Shown one piece after another: positions 1 through 54,108 of a stretch of 54,108 bases of DNA. The stretch covers positions 1-54,108 of the forward strand of contig NIVC01004226.1 in the NCBI GenBank assembly GCA_002269645.1, in the 5' to 3' direction. Both the position numbers and the translations under genes were made by a program. Positions within the stretch are counted from its first letter, which is position 1. Each line of letters starts with the position of its first letter. Below the pieces are notes generated by a model. The model did not search any database, had not been told where the DNA came from, and was given only the letters and a program-made list of their open reading frames with translations. The stretch comes from Macrostomum lignano (Eukaryota).

Positions 1-69
1 CGGTCATTAGTTATAACTTAAAAATCAATTTCTATCACTAACCAGAAAAGTGATATTTTACAGACTCAC

Positions 70-3000
70 CTGTCCATCTGGCACGCAGCTAAGCACCATA
101 TATATCTCTAGTACCAACTCTTTGCATCTGTTTAAGATAATCAAAACAGGTACTCCTAGCCAAACGGCCTTTCAGCATAAGCCGCCGATCCGCAGGAAAA
201 TGGCCGACAATTCGCCTAGGATTCGTGCAGTCGGCGCCGCTGACCGGATAGGCTCGAAGTCGGAATTCTCCGCCTGACTGTCGGCTATGCCGGACCAAAC
301 GTGTCGACGCGGTGGCTGCTGCTGCTGCTGAGCCACCCCAGCAATTCGCTTGCTAAGCTGCTGCCTAGCCAGAGCCTCGCGGCTATCGGCATTAATATTC
401 TTCCCAGCTTCCTTCTCGTCATCTTCGTCGTCGACAAGATCCATGGGATCGGCGTCGTCAGGCTGTTGTTCGACGACAGGTGTTGCTTGACCGACTGACG
501 ACTTCTCGGTGTTGCCATCCGCTGAAGGTTCGTCTGCGACAGCTGCGGTTGTGTAGTATGAATGATATGGTATGCCGTCTGATGAAGCTGGCGGAGGCTG
601 AGGCACCGATGCGACTGCGCGATCGTCGTCGTATTGCAAGCCGCTGCGACGTAAAGGCTGTCTGAGGAGCTTCTGCGATTGGTTGGAGAGGCTTGGCTTT
701 GAAGTACTGCGGCAGAAGTGTATGGCGGAATTGCGCTGATAGGGGCTGGGGATCTGGGAGGCTGGCACTGCAACTGAGGATCTGGGAGGCTGGCCCAGCA
801 ACTGAGGATCCGGGAGGCGGGCCCAGCAACTGAGGATCTGGGAGGCGGGCCAGCAACTGAGGATCTGGGAGCGGGCCCAGCAACTGAGGATCCGGGAGGC
901 GGGCCAGCAACTGAGGATCTGGGAAGCTGGCCCAGAAACTGAGGATCTGGGAAGCTGGCCCAGAAACTGAGGATCTGGGAAGCTGGCCCTGCAACTGAGG
1001 ATCTGGGAGGCTGGCTCATCAACTGAGGATCTGGGAGGCTGGCCCAGCAACTGAGGATCTGGGAGGCTGGCCCAGCAACTGAGGATCTGGGAGGCTGGCC
1101 TTGCAACTGAGGATCTGGGAGGCTGGCACTGCAACTGAGTATTCGGGAGGCTGGCCCAGCAACTGAGGATCTGGGACAACAGCCGGCACACACTACAGAG
1201 CCAGTGGAGACTCAAACCTCAGGCTCAGGCGATCCAGTCTGGCAAATGCGGCAGTTCATATCCGGCCACTTGTGCTCTGAATGTCGAGGCGTCGTGTCGC
1301 TAAAGATCTCAGCCAGCACGTCAATCTGCGGAGGCGAGGCCGCATCAGTATTGGACTTAGCGGAGCCCGGGGGCGTCCTGTGCACGACGGCCAGAGGAAC
1401 CGGCGCCTTTACCACCTGAGTTTAGTCAGACAGGTTATTTGGTTGCAATAAGTTTTTGAATAGGTGAATAAGTGAAATATGCAGGCGGGGAAATTTAGAA
1501 GAAAACCAACAAACTAGAAGTGTCAAGTAGGCATCAACAGAAGCATAATCGATAAACAAATAAAAGACACTAGGAAAGATACCAAGGACACAATAAGACG
1601 GATACCAAGGACACAATAAGACAGATACCAAGGACACAATAAGACAGATACCAAGGACACACTAAGACAGATACCAAGGACACAATAAGACAGATACCAA
1701 GGACACACAAAGACAGATACCAAGACACACTAAGACATACCAAGGACACACAAAGACAGATACCAAGGACACACTAAGACATACCAAGGACACACTAAGA
1801 CATACCAAGGACACAATAAGACAGATACCAAGGACACACTTAGACATACCAAGGACACAATAAGACAGATACCAAGGATACACTAAGACAGATACCAAGG
1901 ACACAATAAGACAGATACCAAGGATACACTAAGACATACCAAGGACACACAAAGACAGATACCAAGGATACACTAAGACATACCAAGGACACACAAAGAC
2001 AGATACCAAGGACACACTAAGACATACCAAGGACACACAAAGACAGATACCAAGGACACACTAAGACATACCAAGGACACACTAAGACATGCCAAGGACA
2101 CACTAAGACAGATACCAAGGACACACTAAGACATACCAAGGACACACAAAGACAGATACCAAGGACACAATAAGACAGATACCAAGGACACAATAAGACA
2201 GATACCAAGGACACAATAAGACAGATACCAAGGACACAATAAGACAGATACCAAGGACACAATAAGACAGATACCAAGGACACAATAAGACAGATACCAA
2301 GGACACACAAAGACAGATACCAAGGACACACTAAGACATACCAAGGACACACTAAGACATACCAAGGACACAATAAGACATGCCAAGGACACAATAAGAC
2401 AGATACCAAGGACACACTAAGACATACCAAGGACACAATAAGACATACCAAGGACACAATAAGACAGATACCAAGGACACAATAAGACAGATACCAAGGA
2501 CACACTAAGACATACCAAGGACACAATAAGACAGATACCAAGGACACACTAAGACATACCAAGGACACAATAAGACAGACACGAAGGACACAATAAGACA
2601 GATACCAAGGACACACTAAGACATACCAAGGACACACAAAGACAGATACCAAGGACACACTAAGACATACCAAGGACACACTAAGACATACCAAGGACAC
2701 ACTAAGACAGATACCAAGGACACACCAAGACATACCATGGACAAGAACATATAAATCCATTCGATCACTAACCATCGCTAACAGCCGCCTTACTAGTAGA
2801 CGGTTTGCTTAGTTGCTGCTGGCCGCTACTAGAAGAATCAGATCTAGGCAAGAAGCTGATCTTCTTCGAGCCGCTGGAATTCCTGCCGCCACGGCCGGCG
2901 CCGCCTCCGTAGGTTGCGCTTGAGGTTTCATAGAAAGACGCCGCGCCGTGAGACTGTTTTGTTGGCGATGACAATTTTTGTGGCGACAGCAATTGAGATT

Positions 3001-4038
3001 GCTGCTGCTGATTATGATGAGGCACTGCTTGCTGCAGATGGAGTTGCAGATTCTGAGACTGTTGATGTTGATCATCATAAGCGTAGCCGTGCTCGGGAGT
3101 GCCTGCGAATTCATCAACTTGATACATTATACATGTATCAGTTACTTTGGTGGATGATTGAACCCTCTACCTTAGTGCCCATATGGTGGGTGAAAGACCT
3201 CTCTTAGTCGTCCTAAGGTGGGTGATAGAACCCTCTCTCTTAGTCCTACTATGGTGGGTGAAAGACCTCTCTTTGTCATCCTATGGTGGGTGATAGAGCC
3301 CTCTCTTAGTCCTTCTATGGTGGGTGATAGAACCCTCTCTCTTAGTCCTTCTATGGTGGGTGATAGAGCCCTCTCTTAGTCCTTCTATGGTGGGTGATAG
3401 AGCCCTCTCTTAGTCCTTCTATGGTGGGTGATAGAACCCTCTCTTAGTCCTTCTATGGTGGGTGATAGAACCCTCTCTTAGTCCCCCTACGGTGGGTAAT
3501 AGAACCCTCACACTTACTTTTCTAGTGGGTAATAGAGTCCTCTCTTAGTCTTCCTTTGGTGGGTGACATTATCTGATGAATCCAATGAAATTCCCAATGG
3601 TTTTTTAAAGTAGATGTAGACATGCTTTTTAAATTATCCATTGACTAAAAATGAGAATACATTTAGAAATCTACACTAACCGGGACTCGGATTACGTCGC
3701 AGTCTGAGACACGACTCGCATCGAAATGAATTCACAGTCGAACTATCTTTATCGCCTCCAACTTTATTATTACTAACATTAGCAAGCAGGTGACTAACGC
3801 AGTCCCGATGAAACCAGTCTGAACAGCCTGGACAGCAGATCAAACCGGAACCATTCACTGATGGAGGATTTGAGCACTGACAACCAAGCCGGCGAAGATG
3901 CTGGTGACCCGGAGATTTGCTAGATGAACTCACCGCTGCAGCTGACACAGGCGGTTTTACACTGCCACCAATTGTGGAGCTGACACTACTGGTCAGCATA
4001 GCAGATAATCGCCTTATATAATGTTCTAGATATGCCAA
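70..4038 (-). CDS. PHD finger + SPOC domain protein, DIDO1/PHF3/PPS-like; partial (continues left of window), with two apparent frameshifts in the SPOC exon
   Basis: Phase-consistent exons: 4038-3681 (PHD: CQC..LICCPGCSDWFHRDC..FRCESC), 3117 or 3102 to 2783 (Q/S-rich), 1415-1218 (DVLAEIFSDTTPRHSEHKWPDMNCRIC, resembling DIDO1 DTTSQHRAHLFDLNCKIC), 735-70. The last exon has SPOC motifs WSGI..RAYPVSG..LKGRLARSTCFDYL, resembling DIDO1 WKGF..KAYPVSG..GGRIAPKTVWDYV. GT/AG sites at all junctions; strong CAG|GTGAGT donor at 70/69. Confidence 0.78.
750..1176. repeat. 27-bp minisatellite (GGAGGCTGGCCCAGCAACTGAGGATCT), intronic
   Basis: About 16 tandem units between exons 1218 and 735; explains the repetitive ORFs 172..1215, 285..1193 and 458..994. 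Confidence 0.95.
1563..2741. repeat. 21-23-bp minisatellite (AAGACAGATACCAAGGACACAAT), intronic
   Basis: About 50 tandem units visible directly. Confidence 0.95.
3161..3567. repeat. ~38-bp minisatellite (CTATGGTGGGTGATAGAACCCTCTCTTAGTCCTT), intronic
   Basis: About 10 head-to-tail units, no spacers. Confidence 0.92.
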
Positions 4039-4709
4039 CTGAGACTTTGGGTTAACCTTTTACAATTGCAGCTTTCAGTTAAACTTAACTTGGGTTAGAG
4101 ATGGCTGTAACAATAAGATCAGAGTGCATTATGAATTTTCCTAGGTTTTATGACAATATTCAAATAGAAATAAATGTATATTGCCAGTTTCAGAACAGGG
4201 GCAACTTTAGGTGCCAGGTTTTTTATGCCATGTGCCCACACTGCCCATGTTCTCATTGAGATAGTGAGAGCTAAAGTAAAGATGAATGCTTTTACCTTCA
4301 ATCTGTAGGCAGCTTATAAGTCCCTAGGATTGAAGACTCAAACAACAGAGATTTTTTGACATTACATATACGCATACATGCCCAAATTCAAAATTTCACC
4401 AAGCCATGCAACTTACTTTTTGACCAAAAATGCAACTTACCTATGAAAGAAATCCTAAATCAAAATTAATATACTTTTAGATAAACTGCAAGAGTAATTA
4501 TGACTGTATTACTAGGGCTAAATGCCTCATCATCTAATTAGTAATGCATCTATTTTTTCAGGTTGGCATTTTTGCTACTTACCTAGGCAAGACCTCTCAC
4601 CAACCAGATAAAATTGGCAGGGTCAGCCAAGTGTTAAGCATGTATTTACATACACATTCTGTGATTGAGGTAATAACTTCTATAACTATTAATATACTCG
4701 TATATACTC

Positions 4710-4710
<1 letters not shown>

Positions 4711-4759
<49 letters not shown>
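4711..4759. repeat. (TA)n microsatellite
   Basis: Perfect TA run. Confidence 0.95.
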
Positions 4760-4761
<2 letters not shown>

Positions 4762-5370
4762 ATTGTTTTATACTTATTCAATTCAAATTTGATTTAACTA
4801 AAAGAACCAAAAACTTTATAGCAAGATCAATTAAAGTCAAAGGCTTAGAATAAAAAGAGAATACTAATTTTGTTGCTTTTAGCAATAGCTAGGCCTAATC
4901 TTTCCTAGTATTCTTGTAGGTATAATACAGCAGTCCTCAACCTATTTTTTCAGGCAACCTTAATTTATTCACTTGCATCATTTTTTTGTTTGTGACCCCT
5001 TTTATAATCAATATAATGCATCATTTAGCATGACATATTATTATTTATTGGTGCTGCAACCCCTAGAAAATGGTCAGGCAACCCCAACGGGAATTGCAGC
5101 CTATAGGTTCAGAACCACTGGTATAATATATAATATTATATAGGCCCTATTAAAAATATTTCTGTGACTAAGGTCATACATGCCCAACACCCGTCCGATC
5201 TGTCTGAACCACATGGGTGAAATGGCCACCGGCTGAGGTAAGTTGCAAAATTGAAAATGGGAAAAATGAAAAATTGGGAGAAGAAAGAAAGGAGAGGAAG
5301 AGAAAAGGAAAAGAAAGGAAGAAGAGAGAGAGAGAGAAAGAGGAAAGAGAAAGAGAAAAAAAGAGAACAG

Positions 5371-5729
5371 AGGAACTAAGTAGCAATTAGGAGGAACTAA
5401 GTCGCAATTGGGAGGAACTAAGTCATAATCGGGAGGAACTAAGTTGCAATTGGGAGGAACTAAGTCACAATCGGGAGGAACTAAGTTGCAATCAGGAGGA
5501 ACTAAGTTGCAATTGGGAGGAACTAAGTTGCAATTGGGAGGAACTAAGTCGCAATCGGGAGGAACTAAGTTGCAATCAGGAGGAACTAAGTCGCAATCGG
5601 GAAGAACTAAGTCGCAATCAGGAGGAACTAAGTCGCAATCAGGAGGAACTAAGTCAGAATCGGGAAGAACTAAGTCGCAATTGGGAGGAACTAAGTTGCA
5701 ATTGGGAGGAACTAAGTTGCAATCGGGAG
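5371..5729. repeat. 21-bp minisatellite (GGAGGAACTAAGTYGCAATYG)
   Basis: About 17 units, preceded by a purine-only tract at 5270-5370. Confidence 0.95.
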
Positions 5730-5739
5730 ATTTTTTGCC

Positions 5740-5960
5740 TGTCCTCTAGGCGTTGTAGTAGTGTATCCAGGCATTGTATATATGGCAAATTTTTGAAGGC
5801 ATGATACATAGAAGGCTCCAATTTGTGTGCAGCACAATGGTGTTGGAAGAAATTGTTTCTTGCCCATGGTTTTAGCAAACTTGTAAGTCCAACTCTACTT
5901 CCTGTCATCACAGATGCTTTATCTGTTGTAACGTCCTGTGGGTTGTTGCATTTGCAAGAA
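5740..5960 (-). mobile_element. hAT (ZNF862/Charlie-like) transposase fragment
   Basis: Translation TTDKASVMTGSRVGLTSLLK..HHCAAHKLEPSMYHAFKNL resembles the hAT DGAxVM..CxxHxLEL catalytic region; short and decayed. Confidence 0.65.
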
Positions 5961-6293
5961 TCTCAATTTTTGCATTCTGCATAGATAGATCTCTATTAGA
6001 AGCAACCTCTGGATTTTGCACCTCTGGATTTTGTATTCTGTGTGGGATGGTGGTGTTTCTAGTTCTCTTGAATGTGCTGCAGCTGCACTATCACCTGATC
6101 CCTAGGCTATAAATTTTATTCTAATATTCAATGCGCACCAGAATAATCATTAACTTTTCCAAGAGTTACACGACCAAGTTTCCATTGTATAAAGAGCAAT
6201 GGCTTTCGCTCTTTAGCTGCAGAAAGGGGGCACTGGTTGATAGAATAGTCTTCATGGCCTTTTTTATCCCATTCACATGTAGGATTCAGTGTA

Positions 6294-7586
6294 TGAGGGC
6301 TGAGCAATAAGTTTCTGGGTGTGCATAGTTGAGAGGCAGCTGACAAAATCTGACACCATAGGTGTCAAGTACATTATATAAGTACAATATTTGTAAAGTT
6401 TCAAACACACTGGTCATATATAGCCAGTGTAGCATCCCAAACCAAGCTAGCATAGCCACCCTATCTATCAAATTCACAATGGAGCTCAATAGGAGTCATT
6501 TTAGAGCAATGATTTACTACCATTTTAAAAGTGGTTTGCGGCAGCAAGAAAGTCTTGAGCGATTGCGAGGAGCTTTTGGGGATGAAGCACCATCTAGATC
6601 CACCGTTTTTGACTGGTTTGCTGAATTTTGATGTGGCAGGCAGAGTCTGGATGATAAGGAGCGCAGCAGCTTGTCTGTCTCCACAACAACTGAGGATAAT
6701 GTTGCTGCTGTCCAGGCCATGGTTGAGGATGATGCCCGAGTGACTGGCCCAGATAGAGGCAGAGGTGGGTATTTCATCAGGATCCATCAGGACAATCCTG
6801 CATTCACATCTCAACCTGAGCAAGATTTCTGCATGCTAGGTGCCTCATCAGCTGACTCCGGAGCAGAAAGAGGCTCGAGTGACCTGGTGCCGCACTATGC
6901 TCAACAGATTCAATGGAGGCAGCTCAAACTTGGTCTGGGATATTGTCAGTGGTGACGAGTCCTGGATCCATAGTTTCGCCCCAGAGACTAAGCAGCAGTT
7001 GGCCCAGTGGACTCCAGTTGGCAGCACCCCACCATCCAAGCTTTGGTGAGAGTGCAGTGTGGCAAAGCAGATGGTGGCCATTTTTGTGGCAAAAACTGGT
7101 CATCTGGCCACAGTTCCACTTGTGCAGCAGCACACAGTCACTGGTGACTAGTACGCCAATGTTTGCCTGCCAGAAGTGCTGAGCACTCTCTCTAGGCATC
7201 GCCAAAGGACTCGAGCTTGGGGCATCCTTCTCTATCACAACAATGCCCCGGCCCACAAGGCTTGACAGGTGGCAGAGTTCCTGGCCGGAGAGCTCATTCA
7301 AGAGCTCGGTCATCCACCCTACAGCCCTGACCTGGCCCCCTGTTTCCACAAATCAAGCGCAGGATGCGTGAAATCCACTATGGATCATTAGAAGCTGCAA
7401 TGGAGGCTTTCATTCGGCATGTGGAAGAGGTGCCTGCTTTAGATTGGTCCAGCTATTTCAGCAAGTGGTAAAGTACATAAAAATTTACATCGAATCTGCT
7501 GGAAAGTACTTTGAAAAAATGTAACTGTTTTTTCTCTTAAACTATTTCTGTCTGGGCACATCTGGAAACTTATTGCTTAGCCCTCA
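6294..7586 (+). mobile_element. Mariner (D,D34D) transposon, full length but inactive
   Basis: 22-bp TIRs (TGAGGGCTGAGCAATAAGTTTC / GAAACTTATTGCTTAGCCCTCA), TA TSD at 6292-93 and 7587-88, 1.29 kb long. Transposase from ATG 6479 has HTH, (W>stop)VPHQLT, SGDESW, HNNAPAH and HPPYSPDLAPC motifs with frameshifts and stops. Confidence 0.95.
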
Positions 7587-7727
7587 TATAGTCAGGTGCA
7601 GGTCTATCTTTAAATGAAGTATATAATGACTCAAAGAATATACACCTATATATATATATATGTGTATGAGTGCACGAGTGTACATATACAAGTTAGTTTG
7701 CTAGACATATACAGTACAGTATGTAGA

Positions 7728-8424
7728 CCATAGTCAGGAAGGTGGCAGTTTGGTCGGAAAATTCCGGCGCACACAAGCCCTTTTTGGGCACACAACGGCG
7801 CACAACGGCGCACAGCGGCGCGCCACAACAGCGCACAGCGGCGCACACCAGAGGACACCGGCGCATGGCGGCGCGGCGCAGCGGGCGCCGCGCCACATGC
7901 AGCGTTACCCTTGTGGCGATCCCATGTAACGATGTAAGTCGTTACTTGTTACAGTACACTATTCACTGTTCTATCTAATGTAACACTGCATTCTACCAAA
8001 AAATAAAAAATAAAATAAAATATTTTCCTTTTCCTTTTTACCTTTGTTTTTGCCATTTGCTTACTTTAAATTAAAATTTTTTTTAATTTCTATTTTCGGT
8101 TTAACGATCTTAATTTCTCATAATATAATATAGATAGCCCGTAACCATATATATTTTTAAAAAAAAATATTTTTTTACTTTGAATGCCTGTACCATATCC
8201 ATAGTAATAACTATAAGAAATATTATAGGGGTAGGGTTTATTGAAAATATTGGCGCACAAAATTTGTTGCTATGTTGTAAAAAAAGGTCTTTTATTGTCG
8301 CAAGGCAGGTAGTGGCGGGCGCACAATGGCGCACACGAGGGTTTTTGTGTCGGCGCACGGCGCACAATTTTGGGAGAGGCCAAAATTTGTTCCGGCGCAC
8401 ACTTTGCCACCTTCCTGACTATGG
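7728..8424. mobile_element. Non-autonomous DNA transposon (MITE) with 20-bp TIRs and 8-bp TSD
   Basis: Ends CCATAGTCAGGAAGGTGGCA / TGCCACCTTCCTGACTATGG; TATGTAGA duplicated at 7720-7727 and 8425-8432; subterminal GGCGCAC repeats. Confidence 0.9.
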
Positions 8425-11400
8425 TATGTAGAGAATATAGCCTACAGGGTACAGGCTACAATGCAGTTTAGTACAATGCTACATAAGTGAATGATAAATC
8501 AATCAGTAAGTAAGGGCAGGAGAAAGGGAAGAGAAATGAGGTACTTCCATGTTTCAATAAGCACAAACATGCACAAGGCGTGCTAACCCCCCCCCCTGGT
8601 CCTTCAGTGTGGTGGTACATAAGTAAGTCGCAAATCTGGACAAAACTAAGTTGCACCAAACGGGTGAAATTTTGAGGTTGGGCATGTATGATCTAAAATA
8701 TAGTAAATTGTGGTAAAATTTGGAATAGCTATTATATTTATTGAGATATCAGTAGAATATTACTTATAAGTTATATTCTAGTTATTAGTAGGGACCCTAA
8801 AGAATTTATTGTTATTCTCAATTTTTAGGGACTAGGACCATAGCTAGTAACAAGGTCCCTAAGATAGGCCTAGGCCCTAGGCTCTAGTCTAATTAGGCTT
8901 AGGCCTAGTAATAGTAATTTCCTTAAAAGCTCCCTAGGCTACTGCCTAGGCTAGGGTCCAAGGAAATTCCATAAGGCTGATATCCTTTAGGCCTACTTAG
9001 TTAGCTAGTCGAGTCCTAGGCCATATTTTTTCCTAAATTTGCCTTTAACTTTAGGACCCTTATTGAAGTCTCTAAAATGAAGGTAAAATTAGTTCATTAA
9101 TATTATATTATATTCATATCATATCATTGGCTTTTAATTTTAATTACTTAAACCTACAGTTAAAATTAGACTTAGAGGCATACCTAGTGCAATAGCTCGG
9201 GATACTGGCATAATGCTAGGGCCTATTTTCTGGGGAATTTTCTTAGGCCTGCAGAATTGGATTTCTGCCTCAAATGTCAGGCGCAGATGGCACAGAGCAA
9301 GCTATCTACCTATATTTATATACTGACATATAGATTAGAGGAGCCATTACTAGTAGTAGTAGTAGTAAGTTTGGCTCAGGCAAGAAGCCTGTTTGGCCAG
9401 TATATGTCAGTGTATTTAATATTAATATTATTTCGATAGAATGGGATCTGTGCGGCGAGTTTTACAATAATATAGTATTTGAAAGGGCGCCAATTTTTTT
9501 TTTCTACGAAACTTCAAAAATCTTTAACGGCAAACAAAGCAAAAAGTATTTAAGTAAGGAATTAAAAAACAAGTATGGTGTCACTTGAATTCGTAGGTGA
9601 TAAAAATAAGTTTATATGTATTAATCAGACAAAAAAATCAGATAAAAGGATTGCTGGCAATTATTAGGCATTAAATATGAAGGGTATTTTTGAAGCAAAT
9701 ATGTAAGAAAGAAATAACCAAAAATAGAGTGCTTAAACAAAAATAAGGCGCGATTAGAAAAAGAAAATTTTTACATAAATAAACGCGTAATACGGGATAG
9801 ATTGCTAGCGCTATATAATACATTGATTAAAAAGAACTATTGTACACGTACAGTGATCAAGGCCTTGAAAACTAAAATTGGGATTTATTGGGCAACTCGT
9901 AAAAATGCCGAAGTTAAAAAGTTTGTTTTCAACAAAGTTTTAAAGATATGAAAAATACTGGGGCTAACTGCAAGCTTAGGTTTGAACAAATGTTTTTAAC
10001 TGTTTTTATTTTCACTAGGAATAACAAAACATTCCTTCATAGCAAATTTTCTTTTACAGTATCTATTTGAGAACATATTTGATTTATACGGGAATTTTCA
10101 ACCAACTCGTCTAGGAGACCCAAGGTACATCTGAAATCCGTTCCCTTATTCACTCGCAAGTTTTTCTATTATTTAATATTCGTAAAATGATTTTAGGAAT
10201 TCAACTGATGTTTCCAAAGCTAGTCATTTTTGTTTTTCTTACCTATGCGTCCATTATAGTGTGTCTTTACCTTTTATTTTTGAACGCTAAATAAACAGAT
10301 TAACCGCCTTGCGATGTACTTACTTTCAATGTGTCCATTTGGCTACATGGTATCTGCAGCGAATTTGATGTATTTGATCATTGTGCTTTACAACTGGTGA
10401 GGAAGATCTGCATTTCTCAGTTTTATCTGAGTTTCCTGAAATTTACATTTAAATTAAAAAAGGCCCCCATGGACTTTAAAGTTTTTAATAAATGTATTAG
10501 GCTAAGTGGTACAATATTTTTGTAAATTATAACACACGTAGTGAATAACATTTAACAAAAATAATTAGCCCTTGTTAAATTTTTCGGTGTAACGTTTTAG
10601 TGTTTTGTGGTTTCTTCAACTAAAGATATGCATGTACATGTTTGTACTGATTTACATGCATTTACATGCAGTGGCTAAAATAGTTCTAGAATTACAAGTG
10701 AGGCTATCAACATGTTACTATTTCTTTTTTATTATAATTTATTTATTTCCAAGAGTTAATTTCAAACTCTAAAGTGCTGTATTATTACCTGATGTATTTT
10801 TACTATTTTAGTGACAGATGATAACGCGTTTCCTATCACAAGCACAAATTCCTTAAAATATTCAATAGGATGTACTTTTGATTAAGAAACTGGATTGTTT
10901 TGTTTAGATATGCACTTTTTTTATAATTTGTCTTCTTGCTACTTGTTTCAGAATCGATCGAATCGACTGTTCTTCGATTGCAATTTACCCCGTGTGCAGC
11001 TTGTAAGAATTAAGGGCCTAATCAGAAGACATTAATAGCTTCAAGAATTCCGATATTTTAATTTTGACTTCCTAAACCGATTGATTTTGATGCCGTGTCA
11101 AGGATAAACATCCTATTGTGCAAAATAATAATCATTATTACTTTTAGTAGAAATATATTTGACTGATAAGATAAATAAGTTACCTTGTCTTCATACATGT
11201 TGTTTATCTTAAAGACGATTTTGCCAGACTATTTGCCTATTGGAAGTAGTACATTGCGAATTTCTATTTTACATACAAAATAGCAAAAATCCGAAATAAG
11301 TAGGAAGATAAGTCGAATATTATTACTGTGGTGGATTTGCAAAACTTTAAACAATTTTTCGATATTAAATACAGCGAAATTACCGCAGATGCCAAAAAAA

Positions 11401-11461
11401 CTTTGATCTATGAGACCTTTAATTTGATTACCACCTTAGAGAAGAATTAAGATTGAGGTAC

Positions 11462-11945
11462 CGGTGCCCCCCCCAAATTAAATGCCTCCCACCTCAAATG
11501 AAGTGGCGCCCCTCAAATGAAATGCCGGGCCCTCAAATGGAATGGCGCCCCCTGAAGTGAAATGCCGGGCCCTCAAATGAAAGGGTGCCCCCTTAAATGA
11601 AGGGGCGCCCCCTTAAATGAAGTGGCGCCCCCTCAAATGAATGGCGCCCTTCTTAAATGAAGTGGCGCCCCCTTAAATGAAATGCCGGCCCCTCAAATGA
11701 AATGGAGCCCCCTTAAATGAAGTGGCGCCCCCTTAAATGAAATGCGGGCCCCTCAAATGAAATGGTGCCCCTCAAATGAAATGGCGCCCCTCAAATGAAA
11801 TGCCGGGCCCTCAAATGAAATGCCGGGCCCTCAAATGAAATGCCGGGCCCTCAAATGAAATGCCGGGCCCTCAAATGAAATGGCGCCCCCTCAAATGAAA
11901 TGCCGGGCCCTCAAATGAAATGCCGGCCCCTCAAATGAAATGGCG
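11462..11945. repeat. 19-21-bp minisatellite (CCCCTCAAATGAAATGCCGGG / ..GTGGCGCC)
   Basis: About 24 units following a poly-C tract. Confidence 0.93.
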
Positions 11946-12867
11946 ATTCCAAAGATGCGGACCCATGGGAAAATTCCTGGATAAACGTTAAAATGTCAAA
12001 TTGTACTTTTACTAATTTATAGGATGTGGTTGAGAGTCGAGACTCAAACTCAGACTCAGACTCTAGCTCAGACTCGATTCATATTACACACTCGAATGTG
12101 ACTTTTTGGAAGTCTAGAAGGTGAGAAGTTGAGATTTGCTGCAGGAGTTAGAAAGCTTTTAGAGGTTGAATTCCTGCATTGATTTATATATTTCTTGTTC
12201 AGTAGAGAGACTGTCAATGAGAGGATGCTTAATGGTTTTTACTCTCGAATATCTGCTCACTCGAGACTTTTATTTTCCATAAATTATACTTCATGTTCGT
12301 GACTTTAGTATCATCGTACTCTCAAGGGGTGGCCTGGATTGCGTTATTTTATTTGCCTAGACATTTCTGCAAGTCATTTCGTTTCTACTGTATAGACGGC
12401 AATCCATGTCCAGTGGAAACGCGTACGTCTGACTCTGTGCATGAAAATTTGGCCTGGGGGTTGTTGTGTGATTGACGCTTAAATGTCACCCTCCTTTTGC
12501 TCTTATGTTCGAAACTATCAAGCGTGACCTATATGTATAAGTCAGATTGTCATCTGTCGTGATTTATTAAATTATTACTTTCGATCACCTGTCTATGCAA
12601 TCGCTCATTACCCCTGCACCGATCCCGCAATTACCCCTGCACCGATCCCGCAATGACTCATCCTAAGCCACATTCCTAGACACCCTTTTCCAGCCAATTA
12701 CCGTACGGCTCGGTGGTGACGTCACCATGTGACTCTCTTGTGGCCTATAAACATAATGAGTTGTTTCGGCCCGTCCTCGAGCAAACCTCGCCATCGTCAC
12801 CCCAATTGATCAGCTAGCTTGTCCCTGAGCTGTGAAAATCTTCGCCATTGTGATCTATTCCCCCCCC

Positions 12868-13331
12868 CCCAGACAGGGGCGCCACCAAGAGACAGGGACG
12901 CCACCAAAAGACAGGAGCGCCAACCCAAGAGACAGGGGCGCAACCAAAAACAGTAGCGCCCACCAAGAGACAGTGGCGTCCACCAAGAGACAGGAGCGCC
13001 AACCCAAGAGACAGGAGCGCCAACCCAAGAGACAGGGGCGCCCACCAAAAGACAAGGGCGCCCACCAAGAGACAGGGACGCCCACCAAGAGACAGGGGCG
13101 CCCACCAAGAGACAGGGGCGCCCACCAAGAGACAGGGGCGCCCACCAAAAGACAAGGGCGCCCACCAAGAGACAGGGACGCCCACTAAGAGACAGGGGCG
13201 CCCACCAAGAGACAGGGACGCCCACCAAGAGACAGAGGCGCCGACCAAGAGACAGGAACGCCCACCAAGAGACAGGGGCGCCACCAAGAGACAGGGGCGC
13301 CCACCAATAAACAGGGGCGCCACCAAGAGAC
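12868..13331. repeat. 20-21-bp minisatellite (CCACCAAGAGACAGGGGCGC)
   Basis: About 23 units after a C11 tract; related to the reverse complement of the 41135-42835 array. Confidence 0.93.
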
Positions 13332-14379
13332 AGTGGGTGTCTTAATTTTGTACATGTATTTTTAACGCATTTACATTGTCTAAAACAGAAGCTGTTACAC
13401 ATGTATTGATCGTATGAGAGAGTTTCTGGCGACAGTATAGCTTTATTCGGTGACAAATTCCTTGTTCCCTGCATGGATTACCGACAACACTATACCTACT
13501 TGTTTTATGAATACATGCGAATCGGCTTAGCTACGATCGTACATGTATATTGCAGCAGATTAAGACTAGAGCTTATACTACAGCTAGCGTACTTGTACAT
13601 GTAAATCTAGGAAAGCAATTTTCTTGAAGGATTAACATTTGTAGGAAATGAAAAACAAATAATAATCAAGAATAAGTGTTGGCATGTACTTTTATTTTCC
13701 TAGTGCAGTATAGAATATGTAGATGATAAACTATTAAAATGAATTCCAGTTATGAACAGATTCCAATTTTGATTAGGCCTAAATCCCGGGATTTACCTAG
13801 GGACCACTACTACCCTATCCCGCTTTGCAATAATTCAAACATCCATTCTCGAGTACAGGTACAGGTACTGGTATTTGCAGCTGAAATACTGCAGAAATAC
13901 GAGTAAATCATAATTACCCAGTTATCCTACTTTGATTTCTTAATCTTTTAGTTTTAAGCATGCAGGCTAGTGAGTAGAAGGCTATAGGGCTGCAGAGACA
14001 CAAAACAGAAGCTGTTAGCAGGTCGCAAGGCAAGGGTATTTAAGGTGTAATAATGTATAACTAATTTAAGCAGTCCCTCCTTCAAAACTCATTGGCCGTA
14101 GTTGGGATTAGAACAGTGGGACCTTGCTATCGGACCACAACCAAAGCTACATGTACCAATTCTCTATCTAGGGGGGGGGGGGTGCCCCTGGGGAGTTTGA
14201 GGTCTGATCCCATTCTACCCAAGGACCACAAGGAACACTTCTAATAGTACTTGCTTCTACCCTGGTACGGTATCAGTACCTCGGGCCATAGCTCTGTAAG
14301 CTATCATCCCCCAGGTTACATCACAATCAAGTGTGATTTTCCTGAGCTGATCCTGGCATGTAAAACATCAACCAACAGT

Positions 14380-14839
14380 ACTATTGGAGCTTCATAAGCC
14401 TGTCCTGCGCAAGAAGTGGCCACAGACCCTGGCACTCGGTCCACTCCTTCTGCACGGCAATGCTAGTTCGCACACAGCACGCACTGTGCAGGACCTACTG
14501 CGGGACTACCAGTGGGAGGTTCTGCTCATCCTCTCACCCTCCTTACATGTACTCTCCAGAGACCTCATACTCATATTCTCTGTGTGATTTCGACCTCTTC
14601 CCAAAGCTCAAGAACCAGCTTTGAGGGCGTCGTTTTTACTGCCTGGACCTGTTCAGCGAGGTCCGCCGCATTGCAAATCTGGCGCTGCTGACGGCATCTA
14701 GAAGTTGCCTGCCAGCTGGGAACTCTCGATTCAAACCAATTAGAGTTATTTTGAGCGATTTTTAGCAGTTCGTTGTTCTGACACTCGTTTGTTGAAAATT
14801 AAATAAGTGTTTGCTGAAACCTTTGGGATGACCATCGTA
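14380..14839 (+). mobile_element. 5'-truncated, decayed mariner remnant (different family from 6294-7586)
   Basis: Fragments LLLHGNASSHTA, WEVL..YSP, CDFDLFPKLKNQL, G..KLP..W; right end GGGATGACCATCG-TA resembles a mariner TIR. Confidence 0.8.
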
Positions 14840-16932
14840 GAGCAGATTTTGGAAAACATTTTTACCTCATGGGCCAGAACCTACTAGCTCATGGTTACGG
14901 GCCATGGATATGAGAGGAAAATAAGAGGGAATAAAGTGAGAAGAAAGAGGAGAGAGAAGAGGAGAGGAGAGAAGATGGGAGAGGAGGAGAAGAGAGAAGA
15001 GGGGGGAAGGAGAGAACTGAGAAGAGTGAAGAAAATAGTGGAAAGAGAGAAGGAAGCTGAGAAGAGGACATTGAGCGGGCCAGATTGCAGTTTTTGAAGT
15101 TTCTGGATCGCATTTCTGGAGACACGGCCTTGTGTCTAATTTCAATCCGACGTTTCAACGTCTCCAGAAAATTTATCACAATAAAAACGTTGTCATCGTC
15201 GGTGTACTGTAAAAAGACCTATTTGTCGGCGATAGACGTCGGAATGCTGCACGGGATACACACACGTGCATGTACGTATATACAAGTGCCAAGCATACAT
15301 ATATACTTCAAGAGGCCATTTTTGTTTGTAAACGGACACAAGCCGACAGAAAAAATAATTAATGTTCATTATATTTACGCTCTTTATCGACATGAAACCA
15401 AACATGCGAGGTAATATATAGATAATGCTGGTATTGCAATGTTTTAATCTCGAAAGAGACGTTACGCATTTATAGTCTGCAGGGAGAGATGAACACGATG
15501 ACGCGTTTAAGCGCACAATAACCACACAAACAATATCATCACCCTGAACATGTCGTAGTAGGTACGCGCAGAAGTCTGGCGAGTTGTGCCAAATAAACGA
15601 ATAATGCTTGGTGCGTACGCCTGTCTAATAACAATTAATTAAGTTGCAGTGGCTTAGACATACCTTAGCTACTAAACACTTCCGCCTGAAAAAAACATGT
15701 AAAATATAGTACTAATATTAAGTTCGCAAATATAATAAGAATTATAGCAGTGCAGTATAACTGTAATATTTTATTGGGACACAATCACGCACCAAAATTT
15801 GCAAAAAAAACTCAGACTTCAAAGCAACAGAAACTAATCTGATCGGCATTTATTCAAGGAAGCCGGAAATTTCCTTTACCAGATCTTTTTACATTACTTC
15901 CGACGGATGACAACGTTTTACGTCGGCCAAACGTCGTTGTGATGTAAAAGTACTTTTTTCCAACCACGCCGATAAGCGTCGGAAACACCAAGGCGACGCT
16001 TGAAAAAAGACCTCATTAACTTCTATAACAAATTTAAATCCAAAAACAACATACGCTCGTAATAATATTGGACAAAAAACACGACTGAACAGAATACAAG
16101 CCAAAACAAATATTAAGCCGAATCTATACACTCAATTTTATGCCTTGAATCACGGTTTCGGGTGGCGCAACTTCTGCCCGTCTGTGCAAGGAACAATTGC
16201 TGACCTTTTCGGGCTATTGCTAGCAAACATTTTGAAAAGCCATCAGCAAAATACCAAAAAACAGACTGCGAAAGCAACAGAAAGATTGCTGCATAGTAGA
16301 CATGTTTAAGAAAAAATTGTCAAGCAAATTCATTTAGAAAGTTTCACAGAATTTAACAGAAAAATCTCAGAAAAGTTAGACAACACACAGAAAATTAACA
16401 GTATGAAGTTTGCACAATTCTTGTACTCAGAGGCAAACAAAAATTGAAACGGGTACCCAAAGACCATTGACTGTTTATTGTTGACCATTGAAACACGTCA
16501 AGTGCGCAAAAAAAACAAGTTTTATCACTAAGACAGCAAAAACAGCGGATAAATTTAAACCATATTCCACAATCACATCGAGAACAGCAACCGCTAACTA
16601 AACATCACTAGTGACTCTGCGTGCTCAAGATTGTTAAAATAAAACTTTAAACTAGTCCGAACCGATTGAACATTGATTTGAGCAATCTTTGACCCGCGGA
16701 GTTACTAGCGACAATGTGAACCGTCTCAATAAAGATAGCTATACTTTAGTGGATAGCAAGCACTTTATCTGAGCCGAAGCTGAACAAGTCTGCATTTTCC
16801 CAAGGCTTCAGACTGGGTTATTAATCAATTATTGGGCGTTGATCATCATCCTAAAATTAATTCCCTCCAAGCGTCAAGCAACCACTACAAATGCCGAGTC
16901 GAGATTAATCTATTTCTCAAAATTACTATTGG

Positions 16933-17379
16933 TTTTGTCAGCCTAACTGAGAATAAAGCCATCCAAAGTGAGAATCCTGCCTACGCTGACTGCGAAGGGC
17001 CTGGCTGCGTGCAGCCTTAGTCTATGGGCCATAGACTATAAAGGACAAGCAAAGTGATAAAAAGCCATCCAATGTGAGAATCCTGCCTACGCTGAATACG
17101 AAGGGCCTAGCTGCGTCCAGCCTAGTCTATGAGCCATAGACTATAAAAGGATAAGCTAGGATTGGCTAGTCATATGGCTCAGAAGCTCAGAAGGTATAAA
17201 AATAAAAGAATACGACGCATAGACCAATCGATTCTCACATTGGATGGCTTTTTATCACTTTGCTTGTCCTTTATTGTCTATGGCCCATAGACTAAGGCCG
17301 CACGCAGCCAGGTCCTTCGCAGTCAGCGTAGGCAGGATTCTCACTTTGGATGGCTTTATTCTCAGTTAGGCTGACAAAA
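16933..17379. mobile_element. Foldback/MITE-like element with ~150-bp inverted arms and internal ~105-bp tandem duplication
   Basis: 16933-17082 is the near-perfect reverse complement of 17230-17379; unit AAGCCATCCAA..CATAGACTATAAA repeated at ~16957 and ~17063. Confidence 0.85.
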
Positions 17380-17576
17380 GCAATATTTGCTAGGTAAAGC
17401 TATCTATATATGAAAACTCCTCTTAGGGGCATTAAAGCCTTAATATATTCTGTAATAGGAAAATCCAGAGATATTGATATCGACCCAGGATCTGGCCAAA
17501 CTAACAAACTTTTGGGGACAGCACGAACCTTGCATAGAATTCCATCAATAGAAACTCAGCCAGTCAGTTAACTCAA

Positions 17577-20486
17577 TCAAGCCCTGGACTGTTGCAGAAG
17601 TCTGTCCAGTTTGTCCTCGATGCGGGCTAGACGAGACTCCATCTCTCGACTGCGACTCTGCACGGTGGTCAAGCTGGTCATCATAAACGCTTGATTGCGA
17701 TGCATCTCAGTCAGACTAACCGAGCTGTCAGCTAGACGCTTCTGATCGCCTCGAAGGTCTCGGATCCGGTGAATCGAGTGTAAAAGTCTTCGTTGGTGTT
17801 TCAACGTTTTGCCTGTGTTGCCAGCCTTTTTGTACTTGTAGGACAGCCAGCCCTCTTTAAGGATGTTCGCCGCCGCGTGTTTCACCTGTTTGTCCAGCTC
17901 AATATCGATGACAAAGTTGTGCACGTATTTTTCTGCCCGAGACAGTTCAAGTTTGCGGGCGAGCACCGCAACAACCAGAGCCGTGACACCGGTGCCAAAG
18001 AGGCCTGTGTGCAGTTTTAGACAGAAGTATTTTAGCTTAGTTGCTCGTAGTTTTTTGGAGACGAGGAAAGCAGCCATACTCATTTACCTGATCCTTGAGC
18101 ACGCAGATGCCCGCGGGTATACATACGAGATACTTTTCTCAGCGTGTACACTGAGACCAATTGACTTTTTTTATCGTCAGCAGTCTATTCACCCTACGCC
18201 TTGTTGGTGGGTTACCTTACAGCGGTCGGTAATGTGGCTCTTAGTGAACGAATGGATAGAACAGGCTTAATGGGTAAAGTCTTTTGTGAGGAGACCAAAA
18301 AGTGTTATTAAAGTGGTACTATGGACATTGTGATAATTATAGACTGTTGGTAAAGTGTTAGTAATTGTCATTCATGCACATGTGATTTTGTCGATCAAGA
18401 ATTACCAATTATACCGAATCATTCGTCGATTGCGTTTCAAGCTTAATTGTTTTTTACAACGCGTGGGCAGTATGGAAGAAGGTCTGACTCATACATAGCT
18501 TACTAAGTTAGCTTTTTTATTCTTCATATGCCAGATTTGCGCCCCTACTCCAATTTGAGCAAGCACTTTGTAAGCTAACTACTGCATGCTCGTCAGTGTT
18601 ACATGCAGATTTTACTATTCATACCAGCAAGCTGTCCTACATTCGCGACATTTTCATGTTGTTGCAGGTTCATGTTAATCCGATCAAGCTATCCAAACAT
18701 GCCGATCGAACTTTGTAAATAGAATCGAGCGTATTGGACAACCAAATTTGGTATGCGTTAGTAGCTAGGTAGGCTGCCAAAGTTGCGCTATCCGATTCAT
18801 GCCTTAGATTAGCTTTGATTAAAAGCTTTTTTGACACTAGGATCGGCGGAGCGTTAAGTTGATACTTTTGAGACTGCTGAGTTTAGGATCTTAATAATTT
18901 TTGGAAAACAAAACAACTATAGTGTCTTGCTAATGTCGGTGCCTAGATGATTCCTAAAACTCTTCACGCTGTCGATTAGTGCGTTATTCCTGCAGAAGGG
19001 CGGTTCAAACAGGAATTAGTAAATGTAGCAATAATAATTGCAATATCTGGCGCAACGCCTTAGGCGACATGGTCCCGCAACCAGCCCTGAGGCAATTTCA
19101 CCCATTCCGCTGATTCGTACTCATGCGCAGGCGAATTTACCGCTAAGCAACTCTGCACCACTCAAACAGTCACCTATTTTTCCCTAGGAACTATACTAGG
19201 AGTATTCGATAGTTCAGCTTCGTGGTCATACGCCGCGGACTTTGGACTGGATGATTCTACCACAGATTTAAACTCGAGAGGCCGGAATCCCTTGGCCTAA
19301 TTTTTTACTTACCAGTGAGCACGGCAATGCCTCGACCACAGTAAGACGCCGGTACAATGTCACCGTATCCAACAGTTAGAAATGTGATGGCTGTCATCCA
19401 CATGCTGTTTAGAAAGTTCCTGTGCTCCTGACCGTGGTACATCTCGCAGGCGCGAACTGCCCAAGATGCCCAGATGAACAGGAACAGAGCCATTACTGTT
19501 AGAACGTACTCTGGATAGAGATTCATCAAGGATTTGAAGATGAACCGGAAGTTAAAGTGGATCCTATTCAAAGCGCCCAGACTCTGCGACGAAGCGTCCT
19601 GGTACAGGCGACTGTGCAGCATCATGACTCGGCAGACCAGATAGAATCTTAGAAACATGGGCAGACTGAAGATTACGTCGATAGGAATCACCTGAGCAGA
19701 GCAGGAAACGATTTTTTGTTAATTAATCGGTAAAAGGACTGTAACTATCAGTTCATCAGTAAAGTCCCTACTAAAGCGGATTTGAGCTTGTATTTATACG
19801 AGCCGTAGCTCGAATTATGCATATACCGATGCGGATATGAAAGCGAACTATGAATCAAAGTCCTAAAAGTTCCAACTCAACATGGAAATAACTCCTTGAC
19901 TTCACTCACTGGAGTGACTTGTATATTATTGAACAACATAACTTACCTGAAGCAGTCGCACTCTCTTGGTGTCGTCGTACACCAGCATCTGGACTTCGTG
20001 CTGTCCTGGTATCGGGTGCACGGCACACACCAGCAGCTCAAGAGCGAGATGGAAACCTCGTGACATAGTGATGGCTAGCCGCCAGTCATCGATGGAGTTA
20101 TCAATCATGAATACCTTGATGTCCAAGTAGTGGTACCAGGTGATAAAGCCAAGAAGAATAGCCGTGGTGATGCTAATTAGACTCTTCACGATGATAGATC
20201 CGGGCTGGCCTTTGTTGAACACGTTCGCCATGCACAACTCGGTTTCAACAATCATTAGCACGATGCCAAGCATGGCAAAGAATAAGCTCAAATCGGCGAT
20301 TAGCTTCCGCCTAACGAACAGCTCCTTGCGACGGGCTAAACGAGCGCCAACATTCTCGTATTTGTAGGTCTTAGGCTGCTCGCCGACAGACGAACCGTAG
20401 CTGCTGCCGTTCATGCTGCCGCCTTTGCCGACTAAAGGTATGCCGGGGTCCTCGACTATACTGCTGCCCTGCGCCTTGCCGCTCAT
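17577..20486 (-). CDS. KCNN: Small-conductance Ca2+-activated K+ channel (SK/KCa2), ~448 aa, 3 coding exons
   Basis: Exons 20486-19947, 19691-19313 and 18004-17577 splice in frame (phases 0 and 1). S1 [14 protein letters not shown], pore [10 protein letters not shown]6 [19 protein letters not shown], CaM-binding [13 protein letters not shown]-terminal coiled coil. Confidence 0.96.
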
Positions 20487-20524
20487 GCCAACTCAACAAT
20501 GCAGCCGCTGCAGCTAATGTGTGG

Positions 20525-20958
20525 GCTCCTGGGGGTTGCGTGGAATGTGGACGCGGATGTGGATGCGGATGTGGATGTGGATGTGGATGCGGATGTGGAT
20601 GTGCATGTGGATGCGGATGTGGATGTGCATGTGGATGTGGATGCGGATGTGGATGCGGATGTGGATGCGGATGCGGATGCGGATGCGGATGCGGATGTGG
20701 ATGTGAATGTGGATGCGGATGTGAATGTGCATGTGGATGTGGATGCGGATGCGGATGTGGATGCGGATGTGGATGCGGATGCGGATGTGGATGCGGATGC
20801 GGATGTGGATGCGGATGTGGTCGCAGGTGTAGATATTAATGTGGATGCGGATGTGGATGCGGATGTAGTCGCAGGTGTAGATACTAATGTGGATGCGGAT
20901 GTGAATGTAGATGCAGATGAGAATGTGGATGCGGATGTGGATGCGAATGTGGACGCAT
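20525..20958. repeat. Hexamer microsatellite (GATGCG/GATGTG)n just upstream of the SK start codon
   Basis: About 70 units; probably in a 5'UTR intron (CTGCAG acceptor near 20510 on the minus strand). Confidence 0.93.
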
Positions 20959-21832
20959 GATGGATGGATAAATATTTGGAGTCATGATGGATGTTACATT
21001 GGATACACATGATAATATGTCTAGTGGCTTTGCAGGTGCAAATAATTCGTACTCAAATGCATTATTGATAAAAAATAAATGCCAGAAATTATAACCTGTA
21101 AATGATGTCGTCAAAAATGGCACATAAGCTCTTCTAAGAAAATATGTTTCTGATGTCACGAAGAAACTGGAAGAACTTCTTTAGACTGAAGACGCAAACT
21201 ATTTATTTGAGAAGCTCAAATTTAGACGCATGGAAGGCTAAAAATGGCATGCAGAATTCTCACTTACCACCGCATCGAGACAGGGAAAGACAGAAGTTGA
21301 AAAGCCAAGCGCTTAATTTTGGTCAGTCGACAGATGTGTTAGCAAGTAATATTTGTCAAGTCTCAGCTATTGAACCTATGGCAACAACTTGAGGCGAGGG
21401 TTGCCGGCTGGGTGGAGCAGTGAGCAGTAATCGAAGACAACTCAACTTTTCTAGTGAAATAATCTAGCGAAAATCGGAGAACAGCGTACTGGAGTTGAGA
21501 AGGTGAGGCGGGGAGAGGATTAAGAAAAAAACGACTGCTGTCCGTTAGACTCAATTTATAACGGCAACTGACAGTTGTTGAGCTGCCTTCTCAAAGCTGC
21601 AATAGCAGACTAAAGCTGAATGGGTGTATAGATTGGCTTTCACACTCTCTTTCTGTCAGAGGAATAGAAATATTTTTGCGAACAAACTGAGACGGAGGGC
21701 GGGAAAGCTGCAGAGGAACTTTCGATTTGAGTAACTGGACTCTTCCGTGGGCGCGAAGTGTAGCACTGCTGTGAAACTCTGAAGACTATCGCTGTGTGCG
21801 TGGGGCGTCTGTCCTCTACTATTCTCCTCTTG

Positions 21833-21865
<33 letters not shown>

Positions 21866-22019
21866 CGAGTAGACTCCCAGAATTCAGAACTACACTGACG
21901 GACAATGGTCAGCTCCTAGCCGCTCTGTCTCACTCTGTCTAGATTCGCTAGCAAGAAGGATTTTTTCAGTCGCAGTGTTTGCCGATCAAACTGAAATGCT
22001 TTACCCCCATTCTTTCCTC

Positions 22020-22064
<45 letters not shown>
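21833..22064. repeat. (GA)n tract 21833-21865 and (CT)n tract 22022-22063
   Basis: Visible directly; in the presumed SK 5' region. Confidence 0.9.
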
Positions 22065-22066
<2 letters not shown>

Positions 22067-23107
22067 CCACGTATTCCCAAGAGTCACAGGCCATAATCTA
22101 CTGGAGGAGGCGGAGGCGGAGTAGTAGGTAGCAAAGGACTTGGAAGGCTTGACTGAACAGGAAAAAAAACGGGCGGAGAAAGGGGAGGTACACGGTGGGT
22201 TGGCTTGATCGGGTATTTTTGGCATTGAACAAATTGAAATAAGACCCAATGCTCAACGGTGCGGCTGCAGAGAGTGAGAGACGCGCGGGCGTGAGCTGTC
22301 TTGCAGGACGTGTGCGTGGCTCCAAGCATCCGCTAGACCGTTTTGTGTACGAACCATTCATTCCCCTCCAATAGGAGTAGCTATCTGCTGGTGAGCGAGT
22401 GAGAGAAGGCAAATTCGCGGCGTCAAGACACAGGAGCCCAGATAGCTAAATGAAGATAGAGCTGTATGGATTTGGAAATTAACCCAGCTCTCGTTGTGTG
22501 CATATGAGGGGGCGTTAAATAGGAGAAAAAGCACGCGAGCGGACGAGCTGCCTGCCTTCAAGTACTCTTGAAAAGCGAAATAAAAGATTATAGAGCATAA
22601 GAAATAGGGCGTTAGAGAAATAATAATGAAAATCGATAGTTTGAGTATTGGTCTCCAGTTGCAGTGAACAGTTGTGACAGCTGCTTGAGCGCCGTGGACT
22701 CACATTCTCCTCATCGAGTACGACTTCCCTGGTTTCAGGCTTAACGCATTAGCGACATTACCTTATTTTTAGAATTTTTTTGGTGCCTCGGAGAAAACAA
22801 AAAAAGTTTTTGCGCAGGAAAACCTGGCAAAAGGAACCCAACCATATTTTTAATTTAGTTTAGTTCCGAAATATTTGAGATTTGGTGATAAACTTGGTGA
22901 TTTAGTATGGCTATAAGAATTTGTACCGATGAGGAGAAATGCAGATAGACAAGCATGAATTTGTTCGTAACGGAATTGGGTAGATTGATCAATTGAATCG
23001 GGAAAAAATTAAAATGCGGGCACTCGGATAGATGCAAATTCCAGTACGTGTAGATCACTTAAAAGTAGACAGTCGTGTAGATAACAAAAATTGGTATTTA
23101 GGTACCT

Positions 23108-23917
23108 AAACAGCAGTAGACATTCAGGAAGATAAACAGCAGTAGACATTCAGGAAGATAAACAGCAGTAGACATTCAGGTAGATAAACAGCAGTAGACA
23201 TTCAGGAAGATAAACAGCAGTAGACATTCAGGTAGATAAACAGCAGTAGACATTCAGGTAGATAAACAGCAGTAGACATTCAGGTAGATAAACAGCAGTA
23301 GACATTCAGGAAGATAAACAGCAGTAGACATTCAAGTAGATAAACAGCAGTAGACATTCAGGTAGATAAACAGCAGTAGACATTCAAGTAGATAAACAGC
23401 AGTAGATATTCAGGTAGATAAACAGCAGTAGATATTCAGGTAGATAAACAGCAGTAGACATTCAGGAAGATAAACAGCAGTAGACATTCAGGTAGATAGA
23501 TAAACAGCAGTAGACATTCAGGTAGATAGATAAACAGCAGTAGACATTCAGGAAGATAAACAGCAGTAGACATTCAGGAAGATAAACAGCAGTAGACATT
23601 CAAGTAGATAAACAGCAGTAGACATTCAGGAAGATAAACAGCAGTAGACATTCAGGTAGATAGATAAACAGCAGTAGACATTCAGTAGATAAACAGCAGT
23701 AGACATTCAAGTAGATAAACAGCAGTAGACATTCAAGTAGATAAACAGCAGTAGACATTCAGTAGATAAACAGCAGTAGACATTCAGTAGATAAACAGCA
23801 GTAGACATTCAAGTAGATAAACAGCAGTAGACATTCAAGTAGACAAACAGCAGTAGACATTCAAGTAGATAAACAGCAGTAGACATTCAAGTAGATAAAC
23901 AGCAGTAGACATTCAGG
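23108..23917. repeat. 23-29-bp minisatellite (TAAACAGCAGTAGACATTCAGGTAGA)
   Basis: About 32 units. Confidence 0.95.
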
Positions 23918-24362
23918 TTGAGAACTTTTGTGAACGGAAGTTGGCTTCGGGGTTTGGCCTCACCAGCAAAAAGATCTTTCTGTTTTTTTGCATACTGGTC
24001 CGAGGACTGATCCGCAAACCGAGTCCCAAACGGAAGTGTAAAATTTTCTGCGATCTGAACGACTCATTCTTTATTTCTTCTTTTGATTGCTAGCGAGATT
24101 ACATATGCTCAGCTTGGTTTACAGCCCCGATCTCGGGGCTTATCGCTTTGTTCACAGTTTCTCAGCTATGTAATAGTATAATCCCCCCGACCGCCTTATG
24201 CACTGGCAATTGAGCTGGGAGAATTTTTAGGATTCGTACTTTTACATACTGCGAAACACCAACTTAGTGTTATCGATTTTTTCACCAAAATCGATATTTT
24301 ATTAATAACTTCGCATATATGCTCGTATAATTACAGCCTTTAAAGAATGCTCTTAAATATTT

Positions 24363-24490
24363 GGGAGACTGGCCCAGCAACTGAGGATCTGGGAGGCTGG
24401 CCCAGCAACTGAGGATCTGGGAGACTGACACTCTGGGAGGCTGGCCCAGAAACTGACACTCTGGGAGGCTGGCCCAGCAACTGAGGATCT
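24363..24490. repeat. Second copy of the 27-bp minisatellite seen at 750-1176
   Basis: Same unit and orientation, about 5 units, some with an ACTGACACTCT variant. Confidence 0.9.
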
Positions 24491-25121
24491 GATCGAGAGA
24501 AGAAGACAGAGATGAAGGTGAAAGGGGTGAACAAATCAATTAAAAGAAAACCATCGAAGTTCCAGAAAAAGAACCCAACTGCAAAGACCCACTCCGAAGA
24601 GCAGGGCTCTCATGCCTTTTAAAACTCTAAGAATTCAGACAATTTCAAAAGCTTCATTACTTATTTTTTCACCTTCAATTGACCCTGAAACCACAATGCC
24701 GTTATCATCTCAGTCGATGACTTGTTTTGAATGCTAAATTTTAAAGATAAATAAGTACTGGTATTATCCTGACAATTTTTTTTGCTATTTGTTCAACTTT
24801 AATTTTTAATTAATTAAGCAGTTTAGTTTGGTAAGGCTTACCTGCAATGAGGATATCTTCTTGCTAGTTTGAAAAGCTATGCAGATTTGCAAAAATATCT
24901 TTTTCTATTTTTCAGCGCGTAGAAATCACACTTTAGCTTGCTGGCTTATAGGCTTATGAGGAGGCTTCTTAATCTAAAAAGCTCCGCTCCCCATGATCCC
25001 ATTGGTTGAACTGTCTGCCTGACATTGGCCTGATGTGGGAACATCAGTTAGATACACTGTGGGAAGCCTGAGTTGAGCTCGGTGAGAGTCCAGGATGGGG
25101 ATTTATAGGGGTGAGAGGGAG

Positions 25122-25712
25122 ATGAAGGGTGAGAGGGAGACGGAGGGTGAGAGGGAGATGGAGGGTGAGAGTGAGATGGAGGGTGAGAGGGAGATGCAGG
25201 GTGAGAGGGAGATGGAGGGTGGGAGAGAAATCGAGGGTGAGAAGCAGATGGAGAGTGAGAGGGAGATGGAGGGTGAGAGGGAGATGCAGGGTGAGAGGGA
25301 GATGGAGGGTGAGGGGCAGATGGAGTCTGAGAGGGAGATCGAGGATGAGAGGGAGATGCAGGGTGAGAGGGAGATGGAGGGTGGGAGAGAAATCGAGGGT
25401 GAGAAGCAGATGGAGAGTGAGAGGGAGATGGAGGGTGAGAGGGAGATGCAGGGTGAGAGGGAGATGGAGGGTGAGGGGCAGATGGAGTCTGAGAGGGAGA
25501 TCGAGGATGAGAGGGAGATGCAGGGTGAGAGGGAGATGGAGGGTGAGGGGCAGATGGAGGGTGGGAGAGAAATCGAGGGTGAGAAGCAGATGGAGGGTGA
25601 GAGGGAGATGGAGGGTGAGAGGGAGATGGAGGGTGAGAGGGAGATGGAGGGTGAGAAGCAGATGGAGGGTGAGAAGCAGATGCAGGGTGAGAAGCAGATG
25701 GAGGGTGAGAGG
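25122..25712. repeat. 18-bp purine-rich minisatellite (GAGGGTGAGAGGGAGATG) with ~162-bp higher-order period
   Basis: Variant GGGAGAGAAATCGAG recurs at ~25221, ~25383 and ~25563. Confidence 0.92.
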
Positions 25713-26207
25713 GAAGCGATCAGGGAGAGAGGGGTATATGATACGAATATTACTCACTCAGAGGAAAAGATACGGGGTAATGGAACGAGTCCAAGTCTTC
25801 ACCATGAACTCTATTTAGCTTGTAATAAAAAATTAATTTCATAATCCGAACGCAAGCCACTGAAACAAAAATCGTTAATAAGGCATTGATTTTTGAAACT
25901 CTGCTAGAAAGCTCCGTTCTCCCCCCCCCCACCCCGACAAACTCTGGGGCGACGGGCTATTAGAATTCCAAAAATAAACCACCAAACGAAAGATTATATC
26001 ACTTCGGATCAGTGCTTGCCTGTCTGGCCCCGAAAATAGGCTTCTTAAGCTGCCTCCCCGCTGCAAGGATCAATGATGAAGACGGCTCATGCTAATGAAT
26101 CCTGGACAAGATTTCTGAGCCAGATTGAAATCAAACCTAAAATAGATGCAGCCATGGAGCTGATTGAAATGAAAGCTGTAGCTTTCTCCCCTCTTGATGC
26201 CCCCTGA

Positions 26208-26300
26208 ACTGCTTTTGGCGCTTCCTGACGGCCCTTTTTGGCGCTTCCTGACGCTCCTTTTTTGGCGCTTCCTGACGCTCCTTTTGGCGCTTCCTGACGC
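26208..26300. repeat. ~20-bp tandem repeat (TTTTGGCGCTTCCTGACGC) x4
   Basis: Visible directly. Confidence 0.8.
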
Positions 26301-28537
26301 TCATTCTGACACTCTCTGATATCCATTCAAAACGTCTTTCCGAGTCGCTTCTGGTGCACTTTTTCCCTGACAACCCTCTTCATTTTTTCGTCAGCACCAG
26401 CAAAGTTAAGCTGAGTTGGCCTTGGTTAGTACGCAGTTGAATTAAGACTTATTTTATCTCCCCAAAAAATTACCTTTTAATAATCTGCTCATAAAATTAC
26501 ATTAAGAATGTTTCTCAGACTTCTTAAGTCTGTTTTTAATCTATAAATTTTTTGCATGTACATGTACGTGTAATTCCCGATAACTTAATTTATACATGCT
26601 AAAAGTTCGTTCGTGCTAAAAAAAGTTAGCAACCTTCCATATTGGTGGCGCTATATGCAATAGAAGTACCATTTTTTAATCATAATCTGAGGAATCAATA
26701 CTTATAAGTCACGTACTCCGACACTCAATTTTATGGTTTTGTCTGGCTACTCATTCTCAAACTTTATGAAACGTTTGCAGATAGCTAACAGTCCCTAAAA
26801 CTCAAGGTCATGCTGTACTCTAAGCTAGGTCTATTTCAATCTTTACTCGTAATTATCGCAAGCACAACTGGTTTTGAGTTTAATGTTTTTAAAAATTCAT
26901 GAACTAAAAAGTTCCCTGATGCAGATGTACCTGCAAATTTGTACATGTATGTACTGCTTGGTCATCTTGCAAAAATTAGAAAGATGATCTCTACGGCATT
27001 ATGCATGGAACCTAGAGTTTTTCAAGCGTCAGAATTGTGATGCCATTTAGCATTCTGCAATCGAAATCATGCAAACAAAATATCAAGGACCACTATACTA
27101 ACATCTCTATCCTACCAGCCATTTACCGGCCCTATCGGCAAATATTGAAGCTTCCATCTTCCATGCAGTTCCAACTAACCTAAAATTAAATAGCATCCAG
27201 CTTATAAAAAAAACTGGGTGACAATTTTCTAATTAGAGTTGAGATGTTGTCATGACATCCGCTGCGACACAAAAATAATGCGAAAAAAGAAGTGATTTAA
27301 AAAAAATTAATTGTCATCCTGGTTCTCAATCATCTCTTCTCCTCGTCAGATTGACTGACGTACATGTACATTTTTCTAGGAAATAAAAAATTAAATTTAT
27401 CATTTTTGAAGGTACAAACACATGCAATACGCAGTATAGTTCCCAACGCACTAACGGCGAGTAAAATAGGAAAGTTACGTAATGTCGAGTCATCAGCCGG
27501 GTGAGCACTTATATTACTAATTAAGCAAACTTGCCGCAATGTCGTCACCATTGCAAGGTTCAGGAAACCACGCGGGTTAAGGGACAAAATTACGATTCCT
27601 TTCTCGAAAAATAGGCTAGAACTCTAAGCTATAGATTACAGCTAAATTCATTTCTTTACAAAAAAAACTCGGCATACAATATACACTGTATGCAGTATGC
27701 ATGCAATACAGCTACCTGCATTTGCGTAAAAGAACAACAAGGGAGCCAGCTTTCATTATAAGTTCATTTCTAAGTGGATTATCGCAGAGATAATTAAAGA
27801 TTAAAGCTCATGAATGGAAAGCGAATACTCCCTTTCTGACATGTACTTTACATGTACATTTACGCAGCGACAGTATTTCCCTGTCGATCTATATCAATGC
27901 AGAAGAATATTCGAATGCGACAGCAGTCCGCGGATATCACTTTAAGTTCGAAGTCAACTAAATCATGATTTAATCATATCTTTTAAATAATTTAGTTATA
28001 ATTAGTTTTTAGGCAGACACACTGACGACTTATGCAGACGTGAAAGCATTAATCCAATACATTTAACTTGAGATAGGTCTCAATTTTAGGAGGCATATTT
28101 TATTAAATAAATTAGCTGCTTGTACTGCATTTAAATAATGCTGCAAATTTTGTGAAATAACAAAAAATTTAAATTACCGTTATGTAAAACCTATTAGAAT
28201 AGAAAATAAAGCCCATATATTTATAAATTAAACATTTATGCTTGCATGTGGCTTGAAAGTAAAAGTGAATATTCTTCTGTTTCAAATAGCACGATATTTT
28301 TGGCTTTTATTCAAATCACTAAAACTGGCTCTGGAATTTTCCATAGCTTAGTGCGAGCTATTTCATTGTGTCTAGCAAACCAAATTTCTATTTTCTGTTT
28401 TTTTAATAATTTGATTTGTTATACAGAGGTGGTTAATGTACATTAAGTTTTCAGTCAATCCGTGGTATATCTGAGAGTCTATTTATAAAGAATTTGACTG
28501 ATTTCACAATAAAACCTTATTTTTTACTGAAGCTACA

Positions 28538-31500
28538 ATGAGTTTAAGTAAAAAACAACCTGATCCTATAGCTGACGACTTTGAGGTAAGCTATATTTTG
28601 AAAATAATCTTCAAGATTCAATGGAAATTTAGAATGGAAATTTAGTTTCAAATAGAATAGAGAACTTTCCTTTCCTAAAAAAACACTGAACCTACTCTTA
28701 GTCTTAACTCTTATGTGTATTTAAATCACATAAATTCAGAAGAAATTCTATAATATATTTCCTTAATAAATCCCCATTTTCTTTTTCAGAATTCCATATT
28801 TGCTCCTCAAAAGCTATTTTAATAGAAACCACATAGGTCTAACATTGTCACTGTACGAAAAAAGTCAAATTAAATGCAAATAAAACATTTTTTTGCATAT
28901 TAAAAAATTATAAATCTTAATTTTCCATTATTATCAAAGCAAAGGAAACATTACCAGTACTTCTTTCTTGTTTCAAGAAAAAAATATTAAATGCAATAAA
29001 AGATTAATAATGCTTATCAATTGTGCTTATCTATCAACAGATGAATCTTGCTGAAGAGCCAGCACCAGAAGGTGAATCCAAGCACAAGGAGCAGCAGAGC
29101 AGGGACTCTTGGGGTGGCAAAGCAGAATTCCTGTTTTCTTGCCTCTCCTATGCTGTTGGCTTGGGAAATGTTTGGCGATTTCCCTACTTGTGTTACAAGG
29201 TGAATTAATTTATTGATTTTGCATGATCCTTCTATAGATATGCGCTCGTACATGTGATCTTAATTGAATGTTATTGTGCAACCTTACTGTACATTGAATA
29301 TATACTTTTAGTTCTTAGATTTATATTGTAGAATTGTTCATATCAGTGATACTGGCAATTCTCTTTAGAATTTAGCTAATATTATAGATTTTAATTGGTT
29401 TGTCAGTGCAACTGGTACAATTCAAATAAATTTATCATACAATTCCAACAAAATTACTTTTACTATTGTTTAAAATACAACAGAATGGTGGAGGCGCCTT
29501 TCTGCTACCCTTCATCTGCATGCTAGTGACTGTAGGAATTCCCCTGCTCTACATGGAGACCTGCTTTGGCCAGTACTCTGCCACTGGACCAATCACTGTG
29601 TGGAAGGCTAGCCCCCTGTTCACAGGTAAGAATTTAGCAGGATGTCTCTACACCTAAATTAAACTTTATTTAACTTGACAGCTTTTCATTTCCAAACAAT
29701 GGCAAACTTCACAATCCACAAAGTTCACAATCCCCAAGCTTCACAAGCAGTTGAGGTTTGCCCACTGTCAAGGCTTGATCAGCGAAACTAGAAAATTCGC
29801 AATAGGGTGTCCATAGTCACCTGGTGTCACCTGTTGAAGGTCCAGAAGCTCCGCCTACGTGAAGGCCAGTGACCAACGAAATCAGAGCTGATGCAGACCC
29901 ATATGATCGACGTGCTGATGAAATTTGGAGGCTTGGCAAGGCTGCACTGAGGTGTACTGAATACACTAAATCTGACCTTCTGGCAAAAATTATCGAATAT
30001 CTCGACGGTCCGGAGGGTTGGCGACTTGATTCCTGTTTGAGAAGGTGCAAAACAAAAAGTTAGCTCGTGTTTTTAAATTTCGTGTGCTTTGCTTTGTTTC
30101 CGTTTCAGAGGGTGAGAATCCCCTACTCCTTTGGTAGCTTAACAACGGTGCAGAAAAATGCTTGGTATTCCTACTGTTTGCCAGCCAAGCCCTGTTTGCC
30201 GTAGATTCGTAGAATCTTCATGGTTTATGACTCTTTGGGTTGATTATTCATGCTCTCACGCATTGGCCCATACGGCCTTAGCTTAAAATATTACGAGCTA
30301 GTAGCGGAGTGCCGCAAAAGGCTTCGCTAAAGGTTCCCATTTGCAGACATCTTAGGCGCACCGAATTTTGTAAACTTGGAGCCTGGTGTGACAAATAAGG
30401 CAAAATAGTAAGTTGGCTGGCTTCAGTCAAGGAATAAAACTGTTTCAGTACAAGAAAGACAAACTCCAGATTAATATTGCTTTTAGTAATCCTTGGCTCT
30501 AATTTCTATACTATTATCTATCTAGGAAAATCACGGCTAAGTAAAGAGCGGGCGTCCATCTCTCTCTCCACCCTTACTCAGCAGTTTCCTCAGTAGTTTT
30601 CCATTCATATTTTGGCCAGTCTATCTGAAATAAAATTACAGTGGAAGAGAACGAGAGAGAGAGAGACGTACAGCTTTAGCCATGGAGGGGGGTTGTTTGA
30701 GAGAGTCTGACAGCTACCCTACTGCAGGAGTTTTAGAATCTCAATGGCTTCTTAGTTATTTACCGACTATTTTTTTTAGTCTCTTTCTTTGTCTGCGAGA
30801 CTGCGGCCGTGTCGCGTGCGTCATGAGCACAGCTCGTGCTGCTATTGCTGCTGCTGCTGCTGCACCCGATGTGCAGAAGTGTTTTGTTGAACTTTTCTCT
30901 CTCATTAATAGCCCCTGATGACTGGAGGGGGGGGCTATGTGCAGCCTTCAATTATAGCCTTCACGACGTCTTTTTTTAGTTTTCCATGGAATATTTCCAA
31001 CAGACTAAGACCTATTGCCTGGTCTTGGCGGGGGTGAACTATACATACTTACATAGGTAATGATGAACTCTCTAAAAAGTTTTTCCTAGTAGTTACGAAC
31101 TCAATTTTCGAGTACTTAAGACTGGAAGCATTGAACACATTGTCTGACCTAATTAATGTCTTAACCAAGACTAATATGACCATCAAGTGGCTATTACAAC
31201 AACAATCTATGTAATAAAAAGGGTCTAATATTTGAATAAATAAACTCTGATGTCAAGGCTCATGCGGAGAATTTCTCAAGGCAAATAGGATTCAGATAAA
31301 TAATTTTTGTCCCTTGCTTATTGGGCGCCCCGAAGGGGGGTTCTAGATTGCTAGTGATAAACTAGAACTTTATTTCCAATTTTGTCATCACCTGCCGATG
31401 CTCATGGACCTCTCCCAATCACCTGCTGATTCTCATGGACATCTCTCCCAATCACCTGCTGATTCTCATGGACCTCTCCCAATCACCTGCTGATTCTCAT

Positions 31501-34500
31501 GGACATCTCTCCCAATCACCTGCTGATTCTCATGGACCTCTCCCAATCACCTGCTGATTCTCATGGACATCTCTCCCAATCACCTGCTGATTCTCATGGA
31601 CATCTCTCATACAATCACCTGATTCTCATGGACATCTCTCCAATCACCTGGTGATTCTCATGGACATCTCTCATACAATCACCTGATTCTCGTGGACATC
31701 TCTCCAATCACCTGCTGATTCTCATGGACATCTCTCCCCCAATCACCTGCTGATTCTCATGGACATCTCTCATACAATCACCTGATTCTCGTGGACATCT
31801 CTCCAATCACCTGCTGATTCTCATGGACATCTCTCATACAATCACCTGATTCTCGTGGACATCTCTCCAATCACCTGCTGATTCTCATGGACATCTCTCA
31901 TACAATCACCTGATTCTCGTGGACATCTCTCCAATCACCTGCTGATTCTCATGGACATCTCTCATACAATCACCTGATTCTCATGGACATCTCTCCAATC
32001 ACCTGCTGATTCTCATGGACATCTCTCATACAATCACCTGATTCTCATGGACATCTCTCCAATCACCTGCTGATTCTCATGGACATCTCTCCCCCAATCA
32101 CCTGCTGATTCTCATGGACATCTCTCACAATCACCTGCTGATTCTCATGGACATCTCTCACAATCACATGATGATTCACGTGGACAACTCACTCCCCACT
32201 CCCGTGCAACCTCTCAGGACTCGTTGTGTTCGCCCTGGATATTTACTAAAATTCCTAACTACATTAAACATTAAGAAAGCACAATCTACTAATTTTATGC
32301 AAGTCAACCGAACTGTATATACAACAGTAACGCACTCCCAACAATTTCCCTCATTTTTACAAAACAGGCATCGGTTGGTCGATGATTATCATCACATTTT
32401 GCGGCAGCATCTACTACAACATGCTGATCGCTTGGACGATGTTCTACTTCTGGCAGAGCATCAGCTCAGTGACTGGCGACCTGCCCTGGACCACGTGCAG
32501 CTCCAGCTGGAACACCGGCGACTGCGTGCACATTCGCACCTTGTCGGAGCGAAATCGGTGCAGGCGTCAGGGCGGGTTCTTCGCTTTCGCTCTGAACCAC
32601 AGCTGCCTGCTGCCCAACAACGCCAGCTGGGTGATGGAGTCTTCGGATGGGGCCATGAGGCCGTTTCCTGGAAACGACACGCCCGACGGTACCGCCTTGT
32701 CGACATTCTACGACGAAGCCGCGACGTTGAACTCCACGAATACCAGCCTGCTGCACAACTTTCTGGGCTCCGTGCCCGCGCCCAAGACCTCCAGCGACGA
32801 GTACTTTCAGTGAGTAGCCCGTAAATTCCGCAACAGCTTAGCTGTACATGCCATGACTTCTCAGGGTGGGTTGTCTTTAGACATGCCTGCAAGATTAGAA
32901 ATTCATTGCCGCTGTACACCCTGAGTGAGCGTGTGTATGAGTGCTGTGCCTGCACTCTGACTCAGGAGTCAGCGGAATGTGCAGAATTGCGTCAGCGCAA
33001 CTACAAGCATATTATTATTAACTTAATGCTCTTTGAAACACTGTACCTGGCTATTAACTTTTTAACCGCTATATTCCAGCAACTTCGTCCTGTCTATCTC
33101 AAACGGATTTCACGAGATGGGCTTGCCGAAATGGGAACTGGTCCTCTGCCTGCTGGCCTCTTGGATTGTGGTGATCCTCTGCCTGATTCGGGGAGTTAAA
33201 TCTGCTGGAAAAGTGAGTTTCATTCGATCCCCCTGTACACCTTGTGTGAGCGTGAGAGGCACGAGTGCAGTTGCCTCCTCGCTTTCTACTGGTCGACTAC
33301 CCCACTGCAGTTATTCTCCTACACGTAAATTTGCACTGCACTTTTCTAGTGTGACTAGCAATGCATCATCAACGTAGCAATTAGCAGTCAACACGGCAAA
33401 TGATGTTTTATTGCGCAGTTGGAGTGGCCCATCTAGGGGTAAATAGAATCTGTGGCATGAACTGAGTCTCATGCCAATGACTTTGCACTGATTCAGATGG
33501 TTTTTTGGCCATAGACATTTTTGCAGCGACGGGGCTGTAATTAATAGATAATTAGAAGCTTTTCAAAGGCGAGCATTTTTTCGAGCAGATTCGAGTTTGT
33601 AAAGACTCGAGTTTGTGAAGATTTGAGTTTGTGAAGATTCGAGTTTGTGAAGATTCGAGTTTGTAAAGATTCGAGCTTGTGAAGTTTCAAGTTTGTGAAA
33701 ATTCGAGTTTGTGAAGATTCCAGTTTTTGAAAATTCGAGTTTGTGAAGATTCCAGTTTGTGAAGATTTGAGTTTGTGAAGATTTGAGTTTGATAAAGCCC
33801 CTCGCTGTTGCTCGAACTTATTGTCGAATAATATATCCAGTGGTTATCAAGAAATAAAAGTCGCATATCTTTACAGAAAATTCCCTAGAGGTACCCCACA
33901 GCTACTAGGCTCACTTACACTTTGACCGTTGACCTACTTTGATACAAATCTGCCCGACTTTGATCTGCCTGACCACTCTCTCTCTCTTACAGTTTTTATT
34001 AGCTTCTAGACTTAGGACTAAGAAGAGTATAAAGTTTATTCAAATAACAAGCTAGATGTATCGCCGGTTTATAAAGCTTAGCCGGCTTGATTCACACTAA
34101 AACAGTGTTGCTGGCGTGTGACTAAGTAAAAAAACCCATCAGAAATATACAAAACCTAATAATTAGTTAGCATTAGATTTGTGTAAAGTTAGAGTTCATT
34201 TACCTAAATAGCATACATGTGAATTAACTTTGGCCAGATTTTATACATTTAGAGGTCACGGGAACATACCTGGTATGATAATATTGCACTATCATCATCA
34301 GACTACTGCCCAGCAGTAGACCACACGGAAAATTTGATCTATATTTATTGTGTTTAATAAGAACACAGAAAACATCTATCAAATCTCAACTCTTTAAATG
34401 ATAAAGAAATTTTTTTTACATTGCAGGCTGTGTATTTCACAGGGTTGTTTCCATACCTTGTGCTCACTATTCTGCTGATTCGTGGACTCACTCTGGAAGG

Positions 34501-37500
34501 CAGCTCAAAGGGTTTGGAGTACTTTTTCATTCCCAACTGGGATCGGCTGGCCGACGCGAAGGTCTGGGGCGACGCCGCGATGCAGGTACACTTTGTACTT
34601 TTTCTCTGACAGCCTGAGTCAGCTAAATGAAATCTACAAAAAATAACAACATTTTCCGCAGGTGTTTTTCTCCCTAGCCAGCGGCTGGGGCGGCATCATC
34701 GCTTTGAGCAGCTACAATAAATTCCATAATAACGCTTTGCTGTGAGTTTCTCATATTTTATATATTTTACCTTGATATGAGCATAGCGGCTTACAAAAAC
34801 AGCCAGTATTTTGAAGCAATTTTGCGAATTAAAAATAAATCAATATTCAGTGACTCCCTTCTGGTGTCACTGGGCGACGGCGCCACGTCAATCTATGCCG
34901 GTATGACCGTCTTCTGCGTGCTCGGCTACATGAGTCACGTGATGTCTGTGCCCATCGACGAAGTAGCCAAGGATGGTGAGATGCTCATTCGGTCTTGAAA
35001 GTTTCTATATATCGATGAAGGAACATTTGGCATGATTTCAGGCGCCGGTTTGGCCTTTATTCTCTACCCGGACATTGTGACTTCGATGCCCGTGTCGCCG
35101 CTGTGGGCCGCTCTATTCTTTGGCATGCTGCTCACCCTCGGCTTTGGCACCATGATTGCCAATGTGAACACGCTGGTTACATCCGTGTGCGACAATTGGA
35201 GCCGGCACCTTAGCATCGGCAAACGGCCTTTCATTGTGCTCTGCGCCATCTGCCTGCTGGCCTTTGTCTGTGGCCTGCCCTGCACAACTCGGGTGCGAGA
35301 TGGTTCTGAAGCTTATGTTTTTTAGCTCAGGCTCATTAAATTAGGTTTTGGACACACACTGAATAGACCGCGTGATAAGATAGAGCAGATGAGTAGCAAA
35401 GTTATGGCACCCCAAGTGCTGGCGCCCCAGGTGCTGGCGCCCCAGGTGCTGGCGCCCCAGGTGCTGGCGCCCCAGGTGCTAAATCCTCTGGTGCTAAAGC
35501 CCCTGGTGCTAAAGCCACTGGTGCTAAAGCCCCTGGTGCTAAAGCCCCTGGTGCTAAAGCCCTGGTGCTAAAGCCCCTGGTGCTAAAGCCCCTGATGCTA
35601 AAGCCCCTGGTGCTAAAGCCCCTGGTGCTAAAGCCCCTGGTGCTAAAGCCCCTGGTGCTCAAGCTCCTGGTGCTAAAGCCCCTGGTGCTAAAGCCCCTGG
35701 TGCTAAAGCCCCTGGTGCTAAAGCCCCTGGTGCTCAAGCTCCTGGTGCTAAAGCCCCTGGTGCTAAAGCCCCTGGTGCTAAAGCCCCTGGTGCTAAAGCC
35801 CCTGGTGCTAAAGCCCCTGGTGCTAAAGCCCCTGGTGCTAAAGCCCCTGGTGCTAAAGCCCCTGGTGCTCAAGCTCCTGGTGCTCAAGCTCCTGGTGCTA
35901 TCTATTGTGTTTGACTGCAACCAAAATTCTCAGACAAATATCTATGATAAGACTTAAAGCTTCTCAATATTCCGTTCCATCGAGAATTGAAAATTAGTTT
36001 GAACAGACTATCGAGCACTTGAAGCTAATTATATTATTATTATTCAGGGTGGAATGTTCGTTCTGCAACTGCTGGATAACTACAGCTGCACCTATTCTGT
36101 TCTCGTGGTTGGATTCCTAGAGCTGGTAGTCATCACCTGGGTGTACGGAGCTGACAATTTTCTAGACAACATCGAGGAAATGAACCCTTTTATTCGAAAG
36201 TCCCGAGTCTTCTGGCGAATTGTCTGGCAGTTCTTCTCGCCGTTGGTACTCGTCTCTGTGGCTATTTTCACCTTCACGTCGATTAAGCCGTCAAAGTACG
36301 GCCTGTACGAGTTTCCGCCGAGCGCCGATATTACTGGCTGGGTGATCTCGATGCTTGTTGTCATGCCAATACCTGGAGTTGCTATCTATAAAGTTGTCAC
36401 GTTGAAGGGCAACATGTCGCTGAAGCAGGTAAGAAAGAGTTGTCTAGTTTTGATGTGAATGTATACTAGCCGTTGATGAAGCCGGTGCTCAGGAGTGAGC
36501 GGAATGGGCAGCACTACATTTATCAAATCAGACCGTGATTTGATATTTCGATAAACGTAGTTCTTGACATCAGATTTATCAAATGGGAAATCTTCGAACT
36601 GTCGTTACGTACTGATGATTGGCATGGGCTGTTTTCACAGCAATAAAACCTTTTTTTTAATAATGGGGCTTAGGCCGGCTAATGACCAAAACAGAGGCGT
36701 CGATATGGATCAAAGCCAAGTGGGGGGACAAAGCCAAGAATTCAACATGTACATGTACATGACTAAATTTTGGCACTCATTTTGGCGCCGCAGGCACTCA
36801 TTTTGGCGCTGTAGGCACTCATTTTAGCGCTGTAGGCACTCATTTTGGCGCCGAAGGCACTCATTTTGGCGCCGAAGGCGCTATATTTCGGCGCCCTGAA
36901 GAAACATTATTGATTACCACAACGACTCACAAGATGGGGTGGGGGAACAAAGCATTGGCATGTCCCCCCAGAGATTTTACTGGGGGGGGACATGTCCCCT
37001 CTGTCCCCCCCCCCGGTGGCGACGCGCCCAGACCAAAAAGTGTTCTTTTTAAGCATGCTCAGTCATACTCTTTCTTATTTCCAACAGAAGATACACAGCC
37101 TGATGCTGCCCCACCGCAGCTGGGGCCGCGAGATGGGCAAGAAGGTCCGCCGCCGTTCCAGAGTCGGCAACGAAGACATGAACGGCGACGGACTGCCGTT
37201 CGAGACGTCCCAGGTGAGTAACGTCAAATGGATCAAATTTTAGAGGCTCGTGCGCTTGATAACCAAGAATGACGATGTGCATCCTGTGGGAGTGTGTGCC
37301 TGCGTACGTATCTGTTATGACTGTTGGTGTGTTCGCTGGCTTTGGAACGACTGTCCGTTTGATTTGCGTCCGTGTCAACATGTCAACCAAACCATGCAGG
37401 ATCATAAAAATAGGAATTTTTAATCTAAACTTTTCAGCACACTGTTGTAGAGTGGAACGCTGGCTTGAAACCTTCGACATTGTAGTCAATAGTCAAAGAC

Positions 37501-38030
37501 TTACTCAGGTAGAAGGACGGGAAACTACGCTTCTTGGAAAATTTACGGAGCCAGGTTTTTACCATTTTAGACACAGTAAATGTAAGATTGTACGCAGAAT
37601 CCTAATTTTTCAAACAAAAAGCTTTATGAATATCAATAGAGCCTGTTAAGAAATGCAAAGCATATCAAAAGATAAGCATTGGGTCTCCTTTATATCAGAA
37701 GCAATAACGATTTTTGTGAAACCTCCTATCTCCATAAACCAACCTCCTAAAATGTTCCAAGAAACGTGGTTTCCCGTCCTTGTACTTGAGTAGTCCTTGA
37801 CTATTTTTAGGCACTGTTCTGTTCAAATTGACGACTGACACTCGTAGCAAGCGTCTATATTCTTACGGGACCGGATAAGTGATCTTTTTAAAACAAACCT
37901 GTTGCAGCAACCGCTGACGAACTCTGTGCTCCAGAGTGTCTCCGGCGTCAGCAACAACGGGGCTAACATTGGCGCGTCTACCGATTCGCGTTTCTTGCGA
38001 ATCCTTCGAGGCGGTGGCGTCAATGTTTAG
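28538..38030 (+). CDS. SLC6 Na+-coupled amino-acid transporter, GlyT/PROT/ATB0,+-like (paralog A), ~722 aa, 12 exons
   Basis: Exons 28538-28585, 29041-29199, 29484-29625, 32368-32809, 33080-33212, 34427-34585, 34662-34741, 34851-34975, 35042-35292, 36048-36428, 37088-37213 and 37908-38030 (last exon less certain) join in one open frame. Motifs [61 protein letters not shown]. Gly rather than Asp in TM1 excludes a monoamine transporter. Confidence 0.95.
31398..32170. repeat. ~29-bp minisatellite (CAATCACCTGCTGATTCTCATGGACATCTCTC) in SLC6-A intron 3
   Basis: About 26 units with alternating variants. Confidence 0.95.
33583..33790. repeat. 16-bp minisatellite (GAGTTTGTGAAGATTC) in SLC6-A intron 5
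   Basis: About 13 units. Confidence 0.9.
35409..35899. repeat. 15-bp minisatellite (CCCTGGTGCTAAAGC) in SLC6-A intron 9
   Basis: About 32 units. Confidence 0.95.
36692..37030. mobile_element. hAT-like MITE with 8-bp TSD and an internal 21-bp tandem repeat, in SLC6-A intron 10
   Basis: GACCAAAA at 36684-36691 and 37031-37038; imperfect termini CAGAGGCGTCG / CGACGCGCCCA; internal CACTCATTTTGGCGCCGAAGG repeats; subterminal G and C runs. Confidence 0.72.
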
Positions 38031-39507
38031 GGATCCGAACCGGTTGGGACTTTGACGAGAGATCGACGGGACCCAACAGAGCGTTCCCTCGTCCTCTCGA
38101 TCATTAGGTTCATCTCGGCGTGTGCTCAGCGTTACTCAAAGCTGCTGCTGCTGCTGCTCCTTTCGCAGTTTCGTTTGGGCAAACGCGTAGAAGCAGTTCA
38201 GTTCGATCGAGACAGCGCATCACAATTTTTACCCTATTCATTCATTTTAATTAGAACAGCCGAGATTTCAACAAGATCCTCTGCTGGACGTCAAGTAACA
38301 AAATGAAAAAATGAAAAAAACAGAAAAATGATCATTTTAACAAAGTGAACAACCCTTGGTTTAATTGTTGCTTTTTCAGCTTTGACACATTGGTTTCTGT
38401 TATTTGTTTTGCAAATTTAATTCAGCATGCTTGCCGTCAGCTGGAATTCTTTTATTTTTTATCGTGTGGGAAATTAGTATCCCATCAAACATATACTTTT
38501 TGTAGATTCGTCAAATACGCCTTAATTAAGCAGTGTTAAATATGGTCATCGTGTCGTCCCTTTTTAATTACATTAAATCCACCGAATCGTTCGTGCAACA
38601 GTTGTGTAGTTTTGCTGTACTGTCTCTCAAAAATATTTTACTAAGTTTTCTCTCTGTTAGACATTCGCTCTATTTTATTCTGCTTTCAGCATCAAGTAGT
38701 TAATAAAAGTGTTGTATTTTATCAAAAATTATTCAGCTGACAGCTGTGTTTCTCACTTATATATAGTGACACAGTGTGTGTAAAACAAAAATATACGTGT
38801 CTGTGCAAATATATAGAAAGCCCACATTTTGACAGACCTCTCATTGTCAGGAATGAATTTTTGTGCGTTTAATTCTGTTACTAAACGCTTTCAATACTTA
38901 TTTTAATCAAATAAAGAAAATAACAAATACTTAGGGCACACGGCTTGTTAATGTCGTATAAGGAAGCGGGGAAAACAATCATTATTGGAATATTTTTGTA
39001 TATGTTCATTACAACTTAGTTCATAAGTTTACCCCGTTCTAAAATATAAAAAAAGGAACCATTTTATAATTAACCATTTGGAACTGTGCAAAGCATATTG
39101 TCAACGAATTAAAATTTCAACTAAATATTATACCGTGCAAAGCAACATGTATAACAAAATATATAGTAAAATCTATTCTAAACTACGGCACGGATAAAAT
39201 AAACAGCCGCTTGCTAAAATTTGTAATATTTACATTTTTCTTTTGCTTCAAAGTATATCACTCACTTCTCACGATAGCAAATACAAAAAAATAAGATTCT
39301 GAATGGCTTTTCGACTCCGGACGTGATGCATTAAAAGCAGACTTAGTTTTACAGTCTGGCTCTGTGCATGCGTTGATACTAAAATAACTGATTGTGCGTT
39401 TAAGCCGATTTTCTAGAAAATTTACGAGCATTGCAGATTTCAGATACAAAGCTGCTCCAGTCGGTTAAAAAAAGGACCTGCAATTTTCTGGCAGCTCGCA
39501 AGCAAAC

Positions 39508-42500
39508 ATGAGTTTCCGTGACAAACCTACTGCTCCAATCAATGATGAATTGGAGGTAATATTTTAAGCAAATTTGTTTTTTTAATGTACGAAGCACTTT
39601 TGAATTGATGTTTCAGTTGCCAAAAGATTAATGTAAGTAATTATTTTAGCCTGCTTTAATTTGATATTCCTCAAGGCGCCTTAGAAGTTTTGCTTTGGGT
39701 ACTTTTGGAGATATTTTTGGTTTATAATTTTTTAGTTAAATAATCTAAATAATATAACACTTTTCAGGTTAAAAATTTGTAGTTCTTACTTAAAAAGTCA
39801 GAAATTTCTTTATAATATGTTCAAGCTTTTATTTTCTGTAAATAGAAGACATATTTATTTATTTTATTATTGCTTCATGCATTTAGGTAAAGCCACAAAA
39901 CATGCAAAATACAACAAAAAACTATGGTGCAAATTAATAATCGAAAATATGATTAGGATATAGCTTATAGTTTCACAAAAAGGATAGTACTGGCTAAGTA
40001 CTGGCTATAAATTGTAATATAATTTTTGCACAAAAAATGAAGTTCTGCGTTAAAGACACTTTTTTAGCGATCAGTTGAAACGAATCACCGTTTGATTGCG
40101 ATAAAAGTGATATTCCATGTAAATATTAAAAGCAATTTATAGATAATGCCTTACTTATTGAAATTAACTGACTAACAGATGCAGCAGCAAGACACGCAGC
40201 AACCAGATCTGCTGGCCGACACTGCTGAGCGAAAGCGTGACTCCTGGGGCGGTAAAGCAGAATTCCTGTTCTCCTGCATCTCCTATGCCGTGGGACTGGG
40301 AAATGTTTGGCGATTTCCATACCTGTGCTACAAGGTGAGGCATATATTAATTATTGGTCTGCAGAGTATAAGTGAATGAGGACTAATTATTCCTGGATAA
40401 TTGGATAATTGATGTATATGTAGCTCGTAGATAACTGAGTAGGGGTTCAAGTACACCTGGATAATTGGCGTTACCGCGTAGATAACAGAGTAAGGGTTCA
40501 GTTACATTACACCTGGATAATTGGTGTAGATAACAGAGTGAGGGTTCAGCTACACCTGGATAATTGGTGTAGATAACAGAGTAGGGGTTCAGCTACACCT
40601 GGATAATTGGTGTTACCGTGAATAACAGAGTAGGGGTTCAGCTACACAGGAAATTTCCAGGAATTACCTGTATATTTCGATGTTAAAAGTTTCTTTGTCG
40701 AATTGTCTACTTTCTCTGAAAAAAACTTGTACCGTTAAAAAGTTCAGAAGTCCTCGAACTAGGTACGCGCGTCCTAATTAGCATGAATGTCGAATACAGA
40801 GAGCCTCTAAAAGCAATTTCGTGTAGTACATCTGATCTAAGTGGAAAAGATGAGAGTAGTCTAATGCAGAAGAAATAATTGTAAAAATGTTGCCCAAATC
40901 TTTATGGCAGAATGGCGGCGGCGCGTTCCTTCTACCGTTCCTCATCATGCTGCTCACCGTGGGCATTCCATTGCTCTACATGGAGACCTGCTTTGGACAG
41001 TACTCAGCTACAGGACCAATCACCGTGTGGAAGGCTAGCCCTCTGTTTACAGGTGAGAATAAACTTAAAAAGTCAACAAAATATGATACCAACATGCATT
41101 TTATGCTATAGTGGGTTCTGGGGAAAACACAGTGGCTCTCTTGGTGGGCGCCACTGCCTCTTGGGTGGGTGTCCCTATCTCTTAGGTTGGTGTCCCTGTC
41201 TCTTAGGTTGGTGTCCCTGTCTCTTAGGTTGGTGTCCCTGTCTCTTAGGTTGGTGTCCCTGTCTCTTAGGTTGGTGTCCCTGTCTCTTAGGTTGGTGTCC
41301 CTGTCTCTTAGGTTGGTGTCCCTGTCTCTTAGGTTGGTGTCCCTGTCTCTTAGGTTGTTGTCCCTGTCTCTTAGGTTGGTGTCCCTGTCTCTTAAGTGGG
41401 TGTCCCTGTCTCTTAGGTGGGTGTCCCTGTCTCTTAAGTGGGTGTCCCTGTCTCTTGGTGGGTGTCCCTGTCTTCTGGGTGTCCCTGTCTCTTGGGTGGG
41501 TGTACCTGTCTCTTAGGTGGGTGTCCCTGTCTCTTAGGTGGGTGTCCCTGTCTCTTAGGTGAGTGTCCCTGTCTCTTAGGTTGGTGTCCCTGTCTCTTAG
41601 GTGGGTGTCCCTGTCTCTTAGGTTGGTGTCCCTGTCTCTTAAGTGGGTGTCCCTGTCTCTTAGGTTGGTGTCCCTGTCTCTTAGGTTGGTGTCCCTGTCT
41701 CTTAAGTGGGTGTCCCTGTCTCTTAGGTGGGTGTCCCTGTCTCTTAAGTGGGTGTCCCTGTCTCTTGGTGGGTGTCCCTGACTTCTGGGTGTCCCTGTCT
41801 CTTGGGTGGGTGTCCCTGTCTCTTAGGTGGGTGTCCCTGTCTCTTAGGTGGGTGTCCCTGTCTCTTAGGTGAGTGTCCCTGTCTCTTAAGTGGGTGTCCC
41901 TGTCTCTTAGGTTGGTGTCCCTGTCTCTTAGGTTGGTGTCCCTGTCTCTTAAGTGGGTGTCCCTGTCTCTTAGGTGGGTGTCCCTGTCTCTTAAGTGGGT
42001 GTCCCTGTCTCTTGGTGGGTGTCCCTGTCTTCTGGGTGTCCCTGTCTCTTAGGTGGGTGTCCCTGTCTCTTAGGTGGGTGTCCCTGTCTCTTAGGTGGGT
42101 GTCCCTGTCTCTTAGGTGAGTGTCCCTGTCTCTTAGGTTGGTGTCCCTGTCTCTTAGGTTGGTGTCCCTGTCTCTTAGGTTGGTGTCCCTGTTTCTTAAG
42201 TGGGTGTCCCTGTCTCTTAGGTGGGTGTCCCTGTCTCTTAGGTTGGTGTCCCTGTCTCTTAGGTTGGTGTCCCTGTCTCTTAGGTTGGTGTCCCTGTCTC
42301 TTAAGTGGGTGTCCCTGTCTCTTAGGTGGGTGTCCCTGTCTCTTAGGTTGGTGTCTCTGTCTCTTAAGTGGGTGTCCCTGTCTCTTAGGTGGGTGTCCCT
42401 GTCTCTTAAGTGGGTGTCCCTGTTTCTTGGTGGGTGTCCCTGTCCTCTGGGTGTCCCTGTCTCTTGGGTGGGTGTCCCTGTCTCTTAGGTGGGTGTCCCT

Positions 42501-45500
42501 GTCTCTTAGGTGGGTGTCCCTGTCTCTTAGGTGGGTGTCCCTGTCTCTTAGGTGGGTGTCCCTGTCTCTTGGTGGGTGTCCCTGTCTTCTGGGTGTCCCT
42601 GTCTCTTGGGTGGGTGTCCCTGTCTTCTGCGTGTCCCTGTCTCTTGGGTGGGTGTCCCTGTCTTCTGGGTGTCCTTGTCTCTTAGGTTGGTTCCCTGTCT
42701 CTTAGGTGGATGTCCCTGTCTCTTAAATGGGTCTTAGGTGGGTGTCCCTGTCTCTTAGGTGGGTGTCCCTGTCTCTTAGGTGGGTGTCCCTGTCTCTTAG
42801 GTGGGTGTCCCTGTCTCTTGGTGGGTGTGTCCCTGTCTTTTAGTTTGGCACCGCTATCTCTTAGGTCGGCCGCACTCAAAAAAGCAAAACCAACTCTGGC
42901 GAACTCAAGAGTCACGTGCTCTCCTCTCAATATAGTTGTTTTGAATCAAGTTGAGTTGGAATTATCTGCCGAGTTCAACAATAAACAGCAAGATGCACAC
43001 CCAGAGGTACAGCTTCTGTATGCATAGCTAATGTGCCTAAGTGTTTTTAGTTTTGGGGGTGTGTCTCTTGAACGCGAGAGCCAAAAATGAAGCATTTATT
43101 GTTAAGCTTGAATTCTTTAACTCTGCTGGGTTTTCTATTACCCGCTCAAATATGTTTGAGCAGGTATGTGATAGCAGTTTTTTACGCCAACCCTAGTACG
43201 AGGTTACTCACCTCCATGACTCATCCTACTTGATATCAAGCCGGACTCAGGCTCCAACTCTTTTTTTGTTCTTTTACTTGCGGCCAAAACAAAATTATTG
43301 CTGTTCCTCCTTTGCGTTTGCGTGAATTTAGCGCTAGCTCGTAGCAAAGGTCAACTTCGTCAAACAGATGCATCTCTTTAGTGATTTTCAAATTTTGTGA
43401 TTTTGTGATTTTAATTTTGTGATTCTCAAAAGATAGACTTTTGCATTAAAATATTCATGACCGATAGTATCAATATTTTCTCACAGATTCTCGTGGACAT
43501 CTCTCCAATCACCTGCTGATTCTCATGGACATCTCTCATACAATCACCTGATTCTCGTGGACATCTCTCCAATCACCTGCTGATTCTCATGGACATCTCT
43601 CATACAATCACCTGATTCTCATGGACATCTCTCCAATCACCTGCTGATTCTCATGGACATCTCTCATACAATCACCTGATTCTCATGGACATCTCTCCAA
43701 TCACCTGCTGATTCTCATGGACATCTCACTCCCCACTCCCGTACAACATCTCTCAGGAGTCATTGTGATCGCCCTGGATATTTAATAAAGTTCCTAACTA
43801 CATTAAACATTAAGAAAGCACAATCTACTAATTTTATGTAATTCAACCGAACTGTATATACAACAGTAACGCACTCCCAACAATTTCCCTCATTTTTACA
43901 TAACAGGCATCGGTTGGTCGATGATTATCATCACATTTTGCGGCAGCATCTACTACAACATGCTGATCGCTTGGACGATGTTCTACTTCTGGCAGAGCAT
44001 CAGCTCAGTGACTGGCGACCTGCCCTGGACCACCTGCAGCTCCAGCTGGAACACCGGCGACTGCGTGCACATTCGCACCTTGTCGGAGCGAAATCGGTGC
44101 AGGCGTCAGGGCGGGTTCTTCGCCTTCGCTCTGAACCATAGCTGCCTGCTGCCCAACAACGCCAGCTGGGTGATGGAGTCTTCGGATGGGGCCATGAGGC
44201 CGTTTCCTGGAAACGACACGCCCGACGGTCCCGCTTTGTCGACGTTCTACGACGAAGCCACGACATTGAACTCCACGAATACCAGCCTGCTGCATAACTT
44301 TCTGGGCTCGGTGCCCGCGCCCAAGACCTCCAGCGACGAGTACTTTCAGTGAGTATCCTGCAAATGCCGCAACAGCTCAGCTGTACACGCGTCTGATTCT
44401 CGTGCCATGACACATCGGGGCGGTTGTCTTTGCTGCAAAATGCATTAACGCAATGCATGAAGATCTAGGACTAGTTTTTTAGTTTTATTTGCACAAAATC
44501 ATCCACAGTTCTCAACGTCTATCGAAACTTCCAAATTGCTTGATTAAGCAAAAATTGTGCTTTGTGCAAGGTCGATTAAAGAAGCAGCTGTTTCAGAAAT
44601 TCTGTCGATGAAGCTTGGCAAGCAAGTCGGCATTTTGATGATATGATGAATCATATGATGAATTCTAAAGTTCAGAAAAGTGATAAATGTGTCAGTTGAG
44701 TGCTGATAAGACCGTTAACAGGGCCTGAGGATTCTCATTAACTGCACGAACTCCATCTATATTAAAACTCTTATTTCAGCAATTTTGTTCTGTCCATATC
44801 GAACGGTTTCCACAATATGGGGCTACCGAAATGGGAGTTGGTGGTCTGTCTGCTGCTAGCGTGGATTGTGGTTGTCATATGCCTGATTCGCGGCATTAAA
44901 TCGGCTGGTAAGGTGAGTATTGCATTGCTTATTAATCTGCTAAGGGGTGGCATCACAAACATATATATATTTTGGGTGATATTTCGGTGATATTTCGGGT
45001 TTGTTATATTTCAGGTTTGGGATATTTGGGGTTTATGATATTTGGGGTTTGTTATATTTCGGGTTTGGGATATTTAGGGTTTGGGATATTTGGGGTTTGT
45101 GATATTTCGGGTTTGGGATATTTCGGGTATGTTATGTTTCGGGTTTGGGATATTTCGGGTTTGTGATGTTTCGGGTTTGTGCTTTTTCGGGTTTGTGATT
45201 TTTCGGGTTTGTGATGTTTCGGGTTTGTGATTTTTCGGGTTTGTGATTTTTCGGGTTTGTGATTTTTCAGGTTTGTTATATTTCGGGTTTGTTGTATTTC
45301 GGGTTTGGGATAGTTCGGGTTTGTGATATTTCGGGTTTGTGATGTTTCGGGTTTGGGAAATTTCGGGTTTATGATGTTTCGGGTTTGGGAAATTTCGGGT
45401 TTGGGAAATTTCGGGTTTGTGAAATTTCGGGTTTGGGAAATTTCGGGTTTGGGAAATTTCGGGTTTGTGATATTTCGGGTTTGTTATATTTCGGGTTTGG

Positions 45501-47087
45501 GATATTTCGGGTTTGTGATATTTCGGTTTGTGATACATGTACATGTATTTCGGATCTGTGATGGCGACCCTCTGCAAATAAGAGTTACATGTAGCCAACA
45601 ATGATTGATAGATTGTGTTGGCATGGCCGAAGTTTAACAAACGTTACTGTTCCAGTGATTGACCTAATAGTAGACATGAGTAGTTGTTAACCATTGACAA
45701 AACGATAAACTGTATGTAAAGCATTCGTTAAGCATTTTTTGCTACTATTTGTGATAAACTACTAGCAAAAACATTATTCTACCATACTATAGTATCCAAG
45801 CGCTGAATGGAACAGTCTGATTCACTCACGGTAAGCTCATTAGGTCTTCACATGTTTCAACAGATATCTAAATGAAACTGGTGGTGATTTTAGAGAATAT
45901 ATATCTAAACATACTTTTTTATAATCAGCTTTATTCTAACGATAAATTACTTTTAATGTTTGTCAGATTCTACTGAATGATTATCAGATTCTACTGAATG
46001 ATTATCAAATTATACTAAATGATTATTTCATTTACATGTAACTGCCTCATTACTAACTCATCATTAATTATTAATCCAGGGGGTTGCAGCTTAGTGGTTT
46101 GAGCGTCGGTCTCACGACTTGAAGGTCGGGGGTTCGATTCCCGATCCCACTGGAACAATTTGTGTCCTTGAGCAAGACACTTAACTCTGCATTGCTTCAG
46201 TTCACCCAGCTGTAAAATGGGTGCCAGCATTAGCTGGGGTAATTGAGGGTGTGTGGCTACCCCCCAGTCCTTGGACTGAACAGCCGTACGCAGCCTTCAG
46301 ATGCGCCGCGCAATAGCTGCGGCTGAGCTGTTGGTTGCACATCTGCCCATTTGGGGCAGGTGTAATCAATTATTATTTTTTAATTCATCAAATTCATTGA
46401 TCAATAATTAAACTTTACAAGCATTTTAAAAACCCATGGAATAACTTAATTTGTACCTTTGTAATTTACTTAAAACAATTCAGTCAGATAAATATCGAAA
46501 ACTATTCGAAATTCCTTCCACGTCAAAAGTGAGGTACTTGTGCTCTAGCCAAGTTTATTGGCCCAGCATTGCAATCCCACGCAAAGCCCAGCACGGTTCG
46601 CGCAAGCCGAATATAGAATTCTCTTGTACAGAATAGAAATCAAAACGCAAGTAAACCGAGTGCCAACAAACACTGCGTGTCTATTGTGAGAACTGGGGCT
46701 TGAACTCGAGATTATACAAGCAACGCATGGGTTTCATCATTTTGGGTAGCTTTAGGCTATATGCAGAGAATACAGTAGAGTACGGAATATAGAGACGGAA
46801 AGAAGCAAAGAACGGTAGTAGTGCGCGGCTCGTACCAGAATGAATGAGAGAAAGTCGTAAAAGCGCTTCGGATTGCACGCATGACTAAAAGCCGTCCAAC
46901 CTGAAAATGTAAAACGAGCGCGCAGAAAATTAATTTACCTGCAGCTGCTAGCAAGAGTTGCAGGAAAAACAGGGGGCGAATAAAGCACTCTGGATTTGTC
47001 AGAAGAGCTCCATTGAATGCGCTTAGCATTGAATTCAACTCTAATAGAAGCTCTAAGGCGGTGATGCAGCAAAGACAGCAGCAGCAT

Positions 47088-47130
<43 letters not shown>

Positions 47131-50100
47131 TAAAGCTGCAGGCAAAACCAGACATTGGGACCGACAGCGGCGAGGAGCTCTCGGACACCGAAGGATTCGT
47201 CTCGGACATTTGTCAGTACTGCAACTCGTCAGAGCTCAGTGATTTATTACTCATTGTTCGACGTTCAGAAGAGGACGATCTGAGCTCGGAAGAAGCTGAA
47301 GATTGCAACGAAAATGGCGGACAATTTGCACAGCTCCGGCAACGAGAATTTCACGCTCACAAATTCGTCCTAGCGAAGTCGTCCGAGTTCTTCCGGACGA
47401 TTCTGTACAGCGCGAACTGGCCGGCCCCGTCCGTGTCCGCTTCGTCCAACTTCGCCGCTGAAAGAAGCCTGTGCGAGCTGGTCGAAGATGATGCCTGTTT
47501 TCAGTGCTTTGAGCATTTCTTGCGCTTCCTGTACGCTGGTCGAGTTTTTATTAACAGGGCTACGGCGATTGGTGAGTGTGATATGCAATAAAGTCGTTGC
47601 TTTCCCTACTTCCGTTCAGTACCTGAAGTCTTTCAGGTACCCCAAACCCCAGAAACTCCGACGTACACGAACTCAATTAACTGCATCTGTTGTGTTATGA
47701 AGTTCCGCTCAACAGAAGCAAATTTGTTGGCTAGTGCATGGCTTATATATAGGCCTCCTGAAGTAGCGTTTCAGTCTATTCAGTCAGGTTCTCTGACCAC
47801 AGTTCCCCAATTTTTAACTTTTCTACACATCATTCCTCTGAATGTTAAAAAGTGAACATCAGTGCATTGGCCTTATATGCATGTACTTTCTTTGTTTTTA
47901 AGCTTCCTACATTTTTATATCTCTAAACTATTTTACTTTATTCACAACTCTGCGCATACACCTTAACTTACCAATCTAATTAATGCCTTCCGACTAACTT
48001 AACAACCTACCAGCATAACATTACAGTGCGATCTAACAACCTACTAACAGATACAAACCAAAGTCTATTATCAATCTTTCAGCCTACCTCCCTAACCTAC
48101 TAAACTGCCTACCCATGCTTACATACATGTACTTACAACGCATCCGTAAACTATAGAAAATCTTTCCTTCCACCAACACAGGCCTACTACGCCTAGCCGA
48201 CAAGTACCAGGTGTGGTCGTTGAGACAACAGACGGAGCAATTCATGACGGAAAATGCCCAGCCACCAAACATACGCAACGCCGTTTTATGGTATCCCTGG
48301 CGAAACACCTGCAGCTGGATAAACTGGCAGCCACCTGCTTTAACACCGTCTGCTGGAATGCTAAACAGGCTGTCGAGCTGGACGAGTTTCTCGAGGTTGG
48401 TCCCGATTTCGTCCGGGACCTGTTGCACACAGGCAAGCTGGTGATAGAAGACGAATACGCTGTACTGCGACAGCTGCTACTGCCATGGCTGGGCGTTGGC
48501 GACAGATTTCAACGATACGTCGTAGAGATGCTGCCAATGATTCGATTCCCGATGATGTCGGCTAAACAACTCTGGGAGCTGGAGTCATCGAGGTGAAGAC
48601 TCGGTTTTAACTCTGCAACTGAAAGTTCGTCTTAGGAACTTAGCTTCATCAACAAGCAAACCATAAAAGCCATAAAATCAATACTACGAGGTGTTTTGAA
48701 AGGGTTATAAGAGAATAAGATTGAGCTCTTACGTCAACTCAAGCCTATCGATTTTTCATTTGCAATACCTCTTGGGCTGACTGAGACATAGAGACGTCAG
48801 ACTAATTTTCATATTTTACGGTCGGTACCAGAACTAAGTATTTTTTATTAGAGGCAGGGGCTGTGTGCACACGTACCCTGGCGCACTTTAAGCGACATTG
48901 TCGCACAACCGACGAGAAGCATTGCTGCCCATTCCGCCGACTCCTCTGAGGAGGATACGTAGGCAGTCATGCGCACAGGCACATACATAGAAGTGTACAG
49001 CGGCCCTAACTTTATTTATCGTTAGGCATGTACACTTCACTGTGCCTTGGGGTTGGCCCTCATGGATGTGAATTGCACGAACAGAGCCAAGCCGAGATTC
49101 CAATTTAGCCCCAAATTGATGTCACTGCACTTGGAATCGAGCGCCGCGCTGGACCACTGAGATAGAAAAGTTTTTTCAAAGACCAAATTTAATTTTTACA
49201 GCCTCAGTCAGACGGAAGAGTCCAACAAGCTCCTAGGCGACTTGATCGCCAAAGCCTATCGCTACAGAGCACTGTGCCCCTGGCAACACGAGCTCAAACA
49301 GGCCGAATTTTCTAGTAAATTCTATCGACCGAGAAGCTACATGTGCCTGGCTGTGGACAATATCAAAGTTGGCAACACAATGCGCTTCGGTTTACAGGTA
49401 ATTAATTGATCAATAAAATTAAACTGGGACACAAGATGAGAGTGTTGTATCACTTAAGCAGCAGGGTAGTCGTGTTCTTCTTGGATTAACTAGGGTACAT
49501 ATACTAGCACTCTCCTTAAGGTCGGGGTTTCGATTCCCGATCCCACTGGAACAATTTGTGTCCTTGAGCAAGACACTTAACTCTGCATTGCTTCAGTTCA
49601 CCCAGCTGTAAAATGGGTGCCAGCATTAGCTGGGGGTAATTGAGGGTGTGTGTGGCGACTGAACAGCCGTATGCAGCCTTCAGGTGCGTCGCGTAATAGC
49701 AGCGGCTGAGCTGTCGATGGCAAATCTGGCCTAACTGGCCTATTAAATTATTAATGCCCTAACAGAAAAACAATATGAATTATAGTTTCAGCTTTTATTT
49801 ACTCCACCTTGCCTTACTGGCTTCAGCTACCCTGCAGTGTGTTTCCATATTTGCTTAAGCTTTTCATCGGTAGCTATTCTATTTTTATCGTTCTTTTCAA
49901 GTAATAGTGACCTCGCGAGAAGGTCCACTTGGCTGTGGATCACGTGATATTTCTCTAATTAAGTTTCTTTTCCTAGTGTCCACATGCGCCTATAGATACC
50001 TAGTTGATACTTCAATACTCCGCTGGTAGCTACTTGAAGTAATGTTTAGTTGACTTGGTTGACCATAGTTGAAAAAATTAAGTGTCTTTAGTCTTTATGA

Positions 50101-53029
50101 GTTCACTGATGGGAACTCGCTTCTTTGTACTAACATAAAAGATTTAGACTCCGTTCTTAGGTCATAATATTATATCGGATTCTTAGTTTCTTAATTCTAT
50201 GAAAAGGCATAAAAATGGACCAAAGTTCTACTTCTACAAGATCATCTTCAACTGCCATTTCTTAGGTAATGGCGTCCAACTTCCAGATCTTTGTTTCGAG
50301 GTCAAAAATTCTATGATGAGGTTTTTAGATACCGTTTTTGGGTCAAAGTTTCTTCGACAAGACTGGACAAGACGTCTAGTTTCCGTTTCTGGAGTCGAAG
50401 GGTCAAAGTTATTCGACTAGACATCGAGTTTCCGTTTCTGGGATTAAAACCTCTACGACTAGACATCGAGTTTCCGTTTCTGGGATTAAAACCTCTACGA
50501 CTAGACATCGAGTTTCCGTTTCTGGGATCAAAGCTTCTACGACTAGACATCGAGTTTCCGTTTCTGAGATCAAAGCCTCTACGATTAGACATCGATTTCC
50601 GTTTCTGGGATCAAAGCCTCTACGACTAGACATCGATTTTCCCTTTCTAAAGATCAGAGGCTCTACGGCATAACATGCAACATACGTTTCTGAGATGAAG
50701 GCTCTACAAAGTGGTTTGTTTTAATAACAACTGTACTGCCAGTATTTTTATAAGCGTTGCTAAATTTACTTCCTTCTGCTCTAGGTTGAGATCCGCACCC
50801 AATCCGGTCCAGTCCCGAGCCCCATCCGGGATGCGACTGGAAAATGGGCTATCAGAAGTCGTGCGACAACTGGACTTTCAAGTTGGTGTCGCAGGAGTCC
50901 AGCTTCCCAGCCGGCACTGGAGTGACAGTAGACTTGGTGGCCCTGTGCGAGAACGATTCCGGCGATATCGTGAACTATTTCCGAGAGAAGAACTTTCAGT
51001 TTTGCCGCAGCTCACAGTTTCACCAGTGCCAGTTCGACATTGGCAAGGGGCCCGGCAGACGGGATGCAAAGACTTTGCACATCCTATTGAGGATCACCTC
51101 TCCTAAGGTTCCGCCTGCTACGTAGACGCTGCAACTTGAATTGAGTTTGAAAACAGAAATAACTGTGTCAACTGGTCTTGCCATTCGACAATATTAGACA
51201 ATTGTCGGCCGAAGTTCCCCAGTGTCTGTAGACGTCGATGACACATTATTTGCTTTTGCATTACATCGACGGATAACGACGTAATACTTTGTTTAGTTAG
51301 GTTGCTTGGCCAATACTATTACATCATGTACATTGGATCGTGTCTAGTTCCAATGTTCTCCTGTCAACCCTGTTATTTCAACAGTCAATGTCACTAAAAA
51401 TGTTCTGTGGATGATGAATTGATCTGTGATTTTTTATCTCGATCAAATTTATTACACAGGCGTGTTTTTTTGCATCTATCCTATTGATAATCCGTGCCTT
51501 ATATAATTATCAATGTAGCGACTTCGAAAGATGGTGAACTATGAATATTATAGTGTAATAAATACAAAACCTTTATTACTGGATCCTTACTGTTTTACAG
51601 ATTTTAAACTCAAATCAAATCCTCAAATCCTCAAAAGAATGCACCGACTTGAGCAGGTCAGAGGAACTTTGAATAAATTTTCGTCTCTCTTTGCGTGGTA
51701 CTTAATATTTTGTTTTTAAAAGTTTACGACTGTTTAATATTTTAATAGAACATTTAATATCGTATAGTCTCCAATTTTGCATCAATTTTTCATCACCTGC
51801 AGGCCGTGTACTTCACGGGTATATTCCCGTACCTAGTGCTCACGGTTCTGCTAATTCGTGGACTCACTCTGGAAGGCAGCTCCGACGGTTTGACTTATTT
51901 TTTCATACCAAAATGGCAGAGACTGGCCGACGCAAACGTTTGGGGCGACGCGGCGATGCAGGTGAATTTTGTTGACAGGCTAAATTTGTTCGGCTACGCA
52001 TTGCTAAAGAGTCGTAGAGGCTTGAGCAGAGAAGCTTGAAGACGCGGAGAGTCACTGAATCCCTCACCAAAGTACCTGACAGGAGTTCCCTTCCGCAGAC
52101 TGCAGCTACAGTACTTTTGGGGCTCGAGCACGGATCTTTAGTTAGCGATCGCTTGTCCTGCAATTCATGCTCATGAGGGTCAACCCGTAAAATCACAGAG
52201 CCTGACTATGAGGAAGTCAGGTTTGCTGTACACCTTGTGTGAGCGTGTGCCAGTACGTATCCGTGGTATCCTTCTGAACGGAAAGAACCTAGCCGATTTG
52301 AACCTGAACTTCTTAATTGTTACTTCTACGTAAAAATGCGACGCCTATAGGTCCTAATCTACATCAGGATATTAGACCTAAAATTATGCTTTTCATTAAC
52401 AATCTGCGCAGGTATTTTTCTCCCTATCAAGCGGTTGGGGTGGAATCATCACGCTGAGCAGTTATAACAAATTTCGGAACAACGCCTTGCTGTGAGAACT
52501 ATAATTAGCAAATTTCTTTTATCTAATTGAAGTTCGATTCAAATTTCTGTTTCGAATATAAACAAATTTTAACAAATCATTTTATAGAGACTCTCTCATT
52601 GTTTCTTTTGGCGACGGCGCCACGTCAATCTATGCCGGCATGACCGTCTTCTGCGTGCTTGGCTACATGAGTCACGTGATGTCTGTGCCCATCGACGAAG
52701 TAGCCAAGGATGGTGAGGTGTTCATTCGGTCTTGAAAGTATCTATATATCGATAAAGGAACATTTGTCATGATTTCAGGCGCTGGTTTGGCCTTTATTCT
52801 CTACCCGGACATTGTGACTTCGCTGCCCGTGTCGCCTCTGTGGGCCGCTCTATTCTTTGGCATGCTGCTCACCCTCGGCTTTGGCACCATGATTGCCAAT
52901 GTGAACACGCTGGTTACATCCGTGTGCGACAATTGGTACGCTCAACTAGGCACAGGGCGTCGGCCATTGATTGTACTTTGTGCCATCTGCCTGCTGGCTT
53001 TCGTCTGCGGTCTGCCCTGCACCACTCAG
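39508..53029 (+). CDS. SLC6 GlyT-like transporter (paralog B), exons 1-9; 3' end outside window
   Basis: Exons 39508-39555, 40179-40334, 40911-41052, 43907-44348, 44780-44912, 51803-51961, 52412-52491, 52588-52712, 52779-53029. Same phases and, except exon 2 (156 vs 159 nt), the same lengths as paralog A; open frame throughout. Confidence 0.93.
40390..40648. repeat. ~40-bp tandem repeat (TACACCTGGATAATTGGTGTAGATAACAGAGTAGGGGTTCAGC) in SLC6-B intron 2
   Basis: About 6 imperfect units. Confidence 0.85.
41135..42835. repeat. 21-bp minisatellite (GTGTCCCTGTCTCTTAGGTKG) in SLC6-B intron 3
   Basis: About 80 units with recurring variant blocks; source of all the CPCLLG/VSLSLR ORFs. Confidence 0.96.
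43486..43727. repeat. Shorter copy of the ~29-bp minisatellite of SLC6-A intron 3
   Basis: Same unit variants in the homologous intron position. Confidence 0.93.
44973..45531. repeat. 16-bp minisatellite (GGGTTTGTGATATTTC) in SLC6-B intron 5
   Basis: About 35 units starting 60 nt after the donor. Confidence 0.93.
46079..46375 (+). mobile_element. tRNA-derived CORE-type (MIR-like) SINE, near full length
   Basis: tRNA-like head with A box (TAGTGG) and B box (GGTTCGATTCC), then TGTGTCCTTGAGCAAGACACTTAAC..CTGTAAAATGGG resembling the MIR/CORE domain, and an ATT-rich tail. Confidence 0.75.
47064..51125 (+). CDS. BTB-BACK protein, BTBD17-like, nested in SLC6-B intron 5; two apparent -1 frameshifts
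   Basis: Exons 47064-47571 (polyQ; BTB: [26 protein letters not shown]), 48182-48592 ([10 protein letters not shown]; BACK: [22 protein letters not shown]), 49202-49397 (KAYRYR..FYRPRSY) and 50785-51125. Splice phases are consistent if one G is restored at ~48299 and one at ~50847. Confidence 0.85.
49518..49755 (+). mobile_element. 5'-truncated second copy of the CORE-type SINE
   Basis: Near-identical to 46123-46320 from AAGGTCGGGG..TTCGATTCCCGATCCC onward. Confidence 0.8.
50378..50645. repeat. 42-bp tandem repeat (ACTAGACATCGAGTTTCCGTTTCTGGGATCAAAGCCTCTACG) in BTB gene intron 3
   Basis: About 6 units. Confidence 0.9.

Positions 53030-54108
<1,079 letters not shown>

What the first reader, a model, noticed from the sequence alone, without database searches (positions are those of the whole stretch)
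29511..52615. Both SLC6 paralogs have a rewired chloride/Na1 site (TM2 Tyr>Phe plus TM7 Asn>Asp): candidate Cl-independent animal SLC6 transporters
Seen: TM2 reads [10 protein letters not shown] in both genes (codons 29511-13 and 40938-40) where animal SLC6s have ..PY. TM7 reads [10 protein letters not shown] (34876-78 and 52613-15) where GlyT2, GAT and SERT have Asn (e.g. GlyT2 TNSATSIFAG). The TM6 Gln and Ser and the TM7 Ser are retained. Known, from memory: SERT Y121/Q332/S336/S372 bind Cl- and N368 binds Na1. An Asp at the Asn position occurs in insect KAAT1 (D338, cation selectivity) and in Cl-independent bacterial NSS such as MhsT. Inference: the fixed Asp charge replaces chloride, giving a Cl-independent or cation-promiscuous glycine-type transporter. 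The otherwise GlyT-like pocket (TM3 YY, TM6 WGG, TM8 LGFGTM) makes this an unusual combination.
Basis: partly seen in the sequence, partly recalled or inferred. Interest (0 to 1): 0.75.

Follow-up and report, generated by a model that had tools for sequence, protein, structure and literature searches.

The report
Flatworm glycine-type transporters with altered chloride site
Two neighbouring amino-acid transporter genes of the flatworm Macrostomum lignano really do carry the two unusual ion-site residues, but the same pair is shared by a large old subfamily in molluscs, annelids and flatworms and resembles known chloride-independent transporters, so it is a plausible, untested variant rather than a one-off oddity.

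Summary
Both genes have Phe where SERT has Y121 (codons 29511-13 and 40938-40) and Asp where SERT has N368 (34876-78 and 52613-15). The TM6 Gln/Ser and TM7 Ser are retained. The genes are tandem SLC6 paralogues of Macrostomum lignano. Both splice cleanly and are under purifying selection (dN/dS 0.14).

The pair is not special to them. Among the 120 closest homologues plus both genes, 36 have Phe, and all 36 also have Asp. These come from molluscs, annelids and flatworms and fall in one clade on my tree. Scallops gained the pair independently. In a broader SLC6 sample, Asp occurs in about 17% of cluster representatives.

The mechanism has precedents. KAAT1 D338 is linked to weak Cl- dependence. 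Cl--independent human B0AT1 has the same Tyr>Phe change, while Cl--dependent SIT1 and GlyT1 keep Tyr and Asn.

New here: Asp-bearing SLC6s split into types. KAAT1-like ones keep Tyr and add a TM2 Lys/Arg. The window genes have Phe and no Lys, so the Asp charge is uncompensated.

Weak or absent Cl- dependence is plausible (about 0.5) but untested. KAAT1-like K+ coupling is not supported. Verdict: new variant of a known kind, moderate interest.

The parts
28538..38030 (+). Gene A: complete SLC6 (GlyT1-like, Asp-type) gene. 12 coding exons: 28538-28585, 29041-29199, 29484-29625, 32368-32809, 33080-33212, 34427-34585, 34662-34741, 34851-34975, 35042-35292, 36048-36428, 37088-37213, 37908-38030 (TAG stop).
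   Evidence: All junctions are GT-AG. 99% identical to the M. lignano model P0001. Pfam SNF 610 bits.
40179..53029 (+). Gene B: tandem paralogue. 8 coding exons lie in the window: 40179-40334, 40911-41052, 43907-44348, 44780-44912, 51803-51961, 52412-52491, 52588-52712, 52779-53029. The gene is cut after this last exon (TM8-9) by the end of the window.
   Evidence: GT-AG junctions. About 92% amino-acid identity to A. P0002 from another assembly matches at 92-99% per exon and continues through TM9-12 and the C-terminus, so the gene is intact in the genome.
29511..29513 (+). Gene A F63 (TTC): TM2 position of SERT Y121, LeuT Y47 and SIT1 Y47, a chloride ligand.
40938..40940 (+). Gene B F62 (TTC): same TM2 position.
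34876..34878 (+). Gene A D381 (GAC): TM7 position of SERT N368, LeuT N286 and KAAT1 D338, an Na1 ligand next to the Cl- site.
52613..52615 (+). Gene B D380 (GAC): same TM7 position.
34583..34673 (+). Gene A retained TM6 Cl-/Na1 ligands Q345 (34583-85, last codon of its exon) and S349 (34671-73, next exon). Gene B equivalents: 51959-61 and 52421-23.
34888..34890 (+). Gene A S385 (TCA): TM7 Ser at the SERT S372 / LeuT E290 position, retained and not acidic. Gene B: 52625-27.
35146..35151 (+). Gene A G449-T450 in TM8 (LGFGT): Gly at the Na2 Asp position of SERT, GlyT2 and PROT, as in human GlyT1 and SIT1. Gene B: 52883-88.
29538..29540 (+). Gene A I72 in the TM2 'GIP' motif, the position of KAAT1 Lys102. 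No compensating Lys/Arg in either gene. Coordinates are computed from F63 at 29511-13 plus 9 codons within the same exon.
   Evidence: offset calculated
31944..32848 (+). Gene-conversion tract shared with gene B (43486-44387): the EL2 exon plus the upstream 64-bp minisatellite. 93% DNA identity; exon dS 0.088 against 0.49 for the whole gene.

Best explanation
The window holds two tandem, intact, selectively constrained SLC6 amino-acid transporter genes of the flatworm Macrostomum lignano. They belong to an old spiralian subfamily of GlyT1-like transporters, found in flatworms, annelids and molluscs. In this subfamily the TM7 Na1-site Asn is Asp, and in most members the TM2 chloride-ligand Tyr is Phe. 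The most likely working model is Na+-coupled uptake of a small neutral amino acid. In that model the carboxylate of D381 sits beside Na1 with no TM2 Lys/Arg to balance it, and supplies the negative charge that bound Cl- provides in GlyT1, GlyT2 and SERT. Loss of the Tyr hydroxyl removes one Cl- ligand. Transport should therefore depend weakly or not at all on Cl-. The Asp may be protonated on the return step, as proposed for LeuT E290 and MhsT D263. Shown here: gene structures, residue equivalences, conservation, coupling of the two substitutions, and absence of KAAT1-type partner residues. Inferred: everything about ion dependence, stoichiometry and substrate.
For: Identity: Pfam SNF 610 bits. 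The best solved relatives are GlyT2, GlyT1 and PROT. P0001, P0002 and P0003 are M. lignano proteins. Both copies are functional: clean splicing and dN/dS 0.137 at dS 0.49. Equivalence of F63, D381 and S385 to SERT Y121, N368 and S372. Subfamily: of 122 close sequences, 33 are F/D/G and 10 are Y/D/G, and Phe never occurs with Asn. All Asp-type GlyT1-like sequences form one clade in the NJ tree, with the flatworm genes inside it, and they share further signature residues: Y398, Y324, W104, I452 and T427, plus L479 in most members although gene A has Val there. A scallop F/D clade, sister to an Owenia Y/N sequence at 100% bootstrap, is an independent origin of the pair. Mechanistic precedent: Tyr47 is a direct Cl- ligand in SIT1 (PMC11217458). 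Cl--independent B0AT1 has Phe there, while Cl--dependent SIT1 and GlyT1 have Tyr. Cl--independent SLC6A15, A17 and A19 each have one non-conserved residue among the four SERT Cl- ligands, while Cl--dependent A18 and A20 keep all four (PMC6590891). KAAT1 D338 has been proposed as the cause of weak Cl- dependence (PMC8310414). MhsT Asp263 is the proposed stand-in for LeuT E290 (PMC4894957). Introducing a carboxylate one helical turn away makes GlyT1b Cl--independent (S339D/E). Uncompensated charge: Lys/Arg at the KAAT1-K102 position occurs in 10 sequences, all Tyr+Asp, and never with Phe (0 of 50). The window genes have Ile there.
Against: I found no transport data for any F/D member. Three of the Cl- ligands (Gln, TM6 Ser, TM7 Ser) are invariant, so a weaker Cl- site could persist. 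KAAT1 and CAATCH1, which carry the Asp, still lose up to about 50% of uptake without Cl-. B0AT1 is Cl--independent with Asn retained, so the Asp is not necessary for independence, and its role here could be something else, such as Na1 affinity or pH sensing. Monophyly of the Asp-type clade has low bootstrap support (30-38%). The F-D association statistics are not corrected for phylogeny. M. lignano lives in sea water, where Cl- is never limiting, so the selective advantage is unclear.
Confidence: 0.5

Rival explanations
1. The transporters remain substantially Cl--dependent. The TM7 Asp mainly tunes Na1 affinity, cation selectivity or pH sensitivity. Tyr>Phe only weakens a Cl- site that is still formed by Asn43, Gln345, Ser349 and Ser385.
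For: Gln, the TM6 Ser and the TM7 Ser are invariant in all Asp-type sequences. KAAT1 and CAATCH1, which carry the Asp, keep a partial Cl- dependence. SIT1 loses only about 40% of its current without Cl-, so dependence in this family is graded. 25 Asp-bearing sequences keep the Tyr.
Against: Phe is found only on the Asp background among the close GlyT-like homologues, and the pair arose twice, as expected if the Tyr hydroxyl becomes dispensable once the Asp is present. B0AT1, with the same Tyr>Phe change, is reported fully Cl--independent. A carboxylate 4 residues away abolishes Cl- dependence in GlyT1b. No compensating Lys is present.
Confidence: 0.3
2. KAAT1-like cation promiscuity: the Asp lets K+ or Li+ drive amino-acid uptake, as in the lepidopteran midgut transporters.
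For: The same position as KAAT1 D338, whose mutation alters cation selectivity. LeuT N286 mutation perturbs K+ binding at Na1 (PMC10945697).
Against: The features that accompany D338 in KAAT1 are absent. TM1 is the canonical SYAVGLGN rather than A66-T67-S68. The TM2 'GIP' position has Ile rather than Lys102. The genes lie in the GlyT/PROT branch, not the NAT branch (B0AT1+SIT1 split off at 100%). A marine animal has ample external Na+.
Confidence: 0.1
3. The substitutions are neutral drift in redundant or decaying duplicates and have no functional meaning.
For: M. lignano has many recent paralogues, the locus is repeat-rich, and both changes are single-nucleotide steps (AAY>GAY, TAY>TTY).
Against: Open reading frames are intact with canonical splice sites. 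dN/dS is 0.137. Asp is invariant in 40 of 40 Asp-type sequences across three phyla, and Phe is present in 31 of 40.
Confidence: 0.03

Closest known systems
Human GlyT1 (SLC6A9; PDB 8wfj, 6zbv)
   Same: SLC6 fold. TM1 is (G/S)[15 protein letters not shown]3 has IYYN and TM6 has xWGG with the pocket Trp. TM8 is LG(L/F)GT, with Gly at the Na2 Asp position. The nearest homologues are named 'GlyT1-like' by NCBI.
   Different: GlyT1 has Tyr in TM2 and Asn in TM7 (ITNCATS) and needs Cl-, keeping about 6% activity without it. The window genes have Phe and Asp. Orthology to vertebrate GlyT1 is not resolved on my tree (8% support). The pocket differs at the positions of LeuT V104 (Gly vs Ile), S256 (Ala/Ser vs Gly) and I359 (Asn vs Leu).
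Manduca sexta KAAT1 / CAATCH1 (insect nutrient amino-acid transporters)
   Same: Asp at the LeuT N286 / SERT N368 position (D338). That Asp has been proposed as the reason for weak Cl- dependence (PMC8310414).
   Different: KAAT1 pairs the Asp with TM2 Lys102 and has a non-canonical TM1 (A66, T67, S68). The window genes have Ile and a canonical TM1. The 10 sequences in my sets with Lys/Arg at that position all keep Tyr in TM2. I could not obtain KAAT1's own TM2 residue. KAAT1 belongs to a different SLC6 branch (NAT).
Human B0AT1 (SLC6A19; PDB 6M17) compared with SIT1 (SLC6A20; PDB 7Y75)
   Same: B0AT1 has the same Tyr>Phe change (GGGAFMIPF), keeps the TM6 Gln/Ser and TM7 Ser, and is reported Cl--independent. 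SIT1 keeps Tyr47, which binds Cl- directly, and is Cl--dependent.
   Different: B0AT1 keeps Asn in TM7 (IINGFTS) and has Ser in TM8. It belongs to the NAT branch, needs ACE2 or collectrin, and takes large neutral amino acids.
Bacterial NSS with a fixed carboxylate (LeuT E290, MhsT D263)
   Same: A protein carboxylate next to Na1 replaces Cl-. In MhsT it is Asp263, which by numbering (T231 = LeuT T254) falls on the LeuT N286 position, the same position as D381 here (the equivalence is my inference). The Na2 site has no acidic side chain, as here.
   Different: LeuT's charge sits one turn further along (E290 = Ser385 here). LeuT keeps Tyr47. These are prokaryotic proteins only distantly related in sequence.

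Membership tests
SLC6 / NSS (Pfam SNF, PF00209) | Full-length SNF domain above the curated threshold | tested here: met
   610.4 bits against a cut-off of 27, covering profile positions up to 523 of 524.
SLC6 / NSS (Pfam SNF, PF00209) | Conserved TM1 GLGNxWRFPY, TM6 QxFFSL and the Na1/Na2 backbone and side-chain ligands | tested here: met
   A38, G40, N43, Q345, S349, L446 and T450 are present. The only Na1 side-chain change is N>D at 381.
GlyT/PROT amino-acid branch of SLC6 | Groups with GlyT1, GlyT2 and PROT rather than with the B0AT1/SIT1 (NAT) branch | tested here: met
   PDB ranking is GlyT2 > GlyT1 > PROT. The clade excluding B0AT1+SIT1 has 100% bootstrap support.
GlyT1 (SLC6A9) orthologue | TM8 Gly at the Na2 Asp position and the TM6 Trp of the glycine pocket | tested here: met
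   LGFGT against human LGLGT; GWGG against AWGG.
GlyT1 (SLC6A9) orthologue | Phylogenetic grouping with vertebrate GlyT1 | tested here: inconclusive
   Human GlyT1 joins the invertebrate TM8-Gly clade at a node with 8% NJ bootstrap support.
GlyT1 (SLC6A9) orthologue | Canonical Cl- site (TM2 Tyr, TM6 Gln and Ser, TM7 Ser) plus the Na1 Asn | tested here: not met
   Tyr>Phe and Asn>Asp in both genes.
GlyT1 (SLC6A9) orthologue | Na+/Cl--coupled glycine transport | not testable with these tools
   Needs heterologous expression.
KAAT1/CAATCH1-type transporters | Asp at the LeuT N286 position | tested here: met
   D381 and D380.
KAAT1/CAATCH1-type transporters | TM2 Lys (K102) partner of the Asp | tested here: not met
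   Ile in the GIP motif. Lys/Arg there occurs only in Tyr+Asp sequences.
KAAT1/CAATCH1-type transporters | Non-canonical TM1 (A66, T67, S68) | tested here: not met
   TM1 reads S-Y-A-V-G-L-G-N. No A-T-S motif occurs in any of about 270 sequences examined.
Cl--independent animal SLC6 (B0AT1/B0AT2/NTT4 type) | At least one of the four SERT Cl- ligands substituted | tested here: met
   Tyr>Phe, the same substitution as in human B0AT1. The rule is stated in PMC6590891.
Cl--independent animal SLC6 (B0AT1/B0AT2/NTT4 type) | Transport unaffected by Cl- removal | not testable with these tools
   No functional data were found for any F/D member.
Bacterial-type fixed-carboxylate NSS | Acidic residue at the LeuT E290 position | tested here: not met
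   Ser385.
Bacterial-type fixed-carboxylate NSS | Acidic residue at the LeuT N286 position, as in MhsT D263 | tested here: met
   D381. The MhsT equivalence rests on numbering (T231 = T254, offset -23), not on an alignment made here.

The most novel reading that the evidence does not exclude
The F/D proteins could be a Spiralia-wide subfamily of neurotransmitter-branch (GlyT-like) SLC6 transporters that have gone back to the bacterial solution: a fixed, uncompensated carboxylate at Na1 in place of co-transported Cl-, possibly with H+ antiport on the return step. Evolution would then have found two mutually exclusive ways to accommodate a TM7 Asp. One keeps the Tyr and adds a TM2 Lys/Arg (KAAT1 type). 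The other has no Lys and converts the Tyr to Phe (this type). Such more electrogenic, Cl--free carriers could underlie the steep-gradient uptake of dissolved amino acids by soft-bodied marine invertebrates. That last link rests on my own background knowledge and was not tested here.
Probability: 0.25. Interest if true: 0.6.

Novelty: new variant of a known kind. Interest (0 to 1): 0.4.

Why it matters
Why eukaryotic SLC6 transporters need chloride, and why a few do not, is still only partly explained. B0AT1's independence, for example, rests on a single Tyr>Phe difference from SIT1. A naturally occurring, ancient and widespread GlyT-like subfamily that combines that Tyr>Phe change with an uncompensated Asp at Na1 is a ready-made evolutionary experiment. 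Y/N, Y/D and F/D relatives exist within the same phyla. They can be expressed side by side and interconverted by single-nucleotide changes to dissect chloride coupling, stoichiometry and possible proton antiport. There is also a practical point for annotation. Dozens of mollusc, annelid and flatworm proteins are named 'sodium- and chloride-dependent glycine transporter 1-like', and that may be wrong about both the chloride and the substrate. For these two genes specifically, the finding is ordinary membership of that subfamily.

Tried and rejected
I withdrew this after seeing that human GlyT1, engineered 6zbv and wild-type 8wfj alike, has LGLGTQF.

(2) A candidate C-terminal exon near 36570-36645 (…LRTDDWHG…) does not fit the intron phase. 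The real exons are 37088-37213 and 37908-38030, found through P0001.

I used the full-length paralogue P0003 instead.

(4) Primary papers on the Cl- site were not held: Forrest 2007, Tavoulari 2011, Kantcheva 2013 and Giovanola 2018. I therefore have no direct data on N368D or Y121F type mutants.

(5) I could not obtain KAAT1's TM2 residue. The review does not give it and no KAAT1-like TM1 motif is in my sequence sets. That KAAT1 is Tyr+Lys+Asp is only an inference from the 10 Lys/Arg-bearing sequences.

(6) The review's statement that B0AT1/B0AT2 mostly have Asp at this position is not true of human B0AT1, which has Asn.

(7) P0091, which I took for an insect NAT, is a duplicated-domain model closest to PROT and GlyT1.

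(8) I did not run structure prediction. The tool returns no coordinates, so side-chain geometry at the ion sites could not be checked.

(9) Literature searches for a characterised mollusc, annelid or flatworm member found none.
Full report
**Observation.**
The quoted residues are in the sequence at the quoted coordinates. In gene A, AAT GGT GGA GGC GCC TTT CTG CTA CCC TTC encodes [10 protein letters not shown], with the Phe codon at 29511-13. Gene B has the same peptide with TTC at 40938-40. GDGATS has its GAC at 34876-78 in gene A and at 52613-15 in gene B.

I reconstructed both genes from stop-to-stop open segments and splice sites. With help from a database model I also found gene A's first exon and its last two exons.

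- Gene A has 12 coding exons (28538-38030). All junctions are GT-AG and the gene ends at a TAG.
- Gene B starts at 40179, about 2.1 kb downstream on the same strand. It has 8 exons in the window.
- Gene B's next intron opens into a (GTTA)n array that runs to the end of the window.
- P0002, from another assembly, matches gene B at 92-99% per exon and continues through TM9-12. So gene B is complete in the genome.

**What the genes are.**
Protein A matches Pfam SNF at 610 bits. Its best solved relatives are GlyT2 (E 6e-155), GlyT1 and PROT.

The protein search identifies the organism as the free-living flatworm Macrostomum lignano. P0001 is 99% identical, P0002 is 91% and a third paralogue, P0003, is 73%.

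The A and B proteins are about 92% identical. Nei-Gojobori analysis gives dS 0.49, dN 0.067 and dN/dS 0.137, so both copies have been under purifying selection. The large EL2 exon and the minisatellite-bearing intron upstream of it are much more alike (exon dS 0.088; 93% DNA identity over about 900 bp). That indicates local gene conversion.

**Residue equivalence.**
The HMMER alignment to human GlyT2 puts F63 on Y233 and the Asp on the Asn of TNSATS. I aligned reference sequences transcribed from the PDB alignments. In that alignment F63, D381 and S385 fall on SERT Y121, N368 and S372. The literature equates SERT N368 with LeuT N286, an Na1 ligand, and SERT S372 with LeuT E290.

The TM6 Gln and Ser and the TM7 Ser are retained. 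Wild-type human GlyT1 has LGLGTQF, with Gly where GlyT2, PROT and SERT have the Na2 Asp. I had first taken this for a loss and corrected myself.

**How common the pair is.**
I tabulated three positions (TM2 Tyr / TM7 Asn / TM8 Asp) in the 120 best homologues plus genes A and B:

| State | Count |
|---|---|
| YNG | 65 |
| FDG | 33 |
| YDG | 10 |
| YND | 7 |
| FDD | 3 |
| WNG | 2 |
| LND | 1 |
| -DG (TM2 missing; partial model P0002) | 1 |

- Phe is never paired with Asn: all 36 Phe sequences have Asp.
- The F/D sequences come from gastropods, bivalves, annelids (Lamellibrachia, Ridgeia, Dimorphilus) and flatworms.
- In a bootstrapped NJ tree, all TM8-Gly sequences that carry the Asp form one clade, sister to a nemertean+annelid Y/N clade.
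- Support is 100% for the flatworm clade, 100% for the mollusc Asp clade, 87% for an annelid Y/D clade and 92% for the Y/N sister clade.
- Monophyly of the whole Asp group is recovered at only 30-38%.
- Shared signature residues support common ancestry independently: Y398, Y324, W104, I452 and T427, all present in the flatworm genes, plus L479 in most members (gene A has Val there).
- A scallop group with F/D and the TM8 Asp retained is sister to an Owenia Y/N sequence at 100%. This is an independent origin of the pair.
- The Y/D annelid clade branches first within the Asp group. That suggests N>D came first and Y>F followed, but the weak support makes this tentative.

A broader search scanned the 1.84 billion representatives of 50%-identity clusters, and I tabulated the 123 usable sequences among the best 150 hits:

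| TM2 / TM7 state | Count |
|---|---|
| Y/N | 67 |
| Y/D | 15 |
| F/D | 6 |
| F/N | 5 |

The rest have other residues or gaps at one of the two positions. Asp at this position is therefore common in animal SLC6 diversity, at about 17% of representatives. Phe is enriched on the Asp background (odds ratio 5.4, Fisher p 0.015). This test is not corrected for phylogeny. Phe is not exclusive to the Asp background.

**What is already known.**
- KAAT1 D338 is the LeuT N286 equivalent. Its mutation alters cation selectivity, and its charge was proposed in 2008 to explain the weak Cl- dependence of KAAT1 and CAATCH1 (PMC8310414).
- MhsT Asp263 is described as the functional counterpart of LeuT Glu290 (PMC4894957).
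- GlyT1b S339D/E keeps more than 80% of its activity without Cl-, against about 6% for wild type.
- In SIT1, Cl- is coordinated by N27, Y47, Q247, S251 and S287 (PMC11217458).
- The deposited sequences show that Cl--dependent SIT1 has Tyr / Asn / TM8 Gly. B0AT1, reported Cl--independent, has Phe / Asn / TM8 Ser.
- PMC6590891 states the rule explicitly. Cl--independent SLC6A15, A17 and A19 each have one non-conserved residue among the four SERT Cl- ligands, while Cl--dependent A18 and A20 keep all four.

So both substitutions have precedents in characterised animal transporters with reduced or absent Cl- dependence. What is not described, as far as I could find, is their combination in a GlyT-like lineage.

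**A new discriminator.**
KAAT1's Asp works with TM2 Lys102, which lies on the Ile of the conserved 'GIP' motif, and with a non-canonical TM1 (A66, T67, S68). I scored this across about 230 aligned sequences:

| Class | Count |
|---|---|
| Asp + Phe, no Lys/Arg (includes the window genes) | 41 |
| Asp + Tyr + Lys/Arg at the K102 position (KAAT1-like) | 10 |
| Asp + Tyr, neither | 15 |

Lys/Arg at that position never occurs with Asn (0 of 148) or with Phe (0 of 50). The window genes belong to the first class. They have Ile72 and a canonical TM1 (SYAVGLGN). The F/D class therefore carries an Asp with no nearby compensating positive side chain. This fits the idea that its charge substitutes for Cl-. 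It argues against a KAAT1-like mechanism.

**Most likely mechanism.**
The proteins are probably Na+-coupled carriers of a small neutral amino acid. D381 would help bind Na1 and supply the negative charge otherwise given by Cl-, and the Cl- ligand Tyr has been lost. I give about 0.5 to markedly reduced or absent Cl- dependence and about 0.3 to substantial residual dependence, since Gln, Ser and Ser are retained and KAAT1 shows partial dependence. I give about 0.1 to K+/Li+ promiscuity and almost nothing to drift.

The substrate cannot be called from sequence.
- The pocket keeps the GlyT Trp in TM6.
- It has Gly at the LeuT V104 position and Ala/Ser at the LeuT S256 position.
- It has Asn at the LeuT I359 position, the position of SIT1 N410, which that paper links to preference for secondary amino acids.

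**Membership.**
- SLC6/NSS: yes.
- GlyT/PROT branch: yes, at 100% against B0AT1+SIT1.
- Orthology to vertebrate GlyT1: unresolved (8% support), although the TM8 Gly and TM6 Trp agree.
- KAAT1 type: no, because the Lys and the TM1 signature are absent.

**Novelty and verdict.**
The claim of an unusual combination specific to these paralogues does not hold, and the mechanistic idea is an extension of published ones. What remains of interest is at the level of the subfamily. It is old, widespread, uncharacterised and probably mis-named. It has a coherent, testable change in the ion site, and the data show an apparently exclusive choice between two partner substitutions for the Asp. I rate it a new variant of a known kind, with interest 0.4.

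Noticed in passing
window 28538-44112 (P0001 = UniProt A0A1I8GB13): The public 896-aa protein model is a chimera. It joins all of gene A, through a GT donor just before the stop (…GGGVN|), to the ATG exon of gene B, and then runs on into gene B's EL2 exon. It also uses an alternative acceptor that inserts TFGMIS after VAKDG. This is either a read-through transcript or a prediction artefact.
   Followed up: partly
window 46905-48593 (+), inside the 6.9-kb intron of gene B (44913-51802): A nested gene on the same strand. One ORF has a poly-Gln tract and a BTB/POZ domain (Pfam E 1e-8). A second has a BACK domain (E 3e-11).
   Followed up: partly
window 31944-32848 vs 43486-44387: A gene-conversion tract between the paralogues. 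It covers the EL2 exon and an upstream 64-bp minisatellite (93% DNA identity; exon dS 0.088 against 0.49 overall).
   Followed up: yes
window 17580-20492 (-): Exons of a small-conductance Ca2+-activated K+ channel gene on the minus strand: SK_channel domain (E 2e-43), a pore exon with TVGYGD (Ion_trans_2, E 8e-13) and a calmodulin-binding domain (E 1e-21).
   Followed up: partly
window 6362-7500 (+): A decayed mariner/Mos1-type transposon. The HTH_48 domain is detected (E 3e-10). The transposase reading frame is broken over several frames.
   Followed up: partly
window 3679-4059 (-): An ORF with a PHD finger (E 2e-5, just above the Pfam cut-off). It may be an exon of another minus-strand gene.
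   Followed up: no
window 53030-54105, and about 20 other arrays (e.g. 1567-2743, 41137-42732, 35424-35900): The window is packed with mini- and microsatellites. A (GTTA)n array of about 270 copies fills gene B's intron up to the window end, which probably marks an assembly break. Several arrays lie in SLC6 introns.
   Followed up: no
gene A N454 (35161-63), gene B N453 (52898-900): TM8 has Asn at the LeuT I359 position. This is the position of SIT1 N410, which the SIT1 structure paper ties to selectivity for secondary amino acids. GlyT1 has Leu there and GlyT2 has Thr. Mollusc F/D orthologues have Thr, so substrate preference may differ within the subfamily.
   Followed up: partly
P0091, P0171, P0173, P0182, P0192, P0202, P0204, P0236, P0239, P0267 (database proteins): A set of SLC6 proteins with Lys/Arg in the TM2 'GxP' motif (the KAAT1 K102 position). 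All have Tyr in TM2 and Asp in TM7. This suggests that the KAAT1-style Asp-Lys pair is a wider, recurrent arrangement.
   Followed up: partly
PMC8310414 compared with PDB 6M17: The review says that B0AT1/B0AT2 orthologues mostly have Asp in place of the Cl--site Asn. The deposited human B0AT1 sequence has Asn (IINGFTS), and its difference from SIT1 is Tyr>Phe in TM2.
   Followed up: yes

What the first reader, a model, noticed from the sequence alone, without database searches (positions are those of the whole stretch)
44913..51802. Complete multi-exon BTB-BACK gene nested on the same strand inside an SLC6 intron
Seen: SLC6-B exon 5 (ends GK|, phase 0) and exon 6 (AVYFTG, phase 0) are separated by 6.9 kb that holds a four-exon BTBD17-like gene in the same orientation. 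The equivalent intron of paralog A is 1.2 kb and has no such gene. Known: most nested genes are antisense, because same-strand nesting forces the host spliceosome to skip strong internal splice sites and a polyA site. Inference: either the gene was inserted after the duplication while keeping its introns (DNA-level transposition, not retroposition), or expression is mutually exclusive, or SLC6-B is split and functionally dead. A weak phase-0 acceptor (TCTAAG|GCG) just before ATG 47064 could also allow an SLC6(TM1-4)-BTB chimera.
Basis: partly seen in the sequence, partly recalled or inferred. Interest (0 to 1): 0.72.

Follow-up and report, generated by a model that had tools for sequence, protein, structure and literature searches.

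The report
Frameshifted BTB gene inside transporter intron
In what is almost certainly the flatworm Macrostomum lignano, a four-exon BTBD17-like gene lies in the same orientation inside a 6.9-kb intron of an intact glycine-transporter-like SLC6 gene; as assembled the nested copy is broken by two single-base deletions, and such host/nested gene pairs are a common, well-described arrangement.

Summary
The arrangement is real at the stated coordinates. SLC6-B has a coding exon ending GK| at 44912 and the next one starting AVYFTG at 51803, 6,890 bp apart. A BTB+BACK gene with four coding exons lies between them on the same strand. The matching intron of paralogue A is 1,214 bp and holds no such gene.

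The nested gene is not "complete" as assembled. Two 1-nt deletions (about 48301 and about 50834) break the frame, and the first stop falls at codon 257. This is either a young, intron-bearing pseudogene in a neopolyploid genome or two leftover assembly indels. I favour the pseudogene at about 60:40.

The host is not dead. SLC6-B has an intact 1,488-nt ORF in the window with canonical splice sites. dN/dS against paralogue A is 0.04 on the 5' side of the intron and 0.13 on the 3' side. B has no excess of derived residues.

The Owenia and Lottia orthologues have a single-exon CDS and are not nested in an SLC6 gene. The nesting and the three introns are therefore lineage-specific, and the copy is not a retrocopy.

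Same-strand nesting is only slightly rarer than antisense nesting in mammals. This is an ordinary new example of a known kind and of low interest. No transcript data could be consulted.

The parts
44780..44912 (+). SLC6-B coding exon 4 (TM4; ends ...IRGIKSAGK, phase 0, donor AAG|gtgagt)
   Evidence: contiguous alignment of the A paralogue to GlyT2 across this junction
44913..51802 (+). SLC6-B intron 4 (6,890 bp), the host intron
   Evidence: no SLC6-like exon inside
44987..45535 (.). 16-bp satellite (34 copies) starting 75 bp after the exon-4 donor
46080..46360 (+). tRNA-derived SINE-like element (tRNA-like head 46080-46149)
   Evidence: Rfam tRNA 30.5 bits, just above the gathering score; second copy found
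47064..47571 (+). BTBD17-like coding exon 1 (ATG, CAG18 poly-Q, BTB domain; donor TTG|gtgagt, phase 1)
47572..48181 (+). BTB intron 1 (610 bp, gtgagt...acacag)
48182..48592 (+). BTBD17-like coding exon 2 (end of BTB, BACK domain). One base is missing just after TGG 48298-48300, so the frame shifts and a stop falls at codon 257
   Evidence: tblastn switches from frame 1 to frame 3 at 48300 with contiguous residue numbers, e.g. P0016 146/147
48593..49201 (+). BTB intron 2 (609 bp, gtgaag...ttttacag)
49202..49397 (+). BTBD17-like coding exon 3 (ends CAG|gtaatt, phase 0)
49398..50784 (+). BTB intron 3 (1,387 bp). Holds a 5'-truncated SINE copy at 49518-49731 and a 42-bp minisatellite at 50414-50667
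50785..51125 (+). BTBD17-like coding exon 4 (C-terminal domain, stop TAG 51123-51125). A second missing base lies at 50833-50835 (..PIRDA / DWKMGY..)
51557..51677 (+). Two AATAAA signals (51557 and 51672) downstream of the BTB stop, 131-246 bp before the host acceptor
   Evidence: motif only
51803..51961 (+). SLC6-B coding exon 5 (TM5; acceptor cctgcag|, AVYFTG..., phase 0)
33213..34426 (+). Equivalent intron 4 of paralogue SLC6-A (1,214 bp, no BTB-like sequence)

Best explanation
This is a genuine same-strand host/nested gene pair in a Macrostomum lignano-type genome.

The host, SLC6-B, is a GlyT/ProT-like Na+/Cl- amino-acid transporter and one of two tandem paralogues. It is intact and under purifying selection. 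Its intron 4 has grown to 6.9 kb by accumulating a satellite, tRNA-derived SINEs, a minisatellite and a whole BTBD17-like transcription unit. That unit has four coding exons, three GT-AG introns and AATAAA signals before the host acceptor.

The host spliceosome is inferred to remove the whole unit as one intron.

The nested copy as assembled is disabled by two independent 1-nt deletions, which predict a 256-aa protein that keeps the BTB domain but lacks the BACK and C-terminal domains. It is most likely a very recently inactivated, unprocessed copy. M. lignano carries three near-identical subgenomes, so redundant copies are expendable. Everything else about the copy (conserved residues, splice sites, codon bias) still looks like a working gene.

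Shown: the anatomy, the frameshifts, the integrity of the host and the constraint on it. Inferred: that the frameshifts are biological, that the host splices exon 4 to exon 5, and that the BTB unit had its own promoter.
For: - Arrangement and coordinates.
- Organism: UniRef M. lignano SLC6 fragments match window pieces at 96-100% amino-acid identity.
- Host integrity: SLC6-B e1-e8 form a 1,488-nt open frame and SLC6-A e1-e9 a 1,872-nt open frame, with GT-AG at every intron. A versus B dN/dS is 0.04 for e1-2+e4 and 0.13 for e5-8. Polarised changes are 6 A-derived against 2 B-derived. The closest solved structures are GlyT2, GlyT1 and ProT, aligned without a break across ...SAGK|AVYF....
- Frameshifts: every homologue changes frame at 48300 with contiguous residue numbers. 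The C-terminal domain is split between frames at about 50834.
- Frameshift distribution: 2 in 1,456 nt of BTB CDS against 0 in 3,360 nt of SLC6 CDS.
- Recent inactivation: 73 of 89 columns invariant in 15 homologues are kept. There is no in-frame stop other than those caused by the shifts. GC3 is 0.65 against 0.69-0.70 in the SLC6 genes.
- Not a retrocopy and not carried by a transposon: three introns, and no terminal inverted repeats.
- Not ancestral: the Owenia and Lottia orthologues are not inside an SLC6 gene.
- Genome context: three subgenomes 1.4-2.4% apart (PMC10733133).
Against: - No reads or transcripts were available, so neither the frameshifts nor any splice junction is verified.
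- Both deletions can be read as contractions of short G runs (TGG[G]CG and GAT G[G]C GAC). That is also what leftover long-read consensus errors look like. If the window comes from Mlig_3_7, that assembly was built with Canu from PacBio reads and polished with Pilon in a genome whose three near-identical copies cause multi-mapping.
- The excess of frameshifts in BTB over SLC6 exons is not significant. If two events fall uniformly on 4,816 nt, the chance that both land in BTB is (1456/4816)^2 = 0.09.
- The copy shows no other sign of decay.
Confidence: 0.55

Rival explanations
1. The nested BTBD17-like gene is intact and functional. The two frameshifts are leftover assembly indels. The locus is an ordinary active host/nested pair in which both genes are expressed, perhaps in different cells.
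For: - 82% of homologue-invariant columns are kept.
- The correct frame stays open for 93 codons after the second shift and ends where homologues end.
- The splice sites are canonical and codon bias is normal.
- Both deletions lie in G runs.
- The older UniRef model P0062 disagrees in frame with this window inside SLC6-A, which shows that indel noise exists between M. lignano assemblies.
- The assembly was built from PacBio CLR reads in a three-subgenome genome.
Against: - Two errors in 1.46 kb would be an error rate of about 1.4e-3 per base, while 3.36 kb of neighbouring SLC6 CDS has none.
- No protein above 44% identity to this gene exists among 1.84 billion representatives or in the 5.8-billion set, so no Macrostomum annotation or transcript-derived ORF of it is on record. 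This point is weak, because SLC6-B is also absent apart from fragments.
Confidence: 0.35
2. SLC6-B is the casualty. The BTB-bearing insertion split it into two non-functional halves, or exons 1-4 and exons 5-8 belong to different partial duplicates.
For: - Synonymous divergence from A differs between the halves (pS 0.62 against 0.37). This could mean different histories.
- The internal splice sites and AATAAA signals on the same strand could truncate host transcripts.
Against: - Both halves have open frames, matching phases and canonical sites.
- dN/dS is 0.04 and 0.13, and B is not faster than A.
- The uneven dS is explained by patchy gene conversion. Exon 3 and its flanks are 92-99.6% identical.
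- The exon order is collinear with A.
Confidence: 0.06
3. The adjacency is an assembly artefact, for example a chimeric join inside the 16-bp satellite at 44987-45535, and the BTB gene is not really inside SLC6-B.
For: - A 550-bp satellite lies 75 bp after the exon-4 donor.
- 36% of Mlig_3_7 by length is reported to lie in scaffolds that are chimeric between subgenomes.
Against: - Even with a false join in the satellite, the BTB gene would still end 678 bp upstream of SLC6 exon 5 on the same strand. It would still lie upstream of exons that need a 5' half.
- Subgenome chimeras join homologous loci, so gene order would usually be kept.
- The region contains no N runs.
Confidence: 0.07
4. The nested gene is expressed from the host's pre-mRNA. 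Either a spliced leader is trans-spliced onto an acceptor upstream of ATG 47064, making an operon-like unit inside an intron, or cis-splicing produces SLC6(TM1-4)-BTB chimeras.
For: [quoted passage not shown] The reported acceptor motif is [T/C]TNCAG (PMC8629364).
- Two such motifs lie 100-125 nt upstream of the ATG, at 46939 and 46958.
- TCTAAG|GCGGTGATG is in frame both with SLC6 exon 4 (phase 0) and with the ATG that ends the SL sequence.
Against: - About 1.2 such motifs are expected by chance in the 664 nt scanned (my estimate from base composition).
- The two CAG acceptors are out of frame for a chimera.
- TAAG is not the preferred acceptor.
- The frameshifted ORF would make any product a target for nonsense-mediated decay.
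- There are no expression data.
Confidence: 0.07

Closest known systems
Host/nested gene pairs (a gene lying wholly within an intron of another gene), as catalogued in Drosophila, human and mouse
   Same: A complete transcription unit lies inside a single, unusually long intron of a larger gene. It has the same orientation as the host, which is nearly as frequent as the opposite orientation in mammals (PMC11694760).
   Different: The organism uses SL trans-splicing and operons and is a neopolyploid. The nested copy carries two frameshifts. There is no expression evidence for either partner.
BTBD17 / LGALS3BP-type BTB-BACK proteins ('BTB/POZ domain-containing protein 17-like' of molluscs, annelids and brachiopods)
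   Same: BTB and BACK domains plus the conserved C-terminal domain. Identity is 35-42% over nearly the full length, with E down to 4e-78.
   Different: It has an N-terminal poly-Q tract and a 26-residue acidic insert in the BTB domain. It has three introns where the Owenia and Lottia orthologues have one coding exon. The reading frame is broken twice.
Unprocessed (duplicated) pseudogenes
   Same: It keeps the introns and splice sites of a working gene and has disabling frameshifts with a premature stop.
   Different: No parent copy could be identified with these tools. The decay is minimal (two indels, no nonsense codons), so an assembly artefact is not excluded.
SLC6 (SNF) transporters of the GlyT1/GlyT2/ProT group
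   Same: The host and its paralogue align end to end with GlyT2 (E 5.6e-155) and contain Pfam SNF.
   Different: They have a very long, Cys- and Asn-rich extracellular loop 2. They are tandemly duplicated with gene conversion. The substrate is unknown.

Membership tests
Host/nested gene pair (intronic, same strand) | The nested gene lies entirely between two consecutive exons of the host, with no shared exon | tested here: met
   The BTB CDS at 47064-51125 and the AATAAA signals at 51557 and 51672 all lie inside 44913-51802
Host/nested gene pair (intronic, same strand) | The exons on both sides belong to one host gene | tested here: inconclusive
   Collinear with paralogue A, phases match, the ORF is continuous and both halves are constrained. 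No transcript evidence for the 44912/51803 junction is available.
Host/nested gene pair (intronic, same strand) | The nested gene is an independent, expressed transcription unit | not testable with these tools
   No RNA data. Only splice-site and poly(A) motifs were seen.
BTBD17-like BTB-BACK family | BTB domain followed by a BACK domain and the family's C-terminal domain | tested here: met
   Pfam BTB 59 bits and BACK 44 bits. The alignment to 15 homologues has 73 shared invariant columns, including the C-terminal WK.Y.K...W motif.
BTBD17-like BTB-BACK family | An uninterrupted reading frame that encodes the full protein | tested here: not met
   The spliced CDS is 1,456 nt with two 1-nt deletions and a stop at codon 257
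Processed pseudogene / retrocopy | No introns, a poly(A) tail remnant and target-site duplications | tested here: not met
   Three GT-AG introns of 610, 609 and 1,387 bp
Unprocessed pseudogene | Disabling mutations in a copy that keeps its gene structure | tested here: inconclusive
   The frameshifts are present in the assembly, but they cannot be checked against reads. The excess over neighbouring CDS has P of about 0.09.
Transposon-captured gene (Pack-MULE or Helitron-like) | Terminal repeats or transposon ends flanking the captured gene | tested here: not met
   The only inverted repeat is one 16-nt chance-level pair. No other repeat flanks the gene, apart from two same-orientation SINE copies, one of them inside BTB intron 3.
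SLC6 / SNF transporter (host) | SNF domain with TM1-TM12 collinear with solved SLC6 structures | tested here: met
   Pfam SNF 1.5e-96 for SLC6-B e1-e5. GlyT2 5.6e-155 for SLC6-A. B is cut after TM9 by the end of the window.

The most novel reading that the evidence does not exclude
In this SL-trans-splicing flatworm, the same-strand nested gene is (or was) released from the host SLC6-B pre-mRNA by spliced-leader trans-splicing at an acceptor just upstream of ATG 47064. This would be an operon-like unit embedded in an intron, so host and guest would share one promoter and would not interfere with each other.
Probability: 0.06. Interest if true: 0.55.

Novelty: new member of a known kind. Interest (0 to 1): 0.2.

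Why it matters
It matters little beyond annotation. The locus is one more host/nested pair, in a genome where such pairs have not been catalogued.

It is useful as a caution: the nested BTBD17-like model should be annotated as frameshifted or a pseudogene until reads are checked, and SLC6-B should be annotated as one intact gene spanning it.

If the nested gene proved to be active and SL trans-spliced out of the host transcript, it would show how trans-splicing can resolve same-strand nesting. Nothing here points to that.

Tried and rejected
- Independent copies of the locus. Exact look-ups of the exon-1 ORF and the exon-4 ORF in public assemblies found nothing, so the frameshifts could not be cross-checked.
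- A closer relative or a Macrostomum orthologue of the BTB protein. None above 44% identity exists in 1.84 billion representatives. The named top clusters are Lingula and Octopus.
- Look-ups of the Pecten and Mizuhopecten orthologues were not on record.
- Homology between A intron 4 and B intron 4, to find the insertion boundaries. None was found.
- A transposon carrier. No terminal inverted repeats. Introns 1 and 2 are almost the same length (610 and 609 bp) but share no sequence, so they are not introner-like.
- A mini-intron that could bypass the exon-2 frameshift. Rejected because the alignment to homologues has no gap there.
- The M. lignano SL sequence itself is not in the window.
- ARAGORN finds no tRNA gene. 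Only Rfam scores the SINE head as tRNA-like.
- The third protein search was not spent. SLC6-A and SLC6-B, which look functional, are also missing from the database apart from fragments, so the absence of a BTB protein there says little.
Full report
**Observation.**
- The window has two tandem, same-strand SLC6 paralogues.
- I rebuilt both from homology and splice signals.
  - SLC6-A coding exons: 29041-29199, 29484-29625, 32368-32809, 33080-33212, 34427-34585, 34662-34741, 34851-34975, 35042-35292 and 36048-36428. More C-terminal exons lie downstream.
  - SLC6-B coding exons: 40179-40334, 40911-41052, 43907-44348, 44780-44912, 51803-51961, 52412-52491, 52588-52712 and 52779-53029. The rest lies beyond the window end.
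- The exon ending ...KSAGK|gtgagt at 44912 and the exon starting cag|AVYFTG at 51803 are both phase 0 and 6,890 bp apart. The same intron in A (33213-34426) is 1,214 bp.
- tblastn with 19 BTBD17-like proteins hits the window only between 47142 and 51092, on the + strand. SLC6 proteins hit nothing inside the intron.
- Counting from the ATG exon, the flanking exons are numbers 4 and 5.

**Organism.**
- Two UniRef proteins named Macrostomum lignano (P0062, P0112) match pieces of the window at 96-100% amino-acid identity. All other SLC6 hits are at or below 56%.
- The window is therefore from M. lignano or a very close relative.
- This matters for four reasons:
  - The mean intron length is 1.1-1.4 kb (PMC5730564).
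  - The reference assembly is Canu/PacBio polished with Pilon.
  - The genome holds three subgenomes only 1.4-2.4% apart, and 36% of the assembly by length lies in chimeric scaffolds (PMC10733133).

**The nested gene.**
- The best model has four coding exons:
  - 47064-47571 (ATG; donor TTG|gtgagt)
  - 48182-48592 (acacag|; donor GAG|gtgaag)
  - 49202-49397 (ttttacag|; donor CAG|gtaatt)
  - 50785-51125 (ctctag|; stop TAG)
- The introns are 610, 609 and 1,387 bp.
- Homologue residues run on without loss across each intron. The splice motifs fit the M. lignano consensus GT[G/A]AG...CAG.
- The exons have 54% GC against 41% in the introns. GC3 is 0.65, like the SLC6 genes at 0.69-0.70.
- The conceptual protein has Pfam BTB and BACK domains. 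It is 35-42% identical to BTBD17-like proteins of molluscs, annelids and Lingula.
- AATAAA occurs at 51557 and 51672, after the stop and before the host acceptor.

**The frameshifts.**
- The gene is not complete as assembled. The spliced CDS is 1,456 nt.
- In exon 2 every homologue aligns in frame 1 up to 48300 and in frame 3 from 48300 on, with consecutive residue numbers (for example P0016 146/147). The text reads ..NAVLWYPW then [?]KHLQLDKL.., where homologues have WY.W[A/S/G]K.L.L. One base is missing from the codon after TGG 48298-48300.
- In exon 4..[10 protein letters not shown] is in one frame and [10 protein letters not shown].. is in the next, where homologues read ..GPVP...RD[G/A][E/D]WK.TYRK. 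One base is missing at 50833-50835.
- Read as assembled, the frame stops at codon 257. This leaves the BTB domain and no BACK or C-terminal domain.
- Bridging both sites with an unknown base gives a 485-aa protein that ends where homologues end.

**Are the frameshifts real?**
- For a real pseudogene:
  - There are two events in 1,456 nt against none in 3,360 nt of SLC6 CDS. The large exons of a potassium-channel gene elsewhere in the window also show no obvious break.
  - A genome with three redundant copies is a place where one copy can die.
  - No Macrostomum protein for this gene exists in either protein library.
- For assembly error:
  - Both sites can be read as contractions of short G runs.
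  - The protein keeps 73 of 89 columns that are invariant in 15 homologues, similar to the most divergent true homologues.
  - There are no nonsense codons.
  - The correct frame stays open for 93 codons after the second shift.
  - The clustering is not significant, P = (1456/4816)^2 = 0.09.
- I put the real, young pseudogene at about 0.6 and the artefact at about 0.4. Read mapping would settle it.

**The host is not dead.**
- SLC6-B's eight exons in the window give an uninterrupted 496-codon frame with GT-AG at every intron.
- Nei-Gojobori comparison with A gives the following:

| Exons compared | dN/dS | dS |
|---|---|---|
| e1-2 plus e4 (5' of the intron) | 0.04 | about 1.3 |
| e5-8 (3' of the intron) | 0.13 | 0.51 |
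| e3 | 0.07 | 0.09 |

- Exon 3 and about 1 kb around it are 92-99.6% identical between A and B, against 77-84% elsewhere. This indicates recent gene conversion. Patchy conversion explains the uneven dS better than a composite origin does.
- With ten outgroup SLC6 proteins, the polarisable differences are 6 A-derived and 2 B-derived, spread evenly over both halves. B is not relaxed.
- SLC6-A aligns to GlyT2 (5.6e-155), GlyT1 and ProT without a break across ...SAGK|AVYF....

**Origin.**
- The Owenia fusiformis and Lottia gigantea orthologues each encode residues 19-439 and 31-456 on one exon. Their neighbours are RING/B-box, BLTP1 and PAN genes in Owenia and FRG1 and PCM1 genes in Lottia. No SLC6 gene spans or flanks either of them.
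- The nesting and the three CDS introns are therefore specific to the flatworm lineage.
- The copy came, or stayed, as genomic DNA and is not a retrocopy.
- The time and boundaries of any insertion cannot be recovered, for three reasons:
  - The A and B introns share no detectable similarity.
  - No terminal repeats flank the gene.
  - The only repeated element is a tRNA-derived SINE, at 46080-46360 with a truncated copy at 49518-49731 inside BTB intron 3.
- 'Inserted after the A/B duplication' is the simplest reading but is not shown.

**Mechanism and rivals.**
- The best reading is an ordinary host/nested pair. The host removes a long, repeat-rich intron that happens to hold a BTBD17-like unit, and that unit is probably recently disabled.
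- The rivals are:
  - The nested gene is intact and the frameshifts are errors (0.35).
  - The host is split or dead (0.06).
  - The adjacency is a false join in the 16-bp satellite at 44987-45535 (0.07). Even then the BTB gene would still end 678 bp upstream of SLC6 exon 5.
  - Expression comes from the host transcript, by SL trans-splicing or as a chimera (0.07).
- On the last rival:
  - Two [T/C]TNCAG motifs lie at 46939 and 46958, about what chance gives.
  - Both are out of frame for a chimera.
  - TCTAAG|GCGGTGATG is in frame but weak.
  - That acceptor may simply be the BTB gene's own acceptor for a small upstream exon, as seen in Owenia and Lottia.

**Comparison and novelty.**
[quoted passage not shown] Orientation shows only a slight bias to antisense (PMC11694760). 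Same-strand nesting is therefore not an anomaly that needs a special explanation.
- This is a new example of a known kind.
- Interest is low (0.2).

Noticed in passing
window 31387-32851 and 43486-44390: A gene-conversion tract between SLC6-A and SLC6-B. Exon 3 plus its upstream tandem repeats and downstream intron are 92-99.6% identical, with exon 3 dS 0.09. The other exons are 77-84% identical, with dS 0.5-1.3.
   Followed up: partly
window 29035-29043 and 40173-40181: Both SLC6 start codons directly follow a splice acceptor (caacag|ATG and taacag|ATG). The published M. lignano spliced leader ends in ATG, so SL trans-splicing here would place a second in-frame ATG. A 5'-UTR exon is the alternative.
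   Followed up: partly
window 47572-48181, 48593-49201, 49398-50784; L001 27637-28899; L002 10797-12074: The BTBD17-like CDS has three introns (phases 1, 2, 0) in this flatworm, but the same region is a single exon in Owenia and Lottia. These are lineage-specific intron gains, or parallel losses in the other two species.
   Followed up: partly
window 46080-46360 and 49518-49731: Two same-orientation copies (87.7% identical) of a tRNA-derived SINE-like element. The first has a tRNA-like head that just passes Rfam's tRNA threshold. ARAGORN calls no tRNA.
   Followed up: partly
window 17580-20492, minus strand: Exons of a small-conductance Ca-activated (SK-type) potassium channel. It was recognised only from the pore motif TVGYGD and the region after S6 ([10 protein letters not shown]...), read from my own knowledge of the family. 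The large exons show no obvious frame break.
   Followed up: no
window 6362-7500 (+) and 14351-14690 (+): Decayed mariner/Tc1-like transposase remnants spread over several frames, for example ...FDWFAEF......GDESWI......HGNASSH.... They were identified by eye only.
   Followed up: no
window 29150-29200, 35044-35293, 37121-38024 versus protein P0062: The UniRef M. lignano model A0A1I8FDY8 (P0062) reads SLC6-A exon 1 and the end of exon 8 in other frames than the intact frame of this window, and it skips exons 4-6. Either the older assembly or model has indel or mis-splicing errors, or it comes from another subgenome copy.
   Followed up: partly
window 41100-43000, 31387-32190, 12800-13480, 175-1218, 1425-2810: Very long tandem arrays with strong strand skew (AT skew -0.6 at 41-43 kb) fill SLC6 intron 2 and other parts of the window.
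   Followed up: no
window 47066-47141: A (CAG)18 microsatellite encodes an N-terminal poly-Q tract in the BTBD17-like protein. Homologues have no such tract.
   Followed up: no
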